Assembly (NCBI RefSeq): GCF_021869535.1
Contig: NW_026262701.1
Span: 43,400,001 to 43,464,000 of the forward strand
Direction of reading: 5' to 3'
Source: Mytilus californianus
Lineage: Eukaryota
DNA: 64,000 nt
In this document: one piece after another, positions 1 to 64,000 of the stretch
Numbering within the stretch: the first letter of the stretch is position 1
How the letters are laid out: every line of letters starts with the position of its first letter
Program-made: the position numbers and the translations under genes
The notes under the pieces: model-generated
Told to the model about the DNA's origin: nothing
Database searches by the model: none
What the model saw: the letters and a program-made list of their open reading frames with translations, nothing else

Positions 1-325
1 TCATACATTTCTAGCACTAAATACAACAGACAAGCTGTTGAGGATTGACTTTAACACATCAGAATTTTCCAAATAATGAAAACAAAATATAACTATGGTC
101 AGCACTGTTTTATTATGTTACACAAATATGAAGTTTGTTAAACCTTGTGGATTATTTTGTCATTGCATGTGTGTACAGGTATATGGTGCGACACCTATTC
201 TATATTTGGCTGTGATTTGATCAAAATAAATGAGTGCATACTTAAAATATGGGCACGTGTTCAAAAATATTTAGTTTAATGCTTATGAGTCCTTACTTGA
301 AACATTTAAAATGTATGATTCTTAA

Positions 326-717
326 GGATGTTCGCTCCTCTTGTTTTTGAGTTTTTGTCAGATATTCGGAATCCTCTGGTTTTATCCATCTAGTACCCAT
401 TAAAAATTTTGCCCATTTAGCCCTACTTTTCTTTTCATAATTTTATTACATATAGTTTTAAAAGTCATATTTGAAAATCTTATAAAAACCTTGTTTTTTT
501 TTCATAGCTTTTGAAAGAAAACAAGAGCCAATGTTAAATGTATGAAAAGTCTAAAGAGAATTATTTCCCGCCAAATTTTCAATGGCTTATATCTCGAAAA
601 AAAGCACACGGACCCTTTATTTTTTTTTCTGCTTTTTTAGTTCCTTTATTAATATACTATCAATTAATAACAGTCTTTTAAAAAGCTTGTTATTTTGAAA
701 CAGAGTAGCAAACATCC
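326..717. mobile_element. Non-autonomous TIR element (MITE) with TTAA TSD, Kolobok-like
   Basis: TTAA (322-325) | GGATGTTCGCTCCTCT ... AGAGTAGCAAACATCC | TTAA (718-721): about 16-bp TIR with 2 mismatches. TTAA TSD plus purine-purine termini fit Kolobok. Confidence 0.75.
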
Positions 718-838
718 TTAAGGAAAAATTAAAGATTGTCATTCTTAACCTTTAAATGTAGCTGTAAATTTTGATCTTTTTTACTGTTAATATATATTTA
801 ACTACACTTAAAGGTACTCAGATTCTTCTTTTCATAAT

Positions 839-2275
839 TTACTGACGTTTTTTTCCTCTTTGTGTATATTTAAGATTTATTTCATGTAATAAATCTTGAT
901 CGAAACTTGAGTTAGGTTCCCAAGTTCGAGTTCCATCTTGCCATTTGACTCTCATAAGTCTTTGAACATTTCGAAAAACTCCTCTTTTAATTTGTTGAAA
1001 ACCAAATTTATCATTTCTATTTTGGTTACTATGATTATCTACTTCAGGTGGGTCATTGTTTGGTTCAATAGCTATTTGTTTAGTATCTTCATTTTCAACT
1101 TGATTGTCAATTTGAGGTGGTTGCAAATCATGCTCATTTTGATTTAAACCTTCATCATTTTTAATTTGATCTTGGGGATTGGTATATCTTTCACGGTGAA
1201 TATTTGGGTCATAATAACGCCTCATATTTGTTGCATTAATCAAAGATTTGTGTACAGTATTATTTTCAATGTGTTTAATCTTGTACGTATAGTTTGGATC
1301 AAGTTCAATGATGCGATAAGGACCGTTTGCTTTGTCGTGCAATTTGCGGGATAGACCTTTTGGGACTTTGTTATTTGTCAACAAAACTTGGTCACCAACA
1401 GAAAAATTTGGAATATTGAATTTAAGGTCATGCTTTTCCTTATATTTTGCTTTTTGTTGTTGGTCTCTTTCTTTAGCAATTGAATGAGCAATTTTTAAAT
1501 TTGCCAAAAATCCTGCTATATAGTCTTTGAGATCACGACTTAAATTGTCTTTTGGTTCTAAAGCTACATCAAAAGGAAGTCGCATTTCTTCCCCAAACAT
1601 CATGTAAAAGGGTGAGTATCCTATTGTGTTAAGGGATGGTGATTTTCTGTAATCCATCATTACAAAAGGGATGAGAGAAGGCCAATTCGATTGGTCCTTA
1701 TTGCAATACGTTCTGAGACAAGCTGCTAAAGTACTATTTTGGCGTTCTACTGTACCGTTAGTATTTGCGTGATAGGAACTTGAGTGGTGTTGTTTAACTT
1801 GAAACATTTCGTAAATTGCCTTTATGATCTTAGCCATAAACGACTGAGCATGGTCACTAAATAAAATCTTTGGGCTTCCAAACCTGGAGAAAACTTCAGA
1901 ACAAAGAATATTTGCAACTTCCTTAGCAGTTTGGGTTTTCATGGGGAAACCTTTAGTCCATCGAGTAAAAGAATCGACTACTAAGAGGATATGTTCATAG
2001 CCATCTTTAGTTTTAGACAAAGGCGCAAGAATATCAATGTGCCAACGATGAAATCTACCAACATGTGGCATTGGTGACAAAGGTGAATTGTTTGGATTGT
2101 AACTCCTTTTTGCACGTTGACACCTATCACAAGTTTTGATGTATTGTAACACGTCTGAATGCATTTTTGGCCAGTAATATTTTTCCAATAAAGAAGAATA
2201 AACTTTGTCTTCACCTAAGTGTCCTCCGCCTAAAAGAGAATCGTGGTAACTATGTAAAGCCTCCTCCTTAAACAA
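839..2275 (-). pseudogene. Ty3/Gypsy pol: integrase (HHCC zinc finger, DDE core, GPY/F) with C-terminal chromo-like domain
   Basis: YHDSLLGGGHLG...CDRC; WHID...VVDSFTRW...FSDH...NGTVERQN; ANGPYRI; tail RVKWQDGTRTWEP. Frameshifted relative to the RNase H ORF at about 2230-2275. Confidence 0.93.
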
Positions 2276-3363
2276 GTAGGTAAAGCAATTTGTTTTATAT
2301 GTCTAAGCTCATTAGGTAATCTTCTACACCTTCTTTGATACAAATGGTACAAAATACCGTTTGAAATGGAATAAAATTTAATTTCAGCAACTATAGCACG
2401 ATGTAACTTTTCATCTTGTGGAAGAGTGTTGTTTTGTAAATATGTGATAATGTTTGCTAAACCTGGACAAATTTGTTGTTTTTTAAAAAGCGAATCTGGA
2501 TTATATAAAGCTTGTGGTAGTTCTTCAATGTCTATGGCAGAAATTATTGGACAAAAATCAGTAGTCTCATCGTCATAAATAAACTCCGTGACGGTTCTCC
2601 AACCATCGGGTAGTTTATCAGATCCAAAAATAGAGGCACGATCTGTGTCAAGATCAGTATCGGACTCTAATCTGGAATCTGTTGTAGGATGTGCTGTTGA
2701 TACAGATTGTATAATTGGTGCCTCAATATATGGCCGACGACTTAAACAGTCTGCAACAACATTGCTTTTACCTGGACGATGGATTATATCATAATTCAAG
2801 TCTTGTAACTTCAGAGCCCATCTTTCAAGCCTACTAGATAACTTTGCAGATTTCAACCAAGTGAGTGCACTGTGATCTGTTACCACTGCGAAGTGAGAGT
2901 AAGTTAGATAAGGACGGTATGCTTCAACGCCTCTTAATATAGCCAAACACTCCTTCTCTGATGTATGGTAACTTTTCTCAGGGCCACTCAAAGCTTTACC
3001 ACCATAAGCTACTACATATTCTCTACCTTCATCATCCTTTTGCCCTAACACATAACCAATGGCCTTATCAGAAGCATCACAGGTTGAAATGAAAGACCTA
3101 TTTGGATCTGGATAGAATAGAACAGGGGCAGTAAGCAGAGCATTTTTCATAGTTTCAAAAGATTGTTGACACTGCGGTGTCCATTGGAATTGTGCTTCTT
3201 TACGCAACAAAGCTGTTAATGGTGAAACAATGTCAGAATGACCTTTGATGAAACGACGATAGTAGTTAGCCATGCCAAGAAAACTCCTAACCTGTTTGAC
3301 TGTTTTCGGAACCGGAAATTGACTAACATCATTAGTTTTTTTCTGGATCAACTTCAATACCAC
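2230..3363 (-). pseudogene. Ty3/Gypsy pol: RT connection plus RNase H
   Basis: VRSFLGMANYYRRFI, TCDASDKAIGYVL, VAYGGKAL, TSEKECLAI, VVTDHSAL, NVVADCLSRRP. Separated from the RT by a frameshift at about 3330-3360. Confidence 0.93.
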
Positions 3364-4423
3364 GCCGAGACATTACGTAACCTAGAAACTTCACTTCTTT
3401 TAAAGCAAAATTGGTTTTTGCAGGTTGCAATTTTAAGTTGGCTTCTTTTAACCTGGTAAAAACTTGACTCAAATGTTCTAAATGTTCCTCAAAAGAATTA
3501 CTGAAGATAAGGATATCATCAATGTATATCAGTAAGAATTTCCAATTTAGACCTCTAAAAACTTGAGTCATAAGACATTGAAAGGTGATAACTGCATTCA
3601 TCAGCCCGTAACTCATACGATTCCATTTGTAAACACCTGATTGGGAAATGAAAGCACTCTTATGTTTAGTTTCTTCGTCAAGAGGGATTTGCCAAAACGA
3701 ACTTTTTAAATCTAAATTTGTAAAATATTTCGCTTTAGCTTCACCGAGAGCATCAAAAACACTTTCAATATGAGGGAGAGGATAGCTCATAGGAACCGTT
3801 AATTTATTAAAAGAACGATAATCAATTGCCATCATCCAACCTCCTGTTTTCTTAGGAATCATGATTAATGGGGAACACCAATCAGAATTTGATTCTTCAA
3901 TAATTCCATTTTCTAATAATTCCTGAATTTGATGTTCAGTTTCACGCCTTACTTGAGGTGACTGCCTATGCGGATTACGCCTTACAGGCCGTGCACCTGG
4001 TACAGTTACAATTTTGTGTTTATACAAGGGAGTTTCTCCTAATTCTGTCATATCCGTAGCAAAACTTTGTTTATTTTCATTTAAAAACTTCTGCATCTTT
4101 TGTTTTTCAATATCTGTTAAATCAGATTCTGATAAATCAAACTTAAGATCTGAGCATGATTTGCTGTTAGGTGTTTTAATTGATGATACTGATGGGTCAG
4201 TTTCATTAAAATTTTGAATAGTTTCTGTATTGACATGAGCTACTTCAGCCAGTTTAGTACGTGCCTTAATCCTTACTTTTCTATCAGTCGGGTTTAGCAA
4301 GCTCAAATAAGCTTTACCGTGCTTGATTTTAACTAATGTTTTTGCTGCCAAAATTCTGTGCTTGTGAGCTAATGAATTTAGCGGTTCTAATAGCACTGTT
4401 TGATCATGTGTTTGGTGTGACAC
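3332..4423 (-). pseudogene. Ty3/Gypsy pol: reverse transcriptase plus upstream spacer
   Basis: SDWCSPLIMIPKK, MAIDYRSFN, FTNLDLKSSFWQI, MSYGLMNA, LIYIDDILIFS. Domain order PR-RT-RH-IN. Confidence 0.95.
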
Positions 4424-4640
4424 AGCAACACTAATTAAAGTTTGTGATCGTTTTGGAATCGTGATGGCTTTTCTTATTTTTGCTTAACCCTTTTTTAATG
4501 TTAACCGACTCAGCGTGACAACATCGTTATTCTCTAAAATTTCAAATGTGTCGTTTTCAAAATTTAACTTAGCTTTTGTTTGTTTCAAAAAATCTACGCC
4601 TAAAATTTAAGAATGGTGTAACTGTGCTATCATTTCTATA
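4424..4640 (-). pseudogene. C-terminal part of Gypsy aspartic protease with in-frame stops; element truncated upstream
   Basis: My translation, in frame with the RT ORF: QLHHS*ILGVDFLKQTKAKLNFENDTFEIL...KKG*AKIRK. ILGxDFL is the retropepsin C-terminal motif. No gag or 5' LTR is visible. Confidence 0.75.
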
Positions 4641-4729
4641 TGTAATTTTAAAAGTTAAATGCTATTTTTAAAATTAAATTGAAAATACTTTATCATTCAT
4701 GTATTATGCAAAACATTCAATGAAATATG

Positions 4730-5115
4730 ACTGAAGTTAGAGGACCAAATAATCTCCCTGGAAATGAGATATAATAATGCTATTACAACTGCATACCAAA
4801 TATCATTGGCATATTGGTAATGGTTTTAATTAAATTGACCTCATTACAAACTTTAATTGTAAGCGATACAAAAAGTTTGCGATCAATGAACTATCGTTCA
4901 GAGGACGAGGCCGTATAATCTACAACATTATGCCAATGCTAATACAAATTTATACAAAATATCCATTGAAAAGTCGTCAGCGGTCCCCCTTTAAAAAAGA
5001 CTTACCTTATCACAAATTAAAAAAAATGCTAACACCGCCGACGCCACCGAAAACAGCACGCCTCCATAACTACGTAGAGGCAAGGATTTGAATAGTCAGA
5101 TCCATGGTAGAGGCG
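4730..5115 (+). mobile_element. Degraded HINE/pearl-type element fragment
   Basis: CATACCAAATATCA core motif, ACCGCCGACGCCACCG microsatellite remnant, GGCGAGACAAA terminal hairpin remnant. Confidence 0.4.
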
Positions 5116-6086
5116 AGACAAACATTATCTATACTGACATTTTTTCGCCCTCTCATATTTTTTAAACTCTATATTTGGTGTAATATTATTGCAATTTTAT
5201 CGAAATATGCATGAACATTAAAAAGGCCTAGGTAAAAATGTGAAAAGTGAGAACAGAATTTGTAGTTGTTAACTAGGAATCGTTTTTATTCAATTACTTA
5301 AAGTAAGTTCTATTTTCCAGCAATCATCTATTTGACATGCCTAAAAACTCGTGTTTAGAATTATGATATTATCTAAACACATTTCTAAGAAAACACATTA
5401 CACGAACACATGTCTTGAATACAAACACTTTTTAGTGTGTTTTAGAATTAGAAGTTTGTAGGACTTTGAAACACTAAACTCTACACAATCCTACACACTT
5501 TCTTCAATCTAAACTACGAATAAACATGTTAAAAAAAGTGCGCAACCAATGTGTAAAAATGTATTTAGAATTGTGTTTAGGATTTAAACGTCATTTATAC
5601 AATGTACATATAGTAAGGATATCGATAATGCATTGTTGGACGTGGTCATATAGAAATGTAATAGATGTTATTTCGATGCCACCATTATTAACGAAAATTC
5701 GGGTCAGTCTATACAATATGGCTTTATTTTATTCTTCACATATAAAAAAATTTAACAAAAATTCCGAATTCCAAGGCAAATTCAATAAAAAACAGAATCC
5801 CGCGTTGCACATATTTTATCTATCCAAGGTACAAGGGCAATAACTATAAAAAAAAAAACACTTTTTTTTTGTCCTTTAAAACTTTTTATTAATATCTTAA
5901 AGAAATGAAGGCTTCAGAGTAAATGCAATATAATTTACATTATAATTAATGTTTCCAAGGGGCATAACTCGTTAAAAATATTTGATCAGCACTTATTTTC
6001 GAAAGTGTCAAAGACGTTGCTGATATAAACCTATGCTATAAGTTTCAAAAAATTCTAGCAATACTTGTACACATGAAAACGATGAC

Positions 6087-7643
6087 CAGACTTGGGGTCA
6101 ATTACATTGGAATGTAATTAATTGAATTACACATTACATTGCAAAAATGATCAATTACACTAATTACCGGTACACAGTTTTGGCAATGTAATTAATTAAA
6201 TTACAATTACTTTACCAAAGTAATTAATTAAATTACACATTACATTTTATCAGAATTGTATAAACCAATATGTTATGTACAATGTAAATATATATAACTT
6301 GTCTCAAATTTAGCCCAACAATGTTAAATCTTCTTCCCTCAGCTGAATTTGTTCTCTTGATTCTTTATATATATATATATCGCATGAGCCAAGGCTCCGT
6401 GTTGAAGACCGTACTTTGACCTATAATGGTTTACTTTTATAAATTGTGACTTGAATGGAAAGTTGTCTCATTGGCACTCATATCACATCTTATATCTATT
6501 GTAAGTTTATGTGACAATTTGGATGTAAAGTGTTTTCATTTACTTGATAACTGGTATTTTTTGTCAGCTATTGCCTATTGTCATTAAATTTTTAAACTTT
6601 TCAATTTTAACTATTGTCAACTAAATATATGTCAAAGGCAACAAACATCACTATGGCATCCGTTTTTTTTTTTTTTGCATTTGGTCAAATACCATTGAAT
6701 TTCTTTAATTAAGGTAGCCAACTTAGTTTGTTAACTTAATTTTATTCTCATTTTTAAAAAGAAGGATTTCTTTGTAATTTAATTAAAAAGTTTTATATAG
6801 ATAACAAATTTATTGTGTTCTTTAAAACTTTCAAAAGAAATATAGTTGTCATAACATTGAAAATGACTGAAGTATAATGCTTCATATATTTGTATACATC
6901 TGCTAATTAGATAAAATACATGTACTGTAAATTCAGAAAATATTGCGAGGCTTTTATTAATGCGAATAATGCGACTGTTTGAGTATCGCAATAATAAGAA
7001 CTCGCATTTTGATTTTTGATACATATATCTGTATGCAAATTTTCCTGAAATCGCAATAATTAATCTCGCATTTTTTGTCCATTCTCGAAAAATCGCAATA
7101 ATAAATGCACTCAATAATTTCTGAATTTACAGTAATATAAATAGTTTACATTGTCCCTAGGCTGTTTTACACACATATTAATCAGGCTTATTGCCATTTG
7201 TTTTTACAGCTGATAATTTTATTTCTATAAACTTATTGTGTATACTAATTTGACAAAATAAGTGTGTGCAAGGATTTAAAACATTTTTACCTTCATGTAA
7301 GTCACAAAGTCAAACTTCCATATATTTTAGAAGTACATTGATGGCAATTTGCTCTAAAAGTTTCATAAGGATTTGTTGGTTTCTCATTAATATATGTGAA
7401 TTAAATATTATTTTACAATTAATATTAACATAATCTCTTATGATTAACATCAAGAATTACATGCACATGTAATTGAAATGTAATTGAAAAGTAATTTAGC
7501 ATTACATGCTTTTTTCAATGTAATTAATTAAATTACCATTACATGTAATTTAAAAAATGCTCAATTACACATTACATCCAATTACATGGAAAATTGTAAT
7601 GCATTACACTTAATTACAATTACATTAAATTACCCCATCCCTG
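6087..7643. mobile_element. Non-autonomous hAT element with 8-bp TSD
   Basis: Perfect 8-bp TSD ACGATGAC (6079-6086 and 7644-7651). Termini CAGACTTGGGGTCAATT ... AATTACCCCATCCCTG. Many subterminal AATTAC motifs at both ends. Confidence 0.85.
6925..7132. mobile_element. Tc1/mariner-like MITE (TA TSD)
   Basis: TA|CTGTAAATTCAGAAA ... TTTCTGAATTTACAG|TA. A related copy lies at about 27338-27510. Confidence 0.8.
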
Positions 7644-8904
7644 ACGATGACTATGCAATTTCCATATAATCAATAATTAAAAATAATTGATTGGCACTTA
7701 TTTTTGTACTCGTCAAAGACATTCATTTGATGATATAAACCTGTAATATAAATTTCATAAAAATCTGGCAAGAATTGTACACATTAGAGCGCTCATAAGG
7801 CAATTGTCTATATAATCTATATTTCCAAGGGGCATAACTCATTTAGGAATTATTGATCGTCACTGATTTTCGAACTTGTCTAAGATATTGCTGATATAAA
7901 CCTATGATATAAGGTTCATAAAATTCTGGCAAGAATTGTACACATGAGAGAGCTAATAATGCAATTTTCCATATATTTAATGTTCCAAGGGACATAACTC
8001 TTATAAAAAAAATTGATCAGCACTGATTGTCGAGCTCGTCAAAGACATTGCTGATATAAACCTAAAACATAAGTTTCACAACAATCTGGCAATAATTGTA
8101 CAAATGAGAGCGCTAACAATGCAATTTTCCATATAGTTAATGTTTCCAAGGGGCATTACTCTTTGAGAAATTAATGATTGGCACTGATTTTTTAACTTGT
8201 CCAAAACATTGCTGATATAAACCTATGATATAAGTTTCAATAAAATCTGGCAAGAATTGTACAAATGAGAGCGCTTACAATGCAATTTTCCATATAGCTA
8301 ATGTTCCAAAGGGGCATAACTCTTTAAAAAATAAATGATCGGCACTGGTTTTTAAACTTGTCCAAGACATTGCTGATATAAACCTATGATATAATTTTTT
8401 TTTAAATCTCGCATGAATTGTAAACGTAAGAGCGCTAACATGACCGGACGGACGGACGCACAGACGGACGGACTGACGCCCGGTGTTTCTATGTCCCCCG
8501 CAACGCGTTGCGAGGGGGACAAAAGGGGAATTCCATGAAAACTTACAAAATCAAACGCTATCAATCAACTGAATAAATGAAAAACATATTCCATATAATT
8601 TTTATATAATACAAATATGTTTGAAGAATTTCTAAAGATGTTTCAAAAGTTTTTACAGTAAGTAAAGTGGGCTAAAACTACTACTTCATATAACACGAAA
8701 CGTATAGTTACAATAAAAACATACCGCATCTACATTAAAAAAATATCGCATCTATAATAAAATAGATACCATTTAATTATTGATTTACAAAAGAAAATAC
8801 GTAATAGTATAATTTTTACAAGGACATAAACTTTTGCTATTACTTTGATATGGAGCATATTTCAAGACTTAAATTTCGTTTATATATAGATAATAGGTTA
8901 ACAT

Positions 8905-9358
8905 TTGTTCAGTGTATGTTCAATGGTGTTAATACGTCCTTTGATTGAGTTAAGCTATTTCAGTTGATATTTTATAGTGTGTCTTTCTATGTTGTGATGT
9001 TACACTATTGTTTCAGAAAAAGGGTGAAGGTTTGGTACCATTAAAACGTTTAAACCCGCTGCATTTGTTTGCACCTGTCCTAAGTCAGGAATCTGATGTT
9101 CAGTAGTTGTCGTTTGTTGATGTGGTTCATAAGTGTTTCTCGTTTCTCGTTTTTTATATAGATTAGACCGTTGGTTTTTCCCGTTTGAATGGTTTTACAC
9201 TAGTAATTTTTGGGGCCCTTTATAGCTTACTGTTCGGTGTGAGCCAAGGCTCCGTGTTGAAGACCGTACTGTGACCTATAATGGTTTACTTTTATAAAAT
9301 TTGACTTGGATGGATAGTTGTCTCATTGGCACTCATACCACATCTTCTTATATCTATT
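8905..9358 (+). repeat. High-copy interspersed repeat of about 460 bp (mussel-type)
   Basis: Near-identical copies at 23795-24255 (-) and 55615-56080 (+). Fragments or relatives at 6385-6500, 15768-16100, 23645-23700, 27020-27090, 42190-42255, 49682-49870, 54570-54630 and 54975-55148. Ends GTTGTCTCATTGGCACTCATACCACATCTTCTTATAT. Confidence 0.85.
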
Positions 9359-10494
9359 AACAGTTCATATGTCTATAAAGAAATTTTACATTGTTGCTCG
9401 TTAAACTGGTCTATTTCACATTTTCCCCTTTTAAAATAACCTTGAAAGGCTGATAATAATCGATTTCACTCTCTTTTGATTAATGGTAATACAGAAAACT
9501 CTTCTGTTTGTCGCGTGAATTAATTTCGGACTGACCTTATTTATATATTTTAATATTATTTCTTTTTTTATTGCAAAAACTTTTTTTCCTCGTGGACTGT
9601 CTGCATAGTTACAATTTCATATTAGAAAACATCGCGACTTCCACATAAGAAACTGTTTTCTCGATTCGCACTTTCCATAGACTGAGGTATGTCTTTTTCA
9701 TTCTAGTTATAATATACTCAAGTTATCATTAAGAAAAACATAAATTTTTGATATCTCATAATTTATATAAATGATATTCCAAAAACGTTTGTTGAATTGA
9801 GGATCTTTTTAACATATGTTATTATTTGTAGGAAGGGTTATGGGGTTTGTATGTTTCATACATTTTTATCATCCGATTATAAGGGGGAAATAAACTTACT
9901 TGCTGACTGGTTGATTTTTTAATCTCTTCTTGAAACCCGCTAATTTTAAGTGATTTATACTTCTTTTCTAATGTTAAAAAGTCGCTTCCTCATAGCTCAT
10001 ATCAAAAATTAGTAAGAATATTATATTTATATAGTTGATTTTTGCTCTAAACCTAAATGATATTCCACAACATTTTTTTTCAAGAATACCTGAATATTAA
10101 ACTTTTGTATGTCCTCATAATATAAAATATGGTATTTAATTTGATTTAATGTTGATGAAAATCTTAAAATTTTGGACAAGGTTGTCGCATACACTATACA
10201 AATAAGGAGATGTGATATTATTGAAATTGAGGCAACTATTCACCAGAAGGAACAGGACGAGGATGTAGAGTACTATAGATCAATGTTTGGCTTTCAAAAA
10301 TCAGCACACCTCATACCGTTTCGAAATCAATAAAAGGTCCAAGCTTCCTTAAATGTAAAACAATTCAAAAGATAAAGCAAACGAGGAAATTTAAGCATAA
10401 AGTTATACATAAATTATGTTCATTGAAATCTAAAACGCGACTTCTGACTTGGGCATAGCGAACAAATTGTAAAATTTAAACACCGTATGAAGAG

Positions 10495-10930
10495 GCCAAA
10501 GGAATATCACTATCCAAAAAGATAAAAATTAACAATAGGGAACAACAAAGCATCTATGTTGTCGTTATTTCTTGTATATAGTTTCCCGTGTGAAACTGAA
10601 ATAACTTAATCTATAAAAGAACAATTATTGCTGTCTGCATCAGATATATTTAAAGAATGTAACCGTGGGTAAATTTCTGCAATAAAATTAGAACATTCTA
10701 GATTATTTAAAGCAAATATATCATTAAGGTAACTGTAAGTATTTTTAAAATGTAATTAAGACAGATCTTTACTCAGTTTGGTCATAAACTGTGATCTATA
10801 ACAATACAGAGGCAAGTTTGCTATTACAGGAGTGTAATTGGTATCCATAGGAATTTCTGCGACCTCAATAAACTTCATTGCCAAAATGAACATAAATGTT
10901 GTCGAGGGGAAATTTACAGCTTAAATCATC
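10495..10930 (-). mobile_element. Degenerate Penelope-like element RT fragment
   Basis: Translates to EIPMDTNYTPVIANLPLY...YSYLNDIFALNN...EIYP; homologous to the 16.9-17.3 kb copy. Confidence 0.7.
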
Positions 10931-11474
10931 GTATCACAGTTCCTGTAAGTTTATCTAATTCATGAAATTATGTCCAATAGGCCATGTTTATCAAGACTTA
11001 AGTCCTTAAGTAAGTCATAATATCGGTATTGAAACAAAATGTAAAATAAAACATCACCTTCGTTTATTTCAGTACTTCGAAATAGATACACACATTAAAC
11101 AATATTTTATTGGGTGTAATATCTTGCCATTGATTTTCTTGTTTGATTGTTAAAAGAATCAACTGAACAATTTAAAGATTGTTTTTCAAATATACACCAA
11201 CAGAGTTCATACTGCTTACAAATTGAACATTTTCAAGAGAAGTTGAAACGATTTGTTATTTCACAACGCCTCCTCCTTATAAGCGAAATGAAGAAGGATG
11301 TAATCAAAACCAGGAAATTATTCGGTATTTTTTTAAAACCAGATATAGAATTCACGAATGAGGGGGAATAGAGATCAACCTGAATACTATTCCAGTTGTC
11401 AAAACAGATGATTCACTGTTACTGCATATATCCGTGTAATCCAAAGACAATAGTTAGTGTTTATCAAATACAAA

Positions 11475-11538
11475 ATGGTGTTCATTTACATTTTCATAAT
11501 TCTTAGTGTTGATTTTGTTCATGTGATACTTGCAATTG
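11475..11538 (+). CDS. Receptor gene exon 1: signal peptide MVFIYIFIILSVDFVHVILAI
   Basis: AAAATGG start context, hydrophobic 21-mer, phase-1 donor G|GTGAGT that joins in frame to the FN3 exon (G+AT = Asp). Confidence 0.7.
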
Positions 11539-11671
11539 GTGAGTAAATTTTCAAGTATACATAATGTTTATTGACGTCGAATAAGCAAATTGATGACTAT
11601 ACATACATGTAAGACTTCAGAATATAATTGTCTGGAGAATTTCAAAACATATCTTCAAAAAAGAGGAACCA

Positions 11672-13958
11672 ACCAGACTCAAGCTGGCAGCCACTTTTAG
11701 CAGCCAATCAAGATAGCAGCCACTTTTTTCCAGCAGCCAATTTTGATGATATGTCTAAAAATTAAAAAACTGTATAAGACTCAAACGTTCCAAAAATCTC
11801 AAAATATTAGTTAAATATAATTTGACAGCGGAGTCCAACATTTTTACGGCTTGTCGTGATTCTAAAAAGATGACAGTCCGATTTAAATACCAATGGTGAC
11901 TGCAGGAACTTTTTTTCGGAGGACACTGTTTGTTTAATATAAAAAAAATGTACAATTTAAAATCGTGTTTTTCTTTCTTTTTCTCGTTTTTTTTATTCCT
12001 TATGACTAGGAGGTACAGAAACAATGTATGAATAGAAAATGAAAAAAAAACCAAAGTACAACTGCCATTGTTAACAATGGATTTAAGTAAGTTGTGAGGA
12101 ATCTTGTTATATATATATTTCCTTGAACTGAATAAAAAAGATGCAATGTACGACAGAAAAATTACATACATAATTTCCATACACTCGGCATCCTCAAAAA
12201 TCGAGTATTTCAGTTGAAACCATTTTCAATATCTATTGCTGTATATATGAAATGAAAACATTTCGATATACATGTAATGTTAATCTTTTTTTTAATGTGA
12301 ACAAGTATTTTCTATAAAAATACTACATGGACTAATTTGTACGGCATGCGAAATTACTGATAACTGAAATTTTACTTGTCAAATGTGCCAGTACAAATAA
12401 TTGATATATAACTAAATCTGTGGTAGCCAGACGGGACCGGATCCCAGAAAAATATTTAAGTGGCGAATAGTCTGAGTCAACACCTTTAAAATGAGCTAGG
12501 TCTGGTTTGGAACTTTGCAGTAGGGCCTTACCGAGGAGTACCGAAAGAATGTGTAGTTGATATAAAAAGTATGTTAAGGGGCAACTTTTAACCCCTGTGG
12601 TGGCCAGACGGGCCTGGATCCCAGAAAAATATTTAAGTGGTGAAAAGCCTTGGTCAATACCTTTGAAATGAGCTAGATCTGGTTCGGAACTTTGCCGTAG
12701 GGACTTGCCGAGGAGTACCGAATGAATGTGTAGTTGATGTGAAAAGTACGTTAAGGGGCAACTTTGAACCCCCGTGGTGGCCAGACGGGCCTGGATACCA
12801 GAAAAATATCTAAGAGAAGAATAGCCTGGGTCAACACCTTTTTCTGGGATCTGGGCCCGTCTGGGCACCACAGGGGTTCACAGTTGCCCCTTAACGTACT
12901 TTTCATATCAACTACACATTCTTTCGGTACTCCTCGGCAAGTCCCAACGGCAAAGTTCCCAACCAGACCTAGCTCATTTCAAAGGTGTTGACCGAGGCTA
13001 TTCGCCACTGAAATATTTTTTTGGGATCCGGGCACGTTTGGACATTGCAGGGGTTCAAAGTTGGCCCTTAACGTATTTTCCATACCAACCACACATTCGG
13101 TACTCTTCGGCATATCCCTACGGCAAAGTTCCGAACTAGACCTAGCTCATTCCAAAGGTGTTGACTGAGACTATTCGCCACTTAAATATTGTTCTGGGAT
13201 CATGGCCCGTCTGAACACCACAGATTTAGTTATATGTCAATTATTTGTACTGGCACATTTTACAAGGAAAATTTCAGTTAAATTAACATATTGGTAATTT
13301 CGCATGCCATACAAAATAGTCCACGTAGGATTTTTATAGAAAATACTTGTTCACATTAAAAGACAGATTCACATTACATGTATATCGAAATGTTTCTATT
13401 TCATATATACAGAAATAGATATTAAAAATGGTTTGAACTGAAATACTGGATATTTGAGGATGCTGAGTGTATGGAAAGCCTGTATGTAGTTTTTTCTGTC
13501 GTACAGTGCATCTTTTTTTATTCAGTTCAATGGAAATATATATAACACGATTCCTCACAACTTACCTAAATCAATTATTAACCATGATGGTAGTTGCACT
13601 TTGATTTTTTTTATTTTCTATTCCTACATTGTTTCTGTACCTCCTAATCAAAAGGAATTAAAAAACGAGAAAAAGAACGAAAAACGATTTTAAATAGTCC
13701 TCCAAAAATAAAAGGGCTGCTAGCATCATTGGTATATAAAACGGATTGTCATCTTTTGAGAATCACGACAAGACGTGAAATGTCGAATTCCGCTGTCAAA
13801 GGAGGTGCGTTTATATTTAACTAAGATTTTGAGATTTTTGGAACGTTTGAGTCTTATACAGTTTTTGGTTTTTAGAAATATCATTAAAATTGGTTGCTGG
13901 AAAAAAGTGGCTGCTATCTTGATTGGCTGCTAAAAGTGGCTGCCAGCTTGAGTCTGGT
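11672..13958. mobile_element. Foldback-like element: 2.3-kb palindrome with arms of about 1.15 kb and inner 177-bp tandem arrays
   Basis: ACCAGACTCAAGCTGGCAGCCAC ... GTGGCTGCCAGCTTGAGTCTGGT. Inverted homology runs inward to the junction at about 12840. CCAGACGGG recurs at 12427, 12604 and 12781 and is mirrored on the right arm. Confidence 0.9.
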
Positions 13959-14419
13959 CAATATAATACATGGTATAGTTAGTTGTCTTTATGATTAAAA
14001 CTCAATACAACGGATTTTTCCGTCAGGTCTGCTGTCAGACATATGATGCATTAATTTTGATCAACAACGGCTAATGCAAATTAAGTATTTGCTATAACTA
14101 AAATTTAAGAAGAAGCATGCATGGATACATGACAAGTGTATTTCATTCAAAATTTAACTAAACCTATTGCAAATCTAAAACTAGTTTGTAAGGTCTCAAT
14201 CATGATACCAACGATATACGGCTTCTGTTTTTTTTCTTGGTAAGAATGAGTTTAAGTTTCAACACATTCGTGATTCAAATTAATACAATTTACATAACTT
14301 TCTACACACGCTTCTTAATACAACGCAAAGTAAACAGAATAGTAAATACACAATTACGTATTTAATATAGATATAAAAATACCGTAATAGTTTGATACGT
14401 TTGGAGGAAATGTTTTTAA

Positions 14420-14532
14420 ACAATCACTAGGCATTCACATGGGAACCAACTGTGCTCCTCTTCTTGCCGACTTGTTCCTTTATTCATATGAGGCTGACTT
14501 CACACAGGAACTTCTTAGGAAGAAAGAAAGAT
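14420..14532 (+). mobile_element. Penelope-like RT fragment (second subfamily)
   Basis: GIHMGTNCAPLLADLFLYSYEADFTQELLRKKE. Confidence 0.8.
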
Positions 14533-14729
14533 TTGGTCTCATAGTCAATGAAATGTTTGCCACTGGACGTTAAGAAACTAACACTCAATCAATCAATATG
14601 ATTGTCAAAGAGACAAATTTCCACTTAGGATCACATCACATAGGATTTAGCAACTCTAGGTCACAGTACACCCTTCAACAAACATCATAACACAGCAAAT
14701 TATAAGGGCCAATCAAATTTCAAACGTCT

Positions 14730-14905
14730 ATTTACCTTAGCAAAACTTTTCGGAATTTTTTTTATCCTTAGTGCTCTTCAACTTTGTACTTTATTTGGCT
14801 TTCTATCTATTTTTTATGTGTCGAGCGTGACTGATGAGTCTTTTGTAGATGAAACGGGTGTATGGTGTGCAAAGTTTTAGCCTGATGTTCTTTATGATTA
14901 TTTTG
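14730..14905 (+). repeat. Retrozyme/PLE pLTR-like repeat carrying a degenerate type I hammerhead ribozyme
   Basis: CTGATGA (14831-37) GTCT-TTTGT-AGAT GAAA (14851-54) C-GGGT-G TA, then TGGTGT as the putative stem I partner of upstream GCGTGA. Confidence 0.65.
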
Positions 14906-15227
14906 CAATTAAATAGAAAAAAAAATTCTATAACATTGTGTGATCATGCGGAAAATTTACATTATCAAAAATTGATATTAGAGTCAATTAGTGTAGGAAA
15001 CCGGTATATTTAATTCTTTGAACAGATAAGAGACTGATTTATTATTAAAAAACAGCAAACCTTATACATGATTTCACGTTTCAGAATAGCGTAAATGGGG
15101 ATCATCGCAAGACTATTTATTTCAAAGCGCATATCAATAGACATTAAAACAATATATTTTCAAATTTCTCGAGTGTCTCATCTGGATAAATAAACAGACT
15201 GTTTCAGAATCTTTCATTCATTTTCAG

Positions 15228-15524
15228 ATAAATCAGATCCACCGAAAGATGTCCGAGTAGACGTAATTGGTAATACAACTAACATTTCATGGATAATTCC
15301 TACTAACCAAGGGATAACTTGGTCTCGGATTTATCTCTACAATTCAAAGGAAGGCGGTGTGGATTTAGATTTAGAAAACGAACGTTATCATACAGATTTA
15401 AGATATCCAACTTCTAGTTTTGAGATTGCCTATTTAAAGATGTGTCATGAATATAATGTCAAAATTTATTTCTTACATAAATTTCAAAATTCAGAAGTCA
15501 CCACACGAACGTTTCGGATAATAC
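15228..15524 (+). CDS. Receptor gene exon: fibronectin type III domain
   Basis: TTTTCAG| ... |GTGAGT, 297 bp, phase 1-1, no stops: KSDPPKDVRVDVIGNTTNISWIIPTNQGITWSRIYLY...TSSFEIAYLKMCHEYNVKIYF...TRTFRII. FN3 Pro/Trp/Leu/Tyr pattern. Confidence 0.82.
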
Positions 15525-16129
15525 GTGAGTTGATTTTTTTCTTAAGAATTTCATAACTTGGCATTGCACAAGGTCATGTATTGAGATGATGCATTATTTT
15601 TATTTTAAATTATCAGATTTTTGCCAACAATTCTTTGATAGTTTCTGCGTGTATTAATAATACTTGGAATATTTATAATCTACAGTGGAATCGTACAATA
15701 TATGGTTGTAAGACTAAATTGTGATCCTATTGAAATGTTTAGATTCGTACTAAATCATACTATAAAAATAAGAAGATGTGGTATGATTGTCAATGAAACA
15801 AATGACATAGAATAAAACAACTATAGGTCACCGTAAGGCCTTCAACAATGAGCAAAAGCCCATACCGCATAGTCAGCTATAAATCGCACTGAAATGACAA
15901 ATGTAAAACAATTCAAAAGAGAAAACTAACGCCTGATTTATGTAAAAAACAATGAACGAAAAACAAATCTTATATGCAGCAACAAAACGACAACCAGTGA
16001 ATTACAGGCTCCTGACTTGGAACGGGCACATACAGAATGTGGCGGTGGTAAAACGAGTTTGCTGGCGCCAAACCCTTCCCTTACCAGGGACAGTTGTGTA
16101 AAAGTACAAAATAAGAACAAACTATATAA

Positions 16130-18300
16130 ATCGGCGGAAAAGAACTTAGTCCATCAGATTGATACAAAGATGAAAAACAAGTAACAAAAACATAGACCGG
16201 ACGTGGCAGGGTATTTATACATCCCAATAACAATAAAGATACTAAGAACAGATCTGAGAGTACTCGCAGTTACTGACAACTAGTTCAAAGCCAATAACAA
16301 CTTATAAAAACATAATTCATCTAAGACTAAAATACCAATCATTTAACATCCAACATCAGGTGAATTTAGTGTAAAGCCGTCATAAACAGTCAGAGAAAAC
16401 ATGACCTTGTGCAATGCCAAGATACAGATTTCGACAGGTTGTAGAACCGTGAATGTGCATATGTATATTACAATAATTTTTAGCTTGGTTTTAATTTACT
16501 AATATAAAAAAATCAATATTAAATCCAATAAAAACAATATTGAAAGATCTATTACACTGTTGAATTGGTAACCTTTTTGAATAAGTTTTTTAAAGGATCG
16601 ATAAGTTTACCCGAATCGTATCTTAATTTCCGGGATTGGTAAACACATCTCCGTAAAATAAGGATGTGTTATCCCGTTTGTTAGAAATTTCTACAGGTAC
16701 AGCCAAACTGTCAAACCAAATATGTGTATCTATAAAAGAACTTAGTAAAAGTTTTAGGTAATTTGTGTTAACGAAATCCCCGACTTAATAATTCACCAGT
16801 TATACATAGATAAAGTTAATTGAAATCGAAAACATCACTACAGACACGGACATAGCGAACGAGTTGTGATATATAAATACCGTAAGATGGTGCCATAGGA
16901 ACATCACCGCCCAAAAAAGGAAAATTAACAATAGGGAACTAAAAATCTTACCTTTTGTCGTAACTTTTTGTGAAGAGTTTCACGTGTAAAACTGAAATGT
17001 CTAGGAAAGGACATTTGTTACCGTTTATATTTGATTTATTCAATGTAAGTTCCTTCGGGTAAATTTCGATATTAAATTCAGAAAATACGTGATTATTTAA
17101 CGAAAAAATATCATCAAGTAAACGGTATGTGGTGTTGGATTTATCAATTAAATGCAATTAAGACGGGTCTTTACTGAGTTTGGCCAGAAACAAGTCTGCT
17201 ATTAAAGGAGCGCCATTGGTGCCCATAGGAATACCAACAACCTATCGATAAACTGTATTGCCGAAACGTACATTAATGTTGTCAAAGCGAAAATTTAACA
17301 GCTTCAATCATTTCATCACACCTCCAGTATTTACCTTTCTCATATATAGAAGAAGGCTTTAAATGAGTTGAGCAAATATATCTGTAATCAGATTGTTCAA
17401 ACGAAAATTTAATTAAAAACTAATGTTTGATAAGATGGTGCTACATTTGTAAAGTGGAGCATTAAGAATTGAAAGGTAAAAACTGTCATTAGAAGCAAAT
17501 AACCACCCAATGCACGTAATTTATTTATTTAATTTAATGTTCAGAAAAGGCCGTAAGCTGTGATGTGGTTATTCTATGATTGTTTACTATATGACTCTTT
17601 GTTGAGCGCACGGACCTGAACGTAGAAGAATTGATAATGCTATTCCTAAAAACGTCCGTGTAGTATTTACGTCATAGTACCACCACATTGTTGGCTGTTT
17701 TGTCAGTCGGTATAAGCATAAACTGCATTGCACATGTTTCCAGTACTTAAAGTGTGTTTCTCATTCTAGTAGGCGTATTATGGTCTCTTTAATTTATTTC
17801 TAAATTATTTTCAAAATGTAATATTCGAATATCCACAACATTCAAACATTTATTTAAATAAGAATCAAGAGATTTTTGTATCAGATTTTTCTTATTTACA
17901 CCAATTTTTACAATACGATGAAAGAGCCTCTTTTATGATTTGACAACACTGTTTCCAATCTATTTTAGATGATGAACGATATTTTGGTCCTTTTTTCAAC
18001 AGTTTTTGACCCCTTGGTCTTGAACGATATTGAGGTCCCCTGTAATAACATGCATGGCCATAGGGATCATGTCTAAAATTCGACGATTCGTAGTCTCAAA
18101 TTATTTTCTACACTGACGTCTGATGTTACTGACATAGAATTAAAGATTAAACGTCTGCCGATGTTTTTTGTATGTATACGAATGAATAGGTGGTTCTGTG
18201 TAATCAATACAGGGAGGTATATTTTTATCAGATTTTTCCCGTTTATATCAATTTTTACAATACGATGAAAAGGCGTCCTTTATAGAATAAAAGAATAACA
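16130..18300 (-). mobile_element. Degenerate Penelope-like retroelement (RT region plus 3' tail)
   Basis: GPQYR, TFQFLMLHFTN (cf. TFDFSTLYT), GIPMGTNGAPLIADLFLA, YRLLDDIFSLNN, PFLDIS, FPIVNFPFLGGDVPMAPSYGIYISQL. Many stops and frameshifts. Confidence 0.85.
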
Positions 18301-19797
18301 AAAATATTATATACTGTAATCTTGAAATAATACAATATGAATGGACATGTCAAGGTAAACATAACCACTGTTTGTCAAAAACTTGCTTGAGAGCTAATGA
18401 AATACTTCTTAGTCTTTAACTTTAATACAAGGATACAGATCAAACATTCTTATACATAGATTTGATACCTCAAATTAACATTAAAAGAAGCAGTTTTAAT
18501 GAAAATAATACGTTCCTTTATCAAACATCGTTCCCAATATCCCAGTTGCGTATAGTGCAGTCGAAGTCTTACAGAATGTTATCCGACTGTACCTAATCAG
18601 AAATATGACAGTTGGTTTGTTTATATAGTCGAACTTTTGGTTTTTTGCGGTTTTATTAATGCCCCCTTTTTTTAATTAACCGTTGCGATTCGTAGTTTTT
18701 TTTAACACTTTCTAGTACAGTGAGCATGATTCAAGTTTGTATGGTATAGGACTTCTTGGATGACATGTAGTTTAGAGCACATGACTGCGAATGCTATTTT
18801 ATCAATCAAAGAGGGTAATTTGTATTTGATTTCTATGTATAAGATATCTACTTGGACATTTATTTCAAGCATATTTGTCTAATTCCGCGCCATTTTTATT
18901 TATCAATTTCATATCTACATGATATCTTGATAATAATCAACGTGTTTATGCTCTTGTCCATCCAGCTAATTACCTCTTTGTTTAACATGTATTTCGATAT
19001 CAAGTTTTCTATCTTGCAACAAACCTTCTTAGCATATTTAGTCTACATAACTGGTATAAGAACTAATTTTACAAGTCATGTTCTCTCAAACTGATCTTGT
19101 TTTATGTTGGGTTATAACATTACGGACCAAGGTTAGGCAAGGATTAATCGTTTATCAACCCTTTAATCCTGTTACATTTTGTGTATGCATATCCAACCCA
19201 GGACCCGGCTAAAAACTGGTTGTCGTTGATTATATTTACTGTCTGTAATATTTGGTTTCGTCTACGGTATGGTTTTTGCCAATTGTATTGTCCGTATTGT
19301 TAGCAGTTTGTTTTCCACATCACCACTCCTTATTATAAACACGTGCTTCATTGGCTTTCATAGCGTATATAAGAATTGAGAAATTTGTGTAAAGTTATAT
19401 AGTCGGCCATTTTATTGCCTTGCAGAAATGATAAATATGAATGTTTGATATACCTTTGGTATATGCAACTAATCTGAGTTAATTTACAGTGTTGCTTAGT
19501 CTTTAGTTCTATGTTGTGTCATCTGTACTATTGTTTGTCTGTTTGTCTTTTTATTTTTGGCCATGGCGTTGTCAGTTTGTTTTCGATCTATGAGTTTGAC
19601 TGTCCCTCTGGTATCTTTCGTCCCTCTTTTACAGATGTATATGGACTAAATAATGATGAGTATGAATAATAACAATGAAATTTCCTTTAACCATCTTTCA
19701 TAGGTAATGTTTTTAGATACCAATCATATAAATTTGAATAAAGTAAGAAGAAAAACACCTTACTTAAAGGAAGTCTCTTAAGATATTTTTATTATAG

Positions 19798-19854
19798 GAA
19801 AGAATGGAGATTTACATATAACAATGGTTTACCTTTCTTATGAACAGTTTATTC
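19798..19854 (+). CDS. Possible linker micro-exon of receptor gene (KNGDLHITMVYLSYEQFI)
   Basis: TATTATAG| ... C|GTACGA, 57 bp, phase 1-1, open frame. No domain support. Confidence 0.3.
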
Positions 19855-20619
19855 GTACGAAACCTTGTATCTTAAACGATAACATATTTTAAACAAATTT
19901 CGATAGGATGGACACAACTTACTGCCTTTATAATTATTTAGACCAGACTTTATATTCATTCATATAAAAAATATTAGGTACCTTTTGCATAATGATACGT
20001 CCTTTATTCCTCGAGTTATACAAGGAAATATGTTTAACAATGTACAACAGTTAAAGGACCTACTTTGTTAACATGTATAAAAGGTTATACAACTTACTTG
20101 TTTCTAGAAAATTATAAGAATTGTTCTGACATTGCAATTTTATAAATGGATATGCAAAATTAAAAAACGTTTAATTTTTGCAAAGAATTAAGATAAATAT
20201 CTCAACTTCATAGCATGAATAGTAGAGTTATGACTGACAGTCTATTTTACTGCAACATTTCAATAATATTTCATTCTAAATTGAGGTACTTTAATGCGTA
20301 TTCCTAAAATTGATGAATAAACATAACTTCTGAATGTTTATGATAGTTTAAACTTCTGGTAATTTCTACAAAACTGTACTGTTTAATATGAAAAAATATA
20401 GAGAGCAAGTTTATTGCTTATAAGAAACGTCTTTGAAATTTTTGTTTCTATTATGTTATTTTATTGAGACTGAACACTTTATAATAGCCTGAGTCCTTCA
20501 TTTCAGGTATAGGTGAAAATTTAACTAAATATAACACACATGTCATTATTTTCTTTATATCAGCTATAAAACTTATCAAAATTAAGAAAAAATCTACCCT
20601 TAATGACATTTTTTGTTAG

Positions 20620-20673
20620 TGGGGCAGGATACTATTACTGATCAAGAAAACCAGAGATACCCAATGAATTTTT
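20620..20673 (+). CDS. Probable linker micro-exon of receptor gene (GQDTITDQENQRYPMNF)
   Basis: TTTTTTGTTAG| ... T|GTAAGG, 54 bp, phase 1-1, open frame. Confidence 0.5.
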
Positions 20674-22265
20674 GTAAGGCTAATGTTGGTCATTCCTTGA
20701 TTTTTTGTAGAGATTTGGGGACTGTTGTTTGTATTTTTGTTAGTTTTCAATTTTATTATTTTTTCTCTTTTTTTCTTCAACTCAATATCCCACATGGTTT
20801 CATTTTGTCACACTGGAATCTCCTGCAATATTCTTTATTTACGTTTTTGCACTGTGATCATCATTATTCATTGGCAATTTCTCATCGAAAATCCACAAAA
20901 CTCTCTTATTGTAGATAACAGTATTGAGGGTAATTTTATGATATACCATGATACGCTATGAGCTTCCAATGTTTTCAAAAATCACTTTATTATTCAGAAG
21001 ATAGAACATGTAATATTGATGACATCTTGAAAAATGAGAAGTTGTCTGTAGCTGATATCTGTCCCTTCAATTGACTGATATTGTACAACACAAATATAAG
21101 ACAACCGGTTACAGCAGACAGATGACATATTTTAAAATGATATATCATATAGCATGTATGTTAATTTCAAGGATAAGGACATTGTGTGCCTTATTTACTG
21201 CACGCAAGGAAAAGAAAAACAAAGGAATATCAAAAATCATAAATGCAATACAAATAAAGACAAAACAATTTTCAAAAATAAAACAATACACTGAAAACTG
21301 AAGATTTAGCAAAACCAACCATAACCAACACAGGAGGTACTCGAAATAAAAATGTCTTCATATTTTGGTCTTAGATATGTCGCTTTGGCCGACAACATCT
21401 CTTTTAACAAGTAAAACTGATAAAAAACACACAATTCAACTCTTCAACCCGCCTCACCGTATATTTACGAATAGAAACCATGTGAATATACAATAAAGCA
21501 TTCAATATGAAAAATGCTTTTATAGTGAGCAAGATAGGATCTCCAAAAATTTACAGCGATCATTTGCACATCAATAAGAGAGTGGTACAGCTCGATTTGT
21601 CTTCAACAACTGAAGAAAAAAATCGCATAATATTTACATGATTGTTTTTATTTTGTTATATTATTTTCATAACTTAACCCGAGATAAAAGAAGTGCTCTA
21701 TAATAGAACGTCTTAAAGAATAATGTACATCCATGCATTTCTGGATATACATTTTAATGTGCATTGTGTCAGTTCATTTAAACAAAACATTGTTAAGGCA
21801 CGTATGAGGAACACATATACTCTTCAACTTCGACAACACATATTTCACAAAGAATGGTTAACCAATGAGCACGAGACTCTGAAATGTCGATTATTTCATG
21901 TTAAATGCAAATAATACGATGAAGTTCAATAGTGATTTTCCCGTTTTATTTTATCAATATACTTGTTATTACTGTATTACCAATGACGAAAAAATGCAAA
22001 CCTATTTCACATGTGTTACTGAATAAACATTATTTTTTCATTTAATGAAAATGGTAAAAAGCAACTACTTAAAGGATAATGCTACATAAGTTCTAACCTT
22101 ATTAGTTTAAAAATGATTCTGAATGCATGTTTAAAAACAAAATAAAACATAATGCAACAATTACACGGACAACGACAAAGGACTTGGTAGAGGTTTCCTC
22201 ATAGTAACCTATTTTGCCCGAAATTCCATAATGAATGAAAATTTATTTGTTCATTGATGTTTTAG

Positions 22266-22538
22266 CTACACCGAGTTTAACATTTCGTCCTGAGCATCCG
22301 TTTGTCGGCAATGATATCACCTTCACCTGTAATCCAGTGGTACATTGGTGTCCAGGCGACACACTTACAGATATGTCATATAAGTTTTTGGGGTACCAAA
22401 GAGGCGATACTGACAATAATACGTTAACGATACATGCACTTGCTAAGTCGGATAAAGGAATAAACATATCCTGTCAGGCGACTGATGACCTTGGAAAAGT
22501 CTTTTACCTGAGTAATACGGTAACATTAGATCCGTACT
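22266..22538 (+). CDS. Receptor gene exon: Ig-like domain 1
   Basis: TTTTAG| ... T|GTAAGT, 273 bp, phase 1-1: TPSLTFRPEHPFVGNDITFTC...NTLTIHALAKSDKGINISCQATD...SNTVTLDPY. Confidence 0.88.
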
Positions 22539-22778
22539 GTAAGTTTTTTTAGTTTTAAGTAAAACAAAATCAATATAAACATGACATGATTAAAGCTATT
22601 ATTATCCCTTATTTAAAGAATATGTCGTTTTCCTTCAATCATAAATGTTGCAAGTATTGAAACGCGCATGTGTAAATAATATATATCGATAAAGTTTTTT
22701 TGGTAACAAATATAATTCTTAACAAAATACATGATGATATTGATTAATTGTTGCGTGATTGACGTCCAGGAACAGTTA

Positions 22779-22965
22779 CTGTAAACCAACTATTTTTCGC
22801 AGGCGATTTATTTTCGCGACCTTCGCGAGAAGAAAAATAACGCGAATATAAATCTTTGCGAAAATTTAAAACCTTGATCTTTCCTTGTCCTACTACATCA
22901 AGTAAATTTGAAAATCGCAAAATTAAATCGCCACGAATTGGGATAGAAAATAAGTTGGTTTACAG
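22779..22965. mobile_element. Tc1/mariner-like MITE (TA TSD) inserted in a SINE tail
   Basis: TA|CTGTAAACCAACT ... AGTTGGTTTACAG|TA. Confidence 0.8.
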
Positions 22966-24496
22966 TATTTCATGTAGATCAAGTATACATACTTGCAAAA
23001 TATATCATTATATTAAAGTGTAAATGAGATTGCAATATTAATATTATTGTATAAGTGTTCATTGTACACATTTTCCATCGTTGCAATTTTGAAAAAAACA
23101 AATAAAGAATAATGCATTACAATAACCATTAAATTCACAAAACATTGTTTTGAGGGTTCAAAAACCTTAATCAATCGCTTACACCAGGCTCATCCTAAAA
23201 AACAGATGCACAAACAAAACAAACAACAACAAAATCACATTGTCCAGATAGCCTTACTTGGTACAGTCACAAAGTGGGTATTGATGAGGTGTAGTACCTT
23301 GCTTATTGTCGCAAACTTCACAAAATAACGATAGAATGGCATTTAATATGCCTCTTAATTTCATTTTAAAATTTACATCAGAGTTATCGAATTGTACATT
23401 ATTTATTTTAGTGTAATTGGGATATGTAAAATTCCTTCTTTTCCAATTATAAAGCACAATAATTGAATCATATATTAATAAAAATGTAAACCGTTCCTCC
23501 CGAAACCAAAGTTTTAGGATTGGGTATACTCTGAAAAAACTATTTGATTCAGAATGTCTTGAAATAATAATACAGAAAGGAATAGTGATCATTTGAAATG
23601 CGTATACACAATACTGTTTAAAAAGTACTTCTTGTTCCTATAAAAACAAGAAGATTTGGTATGATTGCCAATGAGACAACTCTCAGAAAGAGACTGTATG
23701 TTATAGAAACAAATAGAAAACCCATGCCCCTAACCAAATATGAATAGTCGTTGCCACTTAGGTCCGAATCATCTCTCGTCTACACTGTTTGATTATATAG
23801 ATATAAGAAGATGCGGTATGAGTGCCAATTAGACAACTCTCCATCCAAGTCACAATTAGTAAAAGGTAAACCATAATAGGTCAAAATACGGCCTTCAACA
23901 CGGAGCCTTGGCTTAAACCGAACAGCAAGCTTTAAAGGGACCCAAAAAATGACTAGTGTAAAACCATTCAAACCTAACTAACGGTGTAATCTATATAAAA
24001 AATGAGAAACAAGAAACACTTATGAGCCACATCAACAAACGACAACCACTGACCATCAGGTTCCTGAGTTAGGACAGGTGCAAACACATGCAGCGGGTTT
24101 AAACGTTTCAACAGGGGCCTACCTTCATACTAACCTGGAGTTGTGGTGTAACAATACAATATAGAAAGACACAAAATAAAATATCAATTGAAATGGCTTA
24201 ACTCAATCAAAAACGCATATTAACAAAAACAAGTAAACATACACTGAACGAATAAATTTGATCTAATACACAATATAAATACAATATTAATAAAAAAAAG
24301 GGGGGAGATGTATGCTTGTTTAGGCAATCTGTACTCGTCATTGTTACGATTAGTAATCATTTGTTCATGGTCATGGTTTTGTCTATTCGTTGATTTGTAC
24401 ATTTTTATTCTATCCAAATAGTTAACTAAAAAAAGTTTTGATTGTTTGTTTATTTATGTCTGTACTACTTTCGATGTTGTATTTCAATTTGTTTAG

Positions 24497-24790
24497 ATGG
24501 TCCTGACAAAGTTGTCCTGGATCCTGGTAGCACATCTATCAATGTAACAGAAAACAGTACATTAGGACCTATACATTGCACTGCAGCCTGCAATCCAATA
24601 TGTACATACCAATGGAAACACAAGGGGACAAGTCACTTTGAACTAGTCCAAAACAATTTACTATCAAACCAAAACCAAACTCTTACTGTGCATCACATAA
24701 AGCGAAGCCAGAACGGGACCTACCGTTGTCAAGTGGATTACTATCATTATCACACTTATGAGATATCAGATGTATCAATCAATGTACAGT
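24497..24790 (+). CDS. Receptor gene exon: Ig-like domain 2
   Basis: GTTTAG| ... T|GTATGT, 294 bp, phase 1-1: (Y)GPDKVVLDP...GPIHCTAACNPICTYQW...TLTVHHIKRSQNGTYRCQV...DVSINVQ. Confidence 0.9.
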
Positions 24791-27700
24791 GTATGTATAA
24801 ATCAATTTGGAAACGTTAATTACTTGGAGCTCAGTATGTTACACAAAAATCAAATAAATATTGAATCTCGTTTATTTTATAAAAGACATTAAAATGTAAA
24901 GTTAAGTGTGAACTCTATTTATGTTAATCTTTACAGTAACTTTATCGCGTAATAATATATACATATACAGGTTACATTTCTGTTAGTAATGATAGGTTAA
25001 AGTTATTGGTACATCCAGATATTAAGCATAAACATGTAAATTTCAGAGTTTGAACGTCTTAGTTTGTTTAGTACTTGTGTTTTTTTGTTGTAAACAAGTT
25101 AAAAGCTAAATATAAAGTTTTAGTTATAAATCCAATAGATCGCAATTCAAGCATATCTGTAATTGTCTAGTGAGTTGAGACACACACATATCTTATCGGT
25201 CAACAAAATATTCGTGATTGTGACCGTAAAATATATGTAGTGTCGAATTCCGTCGTTCTTCCTCATTACTCTTTAAGATGAAATTTTATGTAAGCAGAAC
25301 ACCCCGTTTAATAAAGTCCAAAAAGTTTAGACATACACGAGTGTAACGTGTCAATGGAGATATATAAACGTCATACGATGGAACTTTAGAGTATGTAACT
25401 GCAGAGAAATATAGAATTATGGCATTTTTGTTTTTGATACTGACCTCATCAGCAAGAATATCAAGCGAGCACGCTAGGGCAACATGTCCTTATTCTTTTA
25501 ATCCGTAATTTGTCTTAACTTCATTATTTTTTTTTTCTTGAGAACATAAAATAAAATTATATAGTGAGTAAAACTATGTGTACGCGTACAAAGCGTTGTG
25601 ATATTTGTTCGTTTCTACAGTTGAACGGCAAACGCCTGAATCTGACAAATAAAGGTCAATCTGTCGACACAAAAAGTACCCGTATGTGAAATGTTCACGC
25701 CAATAAACAGCGCCACCTATATTTTTTTCTTCGTCGTCTTTCAGAACGATGTTCCGTTCTGTAGGAAATTAAAACATTTAATTAACTAAAACAATGGATA
25801 GTAAGTGTAGAAAACAAATTAAAAGATATATTTTCACATGACTGATTATGCATGATATGCTGGCAATGTGCGCAATGTCCCTTTGATTGAAAATTAGTTT
25901 GGTTCCTACGTCAAAATGGCGGATTCCAATGTTTACATTTTTCCATCAACACAAAAGCTGACCCAATTTCGTGTCCGGCCGTGCATATGCAAATTATTTA
26001 TTGTTTCGGGTAGCTTATCCAATGGCATTCACATCATATAAGTGGCTGTACGTTACCATCCATCGTTGCAAAAGTAGGATGTGTTTGGTGTGTACATCTC
26101 TGGAATGTTGTGTATTCAATTTTTTACAGTAAAAATCAATGTTATCTTCATTATATTTCCATGCATACACAAGTCATAATAACAAATACATTTTTTATAA
26201 AACTTATAATGTAAACAGACATGTTTAACCGTCTGTCTAAGCAAACAAGCGTGTTAATAAAGCTGATGGGTCGTTTTATAATTCAAGCACAGCAGACAAA
26301 CACGTGGTCGTTGATTGATGTTTGTTTGCTAAAAATGCACGCTGTTGTTACTGCATACTTAGAAATAGCCACTTTGTTGTTACTCTTGTTTAATAGCAGA
26401 TATAATTAGTATTTACAAATAGATTGTATTGCTTTTAAGAGTTATACAATACAACTTGCATAAGAAATACTAGTAGGTCTAGCTAAGTCCGTATAAAAAA
26501 TTGAGGCAATGATGTAAATTACCATATTATGATTAACATTACAGCGGCATTTTTTGCATTTTTTGCATTTTATTTATTTCATATATGTACATCGAGAACA
26601 ATAGATTAAATGTACAGGGGTTTAATTCCCACCCTAGGCATTAATTGTAATAGGTGGGAGCAAATAAGGCAGATTGGCCTATATATATAGTGACCCCGCA
26701 TCTACTCTGTTGTTCCCAAGTCTCAAAATTCTGCCCGCTCATGATAAGTCCCAACATCTTTCTTTTCTAAGTATAAAGCAGCTCCTTTCAGGATTAGTAA
26801 GGGAGCACTTTATATATAGCCCAATGGCTAAGTCCTGTCTTTTTTGTCTCTCTTATTTTCTTATTTATATTTTTGTTATTTATATATTTCTTATATCTCT
26901 GATATTTTCTTATTAGCCACCAAGCCACAACTCCTCTTTTTCCTATGCTGCCTAAAAACAATGAACCGGTTCTGTTCATTGTCGATGTCTGTAAAGTGAC
27001 TTATAACTGCTAACAGCCACATTTTTTGGACTCTGGTGGATAGTTATGACTGTTATCTCATTGGCAATCATACCACATCTCCTTATTTTAGTACGTGTTA
27101 ATTATTTCAAAAACTAAATTCAAAAATAATTAATGTTTTTTTTATTAATTGAATAATGTCCTATTGCAATAATGCTGATATGTGATACATATATAACTTT
27201 ATATAACTTTTTCTGAAAAAGTAATAATCTAGATATGTCACAAAAAAGAGATTTTTGGTAAAAGTTAGCAAAAATGTCAGTATTTTAACCACATTTCGGC
27301 ATAGGAAATGTAGAGCGCATCGTCTGACAAGCTAAATACTGTAAATTCAGAAAGTATTGTGAGGTTTTAATAAATGTTAATAATGCGATTGAGTGATTAT
27401 TGCAAAAATAAGAATTCGCATTCTGATTTGATACTGTGAAGATTTTTTCCAAAATCGGAATAATGAATCTCTCATGTTTGTTCATTCTTCAAAAAATTCT
27501 GAATTTACTGTGTTTAAGTCAGCTTTGTTTTCTTTTGTTTTTTAATTGCCTATGCATTTTAGAGCAGTGAAATATGAATTTGGATTAAATTTGAAGTTGA
27601 TTCAGTAAATTCTATGACATAATAACACTCTATTATTTATAAAAAGCATATTCAGACTCTATTTACTGATCACCTTAACTAATCATTCATTATTCAATGA

Positions 27701-29957
27701 ATAATTTAATTATAGGACTCAACAGTTATATGTAGGAATTTTTAATTCAAATTTAAGAAAAAATTTCATAAACTTGTAATGACAGAAATAATGTGAACTG
27801 CATGATATCATATTGCATTTCAGCCTTTTGTTCAGTTTTCTTTGTGTTGATTGTATTGTTTTAATCCCTTTCTGGCTTTTTGGATATTCAGATTTTTCTC
27901 TTAATTTAGAGCCAGCAGCAGAACTTGTACATCTTATATAGTTTTCTAATCTTAAAGGCTAAAGCAGGTATAATAAAAATGTTTTAAACTCTGTCCACTG
28001 CAAATTATCTTTTTTTCCATTCAATATCAATGTTCACAATTTTGAAGCACATATTGTCTATATTTTCTTTTTTTCCATATTGTATTTTTTCTGTTATATG
28101 GAATAATCCCCCCCTTTCAAAAGACCTGGATCCGCTGAAAGGTTCTTACTGTCCTCAGTATTTGCTACTGTTACATCAGGACAAAAGGCTACCAAAAACC
28201 ATGCCTAACGATCATTGATGTCACATAGAAAGAACCCATCTCTTTGCAGATCATAGAAAAACAAAGATAGTTTGGTAACATACATGTATTGTTTAAAAAT
28301 ATCAAGAGAAACATTCCCATACAGAGTCTCGGTAATAAATATAGGCAACAGTAGTATACCGCTGTTCGAAACTCATAAATCGGTAGAGATAAAAACAAAT
28401 CCGGGTTACAAACTAAAACTGAGGGAAACGCATCAAATTTAAGAGGAGAACAACGACACAACAAAATCACAACATTAAAATGTAACACACACACAGAAAC
28501 GAATAAATTGTTTCTCCACTCTTAACAGTGAAATCTTAAATATGTTAATGATCGGCAAGCCTCTCATCTTGAAAATTAAAATGTCTAGAGGAGAGAACTA
28601 TTGTTTCACAATTGATGCTGTGTTATAATGTATGATATCACTTTTTTTCCCATATGATCAGCATACAAAGTGACAAAGAATCTATGAGTTCTTCAGTCTA
28701 AATACTTTTGTTAAATCTCATAATTGATGCAACGTTTTCAGTGCACCAGAGTAAACACTTTCTATTTTAGGTACTTTTTTTAATATAAATTACTTTAATT
28801 GAAGTCTAAATTTTACAGTGAAATTAATATTTAAAAACTGTTCAAACAAACTACATGTACACACACTGAGTTTATTTTCATATGCTTTCAAAGAATATTG
28901 ATACAAAGAAAGTGAAACAAAGATTTGTATCATTCCATCTATCAAAAGGGTGTTTGAGAATAGAAAGCAATTTATGTTCCAAGTTTCAGAGGAAAATAAG
29001 TTTTCTATAATTTTCTTCTTTGGAAGGTTTCAAAAACCTGTAATTAAATTACTTGAAAAAATGCCATATTCAACCATTTCATGTCTATTTTTATGTTACA
29101 AAAGGGGAGGAACATGAAGTTATTTAAGAAAGTGTCGAAATATATCTACAATCATTATTTTTACTCGAATTTACTGTTGTAAACGTGCAATTTCCTACGA
29201 TGCGTGTACGGAGTTATCTCCCTTTGATCTCCACTTCGCCACAAATAAGCTGACGCCATTGCGTGTCCGGTAAATTTAGGGTAGATTATAACTAAAATCT
29301 AAGCTAAAAAATGGGTTTACTTCATATTTTATACCCCTCCATAAGTTACCATACCTATTTAAGGAATAATTAGGGGGTTTCCGTGTACCTACGCAAATTT
29401 TCAGAAAAAAAGTTTCACTTTACTCGTCAATTTAGAATACTTTAACAACACTTTTTAGTAATAAATATAAAGAATAATGAAGCTTATTCACTCAAGATTT
29501 GAACACTTTGAGTTTTATTAATGTACTTGTAAAAATTAGACGATACGAGTAAAAAAACTACGAGGCATGCACGTCTACCAAAAAACCGTAAACTCTGACC
29601 TTTTGTCACGTGACCAATGTCTTGACCTTAGAAGCCATTAAATCGTTTGACGTCCAACTGTCTATGAATGAAGTCGTGTGCATTTCATTGACAAATTGAC
29701 GCGGATAGACGTAATCACGTGACGTTGCTGAACTGTTACGTGACGTAATTGGCTAATATTTTTGAGTATTAGGTCCTGTCCATGATATAGAAAAATATTA
29801 GGTAGTACGATCAAAGACAAAACGTACAAATTGCAGATAACAGTAATCATTGGTATTATCGTAAATAATTTACGAAATAAAAGTATTGATTATTCCCTTA
29901 TTTGGTAACTTCCTCAGTACATGAATAATAGATTTTTTTTATTTTCTTATATCTAAG

Positions 29958-30250
29958 ATGGTCCTGACAGAATTATCCTTGAACCTGCAAGCACAGATAT
30001 CAACGCAATAGAAGGAACTACCTTAGGCCCTATACATTGTACTGTAACCTGTAATCCGGAATGTAAATACCAATGGGAATACAATGCGACAGGACATTTT
30101 GAAATCGTTCCAGTCAAATTGGTATCAAACCATGGCAGGACTCTTACTGTGCCACAAATTAAAAGAAGTCAGACAGGAACCTTTCGTTGTCATGTGGATA
30201 ATTATTGTTCTCAAATAAACAAGACAGTAGATGTAACAATCAATGTATTT
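29958..30250 (+). CDS. Receptor gene exon: Ig-like domain 3 (paralog of Ig2; donor position ambiguous)
   Basis: TCTAAG|ATGGTCCTGAC: GPDRIILEP...GPIHCTVTCNPECKYQW...TLTVPQIKRSQTGTFRCHV...DVTINVF. The homologous donor is 1 nt out of phase; an alternative phase-1 GT lies at 30276. Confidence 0.8.
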
Positions 30251-31351
30251 GTATTACTTCTGCAAAATCATAACTGTGACTTAAAAGAGCTTTACACGTT
30301 TAAAGTATTAACATATTTTAACTCTACCCCATGATAAGCCTTCAGTTAGTTGTCACTTGTAAGGTAGATTGTTACGCCAATAAAGAATGTTTTCAAATAC
30401 ATGATGGTTTCGGAATTTCGGAGTTTAGAACCGGAATAAAAGATTCAATTATATTTGTATACTCTCTGACCTATTTTATGCTAAAAGTAATATTGAATAT
30501 CAATGTACATATTATACAGCGCAAAATCAATTATAAATTAGATAGCAAAATGCAAAGACAAAAAAAATGATAAAATATCAAAAGTGAACTGAGCTAAGGT
30601 AAGTATATTAAACACATACTAATCATTGAGTTTAATTTATATAACTTCCAATAAGTACCACTTATTGGGGTCTCTGCTGTTTATAAAAATGGCCAAACTC
30701 TTTCTACGAGTCATCGGTTCGGGCGAGACAACAAAAAAACGTGCACCTCCTTACATAGCAATTGGCAAGAATAGACAAAATAATAAAAGTTTAGTTTTGA
30801 ACTATGGACTCTTCTTCACACGTAACTCATTCTTTACACTATCATTTCATATTATGTAAATGTATTCTTCTTATATTTAAAGGGATTTGGATAGTTTGCA
30901 CTATGAAATAATTCCAAGAATATTGGAAACATATGCAACTTTTAAGAATAACTCTACTAATATAATGCAGCGTCATTATTTCGAAGTTGGCAATCTCTAG
31001 GACAATGTCATCGGTCTTGAAAGCAAGAACGCAAAAGTAATAACTAAGTTGAATCTAAATAAAAGATAATATATTCCTCAACACAACTTTATCAAATTTC
31101 GTTATGATCATCTAGTTTTTATTTGAAATTATAAGCAGAACTAAATCCCAAACAAAATAATAAATACTGAAGAATGAACAGAGTTATGTATATTTTAAAT
31201 TATCAATCAAATATTCTATGAACGAATTCCTACAATGTACATGTAAAATAATGTTATACTCATTACATTTGTGTTATGCTCATCACTTTAAAACGCATAT
31301 GATAGCCTTTTCTTTTAACATAATCATTGTAATATTTTATTTTTCCAATAG

Positions 31352-31474
31352 TGTTCGAGTGTCCAACAAAAGGTTTTCAAGTAGTCACATCAGGCATGTT
31401 TGATGTAGGAATAGCAACATTAGTTGTTGGTTTGGTAGCTCTAATTTCAGCAACAACTCTCTTTATTCTTAAAC
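31352..31474 (+). CDS. Receptor gene exon: transmembrane helix
   Basis: TTTTCCAATAG| ... C|GTGAGT, 123 bp, phase 1-1: FECPTKGFQVVTSGMFDVGIATLVVGLVALISATTLFILK. Confidence 0.82.
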
Positions 31475-32829
31475 GTGAGTTGTAGTTTACATAACTGCAC
31501 AGTTTTGTAAATCGTTTTACTTATAACATTTTTTAAAGATAATTTAATATTAAGTAGTTGTGTCGTGCTTTAAATATTTGTTTTTGTTAAGAAAATATTA
31601 TGCATGTGTATGCAATTATGTGGAAAATACATGTAATTATATTTTATTCTTTGTATAATCCCTTGTTTTCCCGAATAGAAGTATAGTATAAAATAAGAAA
31701 TATGAAACGAATATGAAACAAAACAGCCCATTCTCCTTACAAACAGTAATGTAGTAGATGAGGGTCTGGAAAAGGAGATTCTTCATTCCCATATTCTTAA
31801 ATGTATAAGTGTATGTATGCAATCTTAATTTATTTTGACCATTATTTCCTTCTCGTTATGTTAAAGCACATCTTTATTCGCTATTCTCTTGAACAATTTT
31901 TAAAACCAAGGTCGAATTGTTGTTAGATAATGAACTTCACGCCAGTCTGTATGTCCGTCCGACATTCCATCCGTCATATTTTTAGTTTCCAATTGATATA
32001 TGGAGACCCAATTTTTTAAAGTAATTGAAATTTTTATGAAATGTTTAGAAACGCTAAAGACAGGTTTAGATTGTTTTTCGTCGTTTTTATTTTTCCATTT
32101 TACAGTTTTGGTATTGGATTGTTGCAATAATTCAAAATGTTGTGGTTACCGCAAAATAAACGCAGAACCCCTGTATGATATTGATTGACATTCTAAAGGA
32201 AATATTAAGACCACCACACACAATTTATGTTTGATTTTCTAATTTTTCAAGTTATTGTTCTTGATCATTTGGAAAATTATAAAATGTTTCTTGTTGATAA
32301 ATAGCGAACGACTTTTGAAAATGGTTGAAATTTTATTGGAGTGTTTTGGACAACTAAACAGAAGCATATTTTTCAAAAAAAAATAAATTTGTTCTGAATT
32401 ATATCCCTTTATCAAATGATATTACCTTTTCATTTCATTTTAAAATCGAAATTAATACGTGCGGTTTAGTTTGTCACAGCATCCCTAATTTCTAGAGGTG
32501 TTTGCATCATACTGTACGTGAATGTAATATAAGAAAACAGCTATATAGTATTATCAAGTTCTACATTCTAAATAACATTTTCTATGCCTTTAAACTCAGA
32601 TATAAATATTACAACATCTATAAAGTATCATCGTTTTATTAGTTGTATCATGAAGGGGGTTCTTCAATAACAATTTCGATCTCTTAAACTGAGGCTCTTT
32701 CACAAAGGTTGATTCCAATTAAAACAGTTCAAAGGTTTCGTTTACTTTTTGAAAAATCTAGTGCATGCATTTACATTTCAAAATATATTATATGGTTTTT
32801 TTTTTGAATCTCCAAGGGTTACTGGGGAA

Positions 32830-33110
32830 TAGAAATATGGTCACTACAGGTCTTCTTCCGACCGGTTGAAAAACCCTTGCCAAATTGGGTCGTCCGGTGG
32901 GCTTTGCGGGATGTATAAAGTACGCAGCCACGTCCGGTCAGAATGGGGACGTTAAATCCGATGCCTCGTGTAGAGAGAGTGTTACCCTCTCTGCATGTTA
33001 AGAACCCAGGCAACAACTCTTTGAGGGTTCCGTAGGTGGACTGATGCAAGGTTATATTTCTATCCCTATCCAATATACCCTGATTTTGCCGTGGCGGTCC
33101 AAATTTTTCC
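32830..33110 (+). mobile_element. SINE remnant (conserved central domain); second copy at 52640-52950 on the - strand
   Basis: GGGACGTTAAATCCGATGCCTCGTGTAGAGAGAG...GCATGTTAAGAACCC is matched in reverse by 52790-52870. No intact tRNA head. Confidence 0.6.
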
Positions 33111-33805
33111 GACCTGCAACCCAGTTGACCTCTATTACCGGACCTACCTATTGGATTTATTTGGTAATTTGTTCACCAGCCAATTTTTCCTGTTTACACA
33201 GATCTTATTTTGTATGTTGAATTTTATGTTCAAAATTATGTGTTTTTTTTCAGTAAAAGCGACATTACTATCAGAGTGATAGTTTTCTCGATCGATTTGA
33301 ATTATCTAAAGTCACAAAAAGTTTAAAAGTTAAAGAGTCTTTTGCAAACACGTGTTTTCGTATTCGATTGCTTTCCGTTATATACATCATCGCATGGAAT
33401 CACAAGTCATGAGCAAAATGATGGTTGTCGTTAGTGAAAAAGGAAATCCTTAAATAATCGTTAGTAGCACCTGAGTTCACTAGAGGTTATGATGGGACTC
33501 GTTTTACTTAAACTTTAAGGTGTGTGGTATTTTTTTTTTTTTACTTTTGTTTATTTGTTGTTTACGATTTTTGTTTTGATATGGTGTTTGTTTTTGGTCT
33601 TCATTCAACGTACGTTATTTGAATAACCCCTGGTATCTGTTCCCACTTTTGTCCAATTAATAACAGAATCTGAAATTGTTTACAGTTTGTTTACACGAAT
33701 ATCTTAAATGTACTACTTGGTGCTTTAACCTGATGAGGGTTGTCAGATAATTTACTGTACCAGTAAATTGTACTTTGAATTCATTCATCCATTCATTTTT
33801 TGCAG

Positions 33806-33836
33806 GTGTGAAAACCAAGAATGTAAGACCAAATGA
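33806..33836 (+). CDS. Receptor gene: basic juxtamembrane cytoplasmic micro-exon (R)VKTKNVRPN
   Basis: TTTTTTGCAG| ... GA|GTACGT, phase 1-2. Compatible with the phase-2 exon at 40528. Confidence 0.55.
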
Positions 33837-34704
33837 GTACGTATTATACCAAATGTTTAAATTCTGTTCATTGCAATCTGCGAAATATATCATAGTTAAA
33901 CTAATTAACATGTGTCAATATCAGGTTGAGGGCGATTAGGTCAGTTTACTAGCAAAATTGTTCATAAAATCATACTCTGAGATAAAACAAGCATGATAAC
34001 TTTGTAACATATTATAATATGTATATAAAGAACACAAGTACATCAAATGTCAAATGCAATGTACCCTTTTTCAATGAATCAAGTAAAATGCAAACATTTA
34101 CTGAAAGCCAAAATATTTGTTTGTAATTAAGGTGTAAACAAATAGTGTTATTTGCAAATAGACAGCTTTATCTCTGTTCTATTTTTAATATAAAACATTT
34201 ATTTATCTATTCAAAATTTGGTAGATTAAAAGTAAAAAAAAAATCTTTAAGGTAAAAAAGTTTAGATAGATAAATAAAATAGGCAAGATTTATGTGTTTT
34301 GTTGGCGTTAAAGGGAGTATGATATTGCAATATGTATCCTAGGGCAAAGATGAAAAATGCTTACATTTGTACGACTTTAAACACATTTATTAACATTTGG
34401 TGAAATTGAATGAGGATTGTATTCTTTTTAACAAATAATGTAGGTAAATATATAGTACACAATGTATTACTTTATCTAATTCTTTGGCCATTTAACCTTT
34501 TCTGGGCCCATTATTCCAAAAAAATAATGTGTGCTTGTCGTTGAAATCAGTAGATGATTGGCTACTCTCTGGATGAATCGAAATATGCTAACAATTGTTC
34601 GAGAATTTGAGAATTTTGTGGAATGTGGAAGGCATTCGAAGGGGATTTTAGTTTTTCAAAAATGAAAAATAATTTGACAATCTTTAGAGAAACAGATTCT
34701 TACA

Positions 34705-34835
34705 TAGTTACTCGTGGATTTATCCAATCTCGATAGTTTAATTATCGATATGTAAAGTCCTCGCCGAGGCTCGTACTTTAAAATTCGATGACTTTACTAT
34801 CTCGATTGGAAAAATCGGACAATCCACTGGTTATA
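34705..34835. mobile_element. Small palindromic MITE
   Basis: GTGGATTTATCCAATCTCGATAGT ... ACTATCTCGATTGG..ACAATCCAC inverted arms around a central CCTCGCCGAGG palindrome. Confidence 0.5.
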
Positions 34836-34984
34836 ATGCAAAAACCTATATGCATATACCCATGTGCAGTACAATATAATGTCGAAGCATCTATGCTCAC
34901 TCCGTTTAGAAATCATGGAATTCCTGCTGGATTTTTTCTTGGTTTGTAAATTCAAAATTGATTAATAAGACATCAACTACTGAT

Positions 34985-36110
34985 GTCTTTTAGATATCGC
35001 ACTTCCTGAAAATAGCAATCAGGGCATTTTCAGATGGTGACGTTCCCTTGTCACCATCTTATGGTGTTTATATATCTCAACTTGTACGATTCGCTAGTGT
35101 ATGTAACAACGTATTAGATTTTAGCGAGAGAAATTTATGTATTACTGAAAAATTATTACACCAGGGTTTTCGATATCATAAACTAGTCAAAACATTTACT
35201 AAATTTTATCATCGGTATAAGGACATCATTCATAAATGTAACTCAACATGCAGACATCTTATACGTTCGGGTATTTCACATCCAATCTTTTATGGTAATA
35301 TTCTTTAAAAAGCACAAACATGTCAGTATTCACCTCAAAAGCTAACAAAACCTTTAAACAGACTTATTAAGAAGGGATATAGTTACGATACTGTTGTCAG
35401 GTCATTAAAGATTGTATATTTTGGCTTTAATATTGATTCACTTATAGGGTCTTTGCATCGGAATTAAACATATTTATTCTAAAACCAGTTGTTGGCATGA
35501 CACTGGTTATGTTCTTCTCATATTTTTTATGATGGTATAATACTAAACCCCTAACAGGAGGGATTATGCCTGATATTCATATAATGAAGACATAATCTTT
35601 CAATCAGTTTAATTGAGGTCTGGAGCTGGCATGTCAGTAACTGCTAGTAGTCTGTTGTTATTCATGTATTATTGTCATTTTGTTTATTTTCTTTTGTTTT
35701 CTATTCTGACATCGGACTCGGACTTCTCTTAAACTAAGTTTTACTGTGCGTACTGTTGTGCGTTTGTTTTTTCTACATTGGCTAGAGGTATAGGGGGAGA
35801 GTTGAGATCTCAAAAAACATGTTTAACCCCGCCGCATTTTTGCGCCTGTCCCAAGTCAGGAGCCTCTGGCCTTTGTTAGTCTTGTATCATTTTTAATTTT
35901 AGTTTCTTGTGTATAATTTGGAGTTTAGTATGACGTCCATTATCACTAAACTAGTAAACATATTAGTTTAGGGGCCAGCTGAAGGACGCCTCTGGGTGTG
36001 GGAGTTTCTCGCTGCATTGAAGACCCATTGGTTGCCTTCGGCTGTTGTCTGCTCTATGGTCGGGTTGTTGTCTCTTTGACACATTCCCAATTTCCATTCT
36101 CAATTTTATG
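34985..36110 (+). mobile_element. 5'-truncated Penelope-like element (end of RT ORF plus 3' region)
   Basis: SPSYGVYISQLVRFASVCNNVLDFSERNLCITEKLLHQGFRYHKLVKTFTKFY...KKGYSYDTVVRSLKIVYFGFNIDSLIGSLHRN*. Confidence 0.85.
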
Positions 36111-36699
36111 CATACGTAGATTTGTCATTTACACTTTTTTAAGAATGTTTTACATTGGTGAATGTGTTTATTTTTTAACTTACTGATGGAGCATAGGGGT
36201 ATCAATACTGAAATTAATTTTAGATGTGAATCAACATAATATAAAATATACAATATGCATAAATACAAAGAAACTTTTGATAAGTTTGAAATACATTTAA
36301 ATTTTGAAAGTTCAGTTCATTGACTGATTTCCTTCACAGGCACTTTAAACAAGTTTTTGCATATTTTAACAATAAGTTTCCGTCTCTGTTTATATACAAA
36401 AGGTCTTTGTTTATATATAAGAGGTCATTGTTTATATATAAACAAAAGGAGGAAATAGCTTTAAATTTCCAGCTAAAACAAACTAGTTTTCCTTTTCGTT
36501 AAAATGTTAAAATTATACTCAAAATAGTATTATTAAACAGATTAAAAATTTCAGCTCATGTACGTCTTCCAACATATCAAAGTGCTGTTTATGTTTATTG
36601 AAATACAGTATACTGAATAATAAACAGAGCTTAAACAGTTGGATACATAATGGAGTAACACGTGGCATACGCCTAACACTCAGTATTTTAAACGTTTAT

Positions 36700-37895
36700 G
36701 TTACTAAACGGATAGACAATGAAAATAGGGAATATGTTAAAGAGACAAACATCGACCAAAAAACAGAAAACAGCCCAAGGCCACAAATGGTCATCAACGC
36801 AATGATAAAGTTCTGCACCTGGATGCGGGCTTCAGCAAGTCACTTAACAATAATGTGTAATAGTTCAGCGAAATGGACGCCACACTAAACTCCAAAACAA
36901 CCATATGTACAAAAATTTAAAAAAAAAAAAAACACACAGGACTAACAAAGACTAGAGGTTCCTGATTTAGGAGAGTCGAGAAAATGCAGCGGAGTTAAAC
37001 ATGTGTTGTGATACACTGCCCCTATACAAATGCACCTCTAGCCAATGTGGAATTAACAAACACACAACAATATGCACTGTAAAACTCTGTTAAAAGAAGT
37101 CCGAGTCCGGCGTTAGATAAGGTAACTGAAGAACCTAAACAAACTGACAATGATTAACACAAATTAACAAAGGACTACTAGCAGTTACTGACATGATAAC
37201 TGCAAACCTAAATTAAACTAATCGAAAGGTTGTCTTAATAATAAGAAAATCAACCACATTCCGCCCATTAGAGGTTTAGTATCATGCCATCATAAATTAC
37301 TGTAAACCAAGTAATTTTCGCAAGCGATTTATTTTTGCGACTTTCGCGAGTAGAAAAATAACGCTAATATAGATCGCCGCGAACATGTAAAACTTGGATC
37401 TTTCCTCATTTAACTACATCAGGTAAATTTGAAACTCGCGATATTAAATCGTCGCGAAATGGGCATGAAAGGACTTAACGCGAAATAAAGTATCCGCGAA
37501 AATAAGTTGGTTTGCAGTATACGAGAACATTACCCGTATCATGCCAACAACTGGTTCTAGAATAAATGTGTTTATTTCCGATGCAATACCCTATGCCTAA
37601 ATCAATATTAATTCCAAAACTGCCATGATATTCAATAACTTGCCGAATGTATTGTTATTATATCCCTAGTGATTAAGTCTGTTTAAAGGTTTGGTTAGCA
37701 TTTGAGATGAAGGACGACATTTTTGTAGTTTTGTAAGAATATTAACATAAATGATGGGATGTGAAATACCTAAACGTATGAGACATGCGATATGTCTGCA
37801 TGTTGATCTATATTTACGAATGAATTCCTTATACTCATGATAGCATTCAGTAAACGTTTTGAAAAGTTTGTGATAACAGACACCCTGATATCATT
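36700..37895 (-). mobile_element. Diverged second copy of the same Penelope-like 3' region, tail-to-tail with 34985-36110
   Basis: Reverse-complement similarity, e.g. AATAAATGTGTTTATTTCCGATGCAA and GGGAATATGTTAAAGAGACAA. Interrupted by a MITE at 37300-37517. Confidence 0.75.
37300..37517. mobile_element. Tc1/mariner-like MITE (TA TSD), same family as 22779-22965
   Basis: TA|CTGTAAACCAAGT ... AGTTGGTTTGCAG|TA, with internal CGCGA motifs shared with the 22.8-kb copy. Confidence 0.8.
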
Positions 37896-38190
37896 GCTAC
37901 AATGTAGTAAAATATATGCCTTTTTAATTCAACTTAATTTTGTTAATTCTGAATAATATCTCTGCATATTCACCTCCATATTATGTATTCAAATGATGAA
38001 TTTTCATTCTAAGCGGTTATCTCGATGCTTAATTAGATGACGTCTTGTCTAAAAAGCCACGAAATGTTGAAATATTAAAAATATTTCATTTATTGTGAAT
38101 TGTTTCTTTTTGACTTTTTTGTATACGTTTCAGGCTTCAATGCAAAAAAGAGAATTTAATTGAACACGGTTGAAAACAAATTTGACAGCT

Positions 38191-38228
<38 letters not shown>

Positions 38229-40527
38229 TTATCATAATTATCATACTTATAGTCTGCCAAACATCTCATACGACAATATTAAGCAGAAATTATTTTTGAC
38301 GTAAATTATTTTATTTGCGATTGTGACCAAAAAATTAACGACTTGTTTTGTTCATAATTTGTGAAACATCGACATTCACAGATATTACTTTTCTACCTTA
38401 ATGATTAATTCAGTAAAACATTCTGCAATATGTCTAAAATAAATATTATAGACCACATTTATATATAATGCGCAAGTAGCATGTAATGACAATATTTTCT
38501 ACCGCACATTGGCGATTCTTTTATTTATCATGCATAATCCAGCATTCACTTGCAAGAGCTTTGGTTGAATTTAAATCAAAGTGGTTTAACTGCTCCGTCG
38601 AATGGCCTTTACATATTAAGGTCCGTGCATGGCCACAAAAAGTTGTCCTAAACATGTTTTGAGGAAAAAACGACGATGTACTGGTGTCTGAATTCACAAG
38701 AGACATGTTTTTGCGGTCTGAGATTTCTCAAAACCAGTATAGTCTGATTTGTAATTTTACCGATTGTGACATTTTGTTTGAGTCTAGATTCGCATGGCGA
38801 CTGAAGCATGCATACATGTAGCAATAAAGTCTTTACCTATCAACCCATCCTGTCTCGCTACTTTTGGAGTTTGCAATTACCTCATGTTTTGGTTGCTACC
38901 TTGATTTGTCTTAATCAATTTACGAAATTTGAACATCTGTAAACTTCCTGTTATCCATCACCAGTTTAAAGGGTTGTGTTATTAATTTCAAATGCAATTA
39001 GAAATAATTTAGATAAGCAAAATATAGTAACATTAGGGTAATACTCTGTTGTCTAATTACAGAATCAACACCTATACAAGACCCCAGGTAATTATAAAAA
39101 TATTTATATTTTACAGCACTCTAATTTCTTATGATAATTTTGTTTATTTAAAATAGGATAATTTTCTAATATTCATGCAGAAATTTAGAACCCGCTTCAA
39201 AAATAAGTTTTTATCTGAATAAAACATGTTGATTGCTTTGACGTAAAACTTGCAAACTTTGAGTTGAATAAAGTATCTTACATTTAATTGCAGACGAACT
39301 CAATCAACTTATGATACAAGTGTCACGAGTCTAAAAAAAATCTACAATATAAACGTTAAAAACCAAAACAAAAAGAAAAAAAATGGTTAAGAAAATTTGA
39401 AAAGGGTTTTCTAACATTTAGAATTTTAAGATTTTGTATTTAGTGTTTCATACATAGGTTTTTTTTCATAGTTTGGAGTGAAAAATGAATATATATGTGT
39501 AGATATATATAACGATGTTCTTCTCTGCCCGTCAATCTTTTTGATACCTTTGAGTGTTTATTTTTGAATAAGGTACTTAATTTGCTCAGCTTATGTTATT
39601 TGATATTCAGTCGTGAATTTTTTTGTTTTCATTGCACTGTTTTCATGCTAATAGTTTCAGATCTGTTTCGCACCAACTTGTTGTTTAACAAAACCTTTAA
39701 TTCGTATTAATTAACAGGAAATGCTAATAACATACTCCTATATGACCAAAACCGATCTTAAAACAAAAGCCAAATTCATCTTAATAGGTCAACTTTGCCT
39801 GAGGGAGTTGAAAACTTAGTTTCTTAATAATTTCTAAATTCATAAACAGACAATTTACGGAAAGTTTGTTATAAATCATGCCAGTAAAGCGGTCATCAGA
39901 TCTGCTTTGCAGTCATGTACACACATGTACTGGTAGACGATAATTTTAATTTTAGTCATATGAAATAAGGATATGTGGTGTGATTGTTAATGAGACAAAT
40001 ATTCAAGAGTCTAAAAGACATCTATTGAAGCAAATATAGGGGACCATACGGACTTTTAACAATATGCAATGAGCAAAAACCATTAAGTCAGCTACATGTA
40101 TAAAAATGTGAAACTATTCAAACGAAAAATCCAACAGCCTGATCATGAAAAACAAATCAAAGAAAAACAAATGCAACCAATGACAACCACTGTAAAACGG
40201 GCTCCTGATATGTTTGTGAGCGCTCAAACCTCCCCTCACTTAAACAGAGATGTAACAACAGACCCCAATAGGATTGTAAAAAGTAAAATAACAAAAATAT
40301 CAAACTCCAAGGAAAATTCAAAACGGAAAGTCCCTCATCAAATGGCAAAATCAAAAGTTCAAAAAAATCAAACGAATGGAAAACAACTGTCAACATGTTT
40401 TAAATACCCAAAAACTAATTTGCACGATATCTATTTTTTTGATTCAGGAAATTATTCTCTTTGAGTTTTACTTTTCATAACTTTTTGTCAATAATGAAAC
40501 GCATTGATAATATCTAAATATTAATAG

Positions 40528-40593
40528 TTCTGATATATATGAAGAATGTGGAATAGCACCTGGTGAGAATACTTACGAAAACATTGAAGACGG
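40528..40593 (+). CDS. Receptor gene: cytoplasmic exon with two tyrosine motifs (SDIYEECGIAPGENTYENIED)
   Basis: TTAATAG| ... GG|GTAAGT, 66 bp, phase 2-2, open. Strong donor; peptide composition typical of receptor tails. Confidence 0.65.
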
Positions 40594-41355
40594 GTAAGTA
40601 CTTATTTGCTTCGAAAACATTTATATAAGAGACATTCGGAGTGCAACTTGACTAACACTTTGCTTTGGTATCTACTAAATACATGTACATTAAATGCATT
40701 TGTAACATTTTCATTTGTGTCTTTGTTTAAATGAAATGTTATCTGGTATTCGGGAGGTGACTTAATTTTAGTTACGTCATCATATTGGACAATGAAAAGG
40801 CTTAAACATCACATACATGTATATATATTAAGTTAAATTTTGTACAAATTATGTGCTTTTCTGAACGTCTCTGTAAATACGTAGTGCCTAATCCATGTTT
40901 TTTTTCAAATTATGTAGAACAAACAAAAATATTTTCTCGTGAAAATCTAAACTTTTAATCACGCATATACGATTCATCCGATAATTTGACTTTTCATATA
41001 ATTATCAATATCCATTTTCCGAGTAGTTGTATATTCGTTACCATGGTTACAGGACATTAAATCAAAGACACGGATTCGTAATGAAATTTACACACCAACT
41101 AAATAACCGTCCAATAAAAATAGATATACGAACAAAGAGATTCAACGAACAATACATGGGCCAGTTAGCCCGACTTGGTAAGAGCAAAACATGTATTGTG
41201 GTTAGGCCAGATTTAGGTGCGAACCACCACCATTTTGTCTAGCAAGACCATCTTTCGTTTAACACGCAATAACAAAACGTGTACAGTCCAACTACCGACA
41301 GGACGACAATACAGTAAACAAACAAATAGAGTAATGCATATAATTTTAAAAGCAG

Positions 41356-41383
41356 GATTAAAAAAATACTAAGGACCAAGTAG
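41356..41383 (+). CDS. Possible terminal coding exon (G)IKKILRTK*
   Basis: TTTTAAAAGCAG| phase-2 acceptor giving a stop at 41381-83. Not unique; other acceptors are possible. Confidence 0.25.
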
Positions 41384-41425
41384 CTAGCTTAGGTATCCAT
41401 AGCTGTTGATTGAATAATATGTGAG

Positions 41426-41590
41426 TGTTCATTGGAGTATTCTACCTCCTGGATATAACATTGAAATGTTCATTGGAGTATTCTACCTCCTGGATATAAC
41501 ATTGAAATGTTCATTGGAGTATTCTACCTCCTGGATATAACATTGAAATGTTCATTGGAGTATTCTACCTCCTGGATATAACATTGAAAT
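41426..41590. repeat. 41-bp minisatellite, 4 identical copies
   Basis: TGTTCATTGGAGTATTCTACCTCCTGGATATAACATTGAAA starts at 41426, 41467, 41508 and 41549. Confidence 0.97.
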
Positions 41591-42404
41591 CCTACAATGG
41601 CCTAACATTTTTATCATGACTTCATTCATTTTCGATTTATGTTATTCACGCTTTTTTTTTTCATTCTTTTATAATGATCATGTATATACATCATCTTCTT
41701 ATAAAAAATGCCATACTAAATCCAATATATTTTTAGAGATTACATGTACATACTTTCTAAGAATCTATCAAGCTAGTATTTTGGACTGACGTAATATATA
41801 AAAATATATTTTTTAGGTCATAAAAAGAAGAGCCAGTGGATGTATGCTAATTTGAAGATTAAGTCGTTTGCTAGAACTTTTTATTTCTAATTTTAGCATG
41901 TGTCATATTGTTCATGCTGTTAACTGGTAAACCTTCATGTGAATAATGTATTTCCTTGTGATATTTCCAAGTGTACAACATTTCCCCTAAAACATACATA
42001 TTTTTGAAAGGTGCTGCTAATATTGTTCTTGAAAACAATAACTAGAAAACATACTTAAATCAAAATTGATATGCTAGTCTTGGGCCTGCAATCTTTTAGA
42101 GACCAAGTACAATATGCACATATTTGTATAAAAGACCTTTTTCTCATTGCTGAAGGTCATACGGTTGCCTATAATTGCTGAAATCCACTTTAGTTGAACT
42201 TTGGTCGATAGTTGTCTCATTGGCAATCATAGCACATCTCCTTATTCTTATATCGTTGGGTTAATATGAACGATTGCTATTAGAGAATTGTAGAATTTTG
42301 ACGTACTTTAAAGTAATTTACCTTAACATTTCACATAACTTTTTACCGTTATCTTCCTTTGGCTATTAAACTTGTAAATCAAACATATTTTGACGTACGT
42401 AATA

Positions 42405-43383
42405 TGTAAAGCAAAATATTGTCCTATAAAATATTGCCCTCCAAGACAATATTTCATGACTATGTATCGTGAAATATTGTCCTCATCTATGAAAAAATGT
42501 CCAGAGTAAGACAAATTTCCATAGTGAAATTTTGTCTGTATATAGACAATATTTCACAGATGAATACTATGAAATTTTGTCCTGTTAAAAGGAGGTTATA
42601 TTTTGTGTGTATTGAGACAATATTTCATAGACTGAGGTTATCAACAGATAGCATGTTGGATAATAATATCATTAAAGTGTTTTATTTGACTGATAATAAC
42701 AAATAAACACAAATTAATATTCCAGTTACATTGTACTACTGTCATGACTGTACCTCCAAAACGCTGTCGCAAAAAGATTCGTCAATCTAGTATTTACGAA
42801 TACTATTAGTACACTCAATTTTGAACAGAAATAAGTGATTGTCAGTACATTACTTATATTTATACAGTATAATGTAGTACATTTGTACAATGGAACATGC
42901 GTTAGACAATTCTTTAATCTATAATTAACCATTTATAAAGTATCTACGCAAATTTTAAACTAGCTTATGCTAAAATAAATATTAGTTTGCTATATATAAA
43001 ATACTTTACGAAATAATTTCAGTTATAAATCTAAAAATGTGCATGCTGCATGCTTGTGTACTATTTTTAATTTTGTAATAGTTTGATTAAGAAACATTTT
43101 CATGGACAGTATTTTACAGTGAAATATTGTCATGGACAGAATTTCACAAGGAAATAATGTCATAAAAGACAGTATTTCATAGTGAAATATTGTCATGGAC
43201 AGAATTTCATAGAGAAATATTGTCCAGAAGGAAGTGACGAAATTTCATGGACAAGGACACTATATCAAAATGAAATATTGTCCTGAACAGTATTTCATTA
43301 TGAAATACTGTTCGCAGACAATATTTTATATGAAATTTTGTCCGACAGACAATATTTCATGGGGGACAATATTTTATGTTACA
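42405..43383. mobile_element. Non-autonomous TIR element with TGT...ACA ends and 4-bp TSD (Ginger-like)
   Basis: AATA|TGTAAAGCAAAATATTGTCC ... GGACAATATTTTATGTTACA|AATA. Numerous subterminal GAAATATTGTCC / GACAATATTTC motifs. Confidence 0.72.
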
Positions 43384-43827
43384 AATACGCCTAAACTTGG
43401 TCATTGTAAAATTGTGTTTGTCTCCCTTTCTCAATCTAGTTCAAATCTATTTTAAAATAGCGTATTCCACGATAGAGAAAGTTTTCACTTATATCTGAAC
43501 ATACGAAAAGGCAAACTTTGTTCGCAGGGGACATATATTTTAAATGATATACAGCTAACAAGTTTTCCTATCTTCGTAGAAAAAGAGTTTCTTTTCAACT
43601 AATTTGTCAATACAGCGTGCCGCGTTCAAAGAGTATACGGGAATATGAGTTTTCTAAACGTATTTCTTACCCAGAATAAATTGTCGAGGTGTTTGCGAAA
43701 ACGACATAGCCTTGCACGTGTTGCCAAAGGAAAGAGTATGAGAGTATGTTTTGTGAATTTCGTGGTCCATATATTTGCTTTTTCAGATTATCTATTTTTC
43801 TGTAAAACTATTGTTTTCAATTTATGC

Positions 43828-45076
43828 CTTTTCTCATCACTTGGCGTCCGTCGTCCGTCGCACGTCGTCGTCGTCGTCGTCCGTCGTCGTCGTCCGTTAA
43901 CTTTTACAAAAATCTTCTCCTCTGAAACTACTAGGCCAAATATAACCAAACTTGGCCTTAATCATCCTTAGGGTATTTAGTTTAATAAATGTATCCGATG
44001 ATCCCGCCCATCAACCAAGATGGTCGCCGTGGATAAAAATAGAACATGGGGGGTAAAATGCAGTTTTTGGCTTATATCTCTGAAACTAAAGGTCAAAATG
44101 TTTATCAGGTCAAGATCTATCTGCCCTGAAATTTTCAGACGCATCAGACAACCTGTTGTTGGGTTGTTGCCTCTGAATTGGTAATTTTAAGGAAATTTTG
44201 CAGTTTTTGGTTATTATCTTGAATTTTATAATAGATAGAGATAAACTGTAATCAGCAAAATTGTTCAGCAAAGTAAGATCTACAAATAAGTCAACATGAC
44301 CAAAATTGTCATTTGACCCCATCAAGAGTTATTGCCCATTAAAGTTATTTTTTTTGCAATTTTTGTTATCTTTTTTTACAAAAATCTTATCCTCTAAAAC
44401 TACTGGGCCAAATTAAACCAAACTTGGCTTAAATCATCCTTAGGCTATCTAGTTTTACAAATGTATCCGATGACCCCGTCCATCATTCACGACGGCCGTC
44501 GTGGCTAAAAATAGAACATGGGGTAAAATGCAGTTTTTGGCTTATATCTCTGAAACTGAAGCATTTAGAGCAAATCTGACATGGGGGTAAAAATGTTCAT
44601 CAGGTCAAGATCTATCTGCCTTAAACTTTTCAGACAACCTGTTGTTGGGTTGCTGCCTCTGAATTGGTAATTTTAAGGAAATTTTGCAGTTTTTGGTTAT
44701 TATCTTGAATATTATAATAAAAATGTTCAGCAAAGTAAGATCTACAAATAAGTCAACATGACCAAAATTGTCAATTGACCCCTTCAGGAGTTATTGCCCT
44801 TTAAAGTCAATTTTTTCGCAATTTTTCGTCAATTTCTTAATCTTTTACAAAAATATTTTCTTCTGAAACTACTGGGCCAAGTTCATTTTAGATAGATATA
44901 ACTGTAAACAGCAAGAATGTTCAGTAAAGTAAGATCTACAAACAAGTCACCATTACCAAAACAGAGAATTTTTTCATGAATTCTATTCTTGTCTTTAATG
45001 TTGTAGTGTCCTTTGTTTAATATGTACTGCAGCACATAACCAAGGTGAGCGACACAGGCTCTTTATAGCCTCTAGT
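43828..45076 (+). mobile_element. Non-autonomous Helitron/Helentron-type element with (CGT)n microsatellite and about 2.5 core repeats of roughly 470 bp
   Basis: CGTCCGTCGTC microsatellite, repeated GAAACTACTGGGCCAAA / CAAGATCTATCTGCC units, 3' end GGTGAGCGACACAGGCTCT..AGCCTCTAGTT. Confidence 0.75.
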
Positions 45077-48000
45077 TTTTTTAGGAAAGAATATATTTTG
45101 AGCAAGGAGGTGTAAAAAAGAAAACTGAGAGCGGAATTTTACCATATGGCATAATGGCGGTTAAAAACTAGAAAAATAAAATCGCAAAAACATCATTCTT
45201 ACTCCAAAAAAATATGGCCCCTTCAAGTTATATGGTCTGTCCCTAACTGATTTAAATCGAATGCGCCTAGAGCACGAATATAAGATTACATCCTTTGAGG
45301 CGGACACTAATCCAGTCTTAAAGTAGTTTTATATTGAAATTTATACGAGAATATACTACGGTAACAAAGTAACTATGCAAAATCATAATAATTGTGGGTC
45401 ACCTGTTGAGTAAGCTCCCTATAGAAATGCTCCTGTTTGGTTCGATAGAACCCGACCGTCGTGCAGGGACGGGGATTCCTGCGCGGGTGTTGTTAATCTG
45501 CGTGCAACACCCGGTGCGCCAGCACATTAAAATACAACTACGGTGGTCTGGTACAAAGCAACAAAATTTTACATACACCATTTGGCTATAATTATTTCGG
45601 CTCCAAAATGCATACACATTCGGCACATCAAATATCACTTTTTTGGTTTATCTAAATTACACATAGCAGCGTTCCTCAATTTGGCTTTAAATTTTTCTTT
45701 CTTAATTCAGAGGACTCACACTTTTGCTTTATTTTTTTGCTTACCAAGTCCTTTCCGCATATCAACATTTGGCATTAATGTCCTCTTTCCAAAACGACGC
45801 CATCCTCTCAACTTTTGGCATTAAATTTTTAATTTCCAAATCCAGCAGGGGTTACGCAGTCCTCCTTTACCATTGCGTCCTACACTGTTTTTTTTTCGTT
45901 TTTTTTTTGTGTATTTTTTTTTTTATATAACGTATTTAACTTTCAACATTATTATTTTTCTTTTGATTTACTTTTGGCTTATTATGTTTCATTATTTATT
46001 ATTTTGATTTATTTTTCTTTTGTTTATGTTTGGTTAATAAATTTGTATTTTTTAATTTTTTTTTAAATATGAATTATATGTATAATTATATATAAATATT
46101 AATATACCAAAGCCCGGCAAAGGACCGACCAGGGATTTTGATGCTGAACGATTTTTCTTTGGCAAGCTTCGCTGGCCAGATTATATTATAATAAGAAAAT
46201 TTTGTTTTGAAAATTATCTAATGGGCAAAATATGGGCCATTTTTTTCTAACTCATGGTGCTGCCCAACTGTGAAATTAATTTCATTTCAATCAAAATCAG
46301 GGCCAGAAATATTTTCATCTTAAAATCTCCAGCAACACCCCCCATCCCGAAAATCGAATGGTCCTTGCCTGATACATGAATGTTATTTAAGAATTAAAAT
46401 ACTTTTACAAATTTCCGACTTAAATGCTGAAACTGGCAAAGGGAGACAACCACAATTCATATTATGTCTTTTAATTGTACGTTAAGGTACGTAAGTTTCG
46501 TTTGAAACTTAAAATTCTCTAATATTATCACGTTATGGAATCCACACGGGTACTGGTATATTTAGAGCTAACCAACATGTTTTCTCACGATCATAAACGG
46601 TAATGTCATCGAAAAACTGGAATGATGTGAACAGTCTTCACCTATAGCGCAGAATAATTGGATCAATCCGCAGATACGCTTACTGTTGTCGATTCCGAAG
46701 TGTAAACTAACGTGATGTAAACACTCTGTATCCTCAGACCTGGCGCAGGCTATTGAGTGAAATTGATGAAACCGCTTAAGTAGTCTCGTGGTAGTATACA
46801 AGAATCAATTGTGGGTATTTGTAACTTTGACAAATTATAAATTATAGGTTTCTCGAAGCTACGACATTAAAAGTGAGTTCACCAGCTCTATACAGCAAGT
46901 ACGCGACATATAAGGGAAGAATTAAGACTGGTGCTTTTCAGAAGTAATAATAAGTGTAACAAGTGTATAGTGCCTTCCTAGCTAGTCTTTATCCGATTTA
47001 TTGTTTGAATGGCAATTTGTATATTCTCCCTCTTTTAACTAAAAGCAACACTAGCTAGCATGTCAAAATTCTGACGCGTACCGGTCATTTACGGTCTAGG
47101 AGTTACTCACCGAATATGCCTGCAATAAATGCTGCTGAAAATTATGCAACAGGAAAATCAATTTCAAACATGCGTAATTATATGTTTTACCCATCGTTTT
47201 TGTTTTGACTCCACAATTAGCATAGGTCTTCATTTTTCTACCAATTTCAATGAAGACATGAACATTCCAATAGGTTGTTGGGACCAGGAACATATACCGC
47301 ATGCATCGAAATAAATTTATTTTAATGATGTGTGTTACTACACATGAACTGAATATTTGGGGTCAGAAAGAGCACATTACCAGCGTACTCCTATCTATTA
47401 CTTCTATAATGAAGTCAATATATGGCTCAAAAGGAGCTTTTGTCATTTCTGTTATTCATTTACAGACGGAAATGTGTCAATGTCACTCATATTGAATATT
47501 TTTGATCAGTTTATGTCAAAATCAAATTTTAGTAAAAAACAAAAACATGCCCTCTTTGTAACAATATTTATAGAATTAATACCTTGCTGTTAACATGTAG
47601 ATAGTGTACATTTTGAACGGTTCCTTGTAGCATTTTGCACAATGCATGAATGACGTCCATTTATATCATAAACCCGGTATCAAACTTTTTTCATGCAACG
47701 ATTTCTTATCTCTGTTTCTGGCGTGTGTACCGCATGTTTGTCTATATTTACAAACACAGTTGTTTTCAAATTTCTTTTTTTTTAATTTACAAATCGCAAT
47801 TACAACAAATACAAGATACAAGAATTATTTTGCCATGTTACCTTGTCTAACTTTAGTTTTAAATTCGTTTATTTTTAAAATAATGAAAGGCCGAAATATA
47901 TCTATAAAATAGGTTTGACTTAATTCTACATTGAGTTTATCCTGACTGTTTTCATTTGTCTGTTAATTCGTGTGAAGAATGTCCGAGTTTAATAGTATGC

Positions 48001-49239
48001 ATTACGCAGACACCAGAGTTTACAGTTTTGATGTTTTGTTTGTTATTTAATCTTTTTGTTTTGTTTCATGATATTACTGATGTTTATTTTGGCTTCTATC
48101 GTCATTTACTCATAAATCCCCATGCTTGGTTGAAAATATACTAAATAGTACAAAAATGTTAGTATCATTTACATTTTGCTATTTTACTTTTTACATTCGT
48201 TTGCTGTCATTCATTAAGATTTATTCTATTTACTTTAAATAATGTATGTATATTTTTGTAAGTTAGGTTATACATATAAAGGTGAAAGTGACAACTCAAA
48301 TATTTGAAATACTTCAAGTTTGTAAACGATAATTTTGATAAAAGTACGTTGAAGCTGCGATTACAAGAATAATGTAAATATTATCCGAATGCACAAATGA
48401 AAAATCTCCTAAAGCAGTAAGGAACAGATATTTTAAAGAAGAATTAGAATTTCAAGTATATTTAGAGATCTAGTTGAAAATAGTATTGTATATACATATG
48501 GAACAATAAAGAACAAACTTTAAATAGAACAATAGAGGTAAAATTACGTTGATAGAAATGATAGAATCGGTTTAGAGACGAATTGCCATATTTGCTATAT
48601 TTTTAAGCAACTGCAGGATATTACACTCGGATGAATACTTATTGGCATGTACAAATATATCATCGCTAAGAATTAATGTGGCAGTGAAGAAAAAATTGCA
48701 AAACTCTGATGTAAAAAGATTATACAAGTTTATAAAATACGCGTTGATTATTCTAGTTAAAACGCAACTTGTATTGTAATCACTGTATTGTATATAAATG
48801 TTGTAAAATTATCCATATTTCTATTAATATGTTGCACCTTCTATATACCTTTGTATTGTCAATGGTATAGCTAAATAATGCTTCTACAAATTAAAATTCT
48901 TTATTTGACAAAAGCTGTTTTTGTTCCTATAGTGTTTTTGTTTTGCTAGTGACTCGAAGCTGCCAATAAACAAACGCCTACTGGTCACCAGAACTATTTA
49001 ACAAAGTAGCCAAATCTCCCATTGAGCCAACACGTACGACTGCTGAATCACATTCTCGATGATATTAATCTCATAAAACTTCGTGCGTTTATATATATTC
49101 AATTTGATTTAAGAAAAATGTTTGATAGGAACTTTATATTCTTCATCTAGACAGCATTACAAAGAAATAGCTGTTATATTTCGGAATGTTTTCTTCGTTG
49201 TTTGTAAATTTATCAAACATTTAGGGATGTTTAAATAAA

Positions 49240-50130
49240 TATGGAAAAAAAGAGTCCGAAGATACTAAAGGGATAGTCAAACTCAAAGTTGACAACAAAC
49301 TGACAACACCATTGTAAAATACAAAAGCAAACGACTAAAAGACAAAGAATAGTCTACAAAAACACAGCATAGAGCAACATGAACCCCATTTAAAACCGGG
49401 GGGGGGGGGGGGGGGGGGAGGTTACAGGTGCTCCGGAAGGGTTACCAGATCCTGCTCCAAACATGGCACCCTTCGTGTTGTTCATGTATGTACACAACCG
49501 GTGAGATAAGTGTAACTCCATAGGTCGCATTCGAAGAACAGTTGACGGTATTGTGGTAACAGATATTGTAACATATCTGTCGTGACCGGTAAATGATAGA
49601 TACCTAATCTATGTATCCATATTGCCACAAATAATCATTATTTCTAATGTATGTACCTTGTCCGTTGTATATTACAAATTAGAAATAAGAAGATGTGGTA
49701 TGATTGCCAATGAGACAACTCTCTACCAGAGACCAAATTACGTAGAAGTTAACAACTATAGGTCACCATACGGCCTTCAACAATGAGTAAAACACATACC
49801 GCATAGTATGCTATAGACAATGACAAATGTAAAACAATTCAAAAGAAAAAGAACTTTCGGCCTGATTTATGTTTCAACACGACACAAATAAAACAGAAGA
49901 CATCTACAGGTCGATTTATGTATAACACTATGGAATATCATATCAACTGAGATATAAATACTCTATATGCTGGCGATGCTGGAATGTTGCTCATTAGAAA
50001 TGAAAAGTTCACTATTGGACAGCTGAAATAAGTTTTTCTTTCGTAAAGTATTGTATCGATCCGTCTCTCAATGTCAATTTCTAGTTGTAAGTGGATACAA
50101 GACAGACTTATCTGTATCTGCTGTACCTAT
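49240..50130 (-). mobile_element. Penelope-like remnant (RT C-terminal fragment plus 3' region) interrupted by the common repeat at about 49682-49870
   Basis: PIVNFSFLMSNIPASPAYRVFISQLI at about 49940-50020. The 3' module GGAGCAGGATCTG..CCCTTCCGGAGCACCTG is also seen at 53060-53190. Confidence 0.7.
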
Positions 50131-53100
50131 ATTTCAATTCCGTTGGGATAAAATGTTTTGAAAATTCATATATATGTTCGTAGCTTATTTTGTGTGAAAT
50201 TTGTCAGGTTTCGTTTTAAACAGTTTTCATTTTATATCCATCCAATTGAGGAACGCGATTGGGCCATTTGTTAATTGTGAATTGTAAATCAACAACGAAA
50301 ATTTATTTGAAAAAAATAGAAGCGTTGACTGTGCATTGCGTCTAATATCGATGTGTTTTTTATGTTATAGATTGTTTGGCATAAACATAATGAAATGTGA
50401 GAACCAGTTTAGATTCAACACAACAACAAAAAATAAAAAAAAATAAAAAGGAATTACAAACAGGCTGAGTTAATTTCAGAGTTATGTAAGCACACATTTC
50501 AATTATTAGAGGTTAGAGCCATAGTGTCATGGTTCTAGTGTTACCTGATTTAAGGTATTTTCTTCTATATTTATTTCAATCGGACCTGATAATAATCGTT
50601 GGTCACGTCTTGCGATTGTATTCTGTTTTCGGTGACTTTACTATTCATAAACTGACATACAATTATCAAAATGTAAACACTTAAACCGATAGACGATTTT
50701 CTCAATGTGCTGTCTTCATGAAAAAAGGAATTGGATAGGCAATGAGAGGATTTGTAAGAATATTTTCTAAAGTAACATCTCCAGCAACCTAAACCGATGG
50801 ACGTTTGAATACATGTATAAGTTATATATTTAAATTATGTGACCTGAAATTACTTCTCCCGATTTAATTTTTTTTGGGGGGGGGGGGGATTATTGGTTTA
50901 AATCGCTTTAATTTGGATTTTGATAGAGGACTGTTTAAATTCCTGGACTGACGTTCGGATTCTCTACAGCTCTACGCACAGAATATATTACATCTCGCAT
51001 ACGGTTAGTTTAAAACAATAAAATACAAATGTAGCATTTGATAATTAAAGATAGACTATGAAATGTTTTATTAATCTAAATATTTTGATATTTAATTAGC
51101 CATTAATCGTGAAATTCAATTGAAATTAAATTGAAACCATAATTGTGTAATTTAAGTGAAATAAAAGAAGCCCTTTGAAACGGGCGCACGAGGGGTCTCT
51201 TCCTATATAAAGATATACACGCAAGCCGCTGGTATGGGCCATCAGTTTGGTGCAATTTCACGGAGGATGATATATTTTAATGGGTCATAAATGTTCATAT
51301 TCTATTAAGATGTCTGTAACAACTGTGTTCTGATCTTATTATTATCTAATAATATTAATGATTCCATGTGATTAACGACTAAATAAGATGTCATGATAGC
51401 TGTGAAATATAAACATATAAATGGGTTGTGATTTTCCAATGAAATATATTATTGGGTAGGGATTTTCCCATAACTTAATATATGAATGGGCGTGTATATT
51501 TTTAACACCAGCCGGACGTCTGTACCCAAATTTGTACGTTGAGCCCATTCCCTCCCCCCACCTCCCGTGAACGGGTTGTATGTACATGTAGTGAAAGGTG
51601 CGGAGTGTCAGTCTTTTCATCCATTCTCCCTCCCGTATTGCGCCTTGGTACCCTCTACTGCTCCCTAACTACTTGGCAGAATTTTGTATAACTTTCACCT
51701 TATCTTACTATCAGGTGGTTTTTGTACCTCATATTTTCATACTAAAACCAAGTGATTTTTTTGTTTTGTTTACTTTTGCTTACATGAGCTTTGTTATACA
51801 CGCACAATACATTAAACGTTTCCATCCGCTTTTTCCAAACCCTAAAAACTATTGTTCAATGAAACTTTCTCAAATCTCCAACATAAATATATATTCTTTC
51901 TTTAAAATAGTTAAAGTTTTTCCTTAGAAAACTTTGGACTTGAATGGCAGTATCGCCAAAAAAAAAAGAGCAGACGAATCATCTATGCTTTTCCATAGTT
52001 AGAAATTATTATAGATAATCTATAATCGAAAAGAGACTCCATGAAAATGTTGTTATTTATATAGAACACCACCACCTTAAGCTCTTTTTGAGATACTGCC
52101 ATCAAGAAAGCTGAGATTGCGTACTTGGAATATGCCATTCAATTTTTGTCATGATCCACGATTATGACAAAATATTGTTTAAGTTTTTAAAAATCAATTT
52201 ATTTAGAAATCTAAAAAAAAAATCAAAATAATTTACAAGAAAAACTGTGTAAATACACTTTTGATTAACAGAAAGAAAAACATTGAGAACTATAGAATAT
52301 ATAGGCCATAAAATGCAATACACGCAAAAGAAAAGGCCGGAAAATGTTAAAAACATAACGGGCGCTTACAGTTTGTTTGTTATACATGCTAGAACCCTGT
52401 TTGTTTGGAAAAAATGATACTATTGCATGAAAGTCTTTAATACTACAGTGACTGTTACATTGTAACTGTCGTAAGTCAATAACAGTTATTTGATCAAGTA
52501 ATACGTATATGTGTCTTAGAGATCATTTGAATTGAACGATACAAAATATATCTAAAAATAATTCGAACTCAATTGATTGTCGTCTGCTCAACGTCCAGTT
52601 GCAAATAGTTCATGCATGTTAGGGACGACATAAAATTAACACTGCATGCAATAGGTAAGTCCTGTAATAGGGGACTTCCGGGATGAAGGGCGGGAAATTT
52701 CTGACGGTCACTAGAGTGTATATTGGAGAGACATTTAGCCTTAATTGCAACAGGCCTATTTGCCTCACAAAGGAGTTGTTGTAAGAGCTCATAACATGCA
52801 GAGAGAGTGGCACATTTTCTATACGAGGCATTAGATTGAACGTCCCCATTTTGACCCGACGTGGCTATGTACAGTAACTTATACATCCCACACAGACAAA
52901 AAGGAATCCCCATTTGGGAAGGGTTTTACTGCCGGTCGGAAGAAAACCAAAAGGTACCACTTATTCCCCAGTCACCCATTTATTTATAAACATGCATTTG
53001 TATTCTTTATTCAAATGAACTGAACAATCAGGAATTTCATCGGTAGAAACTACTGACTCAACACGAACCCCACTAAAACAGAGGGTGATCTCTGTTTCTC

Positions 53101-53796
53101 TTGAAGGGTAAGAAGATCCAGCTCCACGTGTGGCACCCGTCGTGTTGCTCATGTAAGTACACACCCAGTGATAAGTCTAATTCGGTAGGTCACATTCGGG
53201 GAAAAGGATGATTTCATAAGAAAACGTCAATTTTGGCGACAAATTTACATAGATATATAGTGAAAATGTCGTGTTTTTTACTTATTTTTTAAGATTTTTT
53301 GATTGGATGGCTATGTTCTTATATACGGAGAAAGACTAAAAACTAACACAATATTCAGGATTGTACAAATGTATATTAAATCCATGCATGTATAGAAACA
53401 TATATATCACCATCCTTGTTTTTTAGATACATTGCTTCAAAGTTGACCGATACGCTTAGAATTTGACAGAAAACGTGTGACGTTACTGAATACAGAATAA
53501 CGTTTTTTTTTTACTCAGAGGTATTGAAACAAATATGAAACAGGATCTGAATGGTGTTTGTTATTTTATTTTCATTTCTCCTGTCATGTTTCTTAAATTT
53601 CCTATGTATTCAATATAACATCCTACTGATTTAATTTTATTTCGTCCTAACCGGTTGCACATTTAGCTCTTCAAAACTCTAATTTGCAACTTAACCCTAC
53701 CAAATCAGACAAAGTTGATGCCACCATTGCGTCCATGCATTAATAAAATGCTTCAAAAATTTGATTAAGTCCACGGTGATGTTGAAATACAATTTA

Positions 53797-53860
53797 AATT
53801 GATTGATTGATGGTTGGTTAACGTCCAGTGGCAAATATTTCATGCATGTTCAGGACGATA
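53797..53860 (-). repeat. SINE-like 3' tail ending in (CAAT)n; other copies at 14545-14597 (+) and about 22740 (-)
   Basis: TTGATTGATTG..TTAACGTCCAGTGGCAAATATTTCATG and its reverse complement. Confidence 0.55.
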
Positions 53861-56800
53861 CTATACAATTTGAAATATTTGTGTCTAAAAAACACATTTG
53901 ATGCACCCGTCAAAAAAATTTAAACATTCTGTTAGTTGTGAAAATTATAAAGAAAATCAATATCCTGATAAAAAACACATTTTCAATATAGTATTCTCTG
54001 TATGGTGCAAACGTGTGAGTTGTGTGCGAAGTTTGTCGGACAAACCTTGCAAACCCTATGCAAAATTTCCCTTCGTTGAAAATTATGCAAAAATAATCCA
54101 GAGAATGTATGTGCACCCTCAATATAAGTAAATCACTCGACCCAATATAAAAGCTCAAGCATAAAAATGTACATGTAGGAGGAGTAAACCGGACTCTGTA
54201 CTTGCGTGCTTTTATATTTTATCAAAAATGTTAAATTCAGCAACCTGTCATTTAAAAAAAAACTGACCATATGCACACCTTTAGTATATGTACTAACATC
54301 AGGCACATAATTTAAAAGTTGAGGTGAGGTCCTAAGATTAGCATATAAACCCTATATACTAAGTGCGGGACGGACGGTCGAAGAGACACGGGTAAAACAA
54401 TATGCTCCCGGCATTTTGTCGAGGGAGCAAAATATGTGTAAGTGTTTATATATGATGATGTTCTATTTCATAAGGTATTTGGTGACACAATATCTTTTTG
54501 AATAAGTAGTTCATAGTGGAATGGTAATTTGGAGATCTCAAATGTAGCAACGTAAGCAAGCTAACATCTTCGTCATTTGGTCTTTGATGGAAAGTTGTCT
54601 CATTGGCAATCATACCACATCTCCTTATTTTGAAATACAAGAAGTTTAAAGACTTTAACAAATATGTACTAGGAGACTGAAGTATGTTACTGTTATAACT
54701 AAAAATCTGACTATTGTTGTGAACATGCATGTGATGTTTTAATTTGATAGATTTAATACTTGCTATACGAAATGTACTTATTAACTTCCCAATTCAAGGG
54801 AATCTTTACTAAAACTACAAATTAGCAGTAAAAAAGTACTTGGCCATCCTGCATTAGTCACGTGTTATCTAGATGTCTTTAGTTTTGTGTGTAGTTAATT
54901 GGCCCGTTGCTGTCTTATTGTATATCCCACATCTTCATTTATTCTCACTAAGAAATACCAACACTTTTTTTACATAGATATAAGAAGATGTGGTATAAGT
55001 GCCAATGAGACAACTCTCCATTCAAGTTAAAATTTATGAAAGTAAACCATTATAGGTCAAAGTACGGTCTTCAACACGGAGCCTTGGCTCACACCGAACA
55101 GCAAGCTATAAAGGGCCCCACAAATTACTAGTGTAAAACCATTCAAACAGGTATACTCTTTATAAGACTGTGAATACCCTCGGGCTTTTCCCGACGTCAG
55201 CAATGTTCCGTTCCCTCAAATTTGTTAATCGTGTGTGAGTCGTTTTATCCCCCCACTATGTGAAATGGTGGATTTTTCATCATCAATACTTGTACATCAT
55301 ACATACGATGTTTATATATCCCAACTCGTTCGTTATGCCCGTGTGTGTATTGATGTCATAGATTTCAACGTAATCAATGAATCACTGGTAAATTATTAAG
55401 TCAGGGATTTCGTTACCATAAATTACTTAAAACGTTTACTAAATTCTTTCATAGATACAAAGATTTGACTTAACCTGTAGAAATATTATTACACATCCTA
55501 AATTTTACGGTAATATTGTACTAGTATTTTGTTTCAGGGAGGGGTTGTCTTTTCACACTGTTCCTTCATCTGTTTTTTTATTAATATTGTATTTATATTG
55601 TGTCATAGATCAAACTTATTCGTTCAGTGTATGTTTACTTGTTTTTGTTTAAATGTCTTTTTGATCGAGTTAAACCATTTCAACTGATATTTTATAGTGT
55701 GTCTTTTTATGTTGTAATGTTACACTACTGTCTCACGTTAGGGTGACGGTTGGCGCCTGTTAAAACGTTTAAACCCGCTGCATTTGTATGCACCTGTCCT
55801 AAGTCTGGAGCCTGCTGTTCAGTGGTTGTCGTTTGTTGGTGTGGTTTAAAAGATGTGAGTGTTTCTCGTTTCTAGTTTTTATAAAGATTAGACCGTTGGT
55901 TTCCCTGTTTGAATTGTTTCATACTAGTCATTTTTGGGCCCTTTATAGCTTGCTGTTCGGTGTGAGCCAAGATTCCGTGTTGAAGGCCGTACTTTGACCT
56001 ATAATTGTTTAGTTTTTATACATTGTGACTTGGATGGATAGTTGTCTCATTGGCACTCATACCACATCTTCTTATTTATATTATTTGTACATCATGTCCA
56101 ACTAAAAACACCAAAAACACACCAATCACCGAAGACTTAAGCGTAGATTAACAAGAATCTAAAGTCAAAAAGATTTTAAGATCTTGTTGGTTTTTTCAGT
56201 TTGTTTTTGCCATTTGAATAATATAGGCCAATGAAAATATTTCTTTATAATTTGGTAACGTTCAAAGCGCTTTTGTGGATTTACCTTCATCAAAGCACCG
56301 ATTTTTCATTTATTGTGTGGCCACGTTTTTTTTTAATGAATCGTTTGATTGTAAATTTCGAGAAAATAATTTATTGAAGAATGGAATTTAAAAAAAATTG
56401 TAACGAGATCTGAATGATTTAATTTTATTTCGTCCTAATCGAATGCACATTTAGCGTTAACATCCCATATGTTTTAGCCTTTGTTAACTTTCTCCTTTTT
56501 CCGATGTTGCGGTCCTGCGTAGACTGTACTTATACGATTACAATGCTGGCACTTTATTTTTTAACAAGCTTCCGAAACCATATCGGACTTCTTCTGCACA
56601 GTCCAATAAATTTCAGAAACTGTTTACACTTGGAACATAAGGAAAATGTTGTTCGTGTTCGGCCAAATAACGAAGTTCAACTATTCTCTTTTTTTCATTC
56701 CATGCCTGACAAAATGAAAAACGGCGTTTTTTCGGCGACCATTATAAATAAAGGGGCTTCTTAACGGAATTGCATTGATAGTGATACAATTCTCCGTATT

Positions 56801-58554
56801 AATTCACACATTATCCTAGCTTTCTTTAATTTGGATTTTTACTTTCAAAACAAAATCTCATCGGGAAACGGTGTGCATCATAGTTAAGAATGTATTGAGA
56901 AAAAAACCCAACCCAGATTAAAAAATCTCAGTCTCAGGCTGTTATACATAATAACAGATATAGATAAATCGTACAAATGCTTATTTACTTTTAATAGACT
57001 AGAACATTTAAAAAGTATATATTTAAATGTAAAGAATGAGCAGAACTGCAGAAAGACGACGAAGCAATCAATGTCAAATAACGTATTGCATCAAATCTCT
57101 TGGCAATCTGCATCTATGCAAAATTACAATAACAATGTTGAACAAAAATATAAGGTTATTTCATTATTATTTCAGTTCGCGATAAAAGTGCAACATATGG
57201 CCTACATGTTTTTGTCGTCAACCTCCAGAAACACAACGGAACTTGCTGCATTGACTGGTATCTAGGAACGTTACTCAATATCGCCAAGAACGATAACTCA
57301 TAATTAAGGGCATACGATACAGTTACAGGGGAGGTAATGACGTTGCTAATGTAATAAGTTATTTTTCGCGACGTCAAACTGCGACATATCGGGAAAAGAT
57401 GCATTTTACGAGCGTTTTTAATACAATGTAATAAGCTTGAAAACGAGCACATGGGCCCCTCTTTTTCAAAATGACATTTGACTTGAAACTGTATGTAGAT
57501 TATTTGTTCCATTTTTTATGAAAATAATCACCGATGATTTTTTTTAAAATTGGGTAAATATGCAGCAAAAAATCCCGTTTTTTTTTCTAAAATCTGGAAA
57601 ATTTGATTAATATGAATTATTTATAAAGAATTGTTACACAAATTAAGAGCATAACTTTGTAAAGAAGATAGTCCTAATCTTTTAACAAAAATTCGTATGT
57701 GTTTATCTTTTGAAACAAAACAAGTTATGTGTGTCTGTCCAAAGGATAGAAATGTCCAAGAAACCGAAATTTTAAGTAAAATGTCTAAAATTTCAATCCC
57801 ATTTATTTCTAAATTTAGCACATGAAGGTATATTTTTTATTACATATTTAAATTGACTAAGTGAAAAATAGCTTGTTTGCAAATTTTCTGCTACGAAAAT
57901 GTTTTGTCATAACTTCAAGAAAAAAAAAAACAAAACTGGTATTATATATGTATTTATTTAGGTATCGTCTGCTTTGAAACTTTGCTATTTTAACGGCAAA
58001 GTATTGAAATGTGAAAATATATTTTCATTTTACCTACAAGTGTGGACACAGATCAGTGTGGATAGTATGTTTGGATGTTTGACAGTGTTTTATATGACAA
58101 AAGAAGTTCTATTTTTTTCCCATAGGGTTCTATATTATTAACTGTGTTGCACAATGACAACCAACCTGAGCATTAGGAGTGTTGTTTATTTAAAATTTAG
58201 TTTTTTATGTTCAAGACGGGCATGGACGAGACAATAATTGCATTAATTACCAAAGGATTATGATAGAATATGTTCCACATCTTTGATTTTGGATACATTT
58301 TGTAGCTAGGAGAGGAACACATAATAGGTTCATTTTTTCATGATGTGATTTTTTTTATATGGGAGATGGTATCTGAGAACATGTATTTGCTTACTATTTG
58401 TATGGTTCTATTTATATTACTTTGTGGTGGATCATCAGTATCATAAGTAAAAGATTCAGTTTAAATGTAGAAATTGTTTCTCAGATTAGAAGACATTTAA
58501 TGGTTTTTAGTAATGACAATGCCTGACATGATGCTTGGGGCTAGATGAGCTAAT

Positions 58555-59217
58555 AAACTGCTTTTCTGAGCGCAGCTGGATACGCCCTCAGAGGTCCAAC
58601 CCTGAACAGTTGGGGCAAAAATGGACACAATATTCAAGCTTGGTACAGGTCTGAATTTGGATTGTAATTAAATATTTGATATATTATAGGTTTCTGAATG
58701 AATGTAGTCAAAGAACTTGAAATTGGTTATATGAAAGATTTCTTGCTGTTGTGCAATACACTGTGCTGTAGCGTAACACTTAAAAATCTGTTGTCAGATT
58801 ATAAACAAATAAAATCTTATAACTCGAAAACATAAAATCGAAAATTTATAAAAATCAAAAGGGAGCTTACAAAAATAGATATAAACAATTTACCAAAGTT
58901 TCATAAAAAATGCTGAAAGCATTTTTGAGTTATTGTTCGAAAACTGGAAAATCCCCCTTTTCGTAATGAATAAAACCCCATAAATCGGAAACGATAAATC
59001 TGAAATTTATAAAAAATGGAAGGGAGCTCACGTCAATAGATTTGAACAATAAATTCACAAAAGTTTCTTGCAAATTGGTAAAATATTTTTTGAGTTATTG
59101 ACCGAAACCCCAAAACTTGGAAACGGTATTTTGAACTAATATCCGACATGTTGACGACGGACGGACAGACGGTCAACAGTATACCATAATACGTCCCGTA
59201 AACAGGCGTATAAAAAG
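58555..59217 (+). mobile_element. HINE/pearl-like element
   Basis: Tandem cores with GGGAGCTT at 58861 and 59021, (GACG)n, 3' hairpin ATACGTCC..GGCGTAT. Confidence 0.75.
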
Positions 59218-61025
59218 TAAACTTCTACGTTATTTTTTAATAATTCTTTGAAAATATCTCCTCCAAAGATGGTCAAAGCAAAAAAAAGTTTTGACCAGTA
59301 TGAAAATAATATCAACAAAAGAACCTTTGAGAGTATGCTTCAAAGGCTCATAACTGCTACAGAAGTCATCTCATAAAATTTTAAGTGGACATGAACATCT
59401 ACTTAATATGTCTAAAGATCTAATAAGTTATAATATTCAATATGAAAAAGGTATTGCAAAAATATTCATGGTATTCTCTTTTCAATTTTATTTTGTTATA
59501 TGGATACAAATATAAGTGAAACCAATACAGTAAGGCAGTTTTGTTGTGGTATGAAAAAGTGTACTGTAGTAATTAACATTTACTGTTAATCCACATAAAT
59601 TAAGAAATAAACAAATGAATGATAAATGTTGAACATGTACAATGAAATATAGATTTAGAAATCAATTAGGCAAGATAGGCCTTATGAATTTTGGTCTTTT
59701 TTTAACATACTGAATGACCCTTTACACTCAGGACTGAGTCGTCAGTAGGCAGTACAGATGTATAAAAATAAAGTGTAACAAACAACCTAGCATCATACTG
59801 CTAGTAGCACGAGTAGCATTGTTTGGTTCAAATCTAAATAAAATGCTTTTACTTCCATATTACTTACATTGTACATAGAATGGATACTACTTTTGACAAT
59901 TCCTTGTACATGAGAGTTGTCTGTCAAATCTTTATTTCAGTTTTAACAAAGAATGAATTGCATAACAATGAACTGAGCTCAAAGCAAAGCACTTTCATAA
60001 TACACTTAGTCAAAGAGCTCAATCCAGTGATATACTTTGTACTACAGGTGCTTCATGAACATCCATCGACCAAAACCATACATGTATCTCAATAACATGC
60101 CATACTACATGTACATGGTTGGATCAGAAGTCCTGAAAAAGACATTAATTTTATTATCGTATTTACAGTTTAAAACTTTCACAAATTTGTGGTAAAAGCA
60201 TTCAGTATCTAGCAACTACAATGTATCAATCGCTTCATGCACAAATTGATATAGGTTGAGCGCCCCTCTGTCGGAAATAAGAACATACCTCCACCTAATT
60301 TTAGGTAACTGATCAAGAAACATTCAAAACTATGAAATGTTATCCAAGACTTGTCAGTGTCTATTTAATTACCATCACCACTGAATCAATAATATATGTA
60401 TACATACATGTATATAAGAGTAAAATTGACATACATATATAACACTAAAACTGACATTCCATCTTTACTCCACCTTCATTCCTCAAGTGGATATTCAAAT
60501 CTGACTTCATGATAAAATAAGATTCCATATCTACAACCAATAAAATACCCCTCTAATAGACTATCCGCAATGAAATCCCAGTTTTCTAAAATGGTAGGTG
60601 GAACCTAAAACTCAAAATATTTTAAACGATATATCTTAAATATTGCTAATACATTTCATAATAATAATTCTAAAAAATTCACTATATTTTTCCTTATTTT
60701 GTCTTTTGTTTGAGACTATATATTGACCTCTAGATGTCTCAATTACATCCAGATTGGCGTGGGTTGATGTCTGATTGTTGTACATGTAATACATACCTTT
60801 TGTTGGAAAAATATGGTTGATTATATAGGGAATCACTGAAGCATTGACTGGAGCGGCCCCCCTCCCCTTAGGTCAGTCAGCGGGCCCTCTTTATGAAAAA
60901 GTTCTGGATCCGCCACTGTAATATATCTACGGGGGATTTGTTTATATAAATAACAACTATTCTCTAAAATTCAAATAAAATGGATGTTAGAAATTATAGT
61001 CAACCATATGCATACCACCTTCAAT

Positions 61026-61573
61026 AAACAGCTGCGCCATAAGCGCATGATACTCTCAGTCACATTTACAAAGAATAAAGTTCAATTACTTCTCAATGCC
61101 ATATTAGAAATTTATGAAAATCAAAAAGGGAGCTTACATCAATAGATATAAACAATTCACCAAGGTTTAATGAGAATTGCTGAAAACATTATCCGAAACT
61201 GGGAAATCCCCGCTTTTTAATATATGAAACCCCATAACTTGGAAATGTAAAATTTATAAAATTCTAAAGGCAGCAGCTTTCATCACTAGATATAAACAGT
61301 TCACCAATGTTTCATGAGAACTGCTGAAAGATTTTTGAGTTATAGTCTGAAAACTGGAAAATCCCCCTTTTTTAAGTATAAACTCGGAAACGTAAAATCT
61401 AAAATTTATAAAAAAAGAAAGGGAGCTTACGTCAATAGATATAAACAATTCACCAAAGTTTATGCAATTTTATTAAAGCGTTTTTAAGTTAATGTCTGAC
61501 ATGTTGACAACGGACGGACAGACAGGCGGACAAAGGTATACCATTATACGTCCCGTAAAAAGGCGTATAAAAA
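61026..61573 (+). mobile_element. HINE/pearl-like element, same family as 58555-59217
   Basis: Same core repeats (about 147-bp spacing), GACGGACGGACAGAC microsatellite, 3' hairpin TATACGTCC..GGCGTATA. Confidence 0.75.
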
Positions 61574-62048
61574 TGAGAAAACCCCATACTGTATATTCTG
61601 CTGTAAAAGAGCCCAACATGTTTATATTGGGATTCAAGATTATTAAAAAAACTTTCATGACAACATAATTATTTGCATTTGTTCTGTTGATTGATTGTGG
61701 TACATGTATGAGGACTGGGATGAAATCAATTATATATAGTTCTGATCAACAGTTTCATGGTAAATAAGTTGTAGTAGCTTGTTTGAAGTTTGCAACATAT
61801 TCAACTTTGAACATCTTTTTCAGGTCTGCAATCCATATAAAAATCTGTACATGTTATATGCCAGATCATGCCAATGAGACTAACTATCCACAGAGATTCA
61901 AATAACAAAGTAATTAATTGCAACCATACAGCCTTCAAAAATTAAAAAAAAAAACAGTCCAGACACGTTAAATATGCAACAATTAAATTGAGAAAAGTAA
62001 TGGCCTGATTTATAAACTTATAAAACTTATAAACAGGTTGGGAACATC

Positions 62049-62079
<31 letters not shown>

Positions 62080-63490
62080 AGTTCTAAAGAAGATGTAGCC
62101 TTTTCAACTTATAAAGCGGGATCTAGAGGGGATTCATGACATTCGAAACAACTTTTCTAAAGGATGGATACATATATAAATTACAATACATGTATGTAAT
62201 ATATATGATTGCCAATGTCAGAGCATGATGAGACAACTATCCACAGAGGTTCAAATGACATAGCAATTATAGGCAACCATGCATACAGCCTGCAAAAATG
62301 AGGAAAACTGTCCTGACATGAAAAGTATGCATCAATACAATTGAGGAGTAATGGCCGGATTCACAATTCTACTAATAATACTAATAAACAGGTTGGGAAC
62401 CCCCCCCCCCCCCCCCAAAAAAAAAAAATGAGGGATATTTTGCAGTTTAAAAAAAGGAAAAATAGATCCTATCACATTACATTTAAAGATAACAATAATC
62501 CAAAGTAAATTATATTACAATGTCAATGGAAGAAATTCCCGCGCAAATGTCATGACTGGGATAGACCAAAAAGAATTTTAGGTCTATACATCATTCACAT
62601 TCTGATCAATTTAGTCACTGATATATATGTCAACTATATTTATATTGGTTTTGAATTTAGTTAATCTATCAGAAAAATGATTTATTTCTCGCAGACAACC
62701 CTTAATAATATACACCAACTCAACACTGAAGCTAAAAACCCCAAAAACATAATGGTATATGGAATCGTCCATACGGATATCCCCTAATATTGATAAAGGT
62801 GAAATATGTCGATTTAGAATTGTGTACAGAGAAATAAAGCCCTATGTAAGGTGAAAAAAAAAAAACCCAACTGTATAAAATTATTATTTATTAAATTTGC
62901 TTGCATAAGAACCGTGAAGTTAAAATTTATAACGATTACGTGTATCCTGTCAACCCCTGAAAAAATAATAATGTCTTCTTGACCTTTTCCGCACCTGCTG
63001 GACAGAAAAATTAATATTTCGTTATATAGTATGTTAATAATTCTATTTCTCTTTCTACAATATAGGTTTCATATCTTATTTTCTAATAACAAAAAAAATA
63101 ATATATATTTACATATAAACCAGAGGCGGGACCTGGTAGGACCTTACCCCCTCCCCCTCCCCCCTTAGAAATTTCTGGATCCCCAATGTATACTGTAGTT
63201 CATATTTAGGTCATTTAGACACACCAAAGTGTAAAGCACATTTAAAAGAGGGATCCACTTATTTTTAATAAATAATAATAATTGAAGCCCATCTGGCCAT
63301 CTGAAGATTTGTTTGAAGCCCATCTGAAGATTTTACATCTGTATCATGTATAGTTGTATATTCCAAGTTCGGCCCCATTTTGCTTTAAATCCAGTCTTAA
63401 TAAAAATACCCCTCTATAGAGGGATAATTTTATTATAGAAAGATTATTCCTCTATGCAGATATAAACACCATACACTGATACAGAGGGTT

Positions 63491-63536
63491 TGTTCCCAAC
63501 CTGATGAAGGTAAATCCGGAAAAGCGCTTTGGACGC
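63491..63536 (+). ncRNA. Degenerate minimal hammerhead-like motif (second family); mutated reverse copy at 56258-56297
   Basis: CTGATGA-A-GG-TAAAT-CC-G-GAAA-AGCGCT-TT-GGAC. Palindromic loop III, as in dimeric PLE hammerheads. Confidence 0.4.
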
Positions 63537-64000
63537 ATGAAATTATTAAAGGTGTTATTTTTCAATTTTTTAAGGTCTTTTAGACACACCAAAGTGTAAA
63601 GCACATGTCAACTATATATATTGTTTCTTTTTTAAACTTTTTATAATAAAATACATCATATAATTGAGGAGGTTTCGTGGAAAAAAACTCTATATTTGTA
63701 TGATAATATCATGTATATTTCAAATTGTTAGCAAATTCAACGTTGGCAGTATTTCTGGAATTCCCGCGTAAATGCCGTGTGTAAATCGGGATATACCATT
63801 TTCAGGGCTGTAATGTCATTCATATTTACAAAATGTAGGTCATTTAGACACACCAAAGTGTAAAAAATATGTCACCTATCATGACTATGTGTCATGTTTC
63901 TGTATAATAAGTGTATCATGAAATTGAGCTGTTTTCGTGAAGAAACACATACAAACATACGTTTATTATAATAACGTCTCAAAATGTAAACAACCCATAA

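What the first reader, a model, noticed from the sequence alone, without database searches (positions are those of the whole stretch)
11475..41383. Hidden 30-kb receptor gene with unusual domain order: SP-FN3-(linker)-Ig-Ig-Ig-TM-Tyr tail
Seen: a chain of stop-free exons with canonical AG/GT sites joining in compatible phases (1-1 through the ectodomain and TM, then 1-2 and 2-2), apart from the Ig3 donor. The ORF track catches only fragments. Established: most Ig/FN3 receptors (Dscam, NCAM, Robo, RPTPs) place Ig domains N-terminal to FN3. Inference: an N-terminal FN3 followed by three Ig domains and a short Tyr-bearing tail suggests a lineage-specific bivalve receptor, possibly an immune receptor from an expanded family.
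Basis: partly seen in the sequence, partly recalled or inferred. Interest (0 to 1): 0.78.

Follow-up and report, generated by a model that had tools for sequence, protein, structure and literature searches.

The report
Damaged mussel FN3-first Ig receptor gene
The window holds a real mussel gene for a single-pass surface receptor (signal peptide, one FN3 domain, three Ig domains, membrane anchor, tyrosine tail). It belongs to a receptor family seen so far only in Mytilus and already present, uncharacterised, in protein databases, and this copy has lost a splice site and a conserved tail exon, so it is probably a recently disabled member.

Summary
The exon chain is real. The SP, FN3, Ig1, Ig2, Ig3, TM and tail exons align collinearly, at 70-82% amino-acid identity, with a 509-aa Mytilus edulis protein (P0001). 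That protein has exactly the order SP-FN3-Ig-Ig-Ig-TM-tail. Its locus (L001) also matches the window through the introns.

The FN3 call holds: the profile-based AlphaFold model has pLDDT 90.5 and its best PDB matches listed are FN3 domains. The FN3-first order is shared by at least 28 Mytilus proteins from five species, which RefSeq names "CEACAM-like", "nephrin-like" or "hemicentin-like". No paper on the family was found.

- The 54-nt "linker" exon has no homologue and lies in window-specific sequence, so it is rejected.
- A conserved 25-nt exon (39063-39087) and a terminal exon (41817-) were missed.
- The odd Ig3 donor results from a 5-nt deletion that removes the donor G.
- An ~850-bp deletion has removed the 77-nt exon that encodes the family's most conserved tail block (Y..V..RSNP....YSTLQ).

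With orthologue-like splicing, both lesions shift the reading frame. The exons are otherwise open and constrained (dN/dS 0.56). The one true RNA run sampled shows no reads on the FN3 exon.

Verdict: a genuine member of a Mytilus-restricted IgSF family, probably recently disabled or forced into variant splicing. Interest is modest.

The parts
11475..11538 (+). Exon 1: start codon and signal peptide (21 codons plus 1 nt), donor GTGAGT, phase 1
   Evidence: Sequence. Aligns with the L001 first exon with an in-frame 3-nt difference. Similar to the family signal peptides of P0036 and P0005.
15228..15524 (+). Exon 2: N-terminal FN3 domain (297 nt, phase 1-1)
   Evidence: Pfam fn3 at 23.8 bits, E 5e-5. 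71% identity to P0001 residues 19-116. AlphaFold model on a 30-sequence alignment has pLDDT 90.5. The best PDB matches listed are FN3 domains, TM 0.76-0.81.
20620..20673 (+).
   Evidence: No homologue in any family protein. No counterpart in L001. 55 comparable chance candidates occur in the same intron. Zero RNA depth.
22266..22538 (+). Exon 3: Ig1 (273 nt, phase 1-1)
   Evidence: Ig_3 E 3.9e-4 and I-set E 1e-3, both below the Pfam cut-off. 77-83% identity to P0001, P0002 and P0022.
24497..24790 (+). Exon 4: Ig2 (294 nt, phase 1-1, donor GTATGT)
   Evidence: Ig_3 at 37.3 bits, above the cut-off. 81% identity to P0001. The best PDB sequence matches are the IgC2 domains of CEA and CEACAM1.
29958..30250 (+). 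Exon 5: Ig3, a tandem exon duplicate of Ig2. Its donor was destroyed by a 5-nt deletion between 30247 and 30248. The remaining GTs are at 30251 (phase 0) and 30276 (phase 1, GTGACT).
   Evidence: Ig_3 at 31.3 bits and I-set at 27.5 bits. 56% aa and 73% nt identity to Ig2, with similarity confined to the exon. 82% identity to the third Ig domain of P0001. Deletion shown in alignment A1.
31352..31474 (+). Exon 6: stalk, transmembrane helix and stop-transfer K(R), donor GTGAGT. A second in-frame AG gives an alternative start at 31360.
   Evidence: Sequence. 73% identity to P0001, with a 12-nt in-frame insertion.
33806..33836 (+). Exon 7: 31-nt juxtamembrane exon (VKTKNVRPN), phase 1 to 2
   Evidence: Identical over the exon to L001. 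Matches P0001.
38462..38468 (+). Scar of an ~850-bp deletion. The orthologue has here a 77-nt exon (phase 2 to 1) that encodes the Y..V..RSNP....YSTLQ block.
   Evidence: L001 24770-25619, which includes the exon at 24793-24869, has no counterpart anywhere in the window. Protein and motif searches were negative.
39063..39087 (+). Exon 9: conserved 25-nt mini-exon ((E)STPIQDP), AG/GTAATT, phase 1 to 2.
   Evidence: 7 of 8 residues match P0001 ESRPIQDP. Sequence and splice sites. The L001 counterpart is at about 26523.
40528..40593 (+). Exon 10: tail exon with the two C-terminal family tyrosines (DIYEECG ... TYENI). Its donor G|GTAAGT overlaps an in-frame TAA at 40595-40597.
   Evidence: 73-75% identity to P0001 and P0022. 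Aligned with L001.
41817..41823 (+). Start of the terminal exon (G TCA TAA: one more residue, then stop), followed by the 3' UTR.
   Evidence: Homologous to the last coding exon of L001, which ends at 31187.

Best explanation
The locus is a member of a Mytilus-restricted family of type-I membrane receptors of the immunoglobulin superfamily. It is probably the positional orthologue of M. edulis P0001. The family plan is a signal peptide, an N-terminal FN3 'cap', CEACAM-like IgC2 domains (three here; Ig2 and Ig3 are an old exon duplication), one transmembrane helix and a short tail with four conserved tyrosines.

By analogy with other IgSF receptors, the ectodomain would bind a ligand or a neighbouring cell, and the phosphorylated tail tyrosines would recruit SH2-domain partners. 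This mechanism is inferred, not shown.

The copy in this window carries two lesions. A 5-nt deletion removed the Ig3 splice donor. An ~850-bp deletion removed the 77-nt exon that encodes the first two conserved tyrosines. With orthologue-like splicing, each lesion shifts the frame. The first gives a stop 10 codons into the TM exon. The second gives a tail ending ...RPNEINTYTRPQF*. The copy is therefore most likely a recently disabled gene, or at best one that makes a truncated or soluble product. Its exons are still open because the damage is young.
For: - Architecture and orthology: the FN3 exon finds only 21 cluster representatives in 1.84 billion proteins. The best is P0001, with FN3 at residues 19-116. 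P0001 aligns collinearly with all major window exons. L001 matches the window through the introns at 67-90%.
- FN3 fold.
- Ig domains.
- Family size and taxa.
- Tail conservation (Y35, Y55 and Y67 invariant, Y21 nearly invariant).
- Lesions: donor deletion; exon deletion. Frame consequences were read (TM exon from 31352 in phase 0 gives CSSVQQKVFK*; tail exon from 40528 in phase 0 gives F*).
- Past constraint: dN/dS 0.56, dS 0.21, different from 1 at p about 0.002. The chance of no stop under 5-10% neutral change is 0.08-0.004.
- No protein encoded by this window appears among the family hits.
- Zero RNA-seq depth on the FN3 exon in 10.3 million reads of the only true RNA run.
Against: - All five large coding exons are intact. 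The one indel in the TM exon is in frame.
- In-frame bypasses exist for both lesions. For Ig3: donor GT at 30251 with the second AG (exon start 31360), donor GT at 30276 with the normal acceptor, or Ig3 skipping.
- The RNA test sampled about 6% of one run of unknown tissue.
- The lesions were not checked against raw DNA reads. An assembly error or a hemizygous allele is not excluded.
Confidence: 0.55

Rival explanations
1. This is a working gene with lineage-specific splicing. It would be essentially the reader's model without the linker: SP-FN3-Ig1-Ig2-(Ig3)-TM and a short tail that keeps only the last two family tyrosines (YEEC-x8-YENI). The loss of the first two tyrosines would make it a signalling variant of the family, in the manner of paired or decoy receptors.
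For: - The exons are open and constrained.
- The 33836|40528 junction is phase-compatible.
- Ig3 can be kept in frame through GT 30251 plus AG 31358-31359, or through GT 30276.
- Skipping Ig3 is also in frame.
- RefSeq models of relatives show exon skipping in this region: P0022 lacks the TM exon.
Against: - It needs two independent non-orthologous splice choices.
- The substitute donors (GTATTA, GTGACT) are weaker than the ancestral GTATGT.
- The conserved mini-exon 39063-39087 keeps good splice sites and would have to be skipped.
- The most conserved tail block is lost.
- No RNA reads were found, and no annotated protein from this window appears among the hits.
Confidence: 0.33
2. The lesions are not features of the species. 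They are assembly errors, or belong to one hemizygous or degenerate haplotype, while an intact allele exists. Presence/absence variation is common in mussels (general knowledge).
For: DNA runs of the same species label hold only about half of the words sampled from 15200-24800, which suggests high polymorphism.
Against: A 5-nt deletion outside a homopolymer and a clean ~850-bp deletion with a 7-nt filler are not typical consensus errors. The flanks align well on both sides.
Confidence: 0.1
3. The FN3 exon and the Ig exons belong to two different genes.
For: No spliced read was obtained. Some database models start at an intronic ATG just before Ig1 (P0024 and the first half of P0022).
Against: - The FN3 exon ends open in phase 1 and Ig1 starts in phase 1 without a start codon or signal peptide of its own.
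- P0001, P0002, P0023 and the second half of P0022 join the homologous FN3 and Ig1 directly.
- More than 20 longer family members also begin SP-FN3 and continue into the same Ig domains.
Confidence: 0.02

Closest known systems
Mytilus edulis unnamed protein P0001 (509 aa, contig CAJPWZ010002340 of GCA_905397895.1; UniRef 'Ig-like domain-containing protein')
   Same: The exon order and domain order are the same: SP-FN3-Ig1-Ig2-Ig3-TM-tail. Identity is 70-82% per exon, and the introns are collinear.
   Different: P0001 has an intact Ig3 donor and the 77-nt tail exon, and it lacks the 12-nt insertion in the stalk. The window copy lacks the donor and that exon.
Larger Mytilus family members named by RefSeq 'CEACAM1-like', 'CEACAM5-like', 'nephrin-like', 'hemicentin-1-like' or 'NCAM1-like' (for example P0028, P0005, P0018, P0036)
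   Same: They share the same signal peptide type, the same N-terminal FN3 subtype, homologous Ig1 and Ig2 domains, and the same four-tyrosine tail.
   Different: They carry extra domains: a second FN3 or a ~110-aa module after the cap, more Ig-like domains, and membrane-proximal FN3 domains. The window gene is the short three-Ig form.
Vertebrate CEACAM1 / CEA
   Same: Among solved structures, the IgC2 domains of CEA and CEACAM1 are the best sequence matches for Ig2 (E 5e-12 and 5e-8). Like CEACAM1, the window protein is a single-pass receptor with a tyrosine-bearing tail, and the family is expanding quickly within one lineage.
   Different: CEACAMs start with an IgV-like N domain, not FN3. The CEACAM1 tail has canonical ITIMs, and the tail here does not. 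There is no evidence of orthology, and the RefSeq name is a best-hit label.
Ig/FN3 adhesion receptors with the usual order (NCAM, contactins, Dscam, Robo, LAR-type RPTPs)
   Same: The same two domain types occur in a type-I membrane protein. The FN3 model superposes on the FN3 domains of contactin, LAR and Tie2.
   Different: In those receptors the Ig domains are N-terminal and the FN3 domains are membrane-proximal. Here an FN3 caps the N-terminus. FN3-like modules ahead of an Ig domain do occur elsewhere, for example in the leptin receptor (from my own knowledge, not tested here).

Membership tests
Mytilus FN3-first IgSF receptor family (P0001-like) | N-terminal FN3 domain of the family subtype directly after the signal peptide | tested here: met
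   71% identity to P0001 residues 19-116. All strong hits place it at the N-terminus. Alignment A3. FN3 fold.
Mytilus FN3-first IgSF receptor family (P0001-like) | Homologous Ig1, Ig2 and Ig3 exons and a TM exon in the same order | tested here: met
   Collinear tblastn hits at 77-82% for the Ig exons and 73% for the TM exon. Intron collinearity with L001.
Mytilus FN3-first IgSF receptor family (P0001-like) | Cytoplasmic block Y..V..RSNP....YSTLQ (first two conserved tyrosines) | tested here: not met
   The exon is absent from the whole window. A deletion scar lies at 38462-38468. The block is the most conserved part of the family tails.
Mytilus FN3-first IgSF receptor family (P0001-like) | C-terminal block .Y[DE]ECG ... 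.Y[QE].. | tested here: inconclusive
   The block is present in the DNA (40528-40593). It is in frame only if the conserved mini-exon 39063-39087 is skipped.
CEACAM family (the name RefSeq gives to relatives) | N-terminal IgV-like domain followed by IgC2 domains | tested here: not met
   The N-terminal domain is FN3. Only the IgC2-type domains resemble CEACAMs.
ITIM-bearing inhibitory receptors | (I/V/L/S)-x-Y-x-x-(L/V/I) in the tail | tested here: not met
   The window tail motifs are SDIYEEC and ENTYENI. Position -2 is D or N, and the first motif has C at +3. The consensus is quoted from general knowledge.
ITAM-bearing activating receptors | Y-x-x-(L/I) followed after 6-8 residues by Y-x-x-(L/I) | tested here: not met
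   The window has YEEC-x8-YENI, and the first half-site ends in C. The orthologue's lost exon has YNEV-x10-YSTL, which is also non-canonical.
Type-I single-pass membrane protein | Cleavable N-terminal signal peptide, and one hydrophobic helix followed by basic residues | tested here: inconclusive
   The sequence shows a hydrophobic exon 1 (MVFIYIFIILSVDFVHVILAI) and a segment of about 23 hydrophobic residues followed by K-R-VKTK. No SignalP or TMHMM tool was available.

The most novel reading that the evidence does not exclude
The exon loss is adaptive rather than decay. Within a Mytilus-only, tandemly arrayed receptor family that has an FN3 cap and a four-tyrosine signalling module, this copy would be a natural 'tail-switched' or soluble partner. 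It would have the same ectodomain but lack the first two tyrosines or the membrane anchor. Such a copy could act as a decoy or counter-receptor, as paired activating and inhibitory receptors do in vertebrates. This would point to convergent paired-receptor logic in a mollusc.
Probability: 0.1. Interest if true: 0.55.

Novelty: new member of a known kind. Interest (0 to 1): 0.3.

Why it matters
The analysis defines an IgSF receptor family that is so far seen only in Mytilus and appears unstudied. The family has an unusual N-terminal FN3 cap and a strongly conserved four-tyrosine tail. Genome annotations currently hide it under misleading best-hit names such as CEACAM-like, nephrin-like and hemicentin-like.

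The window shows how such a family turns over: exon duplication (Ig2 and Ig3), transposon-swollen introns, and recent loss of a splice site and a signalling exon.

The family, rather than this copy, is the thing worth testing in mussel immunity or adhesion.

Tried and rejected
- A word search with the FN3 exon alone was blank. The length window of 54-171 aa makes this uninformative.
- A single-sequence AlphaFold run on the FN3 exon failed (pLDDT 39). It was replaced by the alignment-based run.
- The RNA test was uninformative. The only true RNA run (X10, about 6% read) gave zero depth on the FN3 and linker exons and signal only on intronic repeats. Runs X1, X2 and X4, guessed to be RNA, are DNA of a ~95% identical relative, because their contigs cross exon-intron borders.
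- The missing 77-nt exon was searched for by tblastn with five family tails, by motif scan in three frames, and by blastn of the L001 exon against the whole window. All were negative.
- The linker exon and the '(19798)' candidate were rejected.
- No further family exons were found elsewhere in the window.
- Three literature searches found no paper describing this family.
- The idea that the locus is a CEACAM orthologue was rejected on domain grounds.
Full report
**1. The observation**

The window is AT-rich eukaryotic DNA with no N runs. On the + strand the proposed exons exist, with canonical sites and compatible phases:
- SP exon 11475-11538, donor GTGAGT.
- FN3 exon 15228-15524, 297 nt, phase 1-1.
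- Ig1 exon 22266-22538.
- Ig2 exon 24497-24790.
- Ig3 exon from 29958.
- TM exon 31352-31474.
- A 31-nt exon, 33806-33836.
- A tail exon from 40528.

Pfam gives fn3 at 23.8 bits (cut-off 25). Ig_3 scores 37.3 bits for Ig2 and 31.3 bits for Ig3 (cut-off 30). Ig1 gets only weak Ig hits.

Ig2 and Ig3 have equal length and share 56% aa and 73% nt identity. The similarity stops at the exon borders, so this is an old tandem exon duplication in which both copies were kept. No other related exons lie in the window.

**2. Relatives**

A search of 1.84 billion representative proteins with the FN3 exon alone returned only 21 hits. All named ones down to P0019 are Mytilus proteins; the rest are unnamed ORF fragments from short Logan contigs. 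The two weakest hits are unrelated proteins matched over several stretches.

The best hit is P0001, a 509-aa M. edulis protein with 71% identity. It carries the domain at residues 19-116, directly after the signal peptide. It continues with Ig1-Ig2-Ig3, a TM segment and a tyrosine-rich tail.

P0001 aligns collinearly with the window exons: FN3 70%, Ig1 77%, Ig2 81%, Ig3 82%, TM 73%, tail 73%. Its locus L001 was fetched. It matches the window through the introns at 67-90% nt identity, from 11206 to 42113. L001 is therefore the positional orthologue or a very close paralogue.

A word search with P0001 lists 28 family proteins from M. galloprovincialis, M. edulis, M. trossulus, M. coruscus and M. 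californianus. Their names are CEACAM5-like, CEACAM1-like, hemicentin-1-like, nephrin-like and NCAM1-like. The full-length models begin with the same signal peptide and FN3 cap, and several N-terminally truncated models start further in. None of the 28 is flagged as encoded by the window.

With a 30-sequence alignment, AlphaFold folds the window's FN3 exon at pLDDT 90.5. The best PDB matches listed are FN3 domains, with TM 0.76-0.81. Among solved structures, Ig2 is closest in sequence to the IgC2 domains of CEA and CEACAM1, which explains the RefSeq names.

**3. Corrections to the gene model**

(a) The linker exon 20620-20673 is not supported.
- P0001, P0002 (M. coruscus), P0023 (M. trossulus) and the second half of P0022 join FN3 directly to Ig1.
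- The peptide matches no family member.
- Its DNA has no counterpart in L001. It sits in window sequence (18579-21355) that does not align with the orthologous intron.
- 55 comparable chance mini-exons exist in that intron.

- The 25-nt exon is present at 39063-39087 with AG and GTAATT.
- The terminal exon is at 41817.
- The donor that leads to the terminal exon overlaps the TAA at 40595-40597. The protein end is the same within one residue whether or not it is spliced.

(c) The 77-nt exon is gone. L001 24770-25619, which includes the exon at 24793-24869, is replaced by 7 nt at window 38462-38468. Protein, motif and DNA searches of the whole window find no copy.

(d) The odd Ig3 donor results from a 5-nt deletion between 30247 and 30248, relative to L001 and to both Ig2 paralogues. 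The deletion removes the G of the donor GT.

**4. Consequences**

With orthologue-like splicing both lesions break the frame.
- The only nearby GT (30251) leaves phase 0. Entry into the TM exon at 31352 then reads CSSVQQKVFK and stops.
- Joining 33836 to the mini-exon without the 77-nt exon gives ...RPNEINTYTRPQF and stops.

In-frame bypasses exist:
- GT 30251 with the second AG (exon start 31360).
- GT 30276 (GTGACT) with the normal acceptor.
- Skipping of Ig3.

All of these need weaker or non-orthologous choices. The lost exon encodes the most conserved part of the family tail. In 13 tails, three tyrosines are invariant and a fourth is nearly invariant, and the RSNP....YS.LQ block lies on the missing exon.

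**5. Is the copy alive?**

Evidence for past function:
- The five large exons are open, and the only indel is in frame.
- Exon nt identity to L001 is 80-90%, against 67-90% for the intron parts that can be aligned at all.
- dN/dS is 0.56 at dS 0.21, below 1 at p about 0.002.
- Under 5-10% neutral change, the chance of no stop in these exons is 0.08-0.004.

Evidence against present function:
- The two lesions.
- No protein from this window among the family hits.
- Zero RNA depth on the FN3 exon in 10.3 million reads (about 6%) of the one genuine RNA run, X10. Intronic repeats in the same stretch were covered.

The other runs that hold the stretch are DNA of a ~95% identical relative. Their contigs cross exon-intron borders (table 8). 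The RNA result is weak: one run, of unknown tissue.

My reading: a recently disabled copy, 0.55; a working variant with altered splicing, 0.33; lesions not representative of the species, 0.1.

**6. Mechanism (inferred)**

By analogy with other IgSF receptors, intact family members should be surface receptors. The FN3-capped Ig stack would bind a ligand or another cell, and the four tail tyrosines would dock SH2-domain proteins after phosphorylation. None of the tail motifs fits the canonical ITIM, ITSM or ITAM patterns. The sign of any signalling is therefore open. An immune role is plausible for a fast-evolving, lineage-restricted family but was not tested.

**7. Comparison and novelty**

The gene is not a CEACAM, because the N-terminal domain is FN3 and not IgV. 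It is not a classical Ig-then-FN3 adhesion receptor either. It is a new, probably broken, member of a family whose proteins are already in public databases but for which three literature searches found no description. The FN3-first order is genuine and is a shared family trait. It is unusual rather than unprecedented.

**8. Limits**

- No spliced read was obtained.
- The single reads call covered 15150-21149 only, so the lesions were not verified in reads.
- The exons were searched one by one. The joined model was not built, searched or folded.

Noticed in passing
window 11668-13958: The 2.3-kb palindromic stretch in intron 1, noted earlier by the scan, is exactly absent from the orthologous M. 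edulis intron. L001 10181 and 10182 align to window 11667 and 13959. It therefore behaves as an insertion (foldback-type element) in the window's lineage.
   Followed up: partly
window 839-4423 (- strand): A Ty3/gypsy-type LTR-retrotransposon pol lies here, split over three abutting ORFs. Pfam finds RVT_1, RT_RNaseH, and Integrase_H2C2 with rve. The split ORFs imply frame breaks.
   Followed up: partly
window 15750-18000 and 19350-19750: These intronic repeats are very high-copy and transcribed. Summed contig depth reaches 650,000 in a DNA run, and the RNA run has tens to hundreds of reads per bin. The ~145-bp piece 19483-19627 is skipped by contigs of the ~95% relative, so it is likely a MITE-type insertion polymorphism.
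   Followed up: no
P0022 (M. galloprovincialis) and P0013 (M. coruscus), related loci: These database models fuse the TM or tail exons of one family gene to the FN3 exon of the next. This implies head-to-tail tandem arrays of family genes, and read-through transcripts or annotation fusions. The second unit in P0022 also skips its TM exon.
   Followed up: partly
window 40592-40599 and L001 about 29905: The stop codon of the tail exon overlaps a strong, conserved splice donor (G|GTAAGT). The orthologue's annotated model uses that donor to reach a terminal exon that adds one residue.
   Followed up: partly
P0002 (M. coruscus relative): Its last 15 residues match the window's Ig3 exon read in a shifted frame. 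This suggests a frameshift or an annotation error in the third Ig exon of that species' copy.
   Followed up: no

What the first reader, a model, noticed from the sequence alone, without database searches (positions are those of the whole stretch)
11672..13958. 2.3-kb nearly spacer-less palindrome: a foldback-type element
Seen: two inverted arms (about 1170 and 1120 bp) meet head-on at about 12840. Each has terminal GCAGCCA sub-repeats, an AT-rich outer domain of about 750 bp and an inner GC-richer 177-bp tandem array. The arms differ by scattered substitutions and a deletion near 13700. Established: this outer-domain/inner-tandem layout resembles Drosophila FB and sea-urchin TU foldback elements. 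The ACCAGACT terminus and the lack of a clear TSD (at most CA/CA) did not let me assign a superfamily, so it may be an undescribed family.
Basis: partly seen in the sequence, partly recalled or inferred. Interest (0 to 1): 0.72.

Follow-up and report, generated by a model that had tools for sequence, protein, structure and literature searches.

The report
Old foldback transposon copy in mussel
This 2.3-kb hairpin-shaped stretch is a real but old, gene-less copy of a "foldback" jumping gene whose arms carry a 177-bp repeat. It belongs to a family of several hundred copies that this scan has already met elsewhere in the same genome, so it is a tidy example of a known kind and not a new one.

Summary
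Window 11672-13958 is a 2,287-bp near-perfect palindrome. Each arm has a tip with GCAGCCA sub-repeats, an AT-rich outer domain of about 746 bp and an inner array of 177-bp monomers. The arms are 90% alike and enclose a 32-nt loop. It is not an assembly artefact: a contig from an independent sample crosses the centre, and three other samples cover both flank junctions.

It is one old copy of a dispersed family: at least 227 termini match the 40-nt tip, against 0 in the control. It is exact in 13 of 18 complete copies and off by one letter or a 1-nt shift in 3 more. This copy and one other lack it.

A younger subfamily (tip ACTAG...) forms 10-18-kb elements with perfect 9-bp duplications and arrays of up to 73 monomers. 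Termini paired up to 76 kb apart suggest larger ones.

I found no transposase inside any copy. I infer a Mutator-type enzyme acting in trans from the 9-bp duplication alone. The closest known analogue is Tetris of Drosophila virilis.

The scan had already noted this family on other DNA (s1-337777, s1-287930). I call it a new member of a known kind, of modest interest.

The parts
11672..11771 (+). Left terminus. The tip is ACCAGACTCAAGCT, followed by four GCAGCCA sub-repeats arranged as a 29-nt unit repeated twice. These are probably transposase-binding sites (inferred).
   Evidence: D5, D10, I7: 97 nt, 95% complementary to 13862-13958. The 40-nt tip is conserved genome-wide: 116+111 matches with up to 2 mismatches, control 0. 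The first 150 nt are the best-conserved part across 24 arms (majority fraction 0.93-0.95).
11672..12417 (+). Left outer (flanking) domain: 746 bp, AT-rich, non-coding.
   Evidence: 52 scored genomic matches at 80-87% identity out of 533 candidates. GC 0.26-0.34; no credible ORF.
12418..12806 (+). Left inner array of 177-bp monomers (two full units plus the paired start of a third).
   Evidence: The monomer is 65-67% identical, with conserved blocks, to the 178-bp monomer of the young subfamily.
12807..12838 (.). Central unpaired loop of 32 nt. It derives from the monomer (monomer positions about 36-70) and is the point where the two arms meet.
   Evidence: (I1: 32 nt between the arms). An independent contig (X4 record 23, 12766-12911, depth 6, 1 mismatch) bridges it.
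12839..13223 (-). Right inner array of monomers in inverted orientation (2.2 units).
13224..13958 (-). Right outer domain and terminus, with a 29-nt deletion at about 13698 and a 10-nt insertion at about 13810 relative to the left arm. It ends in the reverse complement of the tip.
   Evidence: Flank junction contigs: X1 record 6, X3 record 16, X4 record 24, X5 record 32.

Best explanation
Window 11672-13958 is an old, no longer mobile, non-autonomous copy of a foldback-type class II (TIR) DNA transposon. The whole element consists of two long terminal inverted repeats. Each has a conserved tip with GCAGCCA sub-repeats, a 746-bp flanking domain and an inner array of 177-bp monomers. There is no middle domain and no gene. 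Family members move by cut-and-paste: a transposase supplied in trans binds the tips and sub-terminal repeats, and integration at a 9-bp staggered cut leaves a 9-bp target-site duplication. The enzyme is most likely of the Mutator (MULE/Foldback-Phantom) superfamily. Shown here: the architecture, the copy number, the 9-bp TSD in the family, the existence of young large relatives, and the reality of the locus in several individuals. Inferred: the cut-and-paste mechanism, the role of the sub-repeats as binding sites, and the superfamily. This copy's arms have diverged by 10%, about as much as unrelated copies differ, and its TSD is gone. That loss is probably due to a flanking deletion or recombination after insertion.
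For: Architecture at the stated coordinates. Multi-copy family: 533 candidates and 52 scored hits at 80-87% identity; 227 termini matching the 40-nt tip with up to 2 mismatches, against 0 for the reversed control. The layout outer domain / + monomers / - monomers / outer domain recurs in at least 10 other loci with variable monomer numbers and different centre breakpoints. The 9-bp TSD is exact in 13 of 18 complete elements and is 8/9, or 9/9 after a 1-nt boundary shift, in 3 more; 9-mers taken 20 nt further out match at 1-4 of 9 in 17 of 18 cases. Young relatives of 10.2-17.8 kb have identical 40-nt tips, arms 96-100% alike and perfect TSDs. An independent contig bridges the centre, and both flank junctions are present in 3-4 samples from 2 studies. 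A 9-bp TSD is the size typical of MULE transposases, and foldback elements such as Tm1 and Tetris are assigned to Mutator on that basis (PMC3169594, PMC4079207).
Against: No transposase was found in any of the roughly 20 copies inspected. None of 150 MULE-domain hits or 48 IS1595/Merlin-like hits lies inside any of about 60 mapped terminus pairs. [quoted passage not shown] The window copy itself has no TSD (2/9), so its own insertion by transposition is inferred from its relatives. Only short-read contigs were available, not long reads.
Confidence: 0.85

Rival explanations
1. It is a foldback-type transposon as above, but it is mobilised by a transposase of another superfamily (Merlin, which makes 8-9 bp TSDs, or P, hAT or an unknown one) and not by a Mutator-like enzyme.
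For: No MULE domain lies inside any mapped pair of termini. Foldback architecture evolved independently in several superfamilies (PMC3169594). Merlin also makes 8-9 bp TSDs (my own knowledge).
Against: The TSD is strictly 9 bp in 13 of 13 exact cases, whereas P/Galileo make 7-8 bp and hAT 8 bp. No IS1595/Merlin-like hit lies inside a pair either. Merlin is rare in bivalves in a published survey (PMC10294476).
Confidence: 0.2
2. It is an assembly artefact: a fold-back chimeric read or a collapsed inverted join.
For: Near spacer-less palindromes are a classic product of chimeric long reads. I could not lay long reads.
Against: The arms differ by 10% and by several indels. A 146-bp contig from a different sample and study crosses the centre at single-copy depth with 1 mismatch. 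Both element/flank junctions are present in X3, X4 and X5. At least 10 other loci have the same design.
Confidence: 0.02
3. It is a local, non-mobile inverted duplication of a short satellite array and its flank, or two independent half-elements that landed head to head.
For: This copy has no TSD. Its arms are no more alike than arms of different copies (0.90 against a family mean of 0.89).
Against: Complete palindromic copies with the same tips are bounded by 9-bp TSDs at many unrelated sites. Two separate insertions ending exactly head to head inside the monomer array would be a coincidence. The equal divergence is what an old burst would give.
Confidence: 0.06
4. It is a pearl/MgE/DTC84-type, Helentron-related, tandem-repeat-carrying element, the kind usually reported in bivalves.
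For: Bivalve genomes are rich in non-autonomous elements with central arrays of 160-180-bp monomers (PMC7492417, PMC3879986).
Against: In the oyster Helentron-derived elements the array always has a single orientation relative to its flanks, and Helitron-type elements make no TSD (PMC7492417). Here the arrays are inverted, the TIRs are about 1.1 kb long and the TSD is 9 bp.
Confidence: 0.02

Closest known systems
Tetris (and its derivative DAIBAM), foldback transposon of Drosophila virilis (PMC4079207)
   Same: Its long TIRs are built of an external unique flanking domain (up to 866 bp) followed by a variable number of about 220-bp tandem repeats. Its TSDs are 8-10 bp. It has no ORF and no autonomous copy was found. 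It was assigned to Mutator from TSD size. Its tandem repeats act as satellite building blocks.
   Different: There is no evidence of sequence relatedness, and it comes from a different phylum. Tetris has an inner domain and a middle domain, whereas this copy has only a 32-nt loop. In Tetris the repeat shares 37 bp with the flanking domain; I found no such similarity here. Tetris has 3 complete copies, whereas this family has hundreds of termini, and confirmed elements reach 18 kb (paired termini suggest up to 76 kb).
Drosophila melanogaster Foldback (FB) elements
   Same: Long inverted arms make up nearly the whole element. The arms have internal tandem repeats, the TSD is 9 bp, most copies are non-coding, and arm lengths vary. 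(The FB details are from my own knowledge.)
   Different: FB arms are built of short repeats (10-31 bp) from close to the tip, with no 746-bp unique outer domain followed by 177-bp monomers. Relatedness of the transposases is untested.
Tm1, Mutator/Foldback family of root-knot nematodes (PMC3169594)
   Same: It has composite foldback-like TIRs with tandem motifs, mostly 9-bp TSDs without a target consensus, mostly non-autonomous copies, and TIRs of one element about 93% alike.
   Different: Tm1 has a member that encodes a Phantom-type MULE transposase; no such member was found here. Tm1 repeats are 14 bp long and its elements are 1-2.6 kb.
Galileo (P superfamily) of Drosophila
   Same: It has foldback-like long TIRs with internal tandem repeats, and these carry extra transposase-binding sites.
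   Different: Its TSD is 7-8 bp (my own knowledge) and it encodes a P-type transposase. The 9-bp TSD here does not fit.
Sea-urchin TU elements
   Different: I did not test this.

Membership tests
Foldback-type transposable elements (structural class) | Long terminal inverted repeats that make up most or all of the element | tested here: met
   The arms are 1,167 and 1,120 nt of a 2,287-nt element, 90.2% alike, with a 32-nt loop.
Foldback-type transposable elements (structural class) | Arms with a modular structure that includes tandem repeats of variable number | tested here: met
   177-bp monomers, 2.2-2.4 per arm here, and from 0.5 to more than 8 per arm in the old-subfamily copies examined. 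Young relatives carry up to 73 in one arm.
Foldback-type transposable elements (structural class) | Dispersed multi-copy family bounded by target-site duplications | tested here: met
   227 termini. The 9-bp TSD is exact in 13 of 18 elements. The window copy itself has no TSD.
Mutator / MULE superfamily (including Foldback-Phantom) | TSD of 9 bp (range 8-11) | tested here: met
.
Mutator / MULE superfamily (including Foldback-Phantom) | An autonomous member with the same termini that encodes a MULE DDE transposase | tested here: inconclusive
   No DDE ORF was found in the copies inspected. None of 150 PF10551 hits lies inside the mapped pairs.
P superfamily (Galileo-like foldback elements) | 7-8 bp TSD and a P/THAP9-type transposase | tested here: not met
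   The TSD is 9 bp. I did not search for the transposase.
hAT superfamily | 8-bp TSD | tested here: not met
   The TSD is 9 bp in all 13 exact cases.
Merlin superfamily | 8-9 bp TSD and an IS1595/IS1016-like transposase | tested here: inconclusive
   The TSD length is compatible. None of 48 PF12762 hits lies inside the mapped pairs.
Pearl / MgE / DTC84 / Helentron-derived repeat-carrying elements of bivalves | A central array in a single orientation, no long TIRs and no TSD | tested here: not met
   Here the arrays are inverted, the TIRs are 1.1 kb and the TSD is 9 bp. The description of those families comes from PMC7492417.

The most novel reading that the evidence does not exclude
The window copy is a fossil of a lineage of satellite-carrying foldback transposons that has been active recently. 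This family and at least two sister families share only the 14-nt tip ACCAGACTCAAGCT. They form TSD-bounded elements confirmed up to 18 kb, and paired termini suggest up to about 76 kb. Together they appear to hold nearly all of the genome's 178-bp satellite. On this reading, transposition of giant foldback elements, perhaps driven by a giant Mutator transposase noted elsewhere in this scan, is the main way this satellite spreads and seeds new arrays in a mollusc genome.
Probability: 0.3. Interest if true: 0.55.

Novelty: new member of a known kind. Interest (0 to 1): 0.3.

Why it matters
The window copy is an ordinary fossil. The family is useful in three ways.

- It gives a clean, high-copy animal example outside insects and nematodes of a foldback transposon that carries its own satellite. 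Young copies are 10-18 kb with perfect 9-bp duplications and arrays of up to 73 monomers.
- The best 178-bp satellite arrays in the genome lie inside or next to family termini (12 of 14 scored regions). The system could therefore show directly how transposition disperses satellite DNA.
- Long near-perfect palindromes are also hot spots for rearrangement and possible sources of hairpin small RNAs, which matters for the very polymorphic mussel genomes.

For annotation, the 9-bp duplication and the conserved tip let the several hundred copies be masked and classified.

Tried and rejected
- **Transposase inside copies.** ORF scans of a 9.1-kb old copy (L031) and of six young elements found only repeat-derived frames and BEL/Pao gag or protease fragments (DUF1759, Peptidase_A17). 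These are nested or captured retroelement pieces, not a DDE enzyme.
- **Genome-wide domain searches.** I cross-checked MULE (150 hits), IS1595/Merlin-like (48) and OTU (64) domain hits against about 60 mapped terminus pairs. None lies inside a pair.
- **A candidate MULE.** A 9.2-kb MULE with 1.1-kb TIRs and a 1,715-aa ORF (L047/L048) has different termini (GGCGCCTGCAAAC...), so I rejected it as the partner.
- **TSD exchange by inversion or translocation**, as an explanation for the missing TSD. The exact flank-plus-tip match at C165:317202 belongs to a sister family with other sub-repeats and unrelated flanks. The other matches are at chance level.
- **Arm homogenisation.** In old copies the two arms of one element are no more alike than arms of different elements (0.88-0.94 against about 0.89), so there is no sign of gene conversion.
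- **Tetris-like origin of the monomer** from the outer domain. I found no similarity.
- **Rfam.** No hit in 9000-17000.
- **Metagenome scan for the tip.** It found nothing.
- **More genome DNA.** TSDs of the 20-76-kb pairs were therefore not checked, and I did not try to read them any other way.
- **Repbase and Dfam** are not available here.

Full report
OBSERVATION. The feature is real and lies at the stated coordinates. The repeat finder and TRF show two inverted arms, 11672-12838 and 12839-13958. Each arm has three parts:
- a tip ACCAGACTCAAGCT followed by GCAGCCA sub-repeats (four in the left arm; three plus one mutated in the right);
- an AT-rich outer domain of 746 bp (GC 0.26-0.34);
- an inner array of 177-bp monomers (2.4 and 2.2 copies; GC 0.41-0.52).

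A global alignment of the arms gives 1,091 aligned positions at 90.2% identity. The right arm has a 29-nt deletion at about 13698 and a 10-nt insertion at about 13810. A 32-nt unpaired centre lies at 12807-12838. As single-stranded DNA the centre folds into one long hairpin at -385 kcal/mol, against -103 +/- 7 for shuffles. No credible ORF or Rfam family lies in or next to it.

NOT AN ARTEFACT. I laid contigs of four public runs (four samples, two studies) on 10900-14700.
- One contig from a sample other than the best holder (X4 record 23, 146 bp, depth 6, 1 mismatch) covers 12766-12911. It bridges the centre with more than 70 nt on each side, at the single-copy depth of that run.
- The left junction is crossed by X3 record 9, X4 record 18 and X5 record 27.
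- The right junction is crossed by X1 record 6, X3 record 16, X4 record 24 and X5 record 32.
- No joint that would correspond to an empty site was listed.

Only contigs were available, not long reads. Together with the 10% arm divergence, this excludes a fold-back assembly error.

A DISPERSED FAMILY WITH A 9-BP TSD. The outer domain has 533 candidate matches in the 1.65-Gb genome, and 52 scored matches are 80-87% identical. The 40-nt tip occurs 116+111 times with up to 2 mismatches, against 0 for the reversed control. Word depth over the tips is several hundred times the flank depth in all four runs (this is rough and is not a copy number).

Mapping the outer domain and the monomer onto 30 fetched loci shows the same design in at least 10 other places: outer domain, + monomers, - monomers, inverted outer domain. 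Monomer numbers and centre breakpoints differ between copies.

Among 18 complete elements, the 9-mers that abut the tips are identical in 13. They are 8/9, or 9/9 after a 1-nt boundary shift, in 3 more. The window copy and one other have none. Control 9-mers 20 nt further out match at 1-4 of 9 positions in 17 of 18 cases. The 16 TSDs show no consensus beyond the AT-richness of the genome.

AGE OF THIS COPY. In a 24-arm alignment the mean pairwise identity is 0.892, and the two window arms are 0.901 alike. In the old subfamily (tip ACCAG) the two arms of one element are 0.88-0.94 alike over the first 240 nt, which is the same as arms of different elements. The window copy is therefore a fossil of an old burst whose arms have since drifted independently. 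There is no sign of arm homogenisation. The tips are somewhat better conserved than the interior (majority fraction 0.93-0.95 against 0.87-0.93).

The missing TSD (GAGGAACCA against CAATATAAT) is far beyond what decay would give. I tested for an exchange of TSDs with another copy through inversion or translocation. That produced only a chance-level set of matches and one exact 9-mer-plus-tip match that belongs to a different family with unrelated flanks. A flanking deletion or an unresolved rearrangement remains the likely cause. This is inference.

YOUNG, LARGE RELATIVES. A second subfamily has the tip ACTAGACTCAAGCT.... Its exact 40-mer occurs 49+53 times. The termini fall into 36 neighbouring +/- pairs 2.0-76 kb apart, plus one pair 158 kb apart. 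I fetched seven of them.
- All seven have perfect 9-bp TSDs. Six are independent, because two share flanks and so are a segmental duplication.
- They are 3.4-17.8 kb long and their arms are 96-100% alike.
- They share the first 245 bp or so of the outer domain, followed by arrays of a 178-bp monomer.
- E5 has 73 monomers one way and 5 the other. E7 has 41.8 monomers that are 99% alike.
- The 178-bp monomer is 65-67% identical to the window's 177-bp monomer, in conserved blocks. The array is therefore an ancestral part of the element.
- Three of the elements share a 5-8-kb centre with BEL/Pao gag fragments (DUF1759). This centre moved with them but encodes no DDE enzyme.

A genome search with four young monomers placed 12 of the 14 scored regions inside or next to family termini.

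SISTER FAMILIES. The 14-nt tip followed by a base other than G occurs 224+218 times, against 2+0 for the control. These termini are again paired 1.6-60 kb apart. Two copies I read have other sub-terminal repeats (AGCGAACAAT and AGCGACCAATT) and tandem repeats of their own (166-bp monomers in L046; monomer-like repeats at roughly 178-bp spacing in L045). Conserved tips combined with family-specific sub-terminal repeats are what one expects of related transposases with diverged binding sites. This is inference.

THE ENZYME. I found no transposase.
- The copies inspected are non-coding apart from nested retroelement pieces.
- None of 150 MULE, 48 IS1595/Merlin-like or 64 OTU domain hits lies inside any of about 60 mapped pairs.
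- A 9.2-kb MULE with 1.1-kb TIRs (L047/L048) has unrelated tips.
- Earlier notes of this scan describe a 49-kb OTU-fused Mutator with satellite arms in this genome (s1-282001, s1-282002). Its coordinates are not given in the notes. The three equal-scoring OTU-exon hits that I guess may belong to that family are not flanked by exact tips of this family in my lists, so I could not confirm any link.

The Mutator assignment rests only on the strict 9-bp TSD. That is the same argument used for Tetris and is consistent with Tm1. I put it at about 0.6. Foldback architecture is polyphyletic.

COMPARISON AND NOVELTY. The closest known analogue is Tetris of D. virilis. It has a flanking domain, about 220-bp tandem repeats, 8-10-bp TSDs and no ORF, and no autonomous copy was found (PMC4079207). 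Classic FB and Tm1 share the class and the 9-bp TSD. Galileo (P superfamily), hAT and the Helentron-like pearl/MgE/DTC84 elements of bivalves fail on TSD or architecture.

No paper in the searchable library describes foldback elements in mussels. MULEs are reported in all molluscs (PMC10294476). Repbase and Dfam could not be queried.

The organism is not disclosed. Earlier notes call it a Mytilus mussel and I did not verify that.

This scan had already reported the same family on other DNA. s1-337777 appears to be my E4 (a 13.1-kb element with 178-bp arms), and s1-287930 is an old small member 41 Mb downstream.

My verdict is that this is a confirmed observation of an old copy of a foldback transposon family. 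It is a new member of a known kind and of modest interest. The family's recent, large, satellite-laden members are the part worth following.

Noticed in passing
window 14329-14582: This short stretch has extreme word depth in all four runs, roughly 8,000 times the single-copy flank. It reads as a reverse-transcriptase-like fragment (...GIHMGTNCAPLLADLFLYSYE...), so it is probably a piece of a very abundant retroelement.
   Followed up: no
L043+L044 (G000:C24:20845190-20862992); array hits at G000:C154:30711776-30719751: E7 is a 17.8-kb young foldback element with 41.8 monomers that are 99% alike. The pair on C154 (17.9 kb) carries 100% identical monomers. This is either a very recent transposition or a segmental duplication.
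   Followed up: partly
L033 2255-9035; L037 5450-10530; L043/L044 8480-16200: Three young elements at different sites share a 5-8-kb centre. It holds two convergent BEL/Pao gag-protease-like fragments (DUF1759, E = 1e-39). Retroelement DNA was evidently captured and then moved as cargo of the foldback element.
   Followed up: partly
L047+L048 (G000:C24:20821283-20830450); second copy L049+L050: This is a 9.2-kb Mutator-like element with about 1.1-kb TIRs. A single 1,715-aa open frame combines GDSL-lipase-like, NADAR, MULE and Ulp1-protease-like domains. The two copies are 98-99% alike. Its tips are unrelated to the foldback family.
   Followed up: partly
L046 1256-4343 (G000:C1:30270255-30273342); L045 about 2058-6716 (G000:C165): These are sister foldback families that share only the 14-nt tip ACCAGACTCAAGCT. 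Their sub-terminal repeats are AGCGAACAAT and AGCGACCAATT, and they carry tandem repeats of their own (166-bp monomers in L046). They contribute 442 termini genome-wide.
   Followed up: partly
L035 and L036 (G000:C24:25997784-26002974 and 21711081-21714495): The same young element with the same flanks and the same TSD (ATGTATTAC) occurs twice, 4.3 Mb apart, so this is a segmental duplication. One copy has an extra insertion of about 1.8 kb in its right arm.
   Followed up: no
L031 1813-8398 (G000:C154:100469739-100478874): This old-subfamily copy has arms 95-100% alike and a perfect TSD (CTCTGATAG). A 6.6-kb non-coding insert splits its monomer array. Its arms are much less diverged than those of other copies with the ACCAG tip.
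   Followed up: partly
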